Shown here one piece after another: positions 1 to 41,106 of a DNA stretch of 41,106 nt. This DNA comes from Spirochaetota bacterium (lineage in GTDB: Bacteria > Spirochaetota > GWE2-31-10 > MWDO01). The stretch covers positions 1-41,106 of the forward strand of contig DAONLM010000001.1 of assembly GCA_035406685.1 (NCBI GenBank). Direction: 5' to 3'. The position numbers were made by a program, and so were the translations under genes. Position 1 is the first letter of the stretch; the number at the start of each line of letters is the position of its first letter. The notes beneath the pieces were generated by a model, which was not told the origin of the DNA, searched no databases, and saw only the letters and a list, made by a program, of their open reading frames with translations.

Positions 1-437
1 AGAATATTTCTCTATCAAAATTGATCTGTTATGTATTGCAAAAGTTTTCTGATAGGATCAAAAAAAGATACTGTTTCGGACATGAAGATGGAAATTTTTA
101 CGAAAGAATAGATGCAGATGACTCTATTCATTTTTATTTGCCAAAGGAAGATTATAGGTTTTTAAAGAAAATTCATGCTGACTTGAATTTTTTTAGCATG
201 GCAAAATTGTTGAGAGCAATTCTTGAGATATTCATTGAGGAATATGAGAGAATAGGAATGCTTGGATTTGAGAAGAAATGCAGTCTTGTGACATTGAGGT
301 TATGGGTGAAATTGACAGGGGTAAAGAGGTGGTGGAAGAGTAGAGAATTGTCCCACTTTAAAGGGAATTTCACCCCATTTTATAAAGCAATCTACAACGA
401 TTGCTATCAAGTAATAGGCTTTGAGACCTATTATTGA
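1..437 (+). CDS. Tandem ribbon-helix-helix-like small protein, family copy A (N-terminus runs off the window start)
   Basis: The frame stays open back to base 3. The upstream residues ..NISLSKLICYVLQ.. align to LSLSKLVVYILQ of copy D. About three quarters of residues match 30739..31278 by eye. It ends CYQVIGFETYY* like copies D and E. Confidence 0.8.
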   Translation, partial: NISLSKLICYVLQKFSDRIKKRYCFGHEDGNFYERIDADDSIHFYLPKEDYRFLKKIHADLNFFSMAKLLRAILEIFIEEYERIGMLGFEKKCSLVTLRLWVKLTGVKRWWKSRELSHFKGNFTPFYKAIYNDCYQVIGFETYY

Positions 438-532
438 CGGAATTTATTTTAAATTCTACTTGAAAAATAAATAACACTATTACAATCTTTTCTCAAACGA
501 AATTAATGATAGGATAAATCTATCTTTTTATC

Positions 533-555
533 TGCCTAAAAATAAAATCGCATCC
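533..555. repeat. Right terminal inverted repeat (IR-R) of cassette copy A
   Basis: TGCCTAAAAATAAAATCGCATCC is the reverse complement of the left-end repeat GGATG-ATTTTATTTTTAGGCA seen at 6005..6026. The same end motif follows copies B, D and E. Confidence 0.7.
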
Positions 556-687
556 TCAATAATTATAAATTTTCGTCTATTTTTTTCAGAAAATTCTTTA
601 TAACTTTATTAGAAGAAATGATATTTTCACACTTTAAAATAAAAAAATATATAAAAGTAAAAAAAGTATATATAAGTTATAAAACCT

Positions 688-716
688 TTGACAACAGAAT
701 AATTTTTAAGTATATT
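688..716 (+). promoter_or_regulatory. Sigma70-type promoter upstream of secA
   Basis: TTGACA (688..693), a 17-nt spacer, then TATATT (711..716). It lies about 35 nt upstream of the secA ATG. Confidence 0.55.
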
Positions 717-750
717 TTTAAATATATTTTTAAAAATAGCAGGGAATGAT

Positions 751-3591
751 ATGAGGATATTAGAGAAAATATTTGGTTCTCAGAACGAGAGATATTTAAA
801 AAAGATTGCCCCATTAGTTGATAAAATAAATAAATTTGAAGCAAGTATAAAACATTTGTCGGATAATCAGTTAAGAGAAAAAACATTGGAATTTAAAAAG
901 AGATTAAAAAATGGGGAGACATTAGATGATCTATTGCCAGAGGCATTTGCCTGTGTTAGAGAGGCAGCATGGCGAACCTTAGGTCAGAGGCATTATGATG
1001 TTCAGATGATAGGTGCTATTGCATTACATCAAGGTAAGATTGCAGAAATGAAAACTGGTGAGGGTAAAACTCTTGCTGCTACACCGGCTATATACCTTAA
1101 TGCTCTTACCGGTAAAGGAGTTCATGTTGTAACTGTTAACGATTATCTTGCAAAAAGAGATGCAGAGTGGATGGGACCTATTTATAAGATGCTTGGTCTT
1201 ACAGTAGGGGTAATTGTGAGTGATATGGAAAATGATGAGAGAAGAGAAAACTACGCAAGAGATATTACTTATGGAACAAATAATGAATTTGGATTTGATT
1301 ATTTAAGAGATAATATGGTTTTTGATAAGGCATATAAGGTTCAGAGAGGTTTTCATTATTGTATTGTGGATGAGGTTGATTCAGTCTTAATAGACGAGGC
1401 AAGAACTCCTTTGATCATATCAGGGGCAGCAGAGAACGATGTTAGACATATTATAAATGCCAAAAAGTTGGTTCCATTTTTTAAAGAATGTGAAAAAAAC
1501 CCGGATGGTAGATATCCAGATGAGGCTGATCCATTTAATCCTCAAAAACCAGTAGGGGATTTTAAGATTGATGAAAAGTCTAAAAATATTACATTTACAG
1601 ACGATGGGATGAATAAGGCTGAAAAATTATTGAAAGAGAGAAACATAATAAGAGGATCTCTTTATGACCAGGAAAATTTTGAATATATTCATTATCTTAC
1701 TCAGGCTTTAAGGGCTCATTATCTTTTTCATAATGATGTTGATTACATTGTAAAGGATAATGAGGTTTTGATAATAGATGAACATACTGGAAGAATATTG
1801 CCGGGGAGAAGATATTCTGATGGTCTTCATCAGGCAATAGAGGCAAAAGAGAATATTACTGTTCAGAGAAGATCTAAGACTTATGCATCAATTACATTTC
1901 AGAACTTTTTTAGAATGTATGAGAAACTTGCCGGTATGACTGGAACAGCAGATACAGAGGCAGCGGAGTTTAAGAATATTTATAATCTTGATGTTGTAGT
2001 TATTCCTACAAATGTACCAGTTATAAGAATCGATCATTCCGATAGAGTATATTATAATTTTAAGGAAAAGGCAAATGCCATACTCGAAGAGGTTAAAAGA
2101 GTTCATAAAAAAGGCCAGCCAATTTTGATTGGGACAATCAGTGTTGAAAAATCTGAGATTTTTAGTAATATGCTTAAAAAGGCAAATATAAGACATAATG
2201 TCCTCAATGCTAAAAATCATGCAAGAGAGGCAGAGATAATTGCTGAGGCTGGTAGAGTTGGCGCTGTTACAATAGCGACAAATATGGCCGGTAGAGGAAC
2301 TGATATTAAATTGGGTGGAGAGAGAAGATATGATGAAATGTTTGAAGAGATTTTACAGATGGATGAGATAAGTGAAGGGGATAAGGCTATTTTACTTGAT
2401 TTTAAAGAATTTATTGATAAGATGAAACTTGATGAGGCTGAAAAACTCATAGAAAAACTGGATCCAGTTGCAAAAAGAGAGGCAAAGTCAATATTGAATT
2501 CTGCTTATGAATGGAAAGAGGAGAATAAAAGAGTAAAAGAACTTGGTGGACTTTTTGTATTAGGAACAGAAAGGCATGAGGCAAGAAGAATAGACAATCA
2601 GTTGAGAGGTAGATCTGGAAGACAGGGTGATCCTGGCGAGAGTAGATTTTATATATCACTTGAAGATGATTTGATGAGACTGTTTGGTGGTGAAAGAATC
2701 CAGAAGATGATGGCTGGGTTTGGGATGACTGGTGGAGAACCGATAGAACATCCATGGATTACTGGAACAATTGAAAAGGCACAAAAAAGAGTAGAAACAA
2801 GAAACTTTGAGATAAGAAAGCATTTACTCGAATATGATGATGTTTTAAATAATCAGAGAAAGTTTATATATGAAAGAAGAGATGAGATTCTTGAGGATGA
2901 AAATATAATAAAAAGAGTTTTGACAACAACAGAGGAGATACTGGAAGATATAATTGATGATTATACTGAAAACTTTAAGAGGAAAGGTGAACAGGCAATT
3001 GTTGATTTAATAAAAAGTATTAAAGAGACATTTTTTGTAGATATTACAAATATCGTTAAGAATCATAAATCTGATCCGGTTATTTTAAAAGATGAGATTT
3101 TTAATATTTTGAAAAAAGAACTTGAAGAAAAAGATAGAATACTTGGTCATAAAGATCTAAATGAAAGATTAAGAGGTCTATATCTCTATTTGATTGATAA
3201 ATACTGGCAGGAGCATCTTGAGAATATGGAGCAGTTAAGAGAGGCCGTATATTTAAGAGCATATTCTCAAAAAAATCCTTTAATCGAATATAAAATAGAA
3301 GGCTCAAATATGTTTGAGGATTTGATAGGGAAGATAAAAGAGAATGTTGTTTTTCAGATATTTAAAATAAAGATAGAGACTGTAACGATGTTTAATGCTC
3401 CTACTACCTCATTGACAACATCTCATGATAGTATTAGTGGTTTTGCTTTTGGCGGAGATAATAGGCAGAAATCTCAAGAAGTGGTTGATATGAAGATATC
3501 TACGACAATTGTCAATAAGGCAAAGATAGGCAGAAATGAGCCATGTCCTTGTGGAAGTGGGAAGAAATATAAACATTGCTGTGGTAGATAG
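751..3591 (+). CDS. secA: Preprotein translocase ATPase SecA
   Basis: 946 aa. It carries MKTGEGKTLAATPAIYLNAL (Walker A), VTVNDYLAKRDAEWMG, TERHEARRIDNQLRGRSGRQGDPG and the C-terminal zinc finger CPCGSGKKYKHCCG. Confidence 0.97.
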   Translation: MRILEKIFGSQNERYLKKIAPLVDKINKFEASIKHLSDNQLREKTLEFKKRLKNGETLDDLLPEAFACVREAAWRTLGQRHYDVQMIGAIALHQGKIAEMKTGEGKTLAATPAIYLNALTGKGVHVVTVNDYLAKRDAEWMGPIYKMLGLTVGVIVSDMENDERRENYARDITYGTNNEFGFDYLRDNMVFDKAYKVQRGFHYCIVDEVDSVLIDEARTPLIISGAAENDVRHIINAKKLVPFFKECEKNPDGRYPDEADPFNPQKPVGDFKIDEKSKNITFTDDGMNKAEKLLKERNIIRGSLYDQENFEYIHYLTQALRAHYLFHNDVDYIVKDNEVLIIDEHTGRILPGRRYSDGLHQAIEAKENITVQRRSKTYASITFQNFFRMYEKLAGMTGTADTEAAEFKNIYNLDVVVIPTNVPVIRIDHSDRVYYNFKEKANAILEEVKRVHKKGQPILIGTISVEKSEIFSNMLKKANIRHNVLNAKNHAREAEIIAEAGRVGAVTIATNMAGRGTDIKLGGERRYDEMFEEILQMDEISEGDKAILLDFKEFIDKMKLDEAEKLIEKLDPVAKREAKSILNSAYEWKEENKRVKELGGLFVLGTERHEARRIDNQLRGRSGRQGDPGESRFYISLEDDLMRLFGGERIQKMMAGFGMTGGEPIEHPWITGTIEKAQKRVETRNFEIRKHLLEYDDVLNNQRKFIYERRDEILEDENIIKRVLTTTEEILEDIIDDYTENFKRKGEQAIVDLIKSIKETFFVDITNIVKNHKSDPVILKDEIFNILKKELEEKDRILGHKDLNERLRGLYLYLIDKYWQEHLENMEQLREAVYLRAYSQKNPLIEYKIEGSNMFEDLIGKIKENVVFQIFKIKIETVTMFNAPTTSLTTSHDSISGFAFGGDNRQKSQEVVDMKISTTIVNKAKIGRNEPCPCGSGKKYKHCCGR

Positions 3592-3644
3592 AATTTTTAG
3601 ATATTTATAAGTTATTAAAAGATATTTTTATCAAGGAAATTTTT

Positions 3645-4316
3645 ATGAAGAAAGGATCAATTATAATTTTAATTTATTTTATTTTTTCTCTATTTTTTGC
3701 ATTTAGTAAGGATAACTCATCTGATATTTTATTAAATGACAAAGTTGAAAATCTGGATTTTTTGACTGAGTTAGAGATTGAAGTTGTAAAAGAATTAAAT
3801 CTTGCAAGAACAAATCCAAAACAGTATGCAGAATATCTTAAAGAATACAAAAAGTATTATAATGGTAATTATTTACAATTCCCAAATAAGATAAGAATAA
3901 TTACTAATGAAGGTATTAGGGCAGTGGATGAGGCAATCAATGAACTATTATCTTATACTCCTATGCAACCACTAAAAATTTCTAAAGGGATGTCGCTTGC
4001 GGCAAAAGATCATGTTAATGATCAGGGAACAAAAGGATCGCTTGGTCATACTGGAAGTGATGGCAGTTCTCCATTTGTCAGAATGAATAGATATGGCAAA
4101 TGGGATGTAACTGCTGGAGAGAATATTGACTATGGCAATGATGTTGCAAGATATATTGTATTTTCTTGGATAATAGACGATGGAGTTTCTGGTAGGGGTC
4201 ATAGAAAAAATATTTTTAATAAGAATTTCAATATTGTTGGAGTTGCTTTTGGTTCTCATAAAATATATGGGTATATGTGTGTAATGACTTTTGCAGGGAA
4301 ATATACAGAAAAATAG
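3645..4316 (+). CDS. Secreted CAP/SCP (YkwD-like) domain protein
   Basis: It has an N-terminal hydrophobic signal sequence. The motifs ELNLARTNP, GHTGSDGSSPFVRMNRYG, GENIDYG and GHRKNIF are typical of bacterial CAP/PR-1 domain proteins. Confidence 0.65.
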   Translation: MKKGSIIILIYFIFSLFFAFSKDNSSDILLNDKVENLDFLTELEIEVVKELNLARTNPKQYAEYLKEYKKYYNGNYLQFPNKIRIITNEGIRAVDEAINELLSYTPMQPLKISKGMSLAAKDHVNDQGTKGSLGHTGSDGSSPFVRMNRYGKWDVTAGENIDYGNDVARYIVFSWIIDDGVSGRGHRKNIFNKNFNIVGVAFGSHKIYGYMCVMTFAGKYTEK

Positions 4317-4368
4317 AAAGTTAATCTCCAGCATAGTTTATTATTTTTAATAGTTCAGACAAAATTTT

Positions 4369-5859
4369 CTATTTTTTGAAAGATTCGTAGAGTTCTAATA
4401 CTAGTTTATTAAAATAAGAAAAATCGTTTAAGCCTAAATCCATTAATATATTTTTATTTATTGTATTATAGATTTGCTCAATACTATTTTCTTTGTGTGA
4501 TATTATATTTGCTACATAGATAATACTTACAAATTTTTTGTAGTCTTTGTTACTCTGCCATGGTTTATGATGAAATTCAATAGCATCTATTAATTTTTCT
4601 GGGAAATTCCATTTTTGAGCAAGAAGTGCTCCTACCATTGAATGATTATAACCAGATGTTATCTCTTCTATAATTCTTACTGGGATACCTTTTTCGTGAC
4701 ACAAAAGATTGATTTTATTAATTAGCGAAGGATTTAAACCGAGTAGTACTATTTTCCCAAAGTCATGAAGTATTCCGCCGATATAGCAATCTTCTAATTC
4801 TTCTTTAAGGCCTAATTTTTTTGCAATGTGAAATGCATTAAAAGCAACCATATACGAATGATTCAGTATATCTTTCATTTTATTTATATCATATCTTTGT
4901 GATAAGATTTTATTTGTTTGATATGAGTATATGATATTCCTAAGACCTTTTAATCCTATTAATTTAATAGCCTCAAGTAAAGACGAGATTTTTCTTGGTA
5001 GCATAAATAGAGCTGAGTTTGAAAATTTTAATATATCCCCTGTTAAAGTTGGATCCTTAGAGATAATTAAAGAGATATCTTTTATATCTACATCTGGATT
5101 ATTTAATTTTTCTTGAAGTTTTATAATATTTTCTGGAAAATGTGGTATATCATTTATCTCTTTTATTATTAGCTCATTTACAATTGTCGTATGCTCTTCT
5201 GTTATTAAAGAGATAGGTATACTTATAGAAGTGATTGTGCTAGAATCATCAAAATTTAAAGAATAAGCATCAGCATCGAGTCCTAACTTTTTCAACATAA
5301 GAATTGAAATTATTATGCCAAGGCCAGCGCCTTCTTCACTCTGAAATATAGTAGAGAATGCTTCATCTATTGTTTTAAATTCTTTTGCTTTATCTTTTTT
5401 TTCATTTATAATGTGTATTTCATGTTCAAGTATTTTCACATTATTTTTTACAGAAATAATAAATCTATCATCTTTTATTACTAATAAAGTATGAATATGA
5501 TATCCCATCTCTTTTTGTAATTTTGAATATTCTTCTAAATTTGACATTATATTATTTTTAAAGTTTTTAATTCCTCTATTGTATTCTTCAATATTATTAT
5601 AATTTATGTTATTTTTCTCAAAATATATTCTTTTAACATTTGCTTTTATTGCATTCATCAACATCTCTTTGTAACAATATGATATAAAATCAAAAATATT
5701 ATCTTTTCCTATTGAATCTAAGAATACATTTATTATACTATTCATTTTTTGGATTTGAGTAATAGAAAGAGATGTAGTATCAATAACTAATTCATTTCCA
5801 TTGTTTATACAATTTTTAATTATCTCTTCTGTTACTTCATCTATACCATAAATATTCAT
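4369..5859 (-). CDS. HDOD-domain signalling protein with an N-terminal histidine-kinase-like ATPase module
   Basis: The C-terminal half carries HDOD-type motifs (LISKDPTLTGDILKFSNSALF, EAIKLIGL, GGILHDFGKIVL). The N-terminal half has NAIKAN and EEGAGLGI, resembling the N and G boxes of GHKL ATPases. Confidence 0.6.
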   Translation of the reverse strand: MNIYGIDEVTEEIIKNCINNGNELVIDTTSLSITQIQKMNSIINVFLDSIGKDNIFDFISYCYKEMLMNAIKANVKRIYFEKNNINYNNIEEYNRGIKNFKNNIMSNLEEYSKLQKEMGYHIHTLLVIKDDRFIISVKNNVKILEHEIHIINEKKDKAKEFKTIDEAFSTIFQSEEGAGLGIIISILMLKKLGLDADAYSLNFDDSSTITSISIPISLITEEHTTIVNELIIKEINDIPHFPENIIKLQEKLNNPDVDIKDISLIISKDPTLTGDILKFSNSALFMLPRKISSLLEAIKLIGLKGLRNIIYSYQTNKILSQRYDINKMKDILNHSYMVAFNAFHIAKKLGLKEELEDCYIGGILHDFGKIVLLGLNPSLINKINLLCHEKGIPVRIIEEITSGYNHSMVGALLAQKWNFPEKLIDAIEFHHKPWQSNKDYKKFVSIIYVANIISHKENSIEQIYNTINKNILMDLGLNDFSYFNKLVLELYESFKK

Positions 5860-5901
5860 ACCTTATCCTTGAAGAAGATTCATAATCTTATATTTAAAAA
5901 G

Positions 5902-5930
5902 ATTATAGTATAAAAAAAGAAAATTTTCAA
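5902..5930 (-). promoter_or_regulatory. Sigma70-type promoter for the HDOD gene (minus strand)
   Basis: On the minus strand: TTGAAA (5930..5925), 17 nt, TATAAT (5907..5902). It is about 45 nt upstream of the start codon at 5859. Confidence 0.5.
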
Positions 5931-6008
5931 GAAAATAGTTTATAAGATTTTGAGAAAAATAAGATTTTTTATTTAGAATTAAATATTATTTAATTTATAT
6001 TCAAGGAT

Positions 6009-6720
6009 GATTTTATTTTTAGGCAATTTTTTTATTTTTTTTCTTAAATTTTGTAAAGGATTTTCTCAAAAATTTTGTGATTAATATATAGAAATATTTT
6101 TTAACAGGAGGTATAAGTTATGCAAGAGTTTGACTTTGTAGTTAATGAAGATCTTTTTAAAAAAATTAAAAATTTAAAGGAGAAGAGAGGAGGATATCTT
6201 TCTCTTATTGTAAGAGATATAATCTTATTGATGCTTCCAGTATTAAAAAAGAAGCATCTTTTTGAAAAAAGACGGGATAAAGATTATAGATTTATAAATG
6301 CCACTCACAGGATTAGAATCTATATTCCAGAAGAGATTTATAATGAATTAAAACTGGTGCATGATCAGTTAAATTCATTCAGTATGGCAATTCTTGTTAG
6401 AGAATTGCTGGAAGTATATTTTGCTGGAATTGAAATAGAAGGTGAAGAGGAGTTTATAAAAAGTATACAAAAATTAGAAAGAGAGATTGAAAATTTAAAA
6501 GCAAGTAAGGCTGTGGTAGTGAAGATTGGTTCCCAAGATATCCCATGCTCGATAGACACTAACGACTATTTTTTACTCAAATTTAGCTCAAAATTTTGCC
6601 TGAAAGAGATAAAATTTTTATAAAAGTTAAAATTTACCCAACATTTTTATATTCTTTCAACTTTCTCTTTAACTATACATTAGACTAAGTTTGCTCTTTT
6701 TGTTGTCTAAAAATAAAATC
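6009..6720 (+). mobile_element. Complete IR-bounded RHH cassette, copy B (candidate non-autonomous mobile or modular regulatory unit)
   Basis: IR-L GATTTTATTTTTAGGCAA (6009..6026) and IR-R TTGTCTAAAAATAAAATC (6703..6720) match at 17/18 positions as inverted repeats. Between them lie a conserved 97-nt 5' module, one ORF and a 3' tail. No transposase is present. Confidence 0.55.
6120..6623 (+). CDS. Tandem ribbon-helix-helix-like small protein, family copy B (divergent subfamily)
   Basis: AGGAGG lies 7 nt upstream of the ATG. It has two beta-helix-helix modules (FDFVV-NEDLFKKIKNLKEKRG-YLSLIVRDIILLML and IRIYI-PEEIYNELKLVHDQLN-SFSMAILVRELLEVYF). It is colinear with copies A, C, D and E. Confidence 0.75.
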   Translation: MQEFDFVVNEDLFKKIKNLKEKRGGYLSLIVRDIILLMLPVLKKKHLFEKRRDKDYRFINATHRIRIYIPEEIYNELKLVHDQLNSFSMAILVRELLEVYFAGIEIEGEEEFIKSIQKLEREIENLKASKAVVVKIGSQDIPCSIDTNDYFLLKFSSKFCLKEIKFL

Positions 6721-6753
6721 TCTCCTTAACTTTTTTTTCTTATGTAATATTTT

Positions 6754-6782
6754 TTGACAAAAAAAATTCTTTATAGTATATT
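6754..6782 (+). promoter_or_regulatory. Sigma70-type promoter for the 6839..10704 operon
   Basis: TTGACA (6754..6759), 17 nt, TATATT (6777..6782). It begins 34 nt after the IR-R of cassette B. Confidence 0.55.
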
Positions 6783-6838
6783 AATAGTATATAAACTAAT
6801 ATGAATAATAGTATTATCCAATAAATATTCTTGAGAAA

Positions 6839-7729
6839 TTGGGTCGGACAATATTTATGAAGAAATTTATAAAAAATTTATTCTGGGGATTTTTGCCTAA
6901 AAGGGTCTATGGTTTAATTGGGCCTCCTGGCACGGGAAAGAGTTTTAGAGCATTTCTTATTGCTGACAAATATAAGATAGAATTTATTATAGATGACGGT
7001 TTGCTCATTAAAGGACAAAAAATAATTGCGGGCAAATCTGCAAAAAAAGAACAATATCATGTTGCTGCTGTTAAAAGAGCGATTTTTCATGAGAGTAAAC
7101 ATGCAAGAGAGGTTAGAAAGACTTTGTGGAGAGAAAAATTTACAAGTGTTTTAATACTTGCTACCTCAGAAAATATGTTGAATAAAATTATAAAAAGACT
7201 TCATCTGCCCAAGGCATATAAAATAATAAAAATTGAGGATATTGCCACAGAAGAGGAGATAAGGCTTGCTCAAAAAAATAGGCTTAAGTATGGTAAACAT
7301 GTTATGCCGATACCTTTAATGGAGGTAAAGAAGATATACCCAAATATTGTCCTACATGCGATTCATATGTTTGTTGATGAGCCAAAGGGATTTTTTTTTA
7401 AGAAAAAGAGGAAAAAATTAATAGAAAAGACCATAGTAAGACCAAATTTTGGAACAAATGGAAATATCTCGATTTCTGAAACAGCACTCCTTCAAATGGT
7501 AAGTCACTGTATAGCAGAATATTCTAAAAGTATAAAATTATTAAAAGTCTCTATTATTGAATCAGAAGATGGCTTTTCTTTAAAATTAGATGTCGCAGTT
7601 GATTATATGACAAGTACACCAGATACAATAAAAAATATTCAGGATATTGTAAAAAATAAGATAGAGGAATTTACTGGTATTCCGATATTAAAGGTCGATA
7701 TTAACATTGTAGAAACATATTTTGATTAA
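6839..7729 (+). CDS. P-loop NTPase fused to a C-terminal Asp23/Gls24-like domain
   Basis: The N-terminus has the Walker A motif GLIGPPGTGKS. The C-terminal ~90 aa (ISISETALLQMVSHCIAEY..LKLDVAVDY..IQDIVKNKIEEFTGI..VDINIVE) follows the Asp23 alkaline-shock pattern. The start is ambiguous: TTG at 6839 or ATG at 6857. Confidence 0.55.
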   Translation: MGRTIFMKKFIKNLFWGFLPKRVYGLIGPPGTGKSFRAFLIADKYKIEFIIDDGLLIKGQKIIAGKSAKKEQYHVAAVKRAIFHESKHAREVRKTLWREKFTSVLILATSENMLNKIIKRLHLPKAYKIIKIEDIATEEEIRLAQKNRLKYGKHVMPIPLMEVKKIYPNIVLHAIHMFVDEPKGFFFKKKRKKLIEKTIVRPNFGTNGNISISETALLQMVSHCIAEYSKSIKLLKVSIIESEDGFSLKLDVAVDYMTSTPDTIKNIQDIVKNKIEEFTGIPILKVDINIVETYFD

Positions 7730-8372
7730 AAGGATTCTTATGCCAAATGTATTTTTTGATAATTTAAAATGGATGATCTGGAATATATTTCTATCAAGTA
7801 TCTCAATGATTATATCTTTATTTCTTTTTAGAAAGAATATTTGGGAGAAAAAGGGGTTTTTTTTGAAATTATTACTTGTTTTTTTATTTTTAGCATACTA
7901 TTTCTTTCTGCCAAATGCCCCTTATGTATTAACAGATGTGATCCATCTTGTAAGACAGATTAAAGATTACAGATATTTTGGATTATCGGATAGTAGCATA
8001 ATAGTATATTTAATACCTCAATATCTGATTTTTATATTTATTGGTTTTAGTATGTATGTGATTGCCTTTCAAAAACTTATACATTGTATGTATGAATTTA
8101 AAATAAGCCCATTATTTATATGGTTATTAAAAATATTCAATCCATTTTTAATGGCTATTGGAATATTTTTAGGTAGATATTATAGATTTAATACATGGGA
8201 TATAATTTCAAGATACGATGCAATTATTTCATCCACTATAAAGGGTTTTACAAATTTCTATTTCTTTATGTTTATTGTAATAATTACTTTTGTTATATTT
8301 TTAGGATTTGAAATACTCTCTATATTCTATAAATCAATATTTAAGAATTTGTTTAATCTGAAAGAGAGTTAG
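7722..8372 (+). CDS. DUF1361-like polytopic membrane protein
   Basis: There are about six hydrophobic segments. The motifs LPNAPYVLTDVIHL and GRYYRFNTWDI match my recollection of DUF1361. An 8-nt overlap with the upstream gene suggests translational coupling. Confidence 0.5.
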   Translation: MIKRILMPNVFFDNLKWMIWNIFLSSISMIISLFLFRKNIWEKKGFFLKLLLVFLFLAYYFFLPNAPYVLTDVIHLVRQIKDYRYFGLSDSSIIVYLIPQYLIFIFIGFSMYVIAFQKLIHCMYEFKISPLFIWLLKIFNPFLMAIGIFLGRYYRFNTWDIISRYDAIISSTIKGFTNFYFFMFIVIITFVIFLGFEILSIFYKSIFKNLFNLKES

Positions 8373-8414
8373 AGTAAGGGAGTATAAAAATTTTAAATAA
8401 AAAAGGAGGTAAAA

Positions 8415-8789
8415 ATGGCGAAAAATTTTTTTACTGAAGAGACAAGTAAATTTTCAAAAAATGATTCATGCGAGACTGAAAAGAATGCTAAAATAGATGT
8501 TAAGAAAGGGATACCAAGATTAATAGTAAATGGGCAGAGTAAGGAGTTATCAAATAAGGCTTTTGGAATAGGTAGAGATAAAAGCAATCAATTAATAATT
8601 GCTGATCCAACTGTTTCAAAATTTCATGCAATAATTACATTTGAGAATGGAAATGCTTATATTAAAGATACAGATAGTTCTAATGGTACTTTTATAAATG
8701 ATAAACAGATACCACCTGGTAAAAAGATTTTATTACATAATAACGATAGGATAAAAATGGGAAGAACGGTTATAGTTTTTCAGATATAA
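8415..8789 (+). CDS. FHA domain protein
   Basis: GGAGG lies upstream of the ATG. The motifs FGIGRDKSNQLIIADPTVSKFHA..NGNAYIKDTDSSNGTFIN..L.NNDRIKMG are a canonical FHA signature. Confidence 0.8.
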   Translation: MAKNFFTEETSKFSKNDSCETEKNAKIDVKKGIPRLIVNGQSKELSNKAFGIGRDKSNQLIIADPTVSKFHAIITFENGNAYIKDTDSSNGTFINDKQIPPGKKILLHNNDRIKMGRTVIVFQI

Positions 8790-8798
8790 AGATTTAAT

Positions 8799-9965
8799 AT
8801 GAAAGAGAATGAATATGCAAAATTAATAGAAATAATAATAGAGTATCTTCATAACATATTAAAAGGTAAAGAAGTTGATTTAATAAAAATTAATACAGAT
8901 GATACTCTTATAAAAAATTGTATTGATTCATTAAATTTATTTACAGAAAATTATAAAGAGGCTACCAAACTTGCATATAATTTATCTAATGGAGATCTTA
9001 GTTACGAAGCTTCAAGAAAAAATATTTTAGAAATAACCAGTGCTTTAAAGAGGTTACAGTCTACATTGAGGCATCTTACATGGAAGACCCAGCAGATTGC
9101 AAATGGGGATTTTGACCAGAAGATTAGTTTCATTGGGGAATTTTCAGATGCTTTTAATAAAATGACAGAGCAACTTAAATATTCTTTTATAAAAATAGAA
9201 GAGCAGAATAGAGAATTAAAAGAGGCTCAAAATGTTTTAAAAGAGGCGAATGCAACAAAAGATAGATTTTTTTCTATAATTGCACATGATTTGAAGAATC
9301 CTTTTACTTCTTTGATTGGATTTTCAAAATTAGCTTTTGACGAGTTTGATAAAATAGATAAAGAACATTTGAAAGAGATTTTGGACATGATTTATCAATC
9401 TTCAAAAAATATATACTCTTTACTCGAAAATTTATTATTATGGGCAAGGAGTCAGAGTGGAAATATAAAACTTGAGCCAGAATATATAGACTTAAAAGGT
9501 ATAATTCAGGAAAATCTTGATGTTTTTAGTAATAGTATAAAACAAAAAAGAATCACTATTGAATTAAATTTAATAGAAGAGAGTTGCGTTTTTGTGGATT
9601 ATAATACAATCAATACTGTTATAAGAAATCTTTTATCAAATGCGATAAAATTTACAAATTTTGATGGGAAAATAGAGATAAATACAAAGAAGAAAGATCT
9701 TGATGACATGCTTGTTCTTGAGATAAAGGATAATGGTTTAGGCATTTTAGAAGATGATAAGAGTAAAATTTTTGCAATAGATAAAAAAATTTCTACTCTT
9801 GGCACAAATAAAGAAAAGGGGAGTGGACTTGGATTAATTATATGTAAAGAGTTTGTGCAGAAGAATAATGGAAAGATTTATTTTGAGTCAGAATATGGTA
9901 AGGGGACTTCGTTTTTTGTAGAATTACCATTAAAAGGAAGTGATGATGATAACAATAAATCATAA
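8799..9965 (+). CDS. Cytoplasmic sensor histidine kinase (HAMP-like, HisKA, HATPase_c)
   Basis: It has the H-box FFSIIAHDLKNPFTSL, the N-box NLLSNAIKFT, the G1 box DNGLGI and the G2 box GSGLGL. No transmembrane segment was seen. Confidence 0.85.
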   Translation: MKENEYAKLIEIIIEYLHNILKGKEVDLIKINTDDTLIKNCIDSLNLFTENYKEATKLAYNLSNGDLSYEASRKNILEITSALKRLQSTLRHLTWKTQQIANGDFDQKISFIGEFSDAFNKMTEQLKYSFIKIEEQNRELKEAQNVLKEANATKDRFFSIIAHDLKNPFTSLIGFSKLAFDEFDKIDKEHLKEILDMIYQSSKNIYSLLENLLLWARSQSGNIKLEPEYIDLKGIIQENLDVFSNSIKQKRITIELNLIEESCVFVDYNTINTVIRNLLSNAIKFTNFDGKIEINTKKKDLDDMLVLEIKDNGLGILEDDKSKIFAIDKKISTLGTNKEKGSGLGLIICKEFVQKNNGKIYFESEYGKGTSFFVELPLKGSDDDNNKS

Positions 9966-10704
9966 GAAATGGTCGATAAGAGGGATTGAGTCAATATTTT
10001 TTGATAAAGATGGGACAATTATAGATAGTCATTTATACTGGGGAGAGATCGTTAAAAGAAGAGCCAGAGAGATAATGAAAAATTTTAATTTACATAGTAA
10101 GATAGAGTATTCTTACCTGTGTAAAATTATGGGATTTTCTTTAGCTAAAGAGAAATTAAACAGAGATGGACCAACTGGATTGTTTGATAGAAGTTTTATT
10201 ATAAATATAGTTGTTTCTAAATTGAGAAATTTAAAAATCGAGACTACTTTTGAAGAGATTGATAATATATTTAAAAAAGTTCATAACGATTTTCTTAATG
10301 AGATAGATAAATATACCAAAGTAATACCCGAGGTATATGATTTTATTTTTAAACTCAAAGAAAAGGATGTGAAACTTGCTTTAATTACTTCTGATTCTAT
10401 AAAAAATACAGATATTATTTTAAAACATATTGGAATGGAAAATCTATTTGATATAGTGATAGGAAAAGAGAATTGTAGTGAACCCAAGGTTTCTGGGAAG
10501 CCAGCATTATTTGCTCTTGAAAAACTTAAAATGAATGCTTACAATACAGTCTGCATAGGAGATGCTCCTATGGATAAAACAATGGCGGATAATGCTAATA
10601 TCTTGAAAACAATTCTTGTTGCTACTGGACAGATAACTTATAATTATTTAAAAAGAATCTCTAAATATTCTACTAAAAGCCTTGGAGAACTTAAAATAGA
10701 GTAA
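9940..10704 (+). CDS. HAD-superfamily hydrolase (phosphatase-like)
   Basis: Motif I is IFFDKDGTIIDS, motif II is LITSDS, and motifs III/IV are GKP..IGDAPMD. It overlaps the end of the kinase gene by 26 nt, so the true start may be a later Met. Confidence 0.7.
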   Translation: MMMITINHKKWSIRGIESIFFDKDGTIIDSHLYWGEIVKRRAREIMKNFNLHSKIEYSYLCKIMGFSLAKEKLNRDGPTGLFDRSFIINIVVSKLRNLKIETTFEEIDNIFKKVHNDFLNEIDKYTKVIPEVYDFIFKLKEKDVKLALITSDSIKNTDIILKHIGMENLFDIVIGKENCSEPKVSGKPALFALEKLKMNAYNTVCIGDAPMDKTMADNANILKTILVATGQITYNYLKRISKYSTKSLGELKIE

Positions 10705-10780
10705 ATTTGATTTTTTAAATCTTTTTTTTATTTTTTATTGTTTGGGTTATGTAAAAGATTGTTGCATAAGATGGAATTTA

Positions 10781-10802
10781 TCATACGACAATTGTCGTAT
10801 GA
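10781..10802. repeat. Perfect 22-bp palindrome carrying the GACAATTGTC core
   Basis: TCATACGACAA|TTGTCGTATGA, intergenic, about 80 nt after the HAD gene stop. Confidence 0.9.
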
Positions 10803-10886
10803 GATATAATTTATTTTTATAATAAACTAAAAGAATTTTATTTATTTTTATAAAATAACAATAATATTTATTTTATATAGATTTTT

Positions 10887-10941
10887 ATGGGGATATCCCC
10901 ATGAATAGAGGGGGATATCTGCCTCAATGACATGGGATATC
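10887..10941 (+). promoter_or_regulatory. Three GGGATATC boxes at exact 22-bp spacing (iteron- or operator-like, or a small structured RNA)
   Basis: GGGATATC occurs at 10890, 10912 and 10934. The first box sits inside the 16-bp palindrome ATGGGGATATCCCCAT (10887..10902). This is the only G+C-rich patch in a 397-bp AT-rich spacer. It is flanked by direct repeats TATAAAATAACAAT (about 10849 and 10944). Confidence 0.45.
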
Positions 10942-11101
10942 TGTATAAAATAACAATTATTTTTATTATAGTAATAAATATGTAAAGTGTCTTTTTTTGG
11001 TAAGTTTATTAAAAGTTTTGAAAATTTAGAAGAAATGAATTTACTTTTACATTTTTTTTTGTTATCTTTTTAAAAGAATATATTATTTAGGAGCAAAAAG
11101 A

Positions 11102-11602
11102 ATGAAAAAGATATGTTGTTTTATATTATTTTTTGTTATAGTATATGGAATTTATTCTCAAAATAATTTTATAGAAATAAAGAAAGAAAAATTTATTTTT
11201 AAATATAGGTATACTGACAACACAATGGATGTGATAATTTCTGCAAATACTACGGGATGGATCGCTGTTGGCTTTAATCCAACTCTAAAAATGAAGAATG
11301 CAAATTATATACTTGGTTATGTAAAAGATGGTGTCCTATATATTGAGGATCATTTTGGTGACTCTTCAATATCTCATTCATCTGATATTTTGCTTGGAGG
11401 AACAAATGATATAATAAATCCAAAAGGTTCAGAAAAAAATGGCTGGACAGAGATATCTTTCTCAATTTCGAGAAAACCAACTGATAAATTTGATACTGAA
11501 ATTAAAAAAGGTAAAAATAAAGTAATAATGGCTTTGGGTTTAAAAGATGATTTTACCAGTAAACATGTTAATATTATTGACTTTGAGATAATTTTAAAAT
11601 GA
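11102..11602 (+). CDS. Secreted DOMON-like domain protein
   Basis: It has a signal peptide. The pattern GWIAVGFNP..M.NANYILGYV..G..YIEDHFG....H..D...GG..D......E.NGWTEISF.ISRK..D..D fits the DOMON ligand-binding domain. Confidence 0.5.
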   Translation: MKKICCFILFFVIVYGIYSQNNFIEIKKEKFIFKYRYTDNTMDVIISANTTGWIAVGFNPTLKMKNANYILGYVKDGVLYIEDHFGDSSISHSSDILLGGTNDIINPKGSEKNGWTEISFSISRKPTDKFDTEIKKGKNKVIMALGLKDDFTSKHVNIIDFEIILK

Positions 11603-12270
11603 ATATGGATAGATATAAATTTGGTGTAACTGAAACAATTATTTTAATAAATTTCATATTTTTTATCCCTTATATTCTGAGTTTTATAACAGCTTCCCCA
11701 TTTTTTTATAACCTTTCTATATATTATTTAGGATTGAATATCAACAGTCCATACGGATTTTTATCTATTAACAATGGCGCTATTTGGCAAGTATTAACAG
11801 CAATGTTTATGCATGGGGGACTTGGCCATATTATATTTAATATGTATGGGTTATATATATTTGGTAAACCACTTGAACTTAGATGGGGTGGTGCAAGATT
11901 TTTATCGTTTTATCTAACAACTGGAATTCTTGCAAATATCGCATCTGTTATTGTTTATATATTTAGTAAGAATAGTATTACCTTAATTGGTGCATCGGGT
12001 GCTGTTTATGCAGTGCTTTTAGCATTTGGTGCCTATTATCCTGATGTAAAATTGTTACTCTTTTTCTTTATTCCTATTAAAGTAAAATGGGCAATATTAT
12101 TATTTACTGTTCTTTCACTATTTTTTCAATTTAGCAATATTGCTAACTTTATAGGACATTTAACCCATCTTTTTGGATTTTTGTTTTCATTTTTGTATCT
12201 ACTTATATTTTTTAGAATAAATGCTATAAAAAAGATGTTTTTTTCAAAAGACGATTATATAATTTATTAA
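11599..12270 (+). CDS. Rhomboid-family intramembrane serine protease
   Basis: It has MHGGLGHIIFNMYGLYIFG (the H..xN motif), the catalytic GASGAVYAVL and a downstream GHLTHLFGF histidine. There are multiple transmembrane segments. Its ATG overlaps the preceding stop codon (ATGA). Confidence 0.85.
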   Translation: MNMDRYKFGVTETIILINFIFFIPYILSFITASPFFYNLSIYYLGLNINSPYGFLSINNGAIWQVLTAMFMHGGLGHIIFNMYGLYIFGKPLELRWGGARFLSFYLTTGILANIASVIVYIFSKNSITLIGASGAVYAVLLAFGAYYPDVKLLLFFFIPIKVKWAILLFTVLSLFFQFSNIANFIGHLTHLFGFLFSFLYLLIFFRINAIKKMFFSKDDYIIY

Positions 12271-12312
12271 GATTTTAAAATCAAAATTTATTAAAATTTA
12301 TATCAAAAATAG

Positions 12313-12341
12313 TTGATTTTTTTAAAAAAATAAGTTAAATT
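12313..12341 (+). promoter_or_regulatory. Possible sigma70 promoter for rpmI-rplT
   Basis: TTGATT (12313..12318), 17 nt, TAAATT (12336..12341). It is followed by a leader of about 110 nt containing an interrupted hairpin CGATA-GAGG..CCTC-TATCG (about 12360..12388). Confidence 0.35.
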
Positions 12342-12455
12342 AGGCAATCAAAAATTCAACGATATGAGGAAAGGCTGCCTCTTTTATCGTGAATTATTAT
12401 ATGAAGAACTCTGTTAGAGTAAAACAAAGAATAATTTTCAAGGAGAAGAAAAACA

Positions 12456-12659
12456 ATGTCAAAAGTAAAAGTAAAATCAAACAAAAGTGCAGCGCAGAGA
12501 TTTAAAATCACAAAGAATGGTAAAGTCCTCTACAATAAGAGAGGAAGAAGACATATTCTTACAAAAAAGAGCGCTAAAAGAAAGAGACAATTAAGAAAAC
12601 ATGGTATTCTTAAAAGTAGCGAATCAAAAAGAGTAAAAATGTTACTTCCATATCAATAA
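12456..12659 (+). CDS. rpmI: 50S ribosomal protein L35
   Basis: A 67-aa basic protein. K.KSNKSAAQRFKITKNGKV....RGRRHILTKKS.KRKRQLR matches the L35 pattern. AAGGAG lies upstream of the ATG. Confidence 0.95.
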   Translation: MSKVKVKSNKSAAQRFKITKNGKVLYNKRGRRHILTKKSAKRKRQLRKHGILKSSESKRVKMLLPYQ

Positions 12660-12686
12660 TAAATTTTTAAATTAAGGAGAAAAAAA

Positions 12687-13046
12687 ATGTCAAGAGCAAT
12701 AACTGGAAGAATTCATAGAAAAAGAGCCAAAAAAGTATTAAAATTAACAAAAGGATATAGAGGAGCCAGATCTAAACTATATAGAGTAGCAAAAAATGCT
12801 ATGATAAAGTCTTTACAGAGAGCATTTGCTGGTAGAAAAGATAAAAAAGCAATGTTTAGACAACTCTGGATAACAAGAATTAATGCTGCTTGTAGAGAGG
12901 CTGGCATTTCATATTCAAAATTTATTAATGGCTTGAAAAAGGCTGGTATTATTATTAATAGAAAGAATTTAGCAAATTTAGCCATTCAGGATATTACAAC
13001 ATTCGATATGCTTATAGAAAAAGCAAAATCAGCTTTACAAAATTGA
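12687..13046 (+). CDS. rplT: 50S ribosomal protein L20
   Basis: MSRAITG...RKRAKKVLKLTKGYRGARSKLYRVAKNA..KSLQRAF.GRK.KK..FRQLWITRINAA.R is a canonical L20 sequence. Confidence 0.95.
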   Translation: MSRAITGRIHRKRAKKVLKLTKGYRGARSKLYRVAKNAMIKSLQRAFAGRKDKKAMFRQLWITRINAACREAGISYSKFINGLKKAGIIINRKNLANLAIQDITTFDMLIEKAKSALQN

Positions 13047-13054
13047 ATTTTTTA

Positions 13055-13095
13055 GAGGCTGCTTTTTAATAAAGTCAGCCTCATGTTTATTTATA
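13055..13095 (+). terminator. Weak candidate terminator after rplT
   Basis: A 7-bp stem GAGGCTG/CAGCCTC (13055..13061 and 13076..13082) with a 14-nt loop. The downstream T-tract is interrupted (ATGTTTATTTAT). Confidence 0.3.
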
Positions 13096-13174
13096 AAATT
13101 ATAAAATATTTGATAAATAAAAATTATATGATATAATAATCTCAATAATTTATAAATAGGGTCAATAATGAGAT

Positions 13175-13963
13175 ATGAAAATTGAAATAATTGAATTACT
13201 TGTAAAAAAGGTTTATCAGGCAATAAAGATAATAGAAAAATTAAAAGAGAATGAAAAGAATTATATTAATGAAATTTCTTTTCTAAAAGAAAGTAATAAG
13301 AAATTACAGGATGAACTTAATTTTCTAAAAAATGAAAATCAAAGACTTGTTTCTGAAATTAGTAAAAATGATAACATAAATAAAGAGTTAGAGCAAAAGA
13401 TCATAGAGATTTTAAAATATTTACCAGATGAAGATGAGAGTAATAATCAGAATACTCTTAATATAGAAAATAATTTAAAATTAGAAAGTAATCAAAGTAA
13501 TGAAAAAGTATTGGAAAATAATCTTGTAGAAAATAAGAATCTTTCTAATACTGACCAAAGTGAAAAGAAAGAGATGGAAATTGATAATAATATTCTTAAT
13601 GAAGAGGAGATGCTAAAGAAATTCATAAATAGTGGCTCAAAGAATCTTTTTGGTAACAAAGAAAGTTTAGAAAAAAACAATAAAAATCAAAAAAATGACT
13701 CTATTGACAAAGAGGAACTAAGCATTTTTGATAATAATATTTATTCTGATGATATAGATAAAAAAGAGATGAATAATTCTCAAAATAATAATAATAGCAA
13801 CAAAGAAGAGAAAAAAGAAGAAGAGAAGAATAACATTTTACAGAATGCCCTTCTTGATGATGAAAAGGATGATATTGATTTTGGATTTGATGATTTTTCT
13901 GAAGAGAATGAAGACAATAAGGAAAAGAGTAATGATAATGATTTACCAAAGGGGGTTTTATAA
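13175..13963 (+). CDS. ZapB-like coiled-coil protein with a long Asn/Glu/Asp/Lys-rich low-complexity tail
   Basis: The N-terminal ~75 aa (IEIIELLVKKVYQAIKIIEKLKENEKNYINEISFLKESNKKLQDELNFLKNENQRL) resembles the ZapB leucine-zipper pattern. The rest is low complexity. It lies directly upstream of a ZapA-like gene. Confidence 0.45.
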   Translation: MKIEIIELLVKKVYQAIKIIEKLKENEKNYINEISFLKESNKKLQDELNFLKNENQRLVSEISKNDNINKELEQKIIEILKYLPDEDESNNQNTLNIENNLKLESNQSNEKVLENNLVENKNLSNTDQSEKKEMEIDNNILNEEEMLKKFINSGSKNLFGNKESLEKNNKNQKNDSIDKEELSIFDNNIYSDDIDKKEMNNSQNNNNSNKEEKKEEEKNNILQNALLDDEKDDIDFGFDDFSEENEDNKEKSNDNDLPKGVL

Positions 13964-13974
13964 TAGAGTCAGAT

Positions 13975-14289
13975 ATGTCAAATTCTAATTCTGATAATAA
14001 ATTTAAAATTAATCTTTTTGGTCAGGACTTTTTTTTTACCACTACTTATGACAAAAAAGAGGAGTTGTTAAGAGTTGCAAATTATTATAAAAACATAGTG
14101 GATTCTCTTTTAGAAAAATTTCCAAATAAGCCACATCTTGATATCCTTGTTTTATCAGGGCTTATGATAGCAGACGAACTTTATGCCCTGTTAAAATCAA
14201 GAAATAAAAATCTTAGCACAGAAGAAAAAGAGATAGAGAGAGCAATTTTGGATTTAATTAACTCTCTTGATAATGTATTAAAAGATTAA
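13975..14289 (+). CDS. zapA: Cell division protein ZapA-like
   Basis: 104 aa. INLFGQDFFFTT..DKKEELLRVANYYKNIVDSL....P......ILVLSGLMIADELY fits the ZapA layout. Confidence 0.55.
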   Translation: MSNSNSDNKFKINLFGQDFFFTTTYDKKEELLRVANYYKNIVDSLLEKFPNKPHLDILVLSGLMIADELYALLKSRNKNLSTEEKEIERAILDLINSLDNVLKD

Positions 14290-14303
14290 AAGGGGTTCTT
14301 TAT

Positions 14304-14786
14304 ATGATATTGGAAGTTATAAAGTATGGCAATCCTTTATTGAGAGAAGAATCAAAGCCAATAGAAGAGATCAATGAAGAAGTTATTAACCTTGTAAATA
14401 ATATGTTTGAGACCATGTATTTAAATCATGGAATTGGTCTTGCAGCAATACAGGTAGGTATTCCTAAAAGATTATTTGTTACAGATATTCCAGATATTCC
14501 AAATAGTAAACTTGTTATGATAAATCCAAAAATAATAGAATTCTCAAAAGAAAAGATTATTTACGAAGAGGGCTGTCTATCTGTACCAGATATTGAGGAT
14601 GAGGTAGAAAGATCTAAAAGCATTATTGTGGAATTTAAGGATCTTAATGGAAAGGTAAAGTTAATTAAGGCAACAGGTTTATTATCAGTATGTATTCAGC
14701 ATGAGTATGATCATCTTGATGGGATTCTTTTTATTGATAAGGCTCTTAATCTTAACAAAGAGGGTGGTAAGAAAGTTAAAATCTAA
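14304..14786 (+). CDS. def: Peptide deformylase
   Basis: All three motifs are present: GIGLAAIQVG, EGCLSVP and QHEYDHLDG. Confidence 0.95.
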   Translation: MILEVIKYGNPLLREESKPIEEINEEVINLVNNMFETMYLNHGIGLAAIQVGIPKRLFVTDIPDIPNSKLVMINPKIIEFSKEKIIYEEGCLSVPDIEDEVERSKSIIVEFKDLNGKVKLIKATGLLSVCIQHEYDHLDGILFIDKALNLNKEGGKKVKI

Positions 14787-14788
14787 AA

Positions 14789-15154
14789 CTATTTAAATAT
14801 CTCTTTTAAAAATTTAATAGAGGCTTCTACTTTTTCAGAAACAACTGCGTAACATATCATTGGTACTCCATGATGTATATAATACTCTTTTATTTTTGAT
14901 AATAATTTTTCTTTAAATTCCTCCACTGTTTTTGCATCTTGAATATTAAACTCTTTAACTAAATCAATTGTTCTTTCTAAATAAAGAATTTCTTCTTCCA
15001 AAACAGTAAGATTTTCTTTATAAACATGCTCACTTTTTTCTTTTATCTCTTCATTTTTTTCATACTCCTCTTTTTTCGTTTCTATATATAAAAGCGATTG
15101 TTCCAAGGCAAAAAGAATAATCTTCTTAAAAATTTCCACCTCATTTAATTTCAT
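14789..15154 (-). CDS. Hypothetical protein (no family recognised)
   Basis: The ORF is open to 15196, but the ATG at 15154 is preceded by AAGGGGGATAAT (a Shine-Dalgarno-like sequence), so the shorter form is preferred. The product is Glu/Lys-rich and looks helical. Confidence 0.5.
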   Translation of the reverse strand: MKLNEVEIFKKIILFALEQSLLYIETKKEEYEKNEEIKEKSEHVYKENLTVLEEEILYLERTIDLVKEFNIQDAKTVEEFKEKLLSKIKEYYIHHGVPMICYAVVSEKVEASIKFLKEIFK

Positions 15155-15260
15155 ATTATCCCCCTTTGATATAGATTTATACAAAAAGCATAACAAATTT
15201 TTATTAGAAAGTCAAAAAAGAATTTATTTTTTGTTAAAAGAAAAAAAATATCTTATTTTC

Positions 15261-16235
15261 TTATATCTTTCTTAATTTGCATATAAAAAAACCTTCGTAT
15301 TGATCAGTGGGAATAATTCTTAAACATCTTGCTATTGATTTATCAAAGATATTGTTTTCATAAGAGAGAAATGGTTTTCTATATCCCTCTATATCTTTAA
15401 ATTTATCTTCAATCTCTTCTATTATAACTCTCTCTTTTTTTAAAATTTCATCCACAACCATTTCATTTTCGTAAATATTTAAGGTACAGGTAGAATAGAC
15501 AATTGTCCCATTCTTCTTACAGAGTCTTATCCCATTCAATAATAATTTCTTTTGTAATGAATTAAATTTCTGGATGCTATTCTTTTTCCAGTTTTGATAA
15601 CTCTTTTGGTCATAAATAGTAATGCCACCCTCACCGGAACAGGGAGCATCCACAAGAACTCTATCATAGATATTCTTTATATCTTTTAAGAAATTTTCAC
15701 CTCTTGTTTGATAAAAATTTATGATGTTTGCTCCTAAAATTTTTGCGTTATGTTTTAATCTCTCCATTCTTATATAGTCTGGCTCAATAGCATCTATATT
15801 GCCTCTGTTATTCATAAGGGCTGCAATGTATGTAGTTTTACTTCCAGGGGCACTTGCCATATCAAGTATATTTTCATTCTCCTCTGGTTTTAATATTAAA
15901 ACAGGTAACATACTCGACAGATTTTGCAAATATATATATCCATTCTTTGTTAGGTTGTGGTTTAATAGTATATTGTCTAAATTTTCATTAAAAACAAAAG
16001 CATCTTTTATAAGGGGGATATCCCTGAATTTAAAACCATCCTTTTGAAGGAGCTTCATTACATAACTTTTATCTGTTTTTAGAGTGTTTACTCTTATTGA
16101 GCTTTTTCTTTTTATCCTGAATGAATTAATGATCTTATTATAATCTGCTGGAGAAAAAAAATCCCTAAGAGATTTTAACAAATCTTGTGGCATCTTATTT
16201 ATTAAGTCATTGATCGAATATTTCATCTTACCCAA
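15261..16235 (-). CDS. NOL1/NOP2/Sun-family (RsmB/RsmF-like) RNA cytosine-C5 methyltransferase
   Basis: It has DMASAPGSKTTYIAALM (SAM binding), VLVDAPCSGEG (motif IV Cys) and GTIVYSTCTL (motif VI Cys). Confidence 0.85.
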   Translation of the reverse strand: MGKMKYSINDLINKMPQDLLKSLRDFFSPADYNKIINSFRIKRKSSIRVNTLKTDKSYVMKLLQKDGFKFRDIPLIKDAFVFNENLDNILLNHNLTKNGYIYLQNLSSMLPVLILKPEENENILDMASAPGSKTTYIAALMNNRGNIDAIEPDYIRMERLKHNAKILGANIINFYQTRGENFLKDIKNIYDRVLVDAPCSGEGGITIYDQKSYQNWKKNSIQKFNSLQKKLLLNGIRLCKKNGTIVYSTCTLNIYENEMVVDEILKKERVIIEEIEDKFKDIEGYRKPFLSYENNIFDKSIARCLRIIPTDQYEGFFICKLRKI

Positions 16236-16241
16236 AACTTA

Positions 16242-16727
16242 TTAATTTTTAGTCTGACAATCTTTTATATTCTCATTTATCAAATTTATTCCGTGTTCAA
16301 TTAATTGTTCTACTATTTTATAACATTGTAAAGCACCCTGAGGAGAACCGGGAAGATTAAGGATTATTGTCTTGTTTTTTATGCCACATATCCCCCTTGA
16401 TAGGTATGAATTGATGCTATTTTTTGAATTTTCCATTCTTATATATTCCATAATCCCGGGGGCTTCTTTTTTTATTACTTTTTTTGTTGCCTCTGGTGTT
16501 ACATCTCTTTTAGCAAATCCAGTCCCACCATTTGTAAGAATAAGAGGAATGGATTTTTTTATGAATTTTGTTAACACTTTTTTTATTAGTTTTATATCAT
16601 CTGGCACAAGTTCATAAAAGACTTTATTACCTTTTGATTCAAGATATTCTATAAGAATAGGTCCTGTTTTATCCTCTCTTATGCCATTGTAACTTCTATC
16701 ACTAACAGTAATAACAGCTATCTCCAT
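16242..16727 (-). CDS. moaB: Molybdenum cofactor biosynthesis protein MoaB/MogA family
   Basis: It has ITVSDR, LILTNGGTGFAKRDVTPEAT and LNLPGSPQGA. Confidence 0.85.
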   Translation of the reverse strand: MEIAVITVSDRSYNGIREDKTGPILIEYLESKGNKVFYELVPDDIKLIKKVLTKFIKKSIPLILTNGGTGFAKRDVTPEATKKVIKKEAPGIMEYIRMENSKNSINSYLSRGICGIKNKTIILNLPGSPQGALQCYKIVEQLIEHGINLINENIKDCQTKN

Positions 16728-17145
16728 TTTTTAATACTCCCCCTTTTATCACCCTACAGAATATCCCATATTCTGGCATAATACAATTGCCAGTCTTTTT
16801 TTGGATTATACATGGTGATATACAATCCTTTCCAATTATTGTTACCTCTAATTCTACTTTAGACTCAAATACAAATCTTGTTCCTATTTTTATTGAGTTA
16901 AAATCAAAATCATCTATAATAAGATTTTCTCCAAATGCACCATATTGTATTTGAATATTGTTTTTTAAAAGTTCATCTTTTTTTTTATGAAATATCTCAT
17001 AATTAAGGATGCTTACCTGCCTTAAAGAGTCTTTTTTTGCGTGAAAATCATTCTTAATACCAAAATTTTCTATAAAGATAGCAGAATCAACCTCTATTTT
17101 TATCCCTTTTTTGTCACTTAAACAGATTGCTTTGACTTGTGGCAT
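16702..17145 (-). CDS. MOSC domain protein
   Basis: RQVSILNYE..GAFGENLIID..IKIGTR fits the MOSC beta-barrel pattern. It is embedded in the Moco cluster and overlaps both neighbours (26 and 28 nt). Confidence 0.65.
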   Translation of the reverse strand: MPQVKAICLSDKKGIKIEVDSAIFIENFGIKNDFHAKKDSLRQVSILNYEIFHKKKDELLKNNIQIQYGAFGENLIIDDFDFNSIKIGTRFVFESKVELEVTIIGKDCISPCIIQKKTGNCIMPEYGIFCRVIKGGVLKNGDSCYYC

Positions 17146-17567
17146 AATTTTATCTCCTTAATAACCATATTCTTATCAATTGCCTTGCACATGTCATAAA
17201 TGGTAAGAGCCGCAACAGAAACAGATGTTAAAGCCTCCATTTCGGCACCAGTTTTATCTATTGCTGTGATAACACTCTCTATCTCTATCTCCTCTTCAAG
17301 AATGTTAAAGTTTATATCTATGCCAGTAAGTTGTATTTGATGACATAATGGAATAATATTAAAACTATTTTTTGCAGCCATAATTCCAGCAATTTTTGCT
17401 GTTGTGAGGACATTTCCTTTTTTAATATTGCCATTTACTATCTTCTCAATCGTCTCTTTTTGTAATTTAATTATCCCTTTTGCTATTGCAATTCTTTTTG
17501 AGATCTCCTTTTTTGTAATATCCACCATTTTTACATTTCCCTCTTTATCAAGATGAGTAAAATCCAT
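17118..17567 (-). CDS. moaC: Cyclic pyranopterin monophosphate synthase MoaC
   Basis: It has THLDKEGNVKMVDITKK, AKIAGIMAAK..IPLCHQI and GAEMEALT..SVAALTIYDMCKA. Confidence 0.92.
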   Translation of the reverse strand: MDFTHLDKEGNVKMVDITKKEISKRIAIAKGIIKLQKETIEKIVNGNIKKGNVLTTAKIAGIMAAKNSFNIIPLCHQIQLTGIDINFNILEEEIEIESVITAIDKTGAEMEALTSVSVAALTIYDMCKAIDKNMVIKEIKLCHKSKQSV

Positions 17568-17569
17568 TT

Positions 17570-18373
17570 TTATCCTCCTATCTGAATCATACTTAATTTG
17601 TTATTCTTTTCACCTTTCTCTGGTTTTAAATTAATGCACTCTTTAAGTGCTATCTTGTAATCAGAATATTCTCTTATATTAATACTTTTTTCAGAAAAAA
17701 GACATGGCAGTAGCATCCCATTTGAAGTAAGCCTTATTCTATTACAGAACTTACAGGAGAGAGGTTTATTTGTTTCTATATTTTCAGAAAAGTTTTTATC
17801 TTTTTTAAGATTCATCTGATTTATGAGTTGAAAGTCAAAATCATTATCACTGGCAAATTTTTTTATATCTTGAATTTCATTTTCATTAATATTTTTTAAA
17901 AGAACAGTATTTATCTTGATTTTTTTAAAAAAAAGCTCTTTTGCCTTCATTAATCCCTTAATAACAATATCAAATTCTCCAATCTTTGTTATTTCTTTAT
18001 ATTTTTGCGGATTGAGTGTATCAAGAGATACATTTATTCGAGAGAGATTTGCCTTTTTTAGTTTGAAAGCCATATCATTTAATAAAACGCCATTTGTAGT
18101 AATAGAAATATCCTCTATTCCTTTAATTTCTGAAATCATCTTTATGAGTATATCAATGTCCTTTCTTATTAACGGCTCTCCGCCAGTAAGTTTGACTCTT
18201 TTTATTCCGAGTTTAACACATTCTTTAATAATAGAGACAATCTCTTCAAAAGATAGTAAATCTTCTTTTTTAAGATATTGATACTCCTCATAACAATAAA
18301 AGCATCGTAAATTACATCTATCTGTTACAGAAATTCTAATTGTATTTATCTCTCTTTGATATTTATCAACCAA
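17570..18373 (-). CDS. moaA: GTP 3',8-cyclase MoaA (radical SAM), compact form
   Basis: It has the CNLRCFYC radical-SAM cluster, the second cluster CKFCNRIRLTSNGMLLPC and the C-terminal ..IGG tail. Confidence 0.9.
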   Translation of the reverse strand: MVDKYQREINTIRISVTDRCNLRCFYCYEEYQYLKKEDLLSFEEIVSIIKECVKLGIKRVKLTGGEPLIRKDIDILIKMISEIKGIEDISITTNGVLLNDMAFKLKKANLSRINVSLDTLNPQKYKEITKIGEFDIVIKGLMKAKELFFKKIKINTVLLKNINENEIQDIKKFASDNDFDFQLINQMNLKKDKNFSENIETNKPLSCKFCNRIRLTSNGMLLPCLFSEKSINIREYSDYKIALKECINLKPEKGEKNNKLSMIQIGG

Positions 18374-18388
18374 ATTTTTTCCCTTGTT

Positions 18389-19195
18389 TTAATTGAGTAA
18401 ACTTAGATTCTCAATTAGATTTATAACAAAATTTAACATTAAATTCAATGATTTTTCTTGAATTGTGAATATATTATCTTTATTAGAATGAATATTATTC
18501 CATATAGAAGGGTAAGTATCTTTATTGTTAGCATAATTTAGTGCTTCATAATATGGGACAATTGTCAATACCACGCCTTCATAGTGGAATGTATGAACAG
18601 AGACCATATCAGTATATGGGACTGGAAGATGTATATATTTAAAATTATTATTCTTTGCTACCTTGGTTGCAAAATCTATAAGACGCTGACTACAATCTAT
18701 TTTTCCAGATTTTTTTGCTATCAGAACAGCATCACCTATACCAGAGAGTTCAAGAATAAAGATGCCTTTATTTTTCCCTTTGCTGCAATGATTTTTAATA
18801 TAATCAAAAGAGCCTATTTTGTCTATAATTTTTGTCATATTACCATTTACTATACTTCCACTTAATAACCCGCCAACAAATTCTTCTTTATCATTAAAAA
18901 CAATTTTTATTGTATAAAAAGGTGACTTATCTTTTAAATATAAAAGAAGAGAAAGTAAAACTGCAACTGATGAGGTATTATCATTTGCTCCTTCATCAGT
19001 GCCCATAGATATATCATAATGGGCAAGAAATATTATTTCACCATCATTAGTGCCATTAATTTTTACTTCTATATTGCAACCTGCATCATAGGACAATTCT
19101 CTGAATTCTATTTTATTTTTTCTTAAGAATTTTTTTATAAAATCTACTCTATTTTTTGAATTAATAATACCAATCACAATCTCTTTTATTTCCAT
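18389..19195 (-). CDS. M28-family peptidase-like protein (no signal peptide seen)
   Basis: IIFLAHYDISMGTDEGANDNTSSVAVLLSLL resembles the M28 motif HYDS..GA.DNASG. Confidence 0.45.
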   Translation of the reverse strand: MEIKEIVIGIINSKNRVDFIKKFLRKNKIEFRELSYDAGCNIEVKINGTNDGEIIFLAHYDISMGTDEGANDNTSSVAVLLSLLLYLKDKSPFYTIKIVFNDKEEFVGGLLSGSIVNGNMTKIIDKIGSFDYIKNHCSKGKNKGIFILELSGIGDAVLIAKKSGKIDCSQRLIDFATKVAKNNNFKYIHLPVPYTDMVSVHTFHYEGVVLTIVPYYEALNYANNKDTYPSIWNNIHSNKDNIFTIQEKSLNLMLNFVINLIENLSLLN

Positions 19196-19227
19196 AAAAA
19201 GATTATCGGGGGATTGATTTGTTATAT

Positions 19228-19905
19228 TTATTTCTTTTTTATAGAACCTTTTATCATTACAAGAAAGATTTTTGATAAGATATCATTTCTTTTTTTTATA
19301 TTAAAGCCATGAAGATCACAAAAATCCTGCAATTTTTTAATCTCATTTTCACCAAAGTAGAAGTTACCATTACATAATGGCTTCACTTCATAGTTATATT
19401 TTATTTTCATTTTTGAGTCTATATCAAAAATTATGTTACTCAACATGCTATTGCTATTACTAATAAATCTTTTAAAATTATATGGCAATGCTTCTACTGA
19501 TACAAGTTCCAGAAATATAAATTTACCATCTGGTTTTAATATTCTCTCAATTTCATATAGATTTTTCTTATTGTTAATTACATTCTGACCTAATAAAAGG
19601 TCAATACTATTATTTTTTAGGTAGTTATTTTTAAGATCTGTCATATTAAAAAGAATGTTTTTATTACTAAAAAATATTAGATTTAGTTTTAAAAAATCTT
19701 TATAATTGTTACAAAAATTTATTATATTACAATTACTATTAAGATAGTGATCAATTTTATTGATAAAATCTTCGTTAAGAAAAGAGAGATTAACTATAGA
19801 GAAACCATTTTTAATTATATCTTTGATATTCTCGAATATTATATTATAATATTCATTCGTTTTAGGTATATACTCTTTATTCTCGACTCTTATATTATTT
19901 AACAT
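19228..19905 (-). CDS. Divergent class I methyltransferase-like protein (SAM-binding glycine motif not evident)
   Basis: Only the post-II region ILKPDGKFIFLELV looks methyltransferase-like. No GxGxG motif is visible. Confidence 0.3.
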   Translation of the reverse strand: MLNNIRVENKEYIPKTNEYYNIIFENIKDIIKNGFSIVNLSFLNEDFINKIDHYLNSNCNIINFCNNYKDFLKLNLIFFSNKNILFNMTDLKNNYLKNNSIDLLLGQNVINNKKNLYEIERILKPDGKFIFLELVSVEALPYNFKRFISNSNSMLSNIIFDIDSKMKIKYNYEVKPLCNGNFYFGENEIKKLQDFCDLHGFNIKKRNDILSKIFLVMIKGSIKKK

Positions 19906-20109
19906 AAAAAACTCTTTTTAAAATCTCTTTATAATTAATTATATCCCTTTTTTTGAAAAAATCAATAGAAAAATTCATGCTTATGAGTAAAAAAGATAAA
20001 TTTTATTTTCTATTTTAGGAAGAAAGACAACTTAAATCGGGCTTAATTATTTATATATTACATAGTGGATATTTAAATATATTTGTTGAAATAATTTTTG
20101 TAAATAAGA

Positions 20110-20129
20110 AATAGGACAATTGTCCTATT
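20110..20129. repeat. 20-bp perfect palindrome with the GACAATTGTC core, overlapping a stop codon
   Basis: AATAGGACAA|TTGTCCTATT. The TAG stop of the 20125..21267 gene (20125..20127) lies inside the right arm. Confidence 0.9.
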
Positions 20130-21267
20130 CTTTTATCCCTCTTATCACCGCTACATAACAATTATCATATTTCTGCTCTAATATTGACATATCTGGGATT
20201 GTTTTTACATCTTTAAATCCAGCATTATTTAAAGCATTAACCCAATCTCGCCATTCCATAAAACCATGCCTTGGTCTTATATCTTTATCTAATTTTACAT
20301 TCCAATAATCAGACAGCGTATTAAGGATAAATTCTTGCTGAATCATTTTATTACCGACTGGTCTAACTGTTTCTACTATAATAAAAGAGCCACCTTTTTT
20401 CAAAGTTTTTAAAATTTCATTTAATGAAAATCTTAAATCATAAGCAACATGTATTGCATTTACACCCCATACAACATCAGCACTTTCTGGCTCATAACCT
20501 TGACTAGTTAAATCCATATTAAAATCAAGTTTTCTAAAATCAAAGGCGTTAAGATCTTCTGTGATTGTCAATAGATCTTTTTTAGTAGTTCTTAACATTT
20601 TGTTTGCGATATCTGTAAATATATATTTAAAATTATTTAATGGTAATTTTTCTTGCAGTCTTTGAATTAAGAATTGCTTTGTGCCACCACCCATTCCACC
20701 ACCAATTTCTATTATTGTTGGATTTTCTCTCTGTGAAATATCCCAATTTAATATCTTGGCGCCAGCTATATTATGAACATTATAAAAAAGATTATTACTA
20801 TAATACTCATTAGTAATATTTATATTTTCTGGGGAAAAAATTATATCAACTCCACTCTTTTTAGAAGAAAGAAAATCTGGATAATTATCTGCCATCAATT
20901 GAAGCATATTAAATGCAGCTATACTGTCAGGTGCCTCGTTAAAAGCTTTTTTTCTTATCTCTTCTAAATTATAATCTATTTTTTTATTTCCCCATTTATA
21001 TAAAAAATCACTGTTTTCTTCTTTAATTTCAATATAACCATCTAAAGATAGCCTATCCAATATCCATTTTAAAGCATTTTTAACCTTATCTTCATATCCT
21101 TTGTTTGCTATAATATTTTCTAATGTAGTAAAATCATTCAATATATTTTTTATATCTGTTTTAACAAGAATATCATCGATTAATTTTAATAGATAATAAT
21201 CTGTTAATTTCCATATATCTCTTATTGTTTTATTTATTAAATCATTTAAATACCAATCTTCAAACAT
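20125..21267 (-). CDS. Class I SAM-dependent methyltransferase with an N-terminal helical or winged-helix-like extension
   Basis: It has IIEIGGGMGGGTKQF (motif I), YIFTDI, and ADVVWGVNAIH..LKKGGSFIIVE. No DNA-methyltransferase motifs (DPPY/PCQ) are present. Confidence 0.7.
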   Translation of the reverse strand: MFEDWYLNDLINKTIRDIWKLTDYYLLKLIDDILVKTDIKNILNDFTTLENIIANKGYEDKVKNALKWILDRLSLDGYIEIKEENSDFLYKWGNKKIDYNLEEIRKKAFNEAPDSIAAFNMLQLMADNYPDFLSSKKSGVDIIFSPENINITNEYYSNNLFYNVHNIAGAKILNWDISQRENPTIIEIGGGMGGGTKQFLIQRLQEKLPLNNFKYIFTDIANKMLRTTKKDLLTITEDLNAFDFRKLDFNMDLTSQGYEPESADVVWGVNAIHVAYDLRFSLNEILKTLKKGGSFIIVETVRPVGNKMIQQEFILNTLSDYWNVKLDKDIRPRHGFMEWRDWVNALNNAGFKDVKTIPDMSILEQKYDNCYVAVIRGIKE

Positions 21268-21522
21268 TATTTTTTACCTCGTTTAGAAAAATTGTATTTT
21301 ATTATAGAATAGAATACAATAAATATTTATATTTGTCTATAAAAATAATTATGCTTTAAAAGATATTTTTAGATTTTATTAGGAGAATTGTCCTATTTTT
21401 TTGAAAAAAAAGACAAAAATTCATAATCGCTGAAAATGATTAAAATAATATTACTTCTTATTTTTCCTAACAAGAATGCTTGAAATAATTTCAGTAAGAA
21501 TACTGGAATAACTTTATTTTAA

Positions 21523-22144
21523 GCGATTTTAAAAAAGTGCCAAAAAAAATGAAAAAAAATTTTAATTTTTGTAAAGGATTTTTTCACTTTTTTTGTGATT
21601 AATAAGTGAGGAGGAAAATATGAAAAAAGAATTTAATTTTATGATTGACAACAAACTTGAAAAAAATATTCTCTCTTATTGTAAAAAGAGAAAAATTAGT
21701 TACAACAGGGCAATAAATGAGATTATAGAGTTAATGTTGCCAGTAATAAAGGAGATACACTATTTTTCAGAGGAGAATGATTGCAAATATCAAAGAATAG
21801 ATGCTGTAAAAAAAATTCATTTGTATATGCCTAAAGAAATTTATAGAGAATTAAAGCTTGTTCATAGTAATCTTAATTTTTATAGCATTGCGATTCTTGT
21901 TAGATTTATGCTTGATATTTATTTTGAGTGGCTTGAAGAGACAAATGATAATGAGACAAAAATAAAAGAGAGGGTAAATGAGATAATAACTAAAATTGAT
22001 GATAGATTGAAAAAAAGTAATTACGAGGTAATAAAAAATGAGTTGAAAGTAAGGATAGGACAATTGTCTTGCAATCCATTTCCTCATACTCTTAAAATTC
22101 ATTATAATTTTGATTTCTCAATTCACAAGATAGAATTTTTATGA
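21523..22144 (+). repeat. Degenerate RHH cassette, copy C (diverged 5' module, no recognisable IR-R)
   Basis: The 5' region GCGATTTTAAAAAAGTGCCAA...TTTTTGTAAAGGATTTTTTCAC-TTTTTTGTGATTAATA is homologous to the B/D 5' module but diverged. The stop codon is followed within 19 nt by the -35 box of the next promoter. Confidence 0.5.
21620..22144 (+). CDS. Tandem ribbon-helix-helix-like small protein, family copy C
   Basis: GAGGAGG lies upstream of the ATG. It has FNFMI-DNKLEKNILSYCKKRK-ISYNRAINEIIELML and IHLYM-PKEIYRELKLVHSNLN-FYSIAILVRFMLDIYF. It is colinear with copy B, with a similar C-terminus (..HKIEFL versus ..KEIKFL). Confidence 0.75.
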   Translation: MKKEFNFMIDNKLEKNILSYCKKRKISYNRAINEIIELMLPVIKEIHYFSEENDCKYQRIDAVKKIHLYMPKEIYRELKLVHSNLNFYSIAILVRFMLDIYFEWLEETNDNETKIKERVNEIITKIDDRLKKSNYEVIKNELKVRIGQLSCNPFPHTLKIHYNFDFSIHKIEFL

Positions 22145-22162
22145 ATTTCAATAAAAAAATAG

Positions 22163-22205
22163 TTGACCAAATTATCTTTTATTGCTATATATGTGCATAT
22201 GCACA
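22163..22205 (+). promoter_or_regulatory. Sigma70 promoter plus a 14-bp palindromic operator candidate for the DUF134-mrp operon
   Basis: TTGACC (22163..22168), 17 nt, TATATA (22186..22191). The perfect palindrome TGTGCATATGCACA (22192..22205) follows immediately, at the expected transcription start. Confidence 0.55.
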
Positions 22206-22223
22206 GTTATTAAGGAATTATAA

Positions 22224-22538
22224 ATGCCAAGATGTAAAAAGAAAAGATGTTGTAGATTTTTAGATTCTGAAAAGATTTTTAAACCAGCGGGAATTCCTTT
22301 TAATCAACTTGAAGTAATCGAAATATCCCTTGATGAATTTGAGGCAATTAGGTTATGTGATTATGATAAATTAAGTCAAATTGGTGCTGCTGGGAGAATG
22401 AATATTTCAAGAGGAACTATTCAACGGCTTTTAGAATCTGGAAGATACAAAATAGTAGATGCTTTATTGAATAATAAAATTTTAAAAATAAATAACATAG
22501 AACTAAATCAAAGTATAAATCAAAATGAAATCAAATAA
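22224..22538 (+). CDS. DUF134 (UPF0251) family predicted DNA-binding protein
   Basis: MPRCKKKR.CR......FKPAGIP...LE.I.ISLDEFEAIRL.D...LSQ..AA..MNISRGT.QR.L...R.K...AL is a characteristic DUF134 N-terminus followed by a helix-turn-helix. Confidence 0.75.
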   Translation: MPRCKKKRCCRFLDSEKIFKPAGIPFNQLEVIEISLDEFEAIRLCDYDKLSQIGAAGRMNISRGTIQRLLESGRYKIVDALLNNKILKINNIELNQSINQNEIK

Positions 22539-22589
22539 AAGATATTTTAATTAGTTTAATTTATAAATAATTTATCATAGGAGATTTTT

Positions 22590-23411
22590 ATGCAAAATGA
22601 AACAGACTGGATGTTACAACAAAATATGGCAAGAATAAAAAACAAAATTATAGTTATGAGTGGTAAAGGTGGCGTTGGTAAAAGCACAGTTAGTGTAAAT
22701 CTGGCATACGGCCTTGTTTTGCAGGGATTTAGAGTAGGGCTACTCGATGTGGATATTCATGGTCCATCTATTGCAAGGATGACAGGGATTGAAGGGGAAA
22801 GACTTTATGAGAATGAAAATGGTCTTGTCACACCAATAGAGGCTGTTCATAATCTTTTTGTTCTAACAATTGCAAGTATGCTTGAGAATAGTGATGAGCC
22901 TATTATCTGGCGAGGTCCTGCAAAAATTGGAGCCATAAAACAATTTCTGTCCGAGATTCACTGGCCAGATCTTGATTATCTTATTATAGATTGCCCACCA
23001 GGGACTGGCGATGAGCCTTTAAGTGTTATTCAGTTAATAGGTAATCAAAATATTTCTGGATCTGTTATAGTTTCAACCCCTCAGGAAGTATCTTTATTAG
23101 ATGTTAGAAAATCTATTAAATTTTGTGAAAAATTATCTGTGCCTATACTGGGCATCATAGAAAATATGTCTGGTTTTATATGTCCTAAATGTGGCGAGAG
23201 GTTTGATATATTTAAAAGTGGCGGTGTTATGAAGACAAGTAAAGATTTTAATATAGATATTCTTGGGCATATCCCAATTGATCCAAATATTGTACATTCT
23301 ACTGATGATGGTAAGCCATATATATATAACTATGCAAAAACAGATGGAGGTAAAGAATTTCAGAAAATTATAGATAAGATAGTTGAAAAACTATCTGTTA
23401 AAAAAGAATAA
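22590..23411 (+). CDS. mrp: Mrp/NBP35 (ApbC-type) Fe-S cluster carrier ATPase
   Basis: It has the deviant Walker A motif SGKGGVGKSTVSVNLA, DYLIIDCPPGTGDE and the CPKCG motif. Confidence 0.9.
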   Translation: MQNETDWMLQQNMARIKNKIIVMSGKGGVGKSTVSVNLAYGLVLQGFRVGLLDVDIHGPSIARMTGIEGERLYENENGLVTPIEAVHNLFVLTIASMLENSDEPIIWRGPAKIGAIKQFLSEIHWPDLDYLIIDCPPGTGDEPLSVIQLIGNQNISGSVIVSTPQEVSLLDVRKSIKFCEKLSVPILGIIENMSGFICPKCGERFDIFKSGGVMKTSKDFNIDILGHIPIDPNIVHSTDDGKPYIYNYAKTDGGKEFQKIIDKIVEKLSVKKE

Positions 23412-23476
23412 AAAAATTCACTCTTTTTTTAGAAAAAAGTTATTATTATATTTTTAAATCTTTTAAAAAACAAAAA

Positions 23477-23506
23477 AGGCTATCTTCCGATAGCCTCTCT
23501 TTTTTA
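23477..23506. terminator. Bidirectional rho-independent terminator between convergent genes
   Basis: An 8-bp stem AGGCTATC/GATAGCCT with a TTCC loop. It has an A-run upstream and CTCTTTTTT downstream. Confidence 0.7.
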
Positions 23507-23509
23507 TAT

Positions 23510-26500
23510 CTATTGCTCTCTCTTAACAATTGCCAATTTCTCTGGTGCTGTTCCAGTAGCATAGTTACTATCCCATGTTAATGCACCAGTACCAGTATCA
23601 ATCTTGAATAATTGAACATTATTACTCGTCCCTTTTACTGTAACATAAAGATAGTTTGCCCATGTTGCAGGATGAACAGCAACGGCATAAGGGGGTTGTG
23701 TTCCATTAGTGTTTACTGAACTTATTAGTGTTAATGCTCCAGTTGTTTGGTTTGTACTTGCATAGTGAATTGCATTATTTGCTGGTCTTGCTATATAGAT
23801 ATAATGTGTTGTCCCATAGTAAATATCAGAAATTGATGCATTATTTACAATACGATTTGAAATCCCTGTTGTTGCACCAGTATTATCATAAGAGTATGAT
23901 CTAACTCTGTTTCCACTTGTCATTGAAGCAAAGATATAATTTAGATTTTTATGAGTCTTAACAAATGAAGGTTGATTAAACCCTGGATTTAAAGTATTAT
24001 TGAATGTAACACTTGATCCATCAGCAGAAACATTCATAATTGATATTTTATTATTTCCAAAGCAAGGAATATAAATAAACTTATTTGCTTGAGCATTTGC
24101 AAACTCAAAATCCCTTGGTCCTGTATTCACTGACCCAGTTGAAACTGGAGCACCTAGAACTCCATTGGTTATTGAAAGTGTATTGATGCTATTTCCACTA
24201 TTACTCCCAACATATAAATAATTACCGTTTGGATTAACAGTAACACCCCATGCTCCCGTAATATCTTGAGAGCCTAAACTTGTTAGATTCCCATCCTTTT
24301 CTACGCTAAATGATTCTACTTTATTACCTGTATTCTCTGTTACAAATATATAGTTACCACTCGGATGAACAGCAATACTCCTTGGTCCATTCCCAGCAAG
24401 ACCAGATTTTGTACCAATATTGGTAAGTGTTCCATCATCATTAATTCTAAACATACTGATATTATTACTACCATTATTTGGCACATACAGATAATATCGA
24501 TATAAAATATAATCATTAGAGGCAACATTGGAATCCGTCCAATTTGTTTTAAAAGCCCTTGCTTTTATTGTGCAGGATGTTGTTAATTCAAATGGGGATG
24601 TGTAGAGAGTGGAAGAAGAAGTTGGTTCTGAACCATCAACTGTATAACGAATAGTAGCACCAGTAGTCGTTGTTGACATAGATATCATAGTGGTCTGATC
24701 ATAAGTTCCAGATGCTGGCAAAATAGTAGGAGTTGCAACAGGTCCATTAACAACATATGTCGCACTATTGGTATTAGAATCATCCCAGTTTGTCTTAAAT
24801 GCCTTAGCCTTAATTGTCATAGTGGTAAAGAGTGGAATATTTATAGGACCTGAATATACTGGCGAACTAATAGTTGGCTCACTACCATCAGTTGTATATC
24901 TAATCGTTGCCCCTGATGTAGATGTACTTATTGTTACATCAATGCTTTCAGGATATTCTCCTTCAGTATGGCTAAAAGTAGGAGTTGCAACTTTACCAGT
25001 TACAATATAAGTTTTTGTAATCACATTTGAATCTGACCAGTTTTCTTTTATAGCAATTGCTTTAATTGTCAGAGTTGTGTCATAATCAATGTGTATCGGT
25101 GAAGTATAAAGAGGAGAGGAATAATCCGGAGTAGAATCATCGGTTGTATATCTAATTTCTGCTCCAGTTGTTTCAGTAGATAAAACTATATCCTGCGGTG
25201 TTGTAAAAATTCCACTGTCTAAATTAAAGTTAGGATCTTTTGGTTTTAAAACAAAATTAGCTTGAGAAATTATAGAATTAGCCCATCCATCTTTTGTAGC
25301 AATTGCCTTTATAGTAGTATTTCTATTTATTGTTATGGGTGTAGTATAAATTAACGAACTACCCGGCACGGGATCAGTCCCATCCAGTGTATAATAAATA
25401 GTTACTCCAGATGGAGAACTAACATTAATTGAGACATTTTGAATTTCATTATAAATCCCAGATTCAGGTTCAAAAGTAGGAGCTGCACATGTGCCAGTGA
25501 TTATATATGTTGCCGTTGTAGTATCAGAATCATCCCAGTTTGTCTTAAATGCCTTAGCCTTAATTGTCATTGAAGAAGAAACGGATATTGGTCCTGTATA
25601 TTCTGTTGAAGTTTCATCTGGTTCACTACCGTTTGTAGTATACCTAATAATAGAATCAGGTGTAAGACAGCTTATTACCACTTCTTGTGGTGTTATATAA
25701 GTTCCTTCTGGTGGTAAAAATTGTGGAGAAGTTACCTTACCTGTTATTACATAAGAGAGAGTTAAAATATCTGAATTTTCCCAGTTATCTTTAACTGCTA
25801 TTGCCTTTATTAGATTGGTGGTATTGGTATCAAGATGAATAGGAGTGGTATAAATATTAGAATTAATATCTGGTGTTGTATCATCTGTAGTATAATATAT
25901 TGTTGCCCCTTCTGTCTCGCAATCCAATGTTACATCCTGTTCATTCTTATAAAGCCCTTCTGGTAATAAAGAGAAAGGACTCTTTACTTTTAAAGTATAT
26001 GTTATTGTAGAAACAGAAGAATCATTGTACCCCTCTTTAATAGTAATTGCCTTAATTGTAGTAGTTTTTGTTATATTGATTGGTGAATCATATAACAAAG
26101 ACGAAGTGGATGGCTCCGAACCATCAAGAGTATAATATATTTTTGCGGAAGAAGTAAGTGTTGATAAACTTACTGTTATCTCTGTATAATAGACTCCTTC
26201 TGTTAAAGAAAAAGTTGGAGAGGCACATGTCTCTTTAATTGTAAAACTTCTTGTTATTACATTAGAAGGTGTAAAACCAGTTTTATATGCTCTTGCCTTT
26301 ATAGTCATCCCATTGTTAACAGGAATAGGATATGAATACAAAGAAGAGTTTTCTGTTGGATCACTTCCATTTGTTGTATAACGAATAGTTGCCCCTTCTG
26401 TTTTTGAATTAATCGTAACAGTGATTGGAGAATCAAAAATCCCCCCATCTGGCAAGAATTCAGGATCAGAAACTTTAAGTAAACTAGTAGTTGTTGTGGT

Positions 26501-26623
26501 GCCAGTAGTTCCGCCTCCTTTTTTAGAACTATTACCACCAGTAATTGCATCCTGACTATAATTTATTAATTCTAAAAGATAGATAAAGATAATAAAAATA
26601 AATAATTTTTTTGAGAAAGACAT
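23510..26623 (-). CDS. Large secreted surface protein: eight chitobiase/hexosaminidase-C-like (Fn3-associated) repeats plus a C-terminal lactonase-type beta-propeller
   Basis: It has a signal peptide and eight ~80-aa repeats of the form (I/Y)(R/Y)YT(T/L)(D/N)G(S/T)(E/D)P...S..Y..PI....T.IKA.A.K..W..S. The C-terminal ~350 aa have YLYV.N.GSN.IS.F and GNGPRSIAVHP.GNY.FV.. blades. Confidence 0.8.
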   Translation of the reverse strand: MSFSKKLFIFIIFIYLLELINYSQDAITGGNSSKKGGGTTGTTTTTSLLKVSDPEFLPDGGIFDSPITVTINSKTEGATIRYTTNGSDPTENSSLYSYPIPVNNGMTIKARAYKTGFTPSNVITRSFTIKETCASPTFSLTEGVYYTEITVSLSTLTSSAKIYYTLDGSEPSTSSLLYDSPINITKTTTIKAITIKEGYNDSSVSTITYTLKVKSPFSLLPEGLYKNEQDVTLDCETEGATIYYTTDDTTPDINSNIYTTPIHLDTNTTNLIKAIAVKDNWENSDILTLSYVITGKVTSPQFLPPEGTYITPQEVVISCLTPDSIIRYTTNGSEPDETSTEYTGPISVSSSMTIKAKAFKTNWDDSDTTTATYIITGTCAAPTFEPESGIYNEIQNVSINVSSPSGVTIYYTLDGTDPVPGSSLIYTTPITINRNTTIKAIATKDGWANSIISQANFVLKPKDPNFNLDSGIFTTPQDIVLSTETTGAEIRYTTDDSTPDYSSPLYTSPIHIDYDTTLTIKAIAIKENWSDSNVITKTYIVTGKVATPTFSHTEGEYPESIDVTISTSTSGATIRYTTDGSEPTISSPVYSGPINIPLFTTMTIKAKAFKTNWDDSNTNSATYVVNGPVATPTILPASGTYDQTTMISMSTTTTGATIRYTVDGSEPTSSSTLYTSPFELTTSCTIKARAFKTNWTDSNVASNDYILYRYYLYVPNNGSNNISMFRINDDGTLTNIGTKSGLAGNGPRSIAVHPSGNYIFVTENTGNKVESFSVEKDGNLTSLGSQDITGAWGVTVNPNGNYLYVGSNSGNSINTLSITNGVLGAPVSTGSVNTGPRDFEFANAQANKFIYIPCFGNNKISIMNVSADGSSVTFNNTLNPGFNQPSFVKTHKNLNYIFASMTSGNRVRSYSYDNTGATTGISNRIVNNASISDIYYGTTHYIYIARPANNAIHYASTNQTTGALTLISSVNTNGTQPPYAVAVHPATWANYLYVTVKGTSNNVQLFKIDTGTGALTWDSNYATGTAPEKLAIVKREQ
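24776..24820. repeat. 45-nt exact intragenic repeat (partner at 25526..25570)
   Basis: AGAATCATCCCAGTTTGTCTTAAATGCCTTAGCCTTAATTGTCAT occurs identically 750 nt apart. Both copies encode MTIKAKAFKTNWDDS. Confidence 0.9.
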
Positions 26624-26700
26624 ATCTACACCCCTATTTATTATATTTTTTCAATATACTTTTTGATTGTATTTTTTGACTTTTGTTATTATCTATATTA

Positions 26701-26729
26701 ATTATAGGAACATTTCTTCAAAAAGTCAA
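26701..26729 (-). promoter_or_regulatory. Consensus sigma70 promoter for the 1037-aa surface protein gene
   Basis: On the minus strand: TTGACT (26729..26724), 17 nt, TATAAT (26706..26701). The leader is about 70 nt. Confidence 0.6.
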
Positions 26730-26974
26730 ATTTTTTACGGATTTTCTTGATTAAAATTTAAAAATTAATAAAAATAATATAGATATTCAACTTTTATGTT
26801 TTTTTACTTTATTATTCTATTTTATCAATAAATTATAGTCATTTTCTGTACAATACTTTCTTTGTAAAATTTATAATTTTATTAAAAAATAAAATTTCTT
26901 TTAGATAATATTGATTTTTTTTAAAAAATGGTCTAAAATATACTATGAAGTTAATAAAGCATAAGGTATAAATA

Positions 26975-27388
26975 ATGAAACTTACTTTTAACGGTATTAA
27001 ATTTAAAGAAGATTCAAGCCCAATCGTAGTATTTGAAAATAGAGAAAAAAAGAAATTTCAGTTCCCTATTGAAATAGCAACTGTTAGAAGTATAGTAGAA
27101 TTTTTGAAAACAAATGAGATAAAGGATTTGAAAGACAATCTTTATTTTACTTTAATTAATAAAAAGAGATTTAAAATAGAGCATATTGTTATAAGAGAAT
27201 ATAGAATGAATAAATATTTTGGAGATATTACAATAAGAGATTTATATAACAATCGTTATAACTATTCTTTAACAATAGATGACATTATCCTCTTTTCTCT
27301 CTATTTTAATATTGGGATAGAGTTAAAGCCATCTATTTTTTATGACTTTCTTGATAATATTAAGATTAAAAAATCAAATTTTATTTAA
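26975..27388 (+). CDS. Small protein resembling the bifunctional nuclease (DUF151/BFN) domain
   Basis: SSPIVVFENREKKKFQFPIEI...VRSIVEFLK..........LYFTLIN..RFKIEHIVI......YFGDITIRDL......SLTIDDIILFSL..NIGIEL runs parallel to the DUF151 pattern as I remember it. The match is divergent. Confidence 0.35.
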   Translation: MKLTFNGIKFKEDSSPIVVFENREKKKFQFPIEIATVRSIVEFLKTNEIKDLKDNLYFTLINKKRFKIEHIVIREYRMNKYFGDITIRDLYNNRYNYSLTIDDIILFSLYFNIGIELKPSIFYDFLDNIKIKKSNFI

Positions 27389-29150
27389 CAACAACAGTAA
27401 GTCTAACAGTGTCTTCAAGTCTTATCAAATCTTTTAATGTGCCAGAAAAACCACTTGCCCTTTTATAGTATCTATTTGAAGATTTTTTTAGTGAAGAATA
27501 ATAGGAATATCCTACTTCCTGATAGTTTTCATAAATAAGAGGCGTTGGATCATAATTAAACATATTAATTGAGCCAATGTTATAATCAATTGTGTTATCG
27601 CTTGTACTTGTAAACCATGTGCCTTTATTATAAGAATAGCCAGTTGACATTGTAAGTTGATCAGAACAAATGACTGCTGCCCCCCATTTTTGTAAGCAAC
27701 TACTAAAAGTTTCAGAATATCCGAGACTACTGAAAGCACTATTTATAGCAAGATAATTTATATAAGGATTTTGAACAATATTTTTAAATAACTTAACCCC
27801 ACCAAAATTTCTTGCAAGATAAGCTCCAAATGAGTATACAATCGAATAGCTTCTTAAAACATCATCGCCATCTAACCATACTATTACAGAATCATCATTA
27901 TTATTATTATAGAGAGGCAATCTACCATTAGAATTACTTGGACTACCAGCAGTACCGTCATTATAGTCTATTCCTCGTGGACCATTAAAGCCAATCTTTT
28001 CTGATGCAAAGTCTTCTGCCATCAATGAACACATTTCATCAAGCCAGACATCAGATGATTTTGATAAATTATTCTTTATCACCTTTTGATAAAAATGGAT
28101 CATATGTTGCAATTCATGAGCAAGAGTAGAAATCATTTGCATTGGATAGTTGTCTGTAATATCCCATAACCCATCCCCTTTGGCAAAAAGACAGGCATCT
28201 ATATAAAACATTGTGCATTCATTAGATCCACCCTCTGTTAAACCAGTATATTTTTTTAATTCTGAATTAAGATAGTTATCCTTTGCCCAGAAATATCCAA
28301 GTACCACTCCGCCAGTAGTATTGCCATTGTCATTATCAATGTCATATAACAATATAGTAATATTATCCTCTTCTGAAGAAGGGATAAACCCTGGATAGTT
28401 ATGTAAGCCCCAATGAGAGCCATATATCCCACTAATTAATGTATAAATGTCGTTTGTTGTATCTGCTTTCAAAAATTTATCTGCCATTGCTGCTACCATA
28501 GTGTCATTTACCTTATATGTCTTTGTTCCACCAATATACCAGCAATCATCAGCTACATATATATTAAGATTTTTTCCTTTAATATTTTGACTGAATCTAC
28601 ATGTTGATGGTATATATTCAATACTCCACCCACCATTATAATTTAAGTTAAAAAATGTCTTTTGTTCCCCAACAGTTGCCTTTCTAGGGTGGGGTGGAAG
28701 AATATTACTCCTTTTTTCAATAATAGGTGAATTTGATTTATGTTTATTAAGAAAATCTTCTGGATTACTATTAAATTCTTTTACTATCTCTTTATCTTTA
28801 ATATAAGAGTTAGAAACTATATTTCTATTTTTCGATATAGAAAATGATTTATTCTCTTCTATCTGGTTATTATTTTTATAGACAACCGGGTTTTTTTTAT
28901 CAGAGGAGGTACTTATATTTGTAAATATATAATAGACATCGTTATTATTTAGATTAGAAAGTGTATAACTCAATTCTGTGTATGTATTGGTATTTATATG
29001 AAATATCTCTGGGGATGTTCCAGAAAAACTATTTGACCTATTTATTTTTTGATAAGTGGTAGTTGTTGATGGTTGTTCTACTGGACAGTTAGATAAAATT
29101 AAAATAATAATACTTATAACACATGATATTAAAAAAATATTTTTTTTCAT
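27381..29150 (-). CDS. Lipoprotein zinc metalloprotease (HExxH; M30/hyicolysin-like)
   Basis: It has a signal peptide with lipobox LSNC and the zinc motif TLAHELQHMIHF. The M30 assignment is from memory only. Confidence 0.55.
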   Translation of the reverse strand: MKKNIFLISCVISIIILILSNCPVEQPSTTTTYQKINRSNSFSGTSPEIFHINTNTYTELSYTLSNLNNNDVYYIFTNISTSSDKKNPVVYKNNNQIEENKSFSISKNRNIVSNSYIKDKEIVKEFNSNPEDFLNKHKSNSPIIEKRSNILPPHPRKATVGEQKTFFNLNYNGGWSIEYIPSTCRFSQNIKGKNLNIYVADDCWYIGGTKTYKVNDTMVAAMADKFLKADTTNDIYTLISGIYGSHWGLHNYPGFIPSSEEDNITILLYDIDNDNGNTTGGVVLGYFWAKDNYLNSELKKYTGLTEGGSNECTMFYIDACLFAKGDGLWDITDNYPMQMISTLAHELQHMIHFYQKVIKNNLSKSSDVWLDEMCSLMAEDFASEKIGFNGPRGIDYNDGTAGSPSNSNGRLPLYNNNNDDSVIVWLDGDDVLRSYSIVYSFGAYLARNFGGVKLFKNIVQNPYINYLAINSAFSSLGYSETFSSCLQKWGAAVICSDQLTMSTGYSYNKGTWFTSTSDNTIDYNIGSINMFNYDPTPLIYENYQEVGYSYYSSLKKSSNRYYKRASGFSGTLKDLIRLEDTVRLTVVVK

Positions 29151-29173
29151 TTTATACCTTCTTTAAAAAATAA

Positions 29174-29195
29174 ATAAGAGGGATATCCCCCTTAT
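29174..29195 (-). terminator. Palindromic hairpin (GGGATATCCC core) downstream of murA
   Basis: ATAAGAGGGAT|ATCCCCCTTAT is a 22-bp palindrome with one mismatched pair. On the minus strand it is followed by TTATTTTTT. It lies between the murA stop (29232) and the peptidase start (29150). Confidence 0.5.
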
Positions 29196-29231
29196 TATTA
29201 TAACGCATTATTTTAAAAAAGCAAAAAAAAA

Positions 29232-30509
29232 TTATTCAATTACTTTAATTTTTGCCCCAAGGTTGCTCAATCTTTCTGGTAATTTCTCATATCCTCTCTC
29301 TATCTGAATCACATTTTGAATAATACTTGTCCCCTCAGCACATAGTGCAGCAATTACCAGTGCCATACCAGCCCTTATATCTGGGCTTGTTAACTCAAGT
29401 CCCTTTAATCTTGTGGGTCCTGTTATTACGGCTCTATGAGGATCACAGAGTATTATACGAGCCCCCATTGAGACTAATTTATCAACAAAGAATAGTCTTG
29501 ACTCAAACATCTTTTCAAAGACAAGCACAGTTCCATCAATCTGTGTTGCAGTCACAACAATGATACTTATTAAATCTGGTGGGAAGCCAGGCCATGGAGA
29601 ATCATCGATTTTTGGGATCATTCCACCAATATCTGATTGAACTCTTAATTCTTGATGAGATGGAACAAATATTGATCTTCCATCAGTCTCCCATGTTATC
29701 CCTAATTTTCCAAACACCAGTCGAGCCATTCTCATATTTTGAGGATCAGCATCAGTAATCTCTATTTCTCCTCTTGTTACAGCTGCAAGTCCTATAAGAG
29801 AGCCGACCTCCATATAGTCTGTCCCTATTTTAAATTCAGTTCCATGTAATTTTTTTACACCAGTTATTTTTAGAATATTTGAACCAATCCCCTCTATTTT
29901 TGCCCCCATAGAGTTTAAGCATCTACATAGATCCTGAACATGTGGCTCACTGGCTGCATTTATGATCACTGTTTCGCCTTCCGCAAGAACACTTGCCATT
30001 ATTGCATTTTCGGTCCCTGTAACAGATGCTTCGTCCAGAAAAATTTCTTTACCAACAAGTCTATTGGCACTCAATTTAAAATTAGCTCCTATTTCAATTC
30101 TACTTCCTAATTCTGATAAAGCAAGAAAATGCGTATCTAGTCTTCTTCTTCCTATTACATCTCCACCCGGAGGTGGTAATTCTACCTTACCAGATCTTGC
30201 AAGTAAAGGACCTGCAAAGAGAATGGATGTTCTTATTTTTTTACCAAGTTCCTGATTTATTGTTGTCTTTGAAATATTTGTTTTTATTTTGTATGAATTT
30301 GTATCAAGACGTTCAACAGTGGATCCTATTTCCTTTAAAATCGTAAGCATTACTGCAACATCTTCTATATCAGGTATGTTTCTTAATATGACTTCTTCAT
30401 CAGTCAGAAGAGTTGCTGCTATTATTGGTAAGGCAGCGTTTTTATTGCCATTTGGTTTAATCTTTCCTTTTAATGGATATCCACCTTCAATTAAATATTT
30501 TTTAGCCAT
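29232..30509 (-). CDS. murA: UDP-N-acetylglucosamine 1-carboxyvinyltransferase (MurA), Asp-type active site
   Basis: It has [22 protein letters not shown] and [17 protein letters not shown], and is colinear with MurA over its full 425-aa length. Confidence 0.93.
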
Positions 30510-30556
30510 CTATTTCCCTTTTTTGTGTTGAAGAATAAGAATTTCATTTTTAAAAT

Positions 30557-30585
30557 CTTATACTAAAAATTTTAATATTTGTCAA
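30557..30585 (-). promoter_or_regulatory. Sigma70 promoter for murA (minus strand)
   Basis: On the minus strand: TTGACA (30585..30580), 17 nt, TATAAG (30562..30557). Confidence 0.5.
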
Positions 30586-30598
30586 AACTTAATAGAGT

Positions 30599-31412
30599 AA
30601 ACAGAAAGGAAGGCGATTTTATTTTGAGGCAATTTTTTTTATTTTTTTCTTAAATTTTGTAAAGGATTTTCTTAAAAATTTTGTGATTAATATATAGAAA
30701 TATTTTTTTATAAACTTAAGGAGTAAGGAGGATTTTTTATGGATATTAATAAAATTTTAGAAAACTACAATGCTGAACATGAGTTTCACTTTGTAGTAAA
30801 ATCAGAAATGAAAAAAAGGCTTGTAAAATTAGCAGAAAAATTAAATTTATCTTTATCAAAACTTGTTGTGTATATTCTTCAATTGTTTTGTAACAGGATA
30901 AAAAAGATATACTGCTTTGGTGTTGAGGATGGAAATACTTATGAAAGAATTGATGCTACTGATAAAATTAGGGTATATCTCTCAAAAGAGGATTATAGAT
31001 TCTTAAAAAAGATTCATGCGGATCTTAATTTTTTCAGCATGGCAGTCCTCTTGAGGAGAATTGTCGCACTTTTTTTGGAAGAATATGAGAAAATGGGGCT
31101 TTTAGGTGTGGAGAAGAAATGTAGTCTTGTGACATTGAGGTTATGGTTGAAAATAACAAAGATAAAGAGGTGGAAAAAGAATAAAGAATTGTCGCACTTT
31201 GAAGGCAATACCATGCCCTTCTATAAGGCGATCTATAATAATTGCTATCAAGTAATAGGTTTTGAAACCTATTATTGACCATAATTTTATTTAGAAATGA
31301 ATAGATCTATTATAACTTTTTCTCAAACAAAGTTAACATGAGGATAAATGTATTTTTTTAATTGCCTAAAAATAAATTAGTGCGCAAACAGAAAGAAAAG
31401 CAATTTTATTTT
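30599..31412 (+). mobile_element. Complete RHH cassette, copy D, with IRs and flanking 27-nt direct repeats
   Basis: The direct repeats are AAACAGAAAGGAAGGCGATTTTATTTT (30599..30625) and AAACAGAAAGAAAAGCAATTTTATTTT (31386..31412), differing by 3 G-to-A changes. IR-L is GATTTTATTTTGAGGCAA (30615..30632). IR-R is TTGCCTAAAAATAAATT (31362..31378). Confidence 0.55.
30739..31278 (+). CDS. Tandem ribbon-helix-helix-like small protein, family copy D (full length, 179 aa)
   Basis: AAGGAGG lies upstream of the ATG. It has two beta-helix-helix modules (FHFVV-KSEMKKRLVKLAEKLN-LSLSKLVVYILQLF and IRVYL-SKEDYRFLKKIHADLN-FFSMAVLLRRIVALF). It is close to copies A and E. Confidence 0.8.
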   Translation: MDINKILENYNAEHEFHFVVKSEMKKRLVKLAEKLNLSLSKLVVYILQLFCNRIKKIYCFGVEDGNTYERIDATDKIRVYLSKEDYRFLKKIHADLNFFSMAVLLRRIVALFLEEYEKMGLLGVEKKCSLVTLRLWLKITKIKRWKKNKELSHFEGNTMPFYKAIYNNCYQVIGFETYY

Positions 31413-31430
31413 TTAAAAATGTTATTTTTT

Positions 31431-31459
31431 TTGACAATTTAGATTTTTTAGTATATATT
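31431..31459 (+). promoter_or_regulatory. Sigma70 promoter directly abutting the START-domain gene (possibly a leaderless mRNA)
   Basis: TTGACA (31431..31436), 17 nt, TATATT (31454..31459). The annotated ATG is at 31468, only 9 nt after the -10 box, and no Shine-Dalgarno sequence is visible. Confidence 0.45.
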
Positions 31460-31467
31460 AAGCAAAG

Positions 31468-32091
31468 ATGAGATATATACATATAATTCTTTTATTATTA
31501 TTGAATTATTTTCTTTATTCAACCAGTATGTTTTATAATATAAATTGGCATTTTGAAAAGGAGAAAAAAGGTATATCACTTTATATTGCTATAGATCCTG
31601 ATACGCAGGTAAACTATTATAAGGCTCAGACAGTTGTAAAGAATATTTCTTTTGATAAAATTGTGAAAATTCTATCTGACTTTGATAATTATAATAAATT
31701 TTTCCCAAAAACAATAATTTTCAAACCTATAAGAGTTATAGGGGAGAGGAGATTTATTGTCTATTCTCTTCTTAACTTTTTTCCTTATAAAAATAGAGAG
31801 TATCTGGTTGAGTGTTGTATTCAGGAGGAAATAGTTAATGATAGGAAGATTTTTAAGTTATACTGGTATCCAGATACTACCAATACTGAGTTTAATTTTA
31901 ATAAAAAGAATCATAGAATAAAAAATGTTTATGGAATGTGGCAAATAGAGGAATTGGAGAATAGTGAAGTTAAAATTACATTTTTTTCTTTTAATGACTG
32001 GGAGATAACTGCTCCAAGAAATATTAAAGTAGAATTTGAAAAAGATGGGACTATAAATAATGTCCTTGATTTATTAAATGGGGTAAGGTAG
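31468..32091 (+). CDS. START/SRPBCC-like lipid-binding domain protein with an N-terminal signal or anchor
   Basis: The pattern W.FEKEKKGISLY........YYKA...V.N.S.DKIVKILSDFDNY.KFFP...........IGERRFIVYS.LNFP.PYKNREYL is reminiscent of bacterial START domains. Confidence 0.45.
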   Translation: MRYIHIILLLLLNYFLYSTSMFYNINWHFEKEKKGISLYIAIDPDTQVNYYKAQTVVKNISFDKIVKILSDFDNYNKFFPKTIIFKPIRVIGERRFIVYSLLNFFPYKNREYLVECCIQEEIVNDRKIFKLYWYPDTTNTEFNFNKKNHRIKNVYGMWQIEELENSEVKITFFSFNDWEITAPRNIKVEFEKDGTINNVLDLLNGVR

Positions 32092-32178
32092 ATTTTATCA
32101 ATTAAAAATGAGATAACCAATCATAATAATTAAATGAAATTATAGTTATTTCATAAATATATTCTGTAAATGTAATAT

Positions 32179-32196
32179 GTGCGACAATTGTCCTAT
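32179..32196. repeat. Intergenic copy of the extended GACAATTGTC palindrome
   Basis: GTGCGACAATTGTCCTAT (core 32183..32192), about 90 nt downstream of the START-domain gene. Confidence 0.85.
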
Positions 32197-32274
32197 CTGT
32201 ATAAATTAGGTCTCTTTATTTACCCCTCTTATTGAAAAAATAGATTGTTACATCTAATTAATTATTTTTTTCTT

Positions 32275-32303
32275 TTGACAAAAAAGATTTTATTAGATAT
32301 AAT
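32275..32303 (+). promoter_or_regulatory. Consensus sigma70 promoter for the NUDIX / hybrid-kinase operon
   Basis: TTGACA (32275..32280), 17 nt, TATAAT (32298..32303). Confidence 0.6.
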
Positions 32304-32341
32304 ATTTTAAATAAAAAGTTTTACTTTTAAGGTGTAATGGC

Positions 32342-32767
32342 ATGGCAAAACTTCCTATTCAGGTAGATGTTATTTTGTTTTATAGAGACAAAGATGGTAT
32401 AAAATATCTCTTGCTCAAAAGAACAGAAGAGAGAGGGGGATTCTGGCAACCTGTAACAGGTGGAGTAGAAGAAGGGGAAGATATTTTATATGCAGCAAGA
32501 AGAGAGGTAATGGAAGAGACTGGTTTTTTAAAAGTAAAAAAAATGTATGATGTTAAGTATAAATTTTCTTTTAAAAATGGGGATAAAGAGATTACAGAGT
32601 ATGTATTTGCCTTTGAGGTAGATAGTATGAATGTAAATTTTTCAAAAAGAGAACATTCAGAAATTGTTTGGGTTTCTTATGAAGATGCTTTAAAATATTT
32701 AAAGTGGGATACAAATAAAGAGGCTTTAAAAAAAATAAATGATTATTTAACAAGAGATATTCAATAA
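32342..32767 (+). CDS. NUDIX hydrolase
   Basis: The Nudix box is GGVEEGEDILYAARREVMEETG. Confidence 0.85.
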   Translation: MAKLPIQVDVILFYRDKDGIKYLLLKRTEERGGFWQPVTGGVEEGEDILYAARREVMEETGFLKVKKMYDVKYKFSFKNGDKEITEYVFAFEVDSMNVNFSKREHSEIVWVSYEDALKYLKWDTNKEALKKINDYLTRDIQ

Positions 32768-32768
32768 A

Positions 32769-35273
32769 ATGTTTTTTAGAAAAAATTTTATTAAAACATT
32801 TACTATTTTTTTTATCTTAATTTTTTCTCTTTGCTGTAAAAATAAAGAACCTTCAATAGATAGACCTAATTTAGATAAAAAAGAAATTAATGTTATAATG
32901 GATAATAACTATCCCCCTTATATTTTTCTTGATGAGAATAATAACTTAAAAGGGATTTTAATAGATCAATGGCATCTCTGGGAGAAAAAGACCGGTATAA
33001 AAGTAAACATTGTTGCTACAGACTGGATAGAGGCACAGAATCTTATGAAACAGGGAAAATTTGATGTTATTGATACTATTTTTAAAACAGAGGAGAGACT
33101 TAAAATATATGATTATTCAAAGCCTTATGCAAAAATAAGAGTTCCGATTTTTTATCATAAAAATATCTCTGGCATAATTGATGCTCCTTCTCTTAAAGGT
33201 TTTAATGTTGCTGTAAAGGAAGGGGATGCATGTATTGATGTATTAAAAAGTTATTCTATTACTAATCTTATTGAGTATAAGTCTTATGAAGATATAATAA
33301 AGGCAGCAAAAAATAGAGATGTTGTGATATTTGTTGTAGATGAATCACCTGTCTATTATTTTATGTATAAATATGGAATTCAGAATGAGTTTAAGGATAG
33401 CCCCCCTTTATATACTGGAGAGTTTCATAGAGCAGTCTTAAAAGGTAATAAAGATCTATTAAATTTAATAGAATATGGTTTTGCTCAAATATCAAAAAAA
33501 GAATATAATGAAATAGAGGAAAAGTGGTTTGGGAAAAATAAGGTTGAATTTAATTTAAAATATTTTTTATTGTTTTCTGGCATTTTTTTAGGTAGTATTG
33601 TTCTATTTTTTATAATTTTATTTTTAATGATGTTCTGGAATTTCAGTTTAAAAAATATTGTAAATGCAAGAACTTTTGAATTAAGAAATGAGATAGAGAA
33701 AAATTTAAAGATACAAAAGGAGTTAGAGGAGAGTAAAAGACTTTATAAATTATTATCAGAAATAACATCCGATGCCGCAAGTCTTCTCACAATTCAGCCA
33801 GACGGATCTTTTAAAAGGGAATGGTATACTACTGCTTTAATAGTAGAGTATGGTTATAAGATGGAAGATATTGATTCTTTTGAAAAATGGGCAAAAATTG
33901 TTTATAAAGATGACATAGATATATATAAAAACGGCATTAAGAGAGTTCTAAATGGAGAAAAGGTTTCAGTAGATTTAAGAATAGTTAAAAGTGATAATAA
34001 AATAAGATGGATTAATAACACGGTTATTCCCATAAAGAATATAGAGAGTGGTAGAGTAGAAAGATTATTGATTTCTATAAAAGACATTACAGATAGAAAA
34101 AGGATAGAAGAGGAATTAAGATTGGCAAAGGAAGAGGCAGAAAGACTTGCTAATATTAAGAGCCAATTTTTATCCAATATGAGTCATGAAATACGAAATC
34201 CTTTAAACGGTATATTGGGTATGATAAATATGTTAATAAAAACAGATCTTTCTGATACTCAAAAAGAGTATATCGATATGCTTAAAACATCGAGTGAGAC
34301 GCTATTAAATATAGTTAACGACATTCTTGATCTTGCTAAAATAGAGGCTGGTAAAAGAGTAATAAGAAATGAAGTGATAAAAATAAAAAATCTCTGTCTT
34401 GGTCTTGTTAATTCTTTTAAAATAGCAACAGAAAGTAAAAATCTAAAACTCAATTTTATTTATGATAATGACTTACCTAAATATATAATTGGTGATCCTT
34501 CCTGTTTGAATCAGATCTTTCTTAATCTATTAAGCAATGCTGTTAAATTCACAGAAAAAGGTGGAATTACTTTTGAAGTAAAAAAGATAAAAGAGGATGA
34601 AAAAACAGTCGATATTGTTTTTATTGTTAAGGATACTGGAATTGGTATTCCAAATGATAAATTGAATGATATTTTTGGGAAATTTATTCAACTCGAAACA
34701 TCCTATAATAAAAAATATAAGGGGACTGGACTTGGACTAACAATAGTTAAGGAGATTATTGATCTTTTGGGAGGAGAAATCATTGTTGAGAGTAAGGAGA
34801 AAGAGGGAACTACATTTTTAATAAAATTAAAATTTGAGAAGTATAATTATGAAGTAATAGAGAATAAAAAGGATGAGGCTAAGGCCATCATTAATGAAAA
34901 AGAGTATAATATAATAATTGCAGAGGATAATGCGATAAATTATCTATTTCTGGAAGCAATGTTAAAGGATAAAGCTTATAATGTATTTGGGGCAAAGAAT
35001 GGCAAAGAGGTTCTGGATTTAGTAGAAAAAAATAAGATTGATCTTATATTGATGGATATACAAATGCCAGTCTTAAATGGTATTGATTGCACAAAAATTT
35101 TAAGAAATGAGAAAAAATTTAAAAATCCAATAGTGGCACTAACCGGTTATACAATGCCAGAGGATTTAAAGGTGTTTAAAGATGCTGGAGTGGATGACTA
35201 TATAATTAAGCCAATAGATGAGAATGAAACACTGAAAAAAATTGTAAAATTACTATTGACTTTAAATAAATAA
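32769..35273 (+). CDS. Hybrid sensor histidine kinase (periplasmic solute-binding domain, TM, PAS, HisKA, HATPase_c, REC)
   Basis: It has lipobox/signal FSLCC and an SBP_bac_3-like N-terminal domain followed by a transmembrane segment. It also has the H-box SNMSHEIRNPLNG, LLSNAVKFT, DTGIGI, GTGLGL and a receiver domain with DLILMDIQMP. Confidence 0.88.
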   Translation: MFFRKNFIKTFTIFFILIFSLCCKNKEPSIDRPNLDKKEINVIMDNNYPPYIFLDENNNLKGILIDQWHLWEKKTGIKVNIVATDWIEAQNLMKQGKFDVIDTIFKTEERLKIYDYSKPYAKIRVPIFYHKNISGIIDAPSLKGFNVAVKEGDACIDVLKSYSITNLIEYKSYEDIIKAAKNRDVVIFVVDESPVYYFMYKYGIQNEFKDSPPLYTGEFHRAVLKGNKDLLNLIEYGFAQISKKEYNEIEEKWFGKNKVEFNLKYFLLFSGIFLGSIVLFFIILFLMMFWNFSLKNIVNARTFELRNEIEKNLKIQKELEESKRLYKLLSEITSDAASLLTIQPDGSFKREWYTTALIVEYGYKMEDIDSFEKWAKIVYKDDIDIYKNGIKRVLNGEKVSVDLRIVKSDNKIRWINNTVIPIKNIESGRVERLLISIKDITDRKRIEEELRLAKEEAERLANIKSQFLSNMSHEIRNPLNGILGMINMLIKTDLSDTQKEYIDMLKTSSETLLNIVNDILDLAKIEAGKRVIRNEVIKIKNLCLGLVNSFKIATESKNLKLNFIYDNDLPKYIIGDPSCLNQIFLNLLSNAVKFTEKGGITFEVKKIKEDEKTVDIVFIVKDTGIGIPNDKLNDIFGKFIQLETSYNKKYKGTGLGLTIVKEIIDLLGGEIIVESKEKEGTTFLIKLKFEKYNYEVIENKKDEAKAIINEKEYNIIIAEDNAINYLFLEAMLKDKAYNVFGAKNGKEVLDLVEKNKIDLILMDIQMPVLNGIDCTKILRNEKKFKNPIVALTGYTMPEDLKVFKDAGVDDYIIKPIDENETLKKIVKLLLTLNK

Positions 35274-35309
35274 TTTAATAATTTCTTTTCTAAAAAATGG
35301 AGGAATTTT

Positions 35310-36041
35310 ATGAGCAAAAGAGCACTTGTTACTGGTGGAAGTCGTGGTATTGGTAGAGCGATAAGTATAATGCTTGCAAAAAATGGATTTGAGGTTATTA
35401 TAAATTATAAGAGCAATAAAGAGTCAGCAATGGAGACAAAACTTGAAGTAGAAAATTTAGGGGCAAAATGTTCTCTATTGCAATTTGATATATCTGATTT
35501 TAAGAATGCTTACAAAATAATCGAAGAAGAGATAGCAACAAATGGTAAAATTGATGTTCTTGTATTCAATGCTGGCATTAGAAGGGATTCTCTTTTTCCA
35601 GTAATGAAAGAGGAAGATTGGGATAGTGTAATTGATGTTAATTTAAAGAGTTTTTATTATATTACCAAGCCAGTTATAAAATCAATGTTTGAGAATAAGT
35701 ATGGTAAGATAGTTGTTGTTAGTTCTACTTCTGGTCAGACTGGTATGCCGGGACAGGTTAACTATTGTGCTTCAAAATTTGGACTCATAGGGGCGGCAAA
35801 GTCTCTTGCAGTTGAGCTTGCAAGAAGGGGGATTAATGTAAATATTGTTGCACCAGGCTTTATTGATACAGAGATGACAAAGGATTTACAGGATAAATTT
35901 GAAGAGATTAAAAAGACTATTCCGATAAGAAGAATAGGGAGTGTAGAAGATGTTGCAAATGCTGTTGAGTTTTTAGTAAGTGATAAAGCAGATTACATAG
36001 TTGGCCAGATAATTGCTGTTAATGGTGGATTGTTGACATAA
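35310..36041 (+). CDS. fabG: 3-oxoacyl-ACP reductase (SDR family)
   Basis: It has ALVTGGSRGIGRAI, NAGI, the catalytic YCASKFG and the PGFIDTEMT motif. Confidence 0.8.
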   Translation: MSKRALVTGGSRGIGRAISIMLAKNGFEVIINYKSNKESAMETKLEVENLGAKCSLLQFDISDFKNAYKIIEEEIATNGKIDVLVFNAGIRRDSLFPVMKEEDWDSVIDVNLKSFYYITKPVIKSMFENKYGKIVVVSSTSGQTGMPGQVNYCASKFGLIGAAKSLAVELARRGINVNIVAPGFIDTEMTKDLQDKFEEIKKTIPIRRIGSVEDVANAVEFLVSDKADYIVGQIIAVNGGLLT

Positions 36042-36096
36042 ATATTTAAATTGTTTTTCCTTTCTATTCAATTCTTAATATTCATAAAGGGTATGT

Positions 36097-38121
36097 ATGT
36101 ATAAGAATCTATTTTTAATATTTTTCTTTTTGATAATAGCATCGTGCAATAATTATTATCCATTGGATAAATTAAACGATAGAGTAATTGACTCAAATGG
36201 GCAGATCTTTAAAGAGAGTTTAAAGGATGTAAAGGTTCAGGATATTGCTAAATATATAACTGATAAAAATTATTACTATTTTTATGGGCTAATTTATTAT
36301 AATAACTTTGGTCTTGATAAATGGAGTAGCTATTTTTTTATTCAGGCAATATCAACAGACAATCTTTTTAAAAAAGAGGCTTTTAATTCTTTATTAAAGA
36401 TTTATATTAAAGAAAAAAATTGGGAGAATTTAAGACTTCTTTTTATAAATTATGGAGATTTTATAGATGAACAATATCTTTATACTGTAAGGTGGTTTAT
36501 TGATGGCATAAAACCAGAAAATTTTTTAAATTTTCCACAAGATATAGATTTTTTAAACATTATTGAATATATTATTGAAGTAAATGAGGAATATTTTAAG
36601 AATAATGAAGAATCTTATTTAAAAAATTATCTATATTCTTTACTATTTAAAAATACAGATAATGAGAATTTTAAAAATTTTATTGCAAAGATTGTTACTA
36701 TTAAAGAGGATCCTATTTTTAAATTAATATACTCTTTTCTTAGCAATGATAAAAAAGAGTTCAAAGATAATTTAAAATCCTCACTATCTTCTGCCTCTTC
36801 TTATGAAGATTTTGATAATATAAGAGAGATGGCTATAAAATTAAATTGTAAAAAATATTTATTTAAAGAGTTAGATGATATTTATAAAAGAAGCATATAT
36901 GCAGAATATTTTTATGTTATTGATAATTTAAGATATGGAAATAATAATGGTACTCTTCTATGTAAGGAATTTCTTAAAAAAATCAATCAATACAAAAACG
37001 ATCCTTTTTATAATGAGATGGATTATAATATAAGGCAGATAATTCTTAATAAAGAAGTCTCCTTTAATGAAAAATGGCTTTCTGATGTTATATCTCTTGT
37101 AAATGATTATCCGGATAAATATAGTTCTTTATCTTTATTGAATCTTGCTGTAAGGAGTGCTATTTATCAAAAAAAGATTGATATTTTACTGAAAAACATT
37201 GATAAGATTGATTTTAATAGACTGGAAGAATACAATAGAACCTCTCTTTTTTATGCTCTTTATCTTATTGATAAAAATAAAGAAAAATGGAAAAATCTAC
37301 TCGAACAGTATCCTATTTCTTATGGGTATTTAAAGATAAACAATGGAGTTGATCCTGATAAAATATTAAAAGAAAAAAAGAAATTCAATAATGAAGATTT
37401 TTCTGAATATGGTAGAATTTTTTCTAAAAAGCTTGATTATTATCTTTTATTTAATAATACGACAATTGTCGCACAAATAAAGGAAAATAAAGAACTTAAT
37501 GATACGGATCGATATGATATTTATTGTAAATTGCATTCGTACTTTTTAAAAAAAGAGAACTATTATGAGGCTGTCAGGTATGCTATATTAGCAGCCATTT
37601 CTCTTTATGGGGAGGATTTAAAAAAGATAGATGTTGAGACATTAAAGAGTATGTTTCCTTTTCATTATAAGGATCTGGTTTTTAAATATTCAAAAGAGAA
37701 TGATATAGATCCAGCACTCTGTTATGGGGTAATTAGAGAAGAGAGTAGATATAGTGCGACAATTGTCTCAGTTGCAAATGCCATAGGGTTAATGCAGATA
37801 ATCCCAAAAACAGCAAAATTTATTGCTTCTAAGTTAGGAATGGAATATTATGATTTAACATCACCAGCAGATAATATAAGGATTGGGACTTTTTATTTAA
37901 AGTTTTTAAGAGAGCACTATTTTAAAGAGATTGGTTTTATTCTGGCAAGTTATAATGCAGGTCAGGGAAAAACAAAAAGTTGGTATAATAGTTATAAAGA
38001 TTTTTCAGAGGATATAATTTATGAATTAATACCAGTTGATGAGACAAGAAATTATATAAGAAAAGTTTTAAGAAGTTACTATATTTATTATTATCTTATA
38101 AAGATAGAGACAAATAAGTAA
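36097..38121 (+). CDS. Lipoprotein lytic transglycosylase (Slt70-like: helical N-domain plus C-terminal SLT domain)
   Basis: It has lipobox IIASC. The C-terminus has the SLT motifs VIREESRYS, AIGLMQIIP and SYNAGQG. Confidence 0.8.
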   Translation: MYKNLFLIFFFLIIASCNNYYPLDKLNDRVIDSNGQIFKESLKDVKVQDIAKYITDKNYYYFYGLIYYNNFGLDKWSSYFFIQAISTDNLFKKEAFNSLLKIYIKEKNWENLRLLFINYGDFIDEQYLYTVRWFIDGIKPENFLNFPQDIDFLNIIEYIIEVNEEYFKNNEESYLKNYLYSLLFKNTDNENFKNFIAKIVTIKEDPIFKLIYSFLSNDKKEFKDNLKSSLSSASSYEDFDNIREMAIKLNCKKYLFKELDDIYKRSIYAEYFYVIDNLRYGNNNGTLLCKEFLKKINQYKNDPFYNEMDYNIRQIILNKEVSFNEKWLSDVISLVNDYPDKYSSLSLLNLAVRSAIYQKKIDILLKNIDKIDFNRLEEYNRTSLFYALYLIDKNKEKWKNLLEQYPISYGYLKINNGVDPDKILKEKKKFNNEDFSEYGRIFSKKLDYYLLFNNTTIVAQIKENKELNDTDRYDIYCKLHSYFLKKENYYEAVRYAILAAISLYGEDLKKIDVETLKSMFPFHYKDLVFKYSKENDIDPALCYGVIREESRYSATIVSVANAIGLMQIIPKTAKFIASKLGMEYYDLTSPADNIRIGTFYLKFLREHYFKEIGFILASYNAGQGKTKSWYNSYKDFSEDIIYELIPVDETRNYIRKVLRSYYIYYYLIKIETNK

Positions 38122-38272
38122 AAAAAATACATTTTTGTATTTCTTCAGTTATAAATACATTTTTGTTTTATATGCCTTAAAGAAGTTTTGTATATTTTAA
38201 TTTTAATTTTAAATAGAATATAATAATTTTGCATTATTTGGGATATATTTTTTAAAAAATATAATAAGTTTT

Positions 38273-38301
38273 TTGACAACATTAAGATTTTTAAGTATAT
38301 A
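38273..38301 (+). promoter_or_regulatory. Sigma70-type promoter upstream of the GS-III gene
   Basis: TTGACA (38273..38278), 17 nt, TATATA (38296..38301). It matches the secA promoter at 24 of 29 positions. Confidence 0.5.
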
Positions 38302-38329
38302 TTTAAAAATTAAGATGAGTTTTAGTTAT

Positions 38330-38345
38330 TGGCATATTAATTGCT
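38330..38345 (+). promoter_or_regulatory. Sigma54 (-24/-12)-like promoter element upstream of the GS-III gene
   Basis: TGGCATATTAATTGCT fits TGGCAC-N5-TTGCW with correct GG/GC spacing. It would give a leader of about 38 nt containing GAAGGAG before the ATG at 38394. Confidence 0.45.
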
Positions 38346-38393
38346 TATTATAGATGTAAAAAATTTTATTTTTTAAAGTGAAGGAGTAACATT

Positions 38394-40502
38394 ATGTCAA
38401 ATCCAATGGATTTTTTTGGTGAAAATGTATTTAGTGAAAAGGTGATGAAAGAGAGACTTCCAAAAGAGGTCTTTAAATCATTAAAGAAGACTATTGATGA
38501 AGGTATTCCACTTGATCCTAAGATTGCCGATGTTGTTGCTAATGCAATGAAGGACTGGGCAATTGAAAAAGGGGCTACTCACTATACTCACTGGTTTCAA
38601 CCTTTAACAGGTATGACAGCAGAAAAGCATGATTCTTTTATAAATCCAGTAGGCGATGGGACTGTAATATATGAATTTTCTGGTAAACAGCTTATTCAGG
38701 GTGAGCCAGATGCCTCCTCTTTTCCTTCTGGCGGCTTAAGGGCAACATTTGAGGCAAGAGGATATACTGCATGGGATTGTACTTCACCAGCCTTTATAAA
38801 AGAAGATTCTTCTGGTGGGAAAACTCTTTATATACCTACTGCTTTTTGTTCATATAATGGTGAGGCTCTTGATAAAAAAACCCCTTTATTAAGAGCAAAT
38901 GTTGCCATTAATAAGCATGCTTTAAGATTATTAAGAGCCCTTGGCAATACCACTTCAAAGAGTGTAAAAGCAACAGTTGGGCCTGAACAGGAATATTTTC
39001 TTATAGATAAGACATTTTATGAACAGAGGCTTGATCTTATTTTAACCGGCAGGACTCTTTTTGGAGCAAAACCACCAAAGGGACAGGAACTTGAGGATCA
39101 ATATTTTGGCTCTATAAAAGATAGAATTTCATCTTTCATGATTGATCTTGATAAAGAGTTATGGAAAATGGGTATTACCTCAAAGACAAAACATAATGAG
39201 GTTGCGCCAGCACAATATGAGATGGCACCAATATTTTTTTTTGTAAATATAGCAGCAGATCATAATCAATTGGTTATGGAGACAATGCAGAGAGTTGCTT
39301 TAAGACATAATTTAGTATGCCTGCTTCATGAAAAGCCTTTTGCAGGGGTGAACGGATCTGGTAAGCATAATAACTATTCATTAGGAACAGATGATGGTAT
39401 AAATCTCTTTGATCCAGGTCATACGCCACAGGAAAATCTTGTCTTTCTTGCATCCCTTGCAGCTTTATTAAAAGCAGTTGATACTCATTCTGATATATTA
39501 AGAGCAACAGCGGCAAGTGCTGGCAATGATCATAGATTGGGCGCTAATGAGGCACCACCGGCAATTATTTCTATCTTTTTAGGCGATGCTCTTACAAATC
39601 TATTAGAACAGATAGCATCTGGCAAAGAGATTAACTATCAGGGCAAGAGCAATTTAAAAATAGGAGTGGATACTTTACCAGAGTTGCCAAAGGATAATAC
39701 AGATAGAAATAGAACAAGTCCACTTGCCTTTACTGGAAATAAGTTTGAGTTTAGAATGGTAGGTTCCTCATTTTCAATAGCAGGTCCAAATGTTGCTTTA
39801 AATACTATTTTAGCAGAGGCAATGGATGAGATCGCAACAAGATTGGAAAAGACAACAGATAAAAAGAGCGAAGTAATCAATATTGTAAGAGAGTATTATA
39901 CAAAACATAAGAGAATAGTATTTAATGGAAACAACTATTCAGAAGAGTGGGTTAAAGAGGCAGAGAAGAGAGGGCTACCAAATAAAAAGAATACCCCGGA
40001 TGCTTTAAAGTCTTTTGTTACTGAGAAAGCCTTTAATCTATTCGCAAAGTATAATATTTTTACAAGAGAAGAGTTAAAATCAAGATATGATATCTATCTT
40101 GAACAGTATTGTAAAGTTATTAATATTGAAGGCAAGACTGCGGTTAGAATGGTAAAGACTCAATATATTCCAGCAGTTATTAAGTATCAAAATATTCTTT
40201 CTGAAAATATTTTAAAATTAAAAGAAATAGGTGTTTCAGTTGAATCTCAGAGTAATTTATTAAAAAATATTGGTTCTTTACTGGATAAGTGTTATAAAAA
40301 AGTAGAAGAGATAGAGAAATCATTGGAAAAGGCTCATTCAACTGGTGACATTGAAAAAGAGGCTATTATATTCAGAGATGAGGTATTGACTGGCATTACA
40401 GAATTAAGAGAGTATATAGACACTCTTGAAATTCTTATTCCAGATGAATTCTGGCCAGTACCAACTTATGTAGAAATGTTATTTCTTTCTGCAATTTATT
40501 AA
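38394..40502 (+). CDS. glnN: Glutamine synthetase type III
   Basis: 702 aa. It has the N-terminal [22 protein letters not shown] signature of GS-III, then [16 protein letters not shown] and [18 protein letters not shown] catalytic-core motifs. Confidence 0.92.
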
Positions 40503-40517
40503 TAAGTTTTAATCTTT

Positions 40518-40555
40518 AAAAGGCATTCTTCAAAAAAGAATGCCTTTTTTTATTT
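40518..40555 (+). terminator. Rho-independent terminator after glnN
   Basis: A 13-bp stem AAAAGGCATTCTT/AAGAATGCCTTTT with a 5-nt loop, followed by a T-run. Confidence 0.85.
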
Positions 40556-40662
40556 TAACTTATCTTTCCCATAGATCTTTTTTAATAATATATTTAAAAT
40601 TTTATTATTTTTTTGAGAAATAGAAAATGGTTTTTGATTAAATTTATTCAAAAAAAAAAAGC

Positions 40663-40681
40663 GCAATTTTATTTTTAGTCA
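40663..40681. repeat. IR-R of cassette copy E (element on the minus strand)
   Basis: GCAATTTTATTTTTAGTCA is the reverse complement of TGACTAAAAATAAAATTGC. It matches the ends found after copies A, B and D. Confidence 0.65.
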
Positions 40682-40777
40682 GTTAAAAAAAATAGAATTA
40701 TCCTAAGGGTTAATTTTATTTGAGAAATAATTGTAATAGTGTTATTTATTTTTTGGTAGAATTTAAAATAAATTTTT

Positions 40778-41106
40778 TCAATAATAGGTCTCAAATCCTA
40801 TTACCTGATAGCAATCGTTGTAGATTGCCTTGTAAAAGGGCGTGGTATTCCCTTCAAACTGGGATAATTCTCTGCTCTTATTCCACTTTTTTATCTTTGT
40901 TAGTCTCAAAAATAACTTTAATGTTACTATACTACACTTCATCTCAACCCCGGTAATGCCTAATTTCTCGTATTCTTCAAGGAAGAGTAGGATAATTCTC
41001 CTCAGTAAAACACCCATGCTGAAAAAATTAAGATCAGCATGGATCTTTTTTAAAAAACGATAGTCCTGTTTGGAAACATATATATGAATTCTCGCATCTC
41101 CATCTA
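40778..41106 (-). CDS. Tandem ribbon-helix-helix-like small protein, family copy E (N-terminus runs off the window end)
   Basis: The minus-strand frame stays open beyond the listed Met. Upstream codons read ..DGDARIHIYVSKQDYRFLKKIHADLNFFSMGVLLRRI.., colinear with copies A and D. It ends CYQVIGFETYY*. Confidence 0.8.
   Translation of the reverse strand, partial: DGDARIHIYVSKQDYRFLKKIHADLNFFSMGVLLRRIILLFLEEYEKLGITGVEMKCSIVTLKLFLRLTKIKKWNKSRELSQFEGNTTPFYKAIYNDCYQVIGFETYY

Follow-up and report, generated by a model that had tools for sequence, protein, structure and literature searches.

A dispersed 16-bp palindrome in the genes and spacers of an uncultured Spirochaetota bacterium

Each of the over-represented DNA words HIP1, DUS/USS, Chi, KOPS, parS, and NBS has served as a clue to a mechanism that works at the level of the chromosome. 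The sites of Noc (NBS), SlmA (SBS), MatP (matS), and ParB (parS) are palindromes of 13 to 16 bp with sharp cores, present in tens to hundreds of copies and lying mostly within genes, since it is their chromosomal position that matters; in the case of parS and NBS, a single cell uses paralogous proteins to read two different 16-bp palindromes. DUS/USS are asymmetric 9- to 12-mers found in naturally competent organisms at about one per kb, and REP/MITE elements are longer, confined to spacers, and spread by insertion. [quoted passage not shown] The operator of the winged-helix proteins CopY, BlaI, and MecI (RNYKACANNTGTMRNY) is a 16-bp palindrome with a KACANNTGTM core (PMC7253601). Here, we describe the dispersed 16-bp palindrome TRSGACA-WW-TGTCSYA (TRSGACAWWTGTCSYA; core, GACAATTGTC) in an uncultured, very AT-rich spirochaete lineage whose source is anaerobic digesters. 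We found no earlier report of TRSGACAWWTGTCSYA as a genomic word, and a full-text literature search for the 10-mer GACAATTGTC returned unrelated uses only.

The window, i.e., the whole stretch of DNA that was analyzed, comprised 41,106 nt of a Spirochaetota bacterium (GenBank assembly GCA_035406685.1, contig DAONLM010000001.1, positions 1 to 41,106, forward strand). It was compared with further contigs of the same low-GC Spirochaetota population, which are non-redundant and total 788 kb (829 kb with the window; contigs of up to about 45 kb). All outside-window contigs were retrieved via tandem-RHH genes, of which the window holds five and the same metagenomes yielded 78 loci, so the added sequence is a non-random sample of the genome. 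Expected counts were taken from dinucleotide shuffles (n = 100) for the window and from order-3 and order-5 Markov models for the 788 kb.

All nine exact core copies listed in a preliminary description of this DNA were found where it had placed them (Table 1), and its expectation of fewer than 0.1 copies per 41 kb was borne out by the shuffles, which gave 0.03 copies and reached nine in 0 of 100 runs. GACAATTGTC was the window's top over-represented 10-mer against the order-3 Markov model (z of about 70). The same description had conceded that enrichment peculiar to this window would carry no general meaning; outside it, 47 further copies were found against 0.6 (order 3) or 2.2 (order 5) expected, so the motif is enriched well beyond the window. 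Over the full 829 kb there were 56 sites against 0.63 expected (order 3), an excess of about 90-fold, and the shuffles and Markov models together rule out chance or composition as the cause. The density of one copy per 4 to 5 kb proposed earlier holds within the window (1 per 4.6 kb) but not elsewhere in the same organism (1 per 16.8 kb). Copy counts per outside contig agreed with a Poisson distribution (p = 0.55), and the window's 3.7-fold higher density than average (9 copies against 2.45 expected; P = 0.001), as read from contigs, is the sole hint of regional bias.

Five one-mismatch copies of the core also lie in the window (Table 1), with 1.16 expected for all matches with up to one mismatch. 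Three had been located correctly before, and a fourth, given as 31066, begins at 31056; the fifth, at 19092, is what had been taken for an isolated half-site near 19088. A half-site at about 10013 is present as described.

Table 1. Exact and one-mismatch copies of the core in the window, with their settings.
Positions	Match	Location	Frame or other feature
343..352	One mismatch, GAGAATTGTC	Inherited RELSHF coding segment of the tandem-RHH family	
3504..3513	Exact	secA, residues 919-921 of 946	G ACA ATT GTC, TTIV
5179..5188	One mismatch, TACAATTGTC	HDOD gene	TIV frame
10781..10802 (core 10787-10796)	Exact, inside perfect 22-bp palindrome TCATACGACAATTGTCGTATGA	Spacer, 83 bp 3' of HAD hydrolase gene and 306 bp before DOMON gene	Terminator-like pattern
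15498..15507	Exact	RsmB/F rRNA methyltransferase gene, minus strand	Conserved motif NG-TIV-YSTC
18557..18566	Exact	M28 peptidase gene, minus strand	TIV frame
19092..19101	One mismatch, GACAATTCTC	M28 peptidase gene	RELS
20110..20129 (core 20115-20124)	Exact, 20-bp palindrome AATAGGACAATTGTCCTATT	Begins 1 bp past stop codon of 380-aa class-I methyltransferase gene, minus strand	Terminator-like on both strands
21383..21392	One mismatch, GAGAATTGTC	Divergent spacer, 380-aa methyltransferase gene/tandem-RHH gene	91% identity over 23 nt to copy at 20115
22059..22068	Exact	Tandem-RHH family gene (21620-22144)	Other frame, GQLS
31056..31065	One mismatch, GAGAATTGTCGCAC	Tandem-RHH gene	RRIVA
32183..32192	Exact	Spacer, 92 bp after 207-aa ORF and 150 bp before NUDIX gene	Asymmetric flanks (GTGC/CTAT); not terminator-like
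37461..37470	Exact	SLT transglycosylase gene, residues 456-458	TTIV
37758..37767	Exact	SLT catalytic motif, residues 555-557	ATIV

The recurring flank classes noted earlier are genuine. Across the 112 half-sites, position -3 is T in 81%, position -2 is A or G in 85%, and position -1 is C or G in 75%, so the motif is written TRSGACAATTGTCSYA; flank information reaches position -3, and A is weakly preferred at -4. Core positions 2 to 5 are nearly invariant, and position 1 is looser. Spacing is strictly 2 bp (GACA-N2-TGTC, n = 70; every other spacing, n = 1 to 4), and the 2-bp centre is AT in 56 cases, TA in 10, and AA/TT in 4, never containing G or C; the TA-centred form, GACATATGTC, has the same TAC/TAG flanks as the AT-centred one. 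The flank bases of the two half-sites are statistically independent (position -1 is pairable in 18 of 56 sites, with 18.3 expected), which argues that the halves are read separately and that base pairing is not selected. This independence speaks against a selected hairpin or cruciform and, as a sequence pattern, fits the site of a dimeric protein. Similarity among copies ends about 8 bp to either side.

The palindrome had been reported from genes as well as spacers, and this holds for the larger sample, with 34 genic (about 61%) and 22 intergenic (39%) copies. Thirty of the 34 genic copies share a single frame, Thr-Ile-Val, and of the 100 Thr-Ile-Val tripeptides sampled, 30 are spelled G ACA ATT GTC, where codon usage predicts 0.23; the motif in this frame draws on rare codons, GTC and xxG. 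The tripeptide itself is 1.6-fold over-represented, and TII, TLV, and TVV are depleted. Codon choice thus bears out the DNA-level cause proposed in the preliminary description, and a protein-level cause is excluded by the rare codons, the 30 copies against 0.23 expected, and the 39% of copies in spacers. The coding cost is directly countable, at about 30% of sampled Thr-Ile-Val tripeptides in motif form.

Alignments of orthologues show that genic copies arose by codon replacement, with no inserted sequence. In RsmB/F (position 15498), most relatives have GIIV, and the ancestral GIIV was changed to GTIV within a conserved catalytic motif; in one relative (74% protein identity), GGG ACA ATT GTC is unchanged. 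At the two SLT sites, the relative has ACG ACA ATT GTT (37461) and CCG ACA ATT GTA (37758), each matching at 9 of 10 positions. Among these three orthologous genic sites, the only ones compared in the relative with 73 to 74% protein identity, one is therefore exact and two match at 9/10, and the relative has retained 4 of the 6 rare G/C bases that the motif places at third-codon positions, compared with a background of 18% (P = 0.011; three sites, one relative). Relatives with 51 to 68% protein identity gave one exact site in about 50 kb, a small sample. The REP-type origin that the preliminary description had dismissed can indeed be set aside, because the copies, common to genes and spacers, share nothing past about 8 bp on each side; a MITE, REP, or insertion origin is rejected on the 61% genic share, the short shared segment, and the orthologue alignments, which show substitutions without length change.

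Per-base motif density is 4.6 times higher in spacers than in genes, although most copies are genic. Spacer copies cluster toward the 3' ends of genes and avoid divergent promoter regions (7 convergent, 13 tandem, and 1 divergent, against 3.1, 11.2, and 6.7 expected; p = 0.006). Two of the three spacer copies in the window (10787 and 20115, not 32183) show a hairpin-plus-T-tract pattern, and a subset of copies may therefore function in RNA. No part of the window matched an Rfam family. Genic copies lean toward the last third of their genes, which holds 16 of them, compared with 5 for the first third (KS p = 0.07).

Set against the systems named above, the motif shares with HIP1 a strong Markov over-representation (about 90-fold), genic and intergenic occurrence, and, at the three genic sites compared in one relative, what may be partial conservation at orthologous positions. 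It differs from HIP1 in sequence and phylum, in carrying information over 16 bp rather than 8, in its degenerate WW centre, and in its density of 1 per 17 kb, compared with about one HIP1 copy per gene; even the window, at 1 per 4.6 kb, falls short of one per gene. As with the sites of Noc, SlmA, MatP, and ParB, it is a dispersed palindrome within the 13- to 16-bp range with many genic copies (56 sites in 829 kb, 61% genic), and, as with parS and NBS, two distinct 16-bp palindromes occur in the spirochaete genome; unlike these, it has no sequence similarity to parS, NBS, SBS, or matS and is denser than all four. The CopY/BlaI/MecI operators match it in their 16-bp length, ACA-NN-TGT core, and 2-bp centre, strictly kept here, and GACAWWTGTC fits KACANNTGTM, but the outermost positions disagree. 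Those operators number one to a few per genome, lie in promoters, and have a cognate repressor, whereas the motif has about a hundred copies, is mostly genic (34 of 56 sites), and avoids divergent promoters (1 of 21 spacer copies); a search of the 829 kb for a CopY/BlaI homologue, a weak test, gave no significant match. DUS/USS and REP/MITE are likewise dispersed short words with spacer copies behind genes and potential terminator-like hairpins. Unlike the asymmetric DUS/USS, which are about 15 times denser, the motif is palindromic; unlike REP/MITE, with their spacer-confined copies and whole-element similarity, its copies have only about 16 bp in common and originate through substitution.

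Our tentative reading, to which we assign a probability of about 0.4, is that selection keeps the copies as predicted binding sites for one symmetric DNA-binding protein whose role would be chromosome-wide. The motif would be dispersed across the chromosome at roughly 1 per 17 kb, locally 1 per 4.6 kb, and its copies would serve as high-affinity sites for a single symmetric (dimeric), sequence-specific protein. We infer reading by a protein dimer from the motif's layout, and the candidate protein would act on the whole chromosome, not on individual promoters, as an architectural, nucleoid-occlusion-like, partition-like, or roadblock factor. Sites would arise through point substitution where this is tolerated (in genes almost only in the Thr-Ile-Val frame, in spacers mostly behind genes) and, once formed, would be retained by selection. 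The 16-mer offers a defined bait for the candidate reader protein in this uncultured lineage; possible readers include the tandem-RHH paralogues of both subfamilies, the DUF134 protein encoded at 22224-22538, and further small DNA-binding proteins. A sequence-specific drive, through biased repair or through uptake and recombination, would also yield sharp cores and codon distortion, and the motif is a convenient case for a question raised by HIP1, namely, whether iterated palindromes are kept by selection for chromosome function or are the product of drive.

A rival account, which we regard as unlikely, makes the motif a HIP1-type word whose core is recognised by an orphan methyltransferase or by motif-directed repair or recombination, which would drive its accumulation or give the core a use, such as telling strands apart in mismatch repair or labelling self DNA in transformation. 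The HIP1-like behaviour set out above speaks for it, and methylase genes lie near two copies: a spacer copy is 126 bp upstream of a gene for a 615-aa D12-class N6-adenine DNA methyltransferase (L139, 15131-16978), and a distant relative's sole exact copy (21 kb) is upstream of an N6_N4 methylase-SNase gene, both links being post-hoc anecdotes. The motif's density, however, is 10 to 50 times below that of HIP1, and its 16 bp of information around a WW centre weaken a reading as CAATTG methylation: with AT or TA at the centre, no single 6- to 8-bp site (CAATTG or CATATG) suffices. Accumulation via biased uptake and recombination, in the manner of DUS/USS, would account for the sharp core with weaker flanks, for genic copies in tolerated frames, and for spacer copies behind genes that can serve as terminators. 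It is nonetheless highly improbable: known uptake sequences are non-palindromic and occur about once per kb, and the second palindrome behaves alike. We know of no natural competence in the phylum Spirochaetota. An action of the palindrome in transcripts, as a terminator, 3'-end stabiliser, or processing site, is very unlikely, even though spacer copies prefer gene 3' ends and convergent spacers and shun the non-transcribed divergent ones, two window copies carry the hairpin-plus-T-tract pattern, and genic copies are skewed to the last third. There is no excess of pairable flanks, so stem extension is unselected; the 3-bp GAC/GUC stem is weak by itself; 61% of copies fall within ORFs, some of them in essential genes, and terminating transcription there would do harm; and the window lacks an Rfam match.

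The preliminary description had suggested that the motif is the target of the double-RHH family, i.e., that paralogues with one common DNA specificity bind dispersed palindromes as operator or target, which now appears distinctly unlikely. The family is abundant, and its double-RHH label agrees with an AlphaFold model that predicts two beta-alpha-alpha units; the model resembles single-chain and tandem RHH DNA binders, with F-plasmid relaxosome chains, AvtR, VirC2, and single-chain Arc as the best, though weak, fold matches (best E = 0.005). The main subfamily shows almost no variation in the predicted beta-strand residues, and an RHH protein of pseudo-dimeric build would be able to recognise a short palindrome. 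Positional support is lacking, however: distances between motif and tandem-RHH genes match those of random positions (KS p = 0.25), and the conserved 94-nt region upstream of these genes contains no copy, so that a role as gene boundary or operator is rejected. The half-sites said to lie within RHH ORFs do exist as near-sites, but they trace to one inherited coding segment, RELSHF, found in dozens of paralogues. A weak test found no family member in 121 kb of relatives' DNA (L195 to L205), including 14.5 kb from the motif-keeping relative. What stands of the earlier reading is the iterated palindrome, its DNA-level cause, and its presence in genes and spacers, without the typical density or the double-RHH link.

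A second 16-bp palindrome, GGGATATCCC, unrelated in sequence and equal in half-site length, behaves alike in the same genome, and it adds to an unusually clean anatomy (16 bp, strict spacing, independent half-sites, and a second palindrome of the same layout). Its presence could reflect a second reader protein, built like the symmetric protein proposed for the first. Across contigs, the two palindromes showed no co-variation, positive or negative. It is conceivable, though decidedly doubtful, that the lineage uses a chromosome-wide addressing system of at least two orthogonal palindromes (TRSGACAWWTGTCSYA and ARGGGGATATCCCCYT), borne at a measurable cost to the proteome and read by dedicated symmetric proteins, possibly from the tandem-RHH family, which is greatly expanded and dispersed in that genome. 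Among the matches listed in a genome scan with ATRSGACAATTGTCSYAT (one per species), which did not extend to the source species and from which no phyletic distribution can be read, most were single occurrences in unrelated taxa, except that WOR-3 MAGs carried it in a repeat element and Flavobacterium in operator-like pairs.

All nine exact copies of the 10-bp core palindrome GACAATTGTC listed in the preliminary description were found in the window (28% G+C, ~89% coding), where it was the top over-represented 10-mer (order-3 Markov model); dinucleotide-preserving shuffles gave a mean of 0.03 copies, and none of 100 gave nine. With up to one mismatch, 14 matches were found (1.16 expected), five of them inexact; the one-mismatch copies reported at 343, 5179 and 21383 stood, and the one reported at 31066 lies at 31056.

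For a wider sample, 78 loci were taken from metagenome contigs using an alignment of a ~175-amino-acid (aa) window gene family, and overlaps of at least 88% identity were removed. The window and fetched loci gave 829 kb (788 kb outside the window), a sample anchored on one gene family and not a random sampling of the genome. The window SecA has identical coding on anaerobic-digester metagenome contigs and on metagenome-assembled genome (MAG) contig GCA_029552865.1 JAKPDG010000159, and NCBI MAGs named "Spirochaetota bacterium" carry paralogues of a window gene. Outside the window, 47 more exact copies were found (one per 16.8 kb) against 0.6 (order-3 Markov) or 2.2 (order-5) expected; the enrichment is therefore genome-wide, and its reach into other contigs of the same population is confirmed. 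It thus survives the genome-wide count against a Markov model on which the preliminary description had made its meaning depend. The density proposed there, one copy per 4-5 kb, holds within the window, which is unusually rich (9 versus 2.45 expected, P=0.001), and not outside it. Counts per locus were consistent with a Poisson distribution (chi-square p=0.55).

The 829 kb held 56 distinct sites (112 half-sites). Half-site flanks were T at -3 (81%), A/G at -2 (85%) and C/G at -1 (75%), with background composition further out. The two centre bases were AT (56 sites), TA (10) or AA/TT (4), never G or C; GACA-N2-TGTC occurred 70 times, and other spacings among 0-8 bases 1-4 times each. GACATATGTC is flanked by the same TAC/TAG as GACAATTGTC, and with the centre and spacing data this defines the motif as TRSGACA-WW-TGTCSYA. 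One-mismatch variants outside the ribbon-helix-helix (RHH) genes were in excess chiefly at the core's outer end; positions 2-5 hardly vary. Isolated good half-sites were ~five-fold enriched.

Open reading frames (ORFs) held 34 of the 56 copies and similarity among copies ended ~8 bp either side of the core, in agreement with the earlier view that the palindrome does not behave like a spacer-confined REP element. The frame was G|ACA|ATT|GTC (Thr-Ile-Val) in 30 of the 34. Among 243,195 sample codons, 100 TIV tripeptides were found, 30 spelled in the motif form against 0.23 by codon usage, an expectation so low because GTC makes up 8% of Val codons and G-ending codons are only 12%. TIV was also 1.6-fold above the amino-acid-composition prediction, with TII, TLV and TVV depleted. 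The DNA motif has therefore moulded the proteins and not the reverse; a protein-driven origin is ruled out by the spelling counts. The copy in the RsmB/F methyltransferase gene lies within a conserved ..NG-TIV-YSTC segment, where most relatives have GIIV. Length was unchanged at motif sites in orthologue alignments; the copies originated by substitution.

Loci L198 and L203, from run SRR8371833, belong to a relative whose proteins are 73-74% identical. There the RsmB/F site (AAT GGG ACA ATT GTC TAT) is intact with adjacent synonymous positions changed, and both SLT sites keep G plus ACAATTGT and have lost the last C. Synonymous third positions were 60% identical overall and G/C third positions were kept only 18% of the time, against 4 of 6 within the motif (P=0.011; three genic sites, one relative). 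This is modest evidence that the motif may be constrained, with some turnover. Farther relatives (51-68% identity) gave one exact copy in ~50 kb, a sample too small to judge.

Density was 0.217 per kb in spacers versus 0.047 per kb in ORFs. The 21 classifiable spacer copies were convergent (7; 3.1 expected), tandem (13; 11.2 expected) or divergent (1; 6.7 expected; p=0.006), and in tandem spacers the copy was mostly closer to the end of the upstream gene. Given the single divergent copy, the motif avoids promoter regions, which argues against a classical promoter regulon; the placement would suit a site barred from disturbing initiation, or a terminator function in part of the copies.

The motif is a 16-bp palindrome and a sharply defined DNA signal, kept up at coding-sequence cost. 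The likeliest mechanism, with a probability of about 0.4, is recognition by a putative DNA-binding protein that would be symmetric and act chromosome-wide. Left and right flank bases are independent, with pairable combinations at the rate predicted by single-position frequencies: each half meets the consensus alone, as expected of two identical protein subunits, and an obligate pairing stem would not show such flanks. That lack of pairing excess weighs against an RNA hairpin, a less likely reading; two of the three window spacer copies have a hairpin-plus-T-tract pattern (the third does not). A methylation- or repair-linked role is also less likely; as leads, not evidence, 126 bp separate the copy at L139:14996 (fetched locus) from a D12-class N6-adenine DNA methyltransferase gene downstream of it (615 aa, L139:15131-16978), and in 21 kb from the distantly related Spirochaetes bacterium GWD1_27_9 the sole exact copy (L196:6212), adjoined by an extra AATTGTC half-site, sits upstream of the gene for an N6_N4 methylase-SNase fusion (L196:6528-7856). 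An uptake role is a further, less likely reading. So is recognition by the tandem-RHH family, as once speculated: distances from motif to nearest family gene matched those of random positions (KS p=0.25), and no motif copy was found in the conserved upstream region of family genes. The half-sites in RHH ORFs that had hinted at binding (GAGAATTGTCCCAC) are one inherited RELSHF-coding segment in dozens of paralogues, a few of which have mutated into the exact motif. Nothing found here points to the family, and its role as reader is not supported.

The motif belongs to a known class of iterated genomic words. HIP1 is over-represented, lies within ORFs and spacers, and is conserved (PMC5861425, PMC4390886). 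The HIP1-type behaviour first proposed holds for enrichment and for placement in ORFs and spacers, and may hold for conservation (three genic sites compared), but not for sequence, phylum, length, degenerate centre or density (10-50-fold below HIP1). Operators of CopY/BlaI are 16-bp palindromes around KACANNTGTM (PMC7253601), a pattern that the core also fits, but site number and placement differ from those operators, and a search of the 829 kb, a weak test, found no CopY/BlaI homologue. The chromosome-organising sites of Noc, SlmA, MatP and ParB are closest in layout and copy number, without sequence similarity to the motif.

The ~175-aa tandem-RHH family is unannotated and greatly expanded, with five members in 41 kb and 78 loci from the same metagenomes; public sequences of the family fall into 212 clusters at 50% identity. 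Its Pfam RHH matches are sub-threshold. An AlphaFold model (mean pLDDT 75, core ~90) predicts a long helix after two beta-alpha-alpha units, and top Foldseek matches were F-plasmid relaxosome tandem/single-chain RHH proteins, AvtR, VirC2 and single-chain Arc; the models therefore support the "double-RHH" label. The genes stand alone, with conserved upstream (6009-6102 versus 30615-30708, 96% identical) and downstream regions (460-546 versus 31290-31376, 78%), and contig breaks are frequent at them. Two assemblies (L001 1-9150, L004 1-4780) have identical RHH-secA genes and entirely different genes upstream of RHH, owing either to rearrangement or to sequences having been joined at the family member during assembly. 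In L003, secA is identical to the window's and the counterpart of RHH gene 6120-6623 is only 86% identical.

Positions of palindrome copies and tandem-RHH genes in the window
Feature	Position	Strand	Remark
GACAATTGTC, exact	3504, 10787, 15498, 18557, 20115, 22059, 32183, 37461, 37758		nine copies
GACAATTGTC, inexact	343, 5179, 19092, 21383, 31056		five copies
GGGATATCCC	10890-10899		
GGGATATCCC	16015-16024		
GGGATATCCC	29180-29189		
Tandem-RHH member	1-437	+	partial
Tandem-RHH member	6120-6623	+	
Tandem-RHH member	21620-22144	+	
Tandem-RHH member	30739-31278	+	
Tandem-RHH member	40749-41106	-	partial

A k-mer scan of the sample gave a second palindrome, GGGATATCCC (extended form ARGGGGATATCCCCYT), with 37 sites in 829 kb (~59-fold over expectation), 20 of them in spacers and the other 17 genic, in the frames GDIP and GISP. 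Flank bases vary independently between its half-sites, and divergent spacers seldom carry it; several spacer copies resemble GC-stem terminators. Across contigs, GACAATTGTC and GGGATATCCC showed neither co-occurrence nor exclusion. The presence of two unrelated 16-bp palindromes built alike suggests a pair of readers sharing one architecture, or else some general process to which palindromes are subject.

Three GATATC-centred repeats exactly 22 bp apart (10892, 10914, 10936; window 10890-10945) lie upstream of a DOMON-rhomboid operon, with the 22-bp palindrome of 10781-10802 ~100 bp away, and may be an operator array. A 380-aa class-I methyltransferase gene (20125-21267, -; window 20110-21402) lies between TAGGACAATTGTCCTATT at 20112 and TAGGAGAATTGTCCTATT at 21380, palindromes that are near-identical (91% over 23 nt). 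Another dispersed word, AGGGACAGACC (~33 occurrences, in L127, L130, L137, L144, L004 and others; window ~29817, -), often forms tandem pairs in AT-rich spacers, lies once within an IS200-like Y1 transposase gene (L162:6423-6914) and may be a REP/RAYT-type element. The same population carries a CRISPR array (L124 ~14000-14900, -; repeat roughly GTTTAAGTCCCATATGGTGGGGTTAAAAC, period ~65 bp). Among the matches listed, the 18-mer ATACGACAATTGTCGTAT is shared with unrelated taxa: WOR-3 MAGs (L025, L076, L083, L113, L095) have it inside a longer repeat, caatacggcaatacgACAATTGTcgtattgccgtatt, and Flavobacterium (L038, L039, L114) has it in spacers as operator-like pairs separated by 1.5-3.4 kb.

Follow-up and report, generated by a model that had tools for sequence, protein, structure and literature searches.

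The non-coding module of 97 nt that precedes a family of open reading frames (ORFs) in this 41,106-nt stretch of Spirochaetota DNA (the window, meaning the whole stretch analysed) forms the left end of a 710–780 bp repeated unit bounded by inverted repeats. We put at roughly 0.6 the probability that the module is a shared promoter/operator carried in a mobile cassette of the MITE-like kind, small and without a transposase, and that selection on protein-binding DNA together with recombination among the copies accounts for its near-constancy.

Each unit is built in the same order: a terminal inverted repeat (TIR) of ~23 nt, a T-rich tract, a two-box core, a ribosome-binding site (RBS), a gene for a protein with two ribbon-helix-helix (RHH) motifs in tandem, a conserved right segment and the inverted TIR. 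The 17-nt left inverted repeat (IR-L) described in the initial annotation extends to the ~23-nt TIR (consensus GGGTGCGATTTTATTTTTAGGCA), and the right inverted repeat (IR-R), which lies 80–97 nt after the stop codon, is the same TIR inverted. The core reads TTGTAAAGGATTTT-N9-TTTGTGATTAATA, comprising box 1 (14 nt), a 9-nt spacer and box 2 (13 nt), and the TTTTGT motif of box 1 recurs in box 2, 24 nt later. The window, with a G+C content of ~28%, holds five family copies (A to E) instead of the three or four counted at first, the additional ones being A and E, which are truncated by the window ends and are each ~75% identical to D. The features are as follows.

1..555, + strand: copy A, comprising an ORF cut by the window start (3..437), the 3' segment and IR-R (533-555)
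6003..6025, + strand: IR-L of unit B, aaggat+GATTTTATTTTTAGGCA, matching the TIR consensus
6026..6050, + strand: T-rich tract of unit B, between IR-L and core
6051..6064, + strand: box 1 of unit B, TTGTAAAGGATTTT
6065..6073, + strand: spacer of unit B, CTCAAAAAT (CTTAAAAAT in unit D)
6074..6086, + strand: box 2 of unit B, TTTGTGATTAATA
6087..6119, + strand: post-core segment of unit B, TATAGAAATATTTTTT variant, with RBS AGGAGG at 6106-6111
6120..6623, + strand: ORF B, 167 aa, predicted single-chain tandem RHH protein
6624..6726, + strand: 3' segment and IR-R of unit B, with IR-R core TGTCTAAAAATAAAATC at 6704-6720, then tctcct
21413-21563: nested ~150-nt repeat interrupting the original left arm of copy C
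21568..21604, + strand: core of copy C, comprising box 1, spacer TTCACTTTT and box 2
21620..22144, + strand: ORF C, 174 aa, predicted tandem RHH protein of C-type
30599..30608, no strand: left direct repeat AAACAGAAAG of unit D, resembling a target-site duplication (TSD)
30609..30738, + strand: left arm of unit D, comprising IR-L (30609-30631), T-tract, box 1 (30657-30670), spacer, box 2 (30680-30692) and RBS
30739..31278, + strand: ORF D, 179 aa, predicted tandem RHH protein with D-type C-terminus
31279..31385, + strand: 3' segment and IR-R of unit D, with TGCCTAAAAATAAATTA at 31363-31379, then gtgcgc
31386..31395, no strand: right direct repeat AAACAGAAAG of unit D
40659..41106, - strand: copy E, comprising an ORF cut by the window end (41104..40778) and IR-R (40659-40681)

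The 94-nt stretch from GATTTT to GAAATATTTTTT is nearly identical upstream of ORFs B (6009..6102) and D (30615..30708). As first described, with end coordinates that were a few bases off, the two copies are separated by two substitutions, T to G at position 12 and C to T in the spacer (CTC versus CTT), and by one A/T swap in the T-runs (T7-A-T8 versus T8-A-T7). The proteins that follow are indeed distant, with 28% identity globally, 36–37% across the N-terminal ~100 residues, and unlike C-termini. The two motifs singled out at the outset, the 15-mer TTTGTAAAGGATTTT and the 14-mer TTTTGTGATTAATA, have exactly three occurrences apiece in the window, all of them ahead of B, C or D. For copy C, a diverged module had been placed at 21523..21605; its 37-nt core (21568-21604) stands, but homology to the module is limited to that core, and 21523-21563, rejected as a diverged IR-L, is the right end of a separate ~150-nt repeat nested upstream. 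Since no intact IR-R follows ORF C, we regard copy C as a decayed unit.

The conservation seen in B and D is general. In 64 related loci that were fetched (~500 kb, with 74 family ORFs, of which 58 are complete and 51 non-redundant), the core was matched 65 times: 58 times before family ORFs, five times at contig ends and twice before unrelated genes. The distance from core to family ORF is 64–82 nt over the 58 matches (with one at 110 nt), box 2 ends 28–46 nt before the ATG in nearly all copies, and IR-L stands 40–44 nt from the core, the T-rich tract differing in length between copies. Among 50 non-redundant units (1224 pairs), identity at the 27 box positions stays at ~98% in every bin of protein identity from 20 to 100% and is uncorrelated with protein identity (Spearman rho -0.005). 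The initial annotation had reasoned that its case for special constraint would weaken if the module diverged in proportion to the ORFs; with rho about 0, it does not. No position of box 1 deviates in more than three of the 50 copies, and box 2 is near-invariant as well. The spacer is always 9 nt long, and three of its nine positions vary freely, deviants being found in 7, 28 and 13 of 50 copies at positions 1, 3 and 5, respectively. Between subtypes, synonymous sites are saturated (dS 1.5–2.5), whereas the boxes show 0.02 changes per site; a dN/dS of ~0.1 indicates purifying selection on the ORFs, and the coding sequences of different types are 46% identical. The original claim that the non-coding module is better conserved than the ORFs thereby extends to ~50 non-redundant copies, and the recent spread that had been offered as one explanation for the module is not supported for the ORFs, given the saturation of dS.

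The core also occurs apart from the rest of the unit. Together with the RBS it is fused to two unrelated genes in the ~500 kb of related contigs, a lipoprotein gene (L006, 7118-7792) and a gene for a ComM-like ATPase (L033, 1987-3507), which bears on the earlier question of whether the module also precedes unrelated genes. In both fusions homology begins at box 1, which argues that the segment from box 1 through the RBS is a self-sufficient unit and lends limited support to the proposal of an independently mobile promoter unit. The core is intact despite the nested repeat in copy C and despite an insertion between core and RBS in contig L063, and many copies with a degenerate or missing IR-L or IR-R retain it. 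In family members on three further contigs (L077, L078 and L080), TTTGTAAAG ... TTTGT-n-(A)T-TA-rich is kept at the same spacing while other positions drift. Family copies in another assembly, GCA_020049655.1, retain the boxes, so that conversion within one genome is by itself insufficient to explain them, and so does the near-identical metagenome contig pair L011/L078; the module is absent from the most distant, GC-richer relative (L079). We attribute the near-invariance of the boxes and their persistence in another genome to selection on the two boxes. Such selection is not the whole story, because the spacer and the T-tract (like the TIR) are ~80–87% identical, a divergence far below that of the saturated synonymous sites. 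Exchange of left arms among copies, or selection on the whole arm for transposition, probably contributes as well. Recombination of left ends is a probable contributor, since the post-core segment exists in three sequence variants that are shuffled among protein subtypes, as are the pre-core variants.

The fixed position of the core upstream of the RBS and ATG, and its portability to other genes, are what would be expected of a promoter/operator. A sigma-70-type pair (TTGACA-16..18-TATAAT, with at least 9 of 12 matches and A2/T6 in the -10 element) is absent within 6040-6105. On manual reading, TAATAT (6082-6087) has no -35 partner at 16–18 nt, and a TGTG lies one base too far upstream to make an extended -10, whereas the genes adjoining the units have canonical TTGACA-17-TATAAT promoters. 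As the core holds no sigma-70 pair, its assignment as a promoter is drawn from position and conservation, and it may be a promoter that overlaps an operator and depends on an activator or on a different specificity factor. Compared with the sigma-28, sigma-54, ECF and Bacteroidetes-type consensus promoters, the core mismatches in spacing or in key bases. It bears a partial likeness to the Bacillus sigma-H consensus (AGGAWWW-N12-GAAT versus AAAGGATTT-N12-TGTGATTAA), which we offer as a lead only.

The ORFs encode what are predicted to be DNA-binding proteins. The AlphaFold2 model of protein B, computed from an alignment of 36 sequences (pLDDT 83.5), contains two consecutive beta-alpha-alpha motifs, the fold that defines the RHH superfamily, at residues 2-48 and 63-107. 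The corresponding blocks (E2-8/H10-23/H27-48 and E63-69/H71-84/H89-107) reach pLDDT values of at least 90, and are followed by a long helix and a small C-terminal beta unit, both of which differ between subtypes. A Foldseek search of the PDB placed tandem-RHH structures at the top; the best matches, weak yet consistent (E 0.08-0.7, 7–18% identity), comprise the TraY chains in the relaxosome of the F plasmid, AvtR, DndE, VirC2 and single-chain Arc. Pfam RHH models match both halves of the protein, and one family member (P0103) passes the RHH_3 cut-off (28.3 versus 21.6 bits), whereas the window proteins score 15–16 bits, below the cut-off; against Pfam, NCBIfam and PHROGs they give sub-threshold RHH/Arc-like matches only. 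A sequence search of the PDB returned a single weak match, 2KEL, deposited as 'Uncharacterized protein 56B', an RHH regulator of the archaeal virus SIRV1. The model, the structural matches and the Pfam hits together support a single-chain tandem RHH protein of the TraY/AvtR kind, which refines the RHH protein guessed from the sequence at first. We considered an RHH antitoxin of a toxin-antitoxin pair and rejected it: IR-R follows 80–97 nt after the stop codon, and the unit contains no toxin gene. Beyond the unit comes an unrelated housekeeping gene with a promoter of its own.

Protein searches found the family in metagenome-derived sequences only, and all source names that carry an organism are those of uncultured Spirochaetota, Spirochaetales or Spirochaetes metagenome-assembled genomes. 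The closest database relatives of the family proteins, and of the MurA encoded beside a unit, are likewise labelled MAG Spirochaetota bacterium. One assembly (GCA_035361355.1, locus tags PLE45_) has at least 17 distinct family locus tags, and two others that bear the family have the tags PK351_ and PLD75_. A profile search of 1.84 billion representatives retrieved 245 related clusters. Ten distant clusters gave no significant match when scanned against Pfam; of ten clusters looked up, none is on a contig longer than 6.4 kb, and four have a source name, in each case 'hypothetical protein'. The neighbours of the units are unrelated housekeeping genes, including secA, an HDOD-domain gene, murA, and genes for glutamine synthetase III, histidine kinases and an Mrp-type ATPase.

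In the mechanism that we favour, the core would be a protein-recognised promoter/operator driving every member of the family. Box 2 and the TA-rich hexamer downstream of it would be placed as the -10 region, ~30–45 nt before the ATG, and box 1 at about -35 to -46. The reader could be RNA polymerase, equipped with an activator or with a specificity factor other than sigma-70; alternatively, it could be the single-chain RHH proteins themselves on the TTTTGT direct repeat, in the way that TraY occupies trains of sites. As the same trans-acting proteins would have to read all copies, the boxes would be held under purifying selection in more than one genome, the ORFs would drift under ordinary protein-level constraint, and exchange of left ends between copies would add homogeneity. 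Among the three explanations first put forward for the module, the strongest support goes to a strongly constrained platform for protein binding, on the grounds of the two boxes, the fixed 9-nt spacer, the fixed site before the RBS, the independence from ORF divergence and the conservation in copies from another assembly. These observations support a role of the core at the level of DNA, most likely in protein binding.

The termini of the unit point to mobility. In the 500 kb, 62 of 67 TIR matches flank family genes in the correct orientation, the 5' end on the same strand and the 3' end on the opposite strand, and the remainder lie at locus ends. The right arm (CCTTAGGATAAnTCTATCTTTTTATCTGCCTAAAAATAAAATC) is conserved in B-type and D-type units; within it, ~45 nt from the right terminus, an inverted TTAATTTTGT mirrors box 1, which lies ~42 nt from the left terminus. 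Unit D is flanked on both sides by the perfect 10-bp direct repeat AAACAGAAAG, and perfect 8-mers flank units in contigs L061 and L064. TSD-like repeats with at least 7 of 8 matches border 7 of 17 units, compared with 10 of 119 shifted controls from the same loci (8%; permutation test, p<1/5000); the TSD length of 8–10 bp is approximate, many repeats being decayed or of low complexity. Target-site duplications, TIRs, many dispersed copies and units devoid of a transposase domain are the marks of a MITE or non-autonomous TIR transposon, and the anatomy suggests that the unit belongs to this class. Thus the mobility originally proposed for the module is indicated for the whole cassette between the inverted repeats and not for the module alone. 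An empty site was not found in the comparison of murA orthologues: in a relative with 93% MurA identity (L065), the 300 nt that precede murA are free of units, but this flank is unalignable and the contig ends there, and relatives at 81% have differing synteny and no units. Contigs of the same strain break inside unit D. Origin from a phage or plasmid was rejected, as no relatives occur in IMG/VR or PLSDB.

These termini could also mean that the module serves transposition and not expression. The left and right arms would then be an array of sites to which a trans-supplied transposase binds, perhaps with help from the RHH protein, and only copies with consensus ends would replicate. The TIRs and TSD-like repeats fit this possibility, as do the conservation of both ends in B- and D-type units with the inverted TTAATTTTGT mirroring box 1, the whole-arm identity of 85%, which is above what two boxes alone would need, and the fact that the closest structural analogues, TraY and VirC2, are accessory proteins of DNA ends or oriT. 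However, the core is better conserved than the TIRs and stays intact in copies whose inverted repeats are degenerate or missing; the decayed copy C and the two fusions to unrelated genes keep it without TIRs; nothing at the right end corresponds to box 2; and ~560 kb yielded no transposase with matching TIRs. We consider this explanation unlikely. A related and more doubtful proposal is that the units are a small mobile element of an undescribed kind, whose sole gene encodes a single-chain tandem RHH protein acting as a TraY/VirC2-like DNA-end-binding factor. At both ends this protein would attach to the subterminal TTTTGT repeats and bring in a nuclease or transposase, of the host or encoded in trans; by inserting preferentially between divergent promoters, the element would place neighbouring housekeeping genes in a common RHH-controlled regulon.

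Concerted evolution without special function is improbable as the full explanation. Gene conversion or unequal recombination would homogenise the left arms, and the likeness of B and D would mark one recent conversion tract. The left arms of B and D are indeed the most similar of 143 cross-subtype pairs (95.7% identity, against a mean of 84.5%), but they are no outlier, as several such pairs reach 93–95%. The shuffling of pre-core and post-core variants among B- and D-type ORFs is in keeping with exchange, and so are mosaic contigs, several of which have a unit in common but diverge on one side of it, the breakpoint falling within the unit, although these flank swaps are not separable from assembly chimeras. 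Conversion would, however, hardly skip a 9-nt spacer and yet fix the 14 and 13 nt beside it. The boxes persist in the copies from GCA_020049655.1, in the pair L011/L078 and in the fusions to unrelated genes, and the adjoining ORFs, though under purifying selection, have not been homogenised.

It is very unlikely that the inverted repeats are site-specific recombination sites, of an invertible, shufflon-like switch or of the Xer/dif type, with the module as part of the crossover site. Inverted repeats do flank each unit, synteny breaks exactly at the outer edge of IR-R in contigs L001, L002 and L003, and the start of the TIR, GGTGCG, appears to resemble the XerC arm of E. coli dif. Yet no unit was found in both orientations between the same flanks in the contigs with shared flanks, and no recombinase gene is consistently adjacent, the neighbours in the window being secA, the HDOD-domain gene and murA; an invertible element or shufflon was rejected on these two grounds. 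In addition, the flanking direct repeats point to transposition with a staggered cut, and the best-conserved part of the unit is the core and not the inverted repeat.

A structured cis-acting RNA (a leader, riboswitch-like element or small RNA) has a negligible share of the probability, for although the module is highly conserved and lies directly 5' of the ORF, it has no Rfam match at the gathering score or at E<=1, its leaders fold no better than shuffles (sense-strand MFE z-scores of +1.5, -0.2, +0.1 and +0.7, and a mean of -0.2 over 43 non-redundant leaders), RNAalifold finds no consensus pairs, T-run indels and a 45-nt insertion are tolerated, and a transcript from any plausible start would leave out most of the module. 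The functional RNA named among the first explanations is thus not supported. A small ORF in the leader was rejected as well: B has an ATG at 6007 and D has none there, and the T-run indels shift the frame, which excludes a coding role of the module.

Non-coding DNA that is better conserved than its gene can thus mark the shared control region of a cassette family and not an RNA. The cassette proteins define an unannotated protein family, and the repeat unit accounts for ~1% of genes in an uncultured Spirochaetota lineage, where it breaks metagenome assemblies. If the boxes are a non-sigma-70 promoter, or the operator of ~20 cross-talking RHH proteins, the cassette would be a compact natural module that is multi-copy, co-regulated and possibly mobile.

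Measured against known systems, the cassette appears to be a variation on established kinds of element. It falls outside the toxin-antitoxin pairs, the invertible switches, the known RNAs and the fragments of phages or plasmids. MITEs with promoter signals, such as the Correia elements of Neisseria, are small, occur as dispersed intergenic copies and have TIRs and short direct repeats; they lack a transposase, and their outward or inward promoter activity affects neighbouring genes. A MITE with promoter activity seems the closest structural analogy for the unit. The cassette differs in that it is larger (0.71–0.78 kb) than classical MITEs, has an intact and selected ORF (dN/dS ~0.1) that has diversified into subtypes, and is best conserved at the internal two-box site instead of the TIR.

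In the Arc, Mnt, CopG and omega systems, a compact operator/promoter with short repeats immediately precedes a small RHH gene. These are single genes or operons with their own operators, whereas the cassette has at least 17 diverged paralogues per genome behind one near-identical site and no toxin or partner gene inside the unit. The likeness to TraY, AvtR and VirC2 lies in two beta-alpha-alpha motifs within one polypeptide, a predicted RHH pseudo-dimer. In F TraY, the monomer comprises an entire RHH dimer fold, and a train of three such monomers occupies one inverted and two direct sites (bioRxiv 10.1101/2024.12.19.629322). Such train binding is a plausible model for the RHH proteins on the TTTTGT repeats, although the structural matches are weak, without family membership at the sequence level, and the units have no conjugative or viral context.

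For the module itself, the closest functional analogy appears to be the erp (ospE/F-related) family of Borrelia burgdorferi. The 5' non-coding DNA of these paralogues, an 'upstream homology box', is highly conserved and comprises a promoter and an operator bound by shared trans-acting proteins, which results in co-ordinated expression (PMC9112904). There are differences: the erp DNA has no sequence relationship to the core; the products of erp genes, which reside on cp32 prophage plasmids, are surface lipoproteins, whereas the cassette genes encode predicted DNA-binding RHH proteins on the chromosome; the cassette units, unlike erp, are bounded by TIRs with TSD-like repeats; and the binding proteins and transcription start of erp are known, whereas those of the cassette are hypothetical. 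Common to both is a paralogous gene family of a spirochaete in which conserved 5' DNA precedes differing ORFs.

Taking all loci together, the RHH units, ~0.75-kb cassettes bounded by terminal inverted repeats (TIRs) and each carrying one tandem ribbon-helix-helix gene (the family ORF), lie mainly within divergent gene pairs: of 49 upstream neighbours 39 are divergent, and of 56 downstream neighbours 42 are read in the same direction as the unit. The canonical TTGACA-17-TATAAT promoters of the neighbouring genes stand no more than ~30–50 nt from either TIR, as in these examples from the window:

30557-30585, minus strand, promoter of a neighbouring gene
31431-31459, plus strand, promoter of a neighbouring gene

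The divergent setting and the proximity of these promoters suggest that RHH units either insert preferentially into promoter regions or influence the neighbouring genes.

Contigs from different samples are 100% identical across one RHH unit and one of its flanks but unrelated on the other side, in three sets:

L001, L002 and L003, at ~4976
L013 and L014
L015, L018 and L020

The breakpoints fall at the right TIR (IR-R) or within the ORF, and this one-sided sharing reflects either rearrangement through recombination between RHH units or assembly chimeras. Both window termini (1-437 and 40778-41106) lie within family ORFs that are mutually inverted, and in several assemblies made independently for the same strain (L072-L075) the break falls within unit D; RHH units thus act as assembly-breaking repeats, and copy numbers derived from metagenome-assembled genomes are lower bounds.

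Directly 3′ of the D-type unit in L001-L003, four tandem paralogous genes (10737-14441; ~280–305 aa) are without a Pfam match, and the first has a hydrophobic, signal-peptide-like N-terminus. Another protein encoded in the window, at 23510-26623 on the minus strand, is 1037 aa long and combines eight CHB_HEX_C_1/Fn3_assoc repeats with a lactonase-type beta-propeller. Directly 3′ of copy C is a DUF134 gene (22224-22538) that matches sigma-70 region 4 models weakly and below threshold; its product is a possible candidate for recognising or otherwise acting upon the core module, the two-box promoter-like site of the left arm. Two core modules occur back to back in locus L033, ~300 nt apart (3549-3584, minus strand; ~3900, plus strand), with a family ORF putatively expressed from one and a ComM/YifB-like gene from the other. 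In one unit of locus L063 (~4560-4620), ~45 nt containing a small hairpin, CCGACTTAAAATCGG, are inserted between the core module and the ribosome-binding site.

Besides the RHH cassette there is another MITE-like repeat, ~150 nt long, whose inverted repeats, AATCGCTGAAAA and TTTTCAGCGATT, are subterminal and which contains an internal hairpin, ATTCCAG-N8-CTGGAAT. Copies lie at:

window, 21413-21563
L058, 3615-3770
L001, 4790-4935
L019, 1-103

It is nested in the left arms of the RHH units of copy C, L058 and L036, and adjoins an IR-R in L001.

Follow-up and report, generated by a model that had tools for sequence, protein, structure and literature searches.

Several described systems resemble the locus reported here. 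Mobile insertion cassettes (MICs), such as MIC231 of the Bacillus cereus group, and ORF-bearing MITEs are short elements with IS-type terminal inverted repeats (TIRs) and target-site duplications; they hold a passenger gene but no transposase, and presumably depend on mobilisation in trans. IS1 is 768 bp long, with terminal repeats of ~23 bp and target duplications of 8–9 bp. The small DNA-binding protein InsA that it encodes occupies the ends and acts as a repressor of both transcription and transposition. The Leptospira proteins of PF07600 (DUF1564) are, we presume, a multicopy paralogous family of similar size and two-module layout. Finally, F-plasmid TraY, VirC2 of Ti plasmids and lipothrixvirus AvtR each hold two ribbon-helix-helix (RHH) modules in one polypeptide, which forms a pseudo-dimer. 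TraY is a monomer with the whole fold of an RHH dimer; three TraY molecules occupy a pair of direct sites plus a single inverted one, next to the position at which a DNA-processing enzyme works (PMC12117103).

We analysed a 41,106-nt stretch of contig DAONLM010000001.1 from a Spirochaetota bacterium (the window). The gene copies found in it probably belong to a high-copy transposable cassette of ~725–780 bp with 24-nt TIRs and 8-bp target duplications, MIC-like and moved in trans, which carries a TraY-like RHH gene. The cassette has IS-like TIRs, target duplications and a passenger gene, and no transposase. A first-pass annotation of the window had called it a candidate undescribed minimal mobile or regulatory module. 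Mobility is supported, while 'undescribed' is too wide, since the layout is that of a MIC or ORF-bearing MITE, a known kind. What is unusual is the set of properties of the family. Unlike in MICs and MITEs, the gene family is obligatory in all sub-lineages and under strong purifying selection, the copies number dozens or more per genome, the ends hold a subterminal repeat array, and the insertions concentrate in divergent promoter regions. In contrast to IS1, where a catalytic InsAB' transposase is made by frameshifting, the cassette has no second frame, and its protein is predicted to have an RHH fold rather than the zinc-finger/HTH fold of InsA. The modelled arrangement of two RHH modules as a pseudo-dimer is of the TraY, VirC2 and AvtR type. 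However, the identity to proteins of that type is only 8–16% in structural alignments, there is no sequence match in the PDB, and the cassette protein is extended by a helix of 40 residues and, at its C-terminus, by a β-hairpin. It is also not linked to a relaxase or conjugation system, being encoded on a transposon-like cassette.

Limits of the cassette and its terminal inverted repeats

All five paralogous ORFs, A to E, were found where the first-pass annotation had placed them. The features of the copies, with D as the reference, are as follows.

30599–30608: left target-site duplication of D, AAACAGAAAG; its canonical 8 bp are ACAGAAAG
30609–31385, plus strand: element D, with limits set by the 24-nt terminal repeats
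30609–30632, plus strand: TIR-L of D, GAAGGCGATTTTATTTTGAGGCAA, in agreement with the consensus of the family, GGGTGCGATTTTATTTTTAGGCAA; the 60 copies are similar from here on
30616–30622: terminal ATTTTAT site in TIR-L of D
30633–30738, plus strand: 5' module of D, with ATTTTGT sites, a TTTTGTAAAGGATTTTCT box and a Shine-Dalgarno sequence
30654–30660 and 30678–30684: two direct ATTTTGT sites in the 5' module of D
30719–30732: Shine-Dalgarno sequence of D, AAGGAGTAAGGAGG
30739–31278, plus strand: ORF D, 179 aa, a predicted single-chain double RHH protein with a long helix and a C-terminal β-hairpin
31279–31361, plus strand: 3' module of D, containing a weak hairpin/T-run and, subterminally, an inverted site of the ATTTTGT type
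~31329–31335: the subterminal 3' site, degenerate in D (ACAAAGT)
31362–31385, minus strand: TIR-R of D, TTGCCTAAAAATAAATTAGTGCGC, an inverted copy of TIR-L; similarity among copies stops here
31386–31395: right target-site duplication of D, AAACAGAAAG, an identical 10-mer directly outside TIR-R
31396–31419, plus strand: TIR-L-like relic outside D, AAAAGCAATTTTATTTTTTAAAAA
6003–6726, plus strand: element B, with TIR-L (6003–6026), 5' module, ORF, 3' module and TIR-R (6703–6726)
6120–6623, plus strand: ORF of element B, 167 aa
1–555, plus strand: element A, truncated by the contig start, with ORF <1–437, 3' module and TIR-R 532–555 (CTGCCTAAAAATAAAATCGCATCC)
40659–41106, minus strand: element E, truncated by the contig end, with ORF 40778–>41106 and TIR-R 40659–40682
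21562–22144, plus strand: copy C, with a 43-nt 5' box (21562–21604) and ORF 21620–22144 (174 aa)

Inverted repeats of 18 nt had been proposed at these copies. They are present, with inner left repeats at 6009–6026 (B) and 30615–30632 (D) and inner right repeats at 6703–6720 (B), 31362–31379 (D), 532–549 (A) and 40665–40682 (E, minus strand), but their real length is 24 nt, which sets the limits of D at 30609 and 31385. The family terminal repeat is GGGTGY-GATTTTATTTTTAGGCAR. The six outer, G+C-rich bases read GGGTGC...GCACCC in most copies, and GAAGGC and GTGCGC in D. The window holds eight matches to the 17-mer with at most three mismatches, where 1.39 are expected, and none of 100 shuffles reaches eight.

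The limits could be judged from 60 non-redundant metagenome copies, among which similarity disappears entirely, and precisely where the inverted repeats lie. In a MAFFT alignment of these units with 300-nt flanks, conservation switches on at TIR-L and off at TIR-R, and median pairwise identity is 0.73 and 0.61 in the two TIRs compared with 0.43–0.47 in the flanks. Similarly, BLASTN of window positions 28000–34000 against the loci gave similarity confined to ~30613–31377, at up to 95% identity and at unrelated sites. Unit limits thus coincide with the terminal inverted repeats, as in TIR (class II) transposons. The B subfamily, with a protein only 27% identical to that of D, has the same TIRs. 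Many copies have decayed TIRs or no duplication, and a large part of the family may therefore be old. All data are metagenome assemblies, in which repeats cause chimeric joins.

Each unit had been proposed to be self-contained, with IR-L, 5' module, Shine-Dalgarno sequence, ORF, hairpin and IR-R, but C lacks terminal repeats. Copy C retains solely the 43-nt TTTTGTAAAGG...TTTTGTGATTAATA box, with a possible degenerate TIR-L at 21523–21543, and is therefore probably immobilised. The same 5' box without TIRs also occurs in L144, a relative from another species.

Target-site duplications

Perfect 8/8 target duplications flank six of 23 testable units, and 7/8 matches flank a further five, compared with 0% and 3.2%, respectively, in controls made of mismatched left and right pairs. 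Perfect 8-mers directly outside the TIRs include:

GATACATT in L095
TTCTCAAT in L076
TTACATTT in L049
GTCAATAA in L071
ATATTTTA in L070
ACAGAAAG at D in the window

These duplications are constant in length and unrelated in sequence, and 8-bp flanking duplications are the signature of a TIR transposon. Taken with the sharp unit limits, they support the view that the cassettes are discrete, inverted-repeat-bounded, mobile units. The duplication is not preserved at element B.

A 27-nt direct repeat had been noted around D, and it is indeed present, with 24 of 27 positions identical and three G/A differences. Its first 10 nt (AAACAGAAAG, 30599–30608 and 31386–31395) are the target-site duplication, and the other 17 nt (31396–31412) are the start of the TIR-like sequence outside the element. 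With at most one mismatch, GCRATTTTATTTTT has six matches in the window (0.71 expected), of which four are true TIRs and one is this relic; D alone among the 60 copies has such a relic. An integron cassette or att-site element was rejected as a class, the junctions being unrelated 8-mers and no integrase being linked.

A predicted single-chain double ribbon-helix-helix protein

The AF2 model of the D protein (pLDDT 91, pTM 0.85) contains the β-α-α unit twice, with elements E14–20/H22–34/H39–60 and E75–81/H83–95/H101–141. The paired strands of these modules would place the protein in the RHH superfamily (CopG/Arc/MetJ). A Foldseek search returned F TraY chains as its top 11 matches (9f0x_E/F/G and others; probability 0.99–1.0, target TM-score 0.58–0.76), followed by AvtR, VirC2 and single-chain Arc, so that the top matches are RHH proteins only. 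At the sequence level the window proteins fall below threshold against RHH profiles (E = 0.024 for RHH_1 and 0.012 for RHH_3), RHH_1/3/5 matches occur in seven of 114 diverse relatives (best E = 6.8e-06), and there is a weak match to a PHROG Arc-like repressor (E = 2.5e-4). The model, the Foldseek matches and the HMM evidence bear out the earlier suggestion of a single-chain double RHH protein.

The further suggestion of a link to DUF1564 found no support in HMM comparisons, by which alone that relation was judged: PF07600 matches none of the five window proteins at E ≤ 1 and none of the 114 relatives at E ≤ 0.01, and no NCBIfam equivalent matches the window proteins either. The family is absent from Pfam and comprises 247 clusters at 50% identity. 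No relative detectable by sequence has a solved structure in the PDB and none was found in plasmids; PADLOC returned nothing meaningful for the cassette. Across the family F18, Y68, Y86, L89, K90, H93, N97, S100 and R106 are invariant, and no acidic residue is.

Conserved end modules with ATTTTRT sites

The 94-nt 5' modules of B and D are 96% identical, while their proteins are only ~27% identical. Among the 60 copies, median pairwise identity is 0.84 in the 5' module, 0.79 in the CDS and 0.73 in the 3' module, and the non-coding end modules were shown to be more strongly conserved than synonymous sites. ATTTTRT motifs peak at fixed positions. Plus-strand peaks lie at −120, −75 and −52, minus-strand peaks at +57 and +102, and a minus-strand site at +55 to +60 is found in 43 of the 60 copies. 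The layout is thus three direct sites on the left and two inverted sites on the right, the outermost lying within each TIR.

No sigma-70-type promoter inside the 5' module passed our scan. The hairpin and T-run described downstream of the ORF reduce to a stem of just 4 bp, with no intrinsic terminator passing the scan. The GACAATTGTC palindromes, which had been named as possible binding sites, form a motif of their own: they are in excess throughout the window, while the consensus of the cassette does not conserve them.

Selection, copy number and genomic placement

The ORF is intact in 58 of the 60 copies, and pN of 0.15 against pS of 0.57 (dN/dS ~0.12) shows purifying selection on the cassette gene. 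The gene is maintained under such selection in every sub-lineage, which would not normally be expected of a simple passenger whose element is non-autonomous. Intact ORFs that keep the 5' box and lack TIRs are found in C, L134_14490, L053_503, L020, L024 and L144. That C and some D-lineage copies keep the gene and box in this way suggests that the gene also matters apart from mobility. A second, antisense gene is not conserved (82-aa ORF at 31034–31282).

The metagenome scan found 177 stretches, one MAG has at least 27 locus tags of the family, and copies 86–95% identical to D lie at unrelated sites. Several copies of the family also occur in a more distant relative, the Zod_Metabat.749 MAG, with no clear TIRs seen, ragged boundaries and a 3' hairpin only.

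A preference for divergent promoter regions, noted at the outset for the window, is upheld by the contexts of the 60 units (32 divergent, 27 tandem and one convergent) and by a census of window junctions drawn from the ORF table, in which three of four divergent host-gene junctions hold a cassette compared with none of 30 others (hypergeometric P = 6.7e-4). Cassettes are thus strongly over-represented in intergenic regions that contain promoters, above all in divergent ones.

Searches for a transposase and for empty sites

As had been observed in the window, no transposase or integrase lies inside or beside the copies. Searches of Pfam, NCBIfam and PADLOC found no transposase domain, the sole conserved ORF is the one with the predicted RHH fold, and none of the examined neighbourhoods holds such a gene, so the cassette lacks the DDE, HUH, serine or tyrosine transposase of an autonomous insertion sequence. 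Nor did ~0.8 Mb of related sequence contain an autonomous element or transposase with cassette TIRs. Relaxed TIR patterns found in the loci only cassette ends, one solo right end (L031 5338–5359) and chance matches; in viral_contigs the 17-mer matched 21 times, each time by chance and never close to an RHH gene.

Neither an empty site nor a presence/absence polymorphism was seen among the loci compared, which included no orthologous locus of a close relative and none that overlaps the window where its sequence is unique. When the gene to the right of D was looked up by exact match, only the same strain came back, with the insertion present; assemblies GCA_035359055.1 and GCA_029552865.1 carry this locus. 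BLAST of flank pairs among loci returned identical filled sites only. Homologues of that gene (61–67% identity) occur without a cassette, in regions where synteny is not conserved, and are therefore uninformative about empty sites.

How the cassettes may move, and alternative readings

In the explanation that we consider probable, a DDE-type transposase making 8-bp staggered cuts would move the cassette in trans from a gene elsewhere in the genome. IS256, ISL3, IS6 and IS1595 are families that make 8-bp duplications. The RHH protein may bind the candidate ATTTTRT sites at both ends, as their fixed layout suggests, and through them would act as a repressor of its own promoter and control how accessible the ends are. 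By analogy with InsA of IS1, and with TraY at oriT, it could be a repressor or accessory factor shared among copies and sensing their number. Several observations weigh against this explanation: the selection on the gene in every sub-lineage, the lack of a transposase with these TIRs in ~0.8 Mb and of empty sites among the loci compared, the many decayed TIRs and missing duplications, the absence of a recognisable sigma-70-type promoter from the 5' module, and the multicopy relatives in Zod_Metabat.749 in which no clear TIRs were seen. Much of the evidence could also fit a domesticated family of regulators: transposition would be old, and the copies, now fixed host genes, would act as local transcription factors for the flanking promoters, with terminal repeats and ATTTTRT motifs kept as operators and not as transposase sites. 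Purifying selection on nearly every copy, non-coding modules conserved beyond synonymous sites, TIR-less copies that retain ORF and 5' box, the divergent promoter excess with near-absence from convergent regions, and target duplications that are mostly partly decayed all agree with it. We nevertheless think it unlikely: copies 86–95% identical at unrelated sites, together with some perfect duplications, indicate fairly recent movement, and one operator common to proteins of 27% identity fits poorly with local, gene-specific regulation. Domestication is also largely compatible with movement in trans, as a later stage of the same history.

It is improbable, in our judgement, that the cassette is an autonomous minimal transposon whose RHH protein, the only factor encoded, brings in a nuclease or recombinase of the host to act at the ends, or is itself a transposase of an unrecognised kind. 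Selection on the gene in every sub-lineage across 27% protein identity, the unchanged ends and the ~0.8 Mb without a transposase would suit such an element, and TraY and VirC2, its closest analogues in structure, serve as accessory factors by which an enzyme that cleaves DNA is loaded at a defined position. However, the predicted fold is a plain DNA-binding RHH with a helix and β-hairpin, the family lacks an invariant acidic residue, 8-bp target duplications are typical of DDE chemistry, and absence of a transposase from partial data is weak evidence. We give as little credence to an autonomous cassette whose protein marks the two ends for cutting and pasting by a host enzyme or by an unrecognised chemistry, and which homes to the DNA between divergent promoters, so that over half of the divergent promoter regions of the genome would be occupied. 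Site-specific recombination, in which an integrase made the 27-nt repeats of D as attL/attR cores, as the first-pass annotation had supposed, could draw on the 24/27 repeat itself and on a gene for a XerC/D-like integrase 8 kb from one cassette (L124). We regard it as very improbable, as the long repeat is confined to D and resolves into a target duplication plus a TIR-like relic, while other copies have unrelated 8-bp duplications, insertion sites share no common core and there is no integrase association. Least credible, to the point of near-dismissal, is an RNA-level feature in which the repeats pair in a long transcript or the 5' module is a structured leader. The arms are complementary, with matching changes in both in L048, but changes common to both arms (20) do not exceed those in shuffles (15.8 ± 3.5), folding of the 5' module is not distinguishable from that of shuffled sequences (z = 0.22), the cassette has no Rfam match, and target duplications are a DNA-level signature.

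If the trans-mobilised cassette is the right explanation, this would be a transposon family carrying a conserved, selected DNA-binding gene in place of a transposase, which in an uncultured spirochaete has spread into the majority of divergent promoter regions, and a protein family that Pfam lacks would become approachable at the level of function. It raises the questions of whether the mover is a partner IS or a host enzyme, whether placement between promoters reflects target choice (for example of negatively supercoiled DNA) or selection, and whether dozens of RHH paralogues with one operator form a copy-number sensor or a genome-wide regulatory layer. Cassette copies are often at contig ends, and on the same reading the cassette repeats would explain why these genome assemblies break at the cassette gene.

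Results

Five paralogous genes in the window

All five paralogous genes proposed in the first-pass annotation are present as open reading frames (ORFs), in the following places:

<1-437, plus strand, copy A, cut by the contig start
6120-6623, plus strand, copy B, 167 aa
21620-22144, plus strand, copy C, 174 aa
30739-31278, plus strand, copy D, 179 aa
40778->41106, minus strand, copy E, cut by the contig end

Copies A, D and E form a subfamily with a DNA likeness of 70-78%, while the proteins of B and C are ~27% identical to that of D. The 5' module, the non-coding stretch before the ORF, had been called conserved, and indeed B and D share 96% identity over the 94 nt that precede them, although the proteins are divergent. 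ORF D makes up 540 of the ~777 bp of its cassette.

The cassette has 24-nt terminal inverted repeats

The repeats described earlier were located in the window where they had been placed, and a 17-mer of the repeat has eight window matches with up to three mismatches, compared with 1.39 expected. Related loci were gathered from metagenomes (79) and GTDB genomes (19), and the units of the D subfamily (D-type) were thinned to 60 non-redundant copies and aligned with 300-nt flanks. In this alignment conservation starts sharply at the left repeat and stops sharply at the right, and the flanks are unrelated. A BLASTN comparison of window 28000-34000 with all loci gave similarity confined to ~30613-31377, with copies up to 95% identical to the D-cassette at unrelated sites. 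The proposed inverted-repeat bounds were thus borne out, but not their length, since the junctions show six more outward bases, giving 24 nt. From the junction comparison, the left-end consensus is GGGTGC-GATTTTATTTTTAGGCAA and the right end is its complement, ending GCACCC; positions 8-19 of the repeat (ATTTTATTTTTA) are near-invariant among copies. Units of the B subfamily (B-type) carry the same 24-nt ends at equivalent positions. The cassette is a discrete element whose two ends are 24-nt terminal inverted repeats (left, TIR-L; right, TIR-R).

Target-site duplications

Many copies have identical 8-mers, unrelated in sequence among copies, directly outside the 24-nt ends. Examples among the numbered related loci are GATACATT (L095), TTCTCAAT (L076), TTACATTT (L049), GTCAATAA (L071), ATATTTTA (L070) and (A)AAGTAAA (L033, 7/8 in the scored test). 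Among 23 units with both ends recognisable, 8/8 positions matched in six and 7/8 in five; when the left flank of one copy was compared with the right flank of another, these matches occurred in 0% and 3.2% of cases. At window D the duplication is AAACAGAAAG, at 30599-30608 and 31386-31395. The 27-nt direct repeat reported around D is present (24/27 identical); rather than att-style cores, it consists of this duplication plus 17 nt (31396-31412). These 17 nt are the start of a left-end-like 24-nt TIR-like relic (31396-31419) outside element D, which could be what is left of an earlier copy, or else of a junction of the tandem-dimer or circle type. Such a relic beside an element was seen only at D. 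Transposons are defined by terminal inverted repeats and target duplications of constant length. The cassette has both, which makes it a transposon. We reject the att-site reading of the 27-nt repeat.

Two 37-nt stretches of the window, 26866-26902 (minus) and 31396-31432, are 81% complementary, and both open with AAAAGNAATTTTATTTTTTAA, like the start of the cassette left end. One of them sits in the window's sole cassette-free divergent junction. The two stretches may have been left behind by cassettes since lost, or may represent a native motif upstream of promoters. Separately, L031 has a solo right end at 5338-5359 (TACCTAAAAATAAAATCACACCC) with no adjoining cassette body.

A candidate binding-site array

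Copies of the heptamer ATTTTRT keep fixed positions in the cassette: the left side has three candidate sites and the right side two, all pointing inward. The left sites lie on the plus strand inside TIR-L (~-120 from the ATG), at -75 and at -52; the right sites, on the minus strand, are at +57 and +102 relative to the stop codon, the latter inside TIR-R. In other transposons, transposase or accessory proteins bind terminal-plus-subterminal arrays of this kind, and ribbon-helix-helix (RHH) proteins of the TraY type similarly bind trains of direct and inverted sites. An RNA stem formed by the arms was rejected: shared substitutions between the two arms showed no excess (20 vs. 15.8 ± 3.5), the 5' module had no fold signal (z = 0.22) and Rfam gave no match. 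The arrays and arms are therefore read as DNA sites.

Cassettes are enriched in promoter regions

We drew a census of host-gene junctions in the window, which was not picked for junction type, from the ORF table. Cassettes occupy 3/4 divergent junctions (B, C and D), 0/4 convergent and 0/26 tandem junctions (hypergeometric probability 6.7e-4), in agreement with the divergent-promoter placement claimed before. In three additional 20-kb regions a cassette is found in 3/7 divergent junctions, and the gene context of the 60 units is divergent in 32, co-directional in 27 and convergent in one. Strong TTGACA-N17-TATAxT promoters (e.g. 31431-31459) lie ~40-140 nt downstream of the cassette ends. The cassettes are enriched in promoter-containing, above all divergent, intergenic regions; this reflects either a preference of the element for promoter DNA as its target or the loss of insertions made elsewhere.

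The host promoters downstream of cassettes (688-734, 6732-6784 and 31409-31461) and the glutamine synthetase promoter (38273-38319) resemble each other beyond the hexamers (TTGACA-N8-ATTTTTNAGTATAT, 72-74% over ~50 nt), a sequence likeness that points to this organism having a strong, extended promoter consensus.

Selection and decay

The ORF is intact in 58/60 non-redundant D-type units, with pN 0.15 vs. pS 0.57 and dN/dS ~0.12 in closer pairs. Identities by region show that the non-coding end modules are kept far better than synonymous sites.

Median pairwise identity by region
5' module, 0.84
CDS, 0.79
3' module (between ORF and TIR-R), 0.73
TIR-L, 0.73
TIR-R, 0.61
Flanks, 0.43-0.47

In some copies one or both ends, or the entire 3' module, are lost but the ORF and TTTTGTAAAGGATTTT box remain; window C, several copies of the D lineage and a relative from another species are among these.

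The protein is predicted to be a single-chain double RHH

AlphaFold2 already gave two beta-alpha-alpha modules with a 15-sequence alignment, and with 114 diverse relatives the model reached a pLDDT of 91 and a pTM of 0.85. In this model the D protein contains:

Strand 14-20, helices 22-34 and 39-60, RHH module 1
Strand 75-81, helices 83-95 and 101-141, RHH module 2
161-178, C-terminal hairpin

The first Foldseek matches in the PDB were 11 TraY chains of the F-plasmid relaxosome (probability 0.99-1.0, target-normalised TM ≤0.76), followed by AvtR, DndE, VirC2 and single-chain Arc. As a monomer, F TraY holds the entire RHH-dimer fold, and a set of two direct sites plus one inverted is occupied by three TraY molecules (PMC12117103). 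Model and matches bear out the two-module single-chain architecture proposed from sequence, and by this prediction the cassette protein is of the RHH fold class, in the single-chain type of TraY, VirC2 and AvtR. Sequence profiles gave weak RHH or Arc-like matches, and no sequence match was found in the PDB. The suggested likeness to DUF1564 was not supported: in HMM searches PF07600 matched none of the five window proteins and none of the 114 relatives. An exhaustive profile search returned 247 clusters at 50% identity, all unnamed and many on short contigs.

A distant branch of the family (30-40% identity) occurs in Spirochaetales bacterium Zod_Metabat.749 (L002-L019, JAFGQK01), where it numbers at least 18 copies and many of them lie at contig ends. 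The copies have a conserved 3' hairpin (CAGACCTCGTGCAA...TTGCACGAGGTCGG) and no visible terminal inverted repeats.

Copy number and assembly

The protein-family matches include no fewer than 27 distinct locus tags from a single MAG, and cassette density in the collected regions is roughly one per 10-20 kb. Many copies, like A and E, are cut by contig ends, as dispersed repeats do this to assemblies. Contigs from different samples part ways inside cassettes, which may reflect assembly chimerism or real recombination. For example, L124, L125, L126 and L130, which come from different samples, do not differ until they are inside a B-type cassette (~4900-5100); beyond that point their right ends differ and they run into four different neighbourhoods. 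Either the repeat led to a chimeric assembly or cassettes really recombined with each other. L001 (JAKPCM010000129.1), a 2.8-kb contig with a D-type copy 70% identical, is binned as Caldisericota; a misbinned repeat-bearing spirochaete contig seems more likely than inter-phylum transfer.

Movement of the cassette

The absence of a transposase or integrase in or beside the copies was confirmed. Pfam, NCBIfam and PADLOC found no such domain in the cassette, and antisense ORFs are not conserved. The window neighbours are ordinary chromosomal genes (secA, HDOD protein, Asp23-family operon, methyltransferase, DUF134, EPSP-synthase-family enzyme, glutamine synthetase III), and six more 20-kb cassette neighbourhoods lack a transposase. 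A relaxed end-pattern search of ~0.8 Mb of collected loci found ends on cassettes only, bar one solo right end.

The unit is a high-copy transposable cassette with terminal inverted repeats, target duplications and one selected gene, the product of which is a predicted single-chain double-RHH protein. A DDE-type enzyme that cuts with an 8-bp stagger would move it in trans. IS256, ISL3, IS6 and IS1595 make 8-bp duplications; no such partner was identified here. The RHH protein probably binds the ATTTTRT array and, once bound, would repress its own promoter and control access to the ends, by analogy with InsA, which does both in IS1. TraY similarly aids a DNA-processing enzyme at oriT. The RHH gene is obligatory in all sub-lineages and persists in copies without ends. 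Both facts allow other readings: they fit a later domesticated role of the gene or, at low probability, an element whose sole own factor is the RHH protein.

In layout the unit matches a mobile insertion cassette (MIC) or ORF-bearing MITE. What is new is the obligatory pairing of this layout with a single-chain RHH protein, together with the end-site array, copy number, purifying selection and promoter-region preference; we found no link between MITEs or MICs and an RHH gene in the literature.

Other features of the window and loci

The palindrome GGACAATTGTCC (≤2 mismatches) has 14 window sites vs. 0.77 expected (0/100 shuffles), spanning 342-41001 (e.g. 10786-10797, 20114-20125, 21382-21393 and 32182-32193). 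The sites are intergenic and intragenic, with one near-match per RHH ORF. The cassette consensus does not conserve the palindrome, which gives it the appearance of a separate, genome-wide motif; it may be a regulator site or one related to restriction-modification. Contigs L124 (14580-14754) and L125, otherwise identical, differ by a 175-bp indel that has no likeness to cassette ends and may be a different small mobile element. Within a 1037-aa minus-strand ORF (23510-26623), a unit of ~246-252 nt is repeated in tandem at least seven times (24531-26420), and the product is probably an Ig-like-repeat surface protein.
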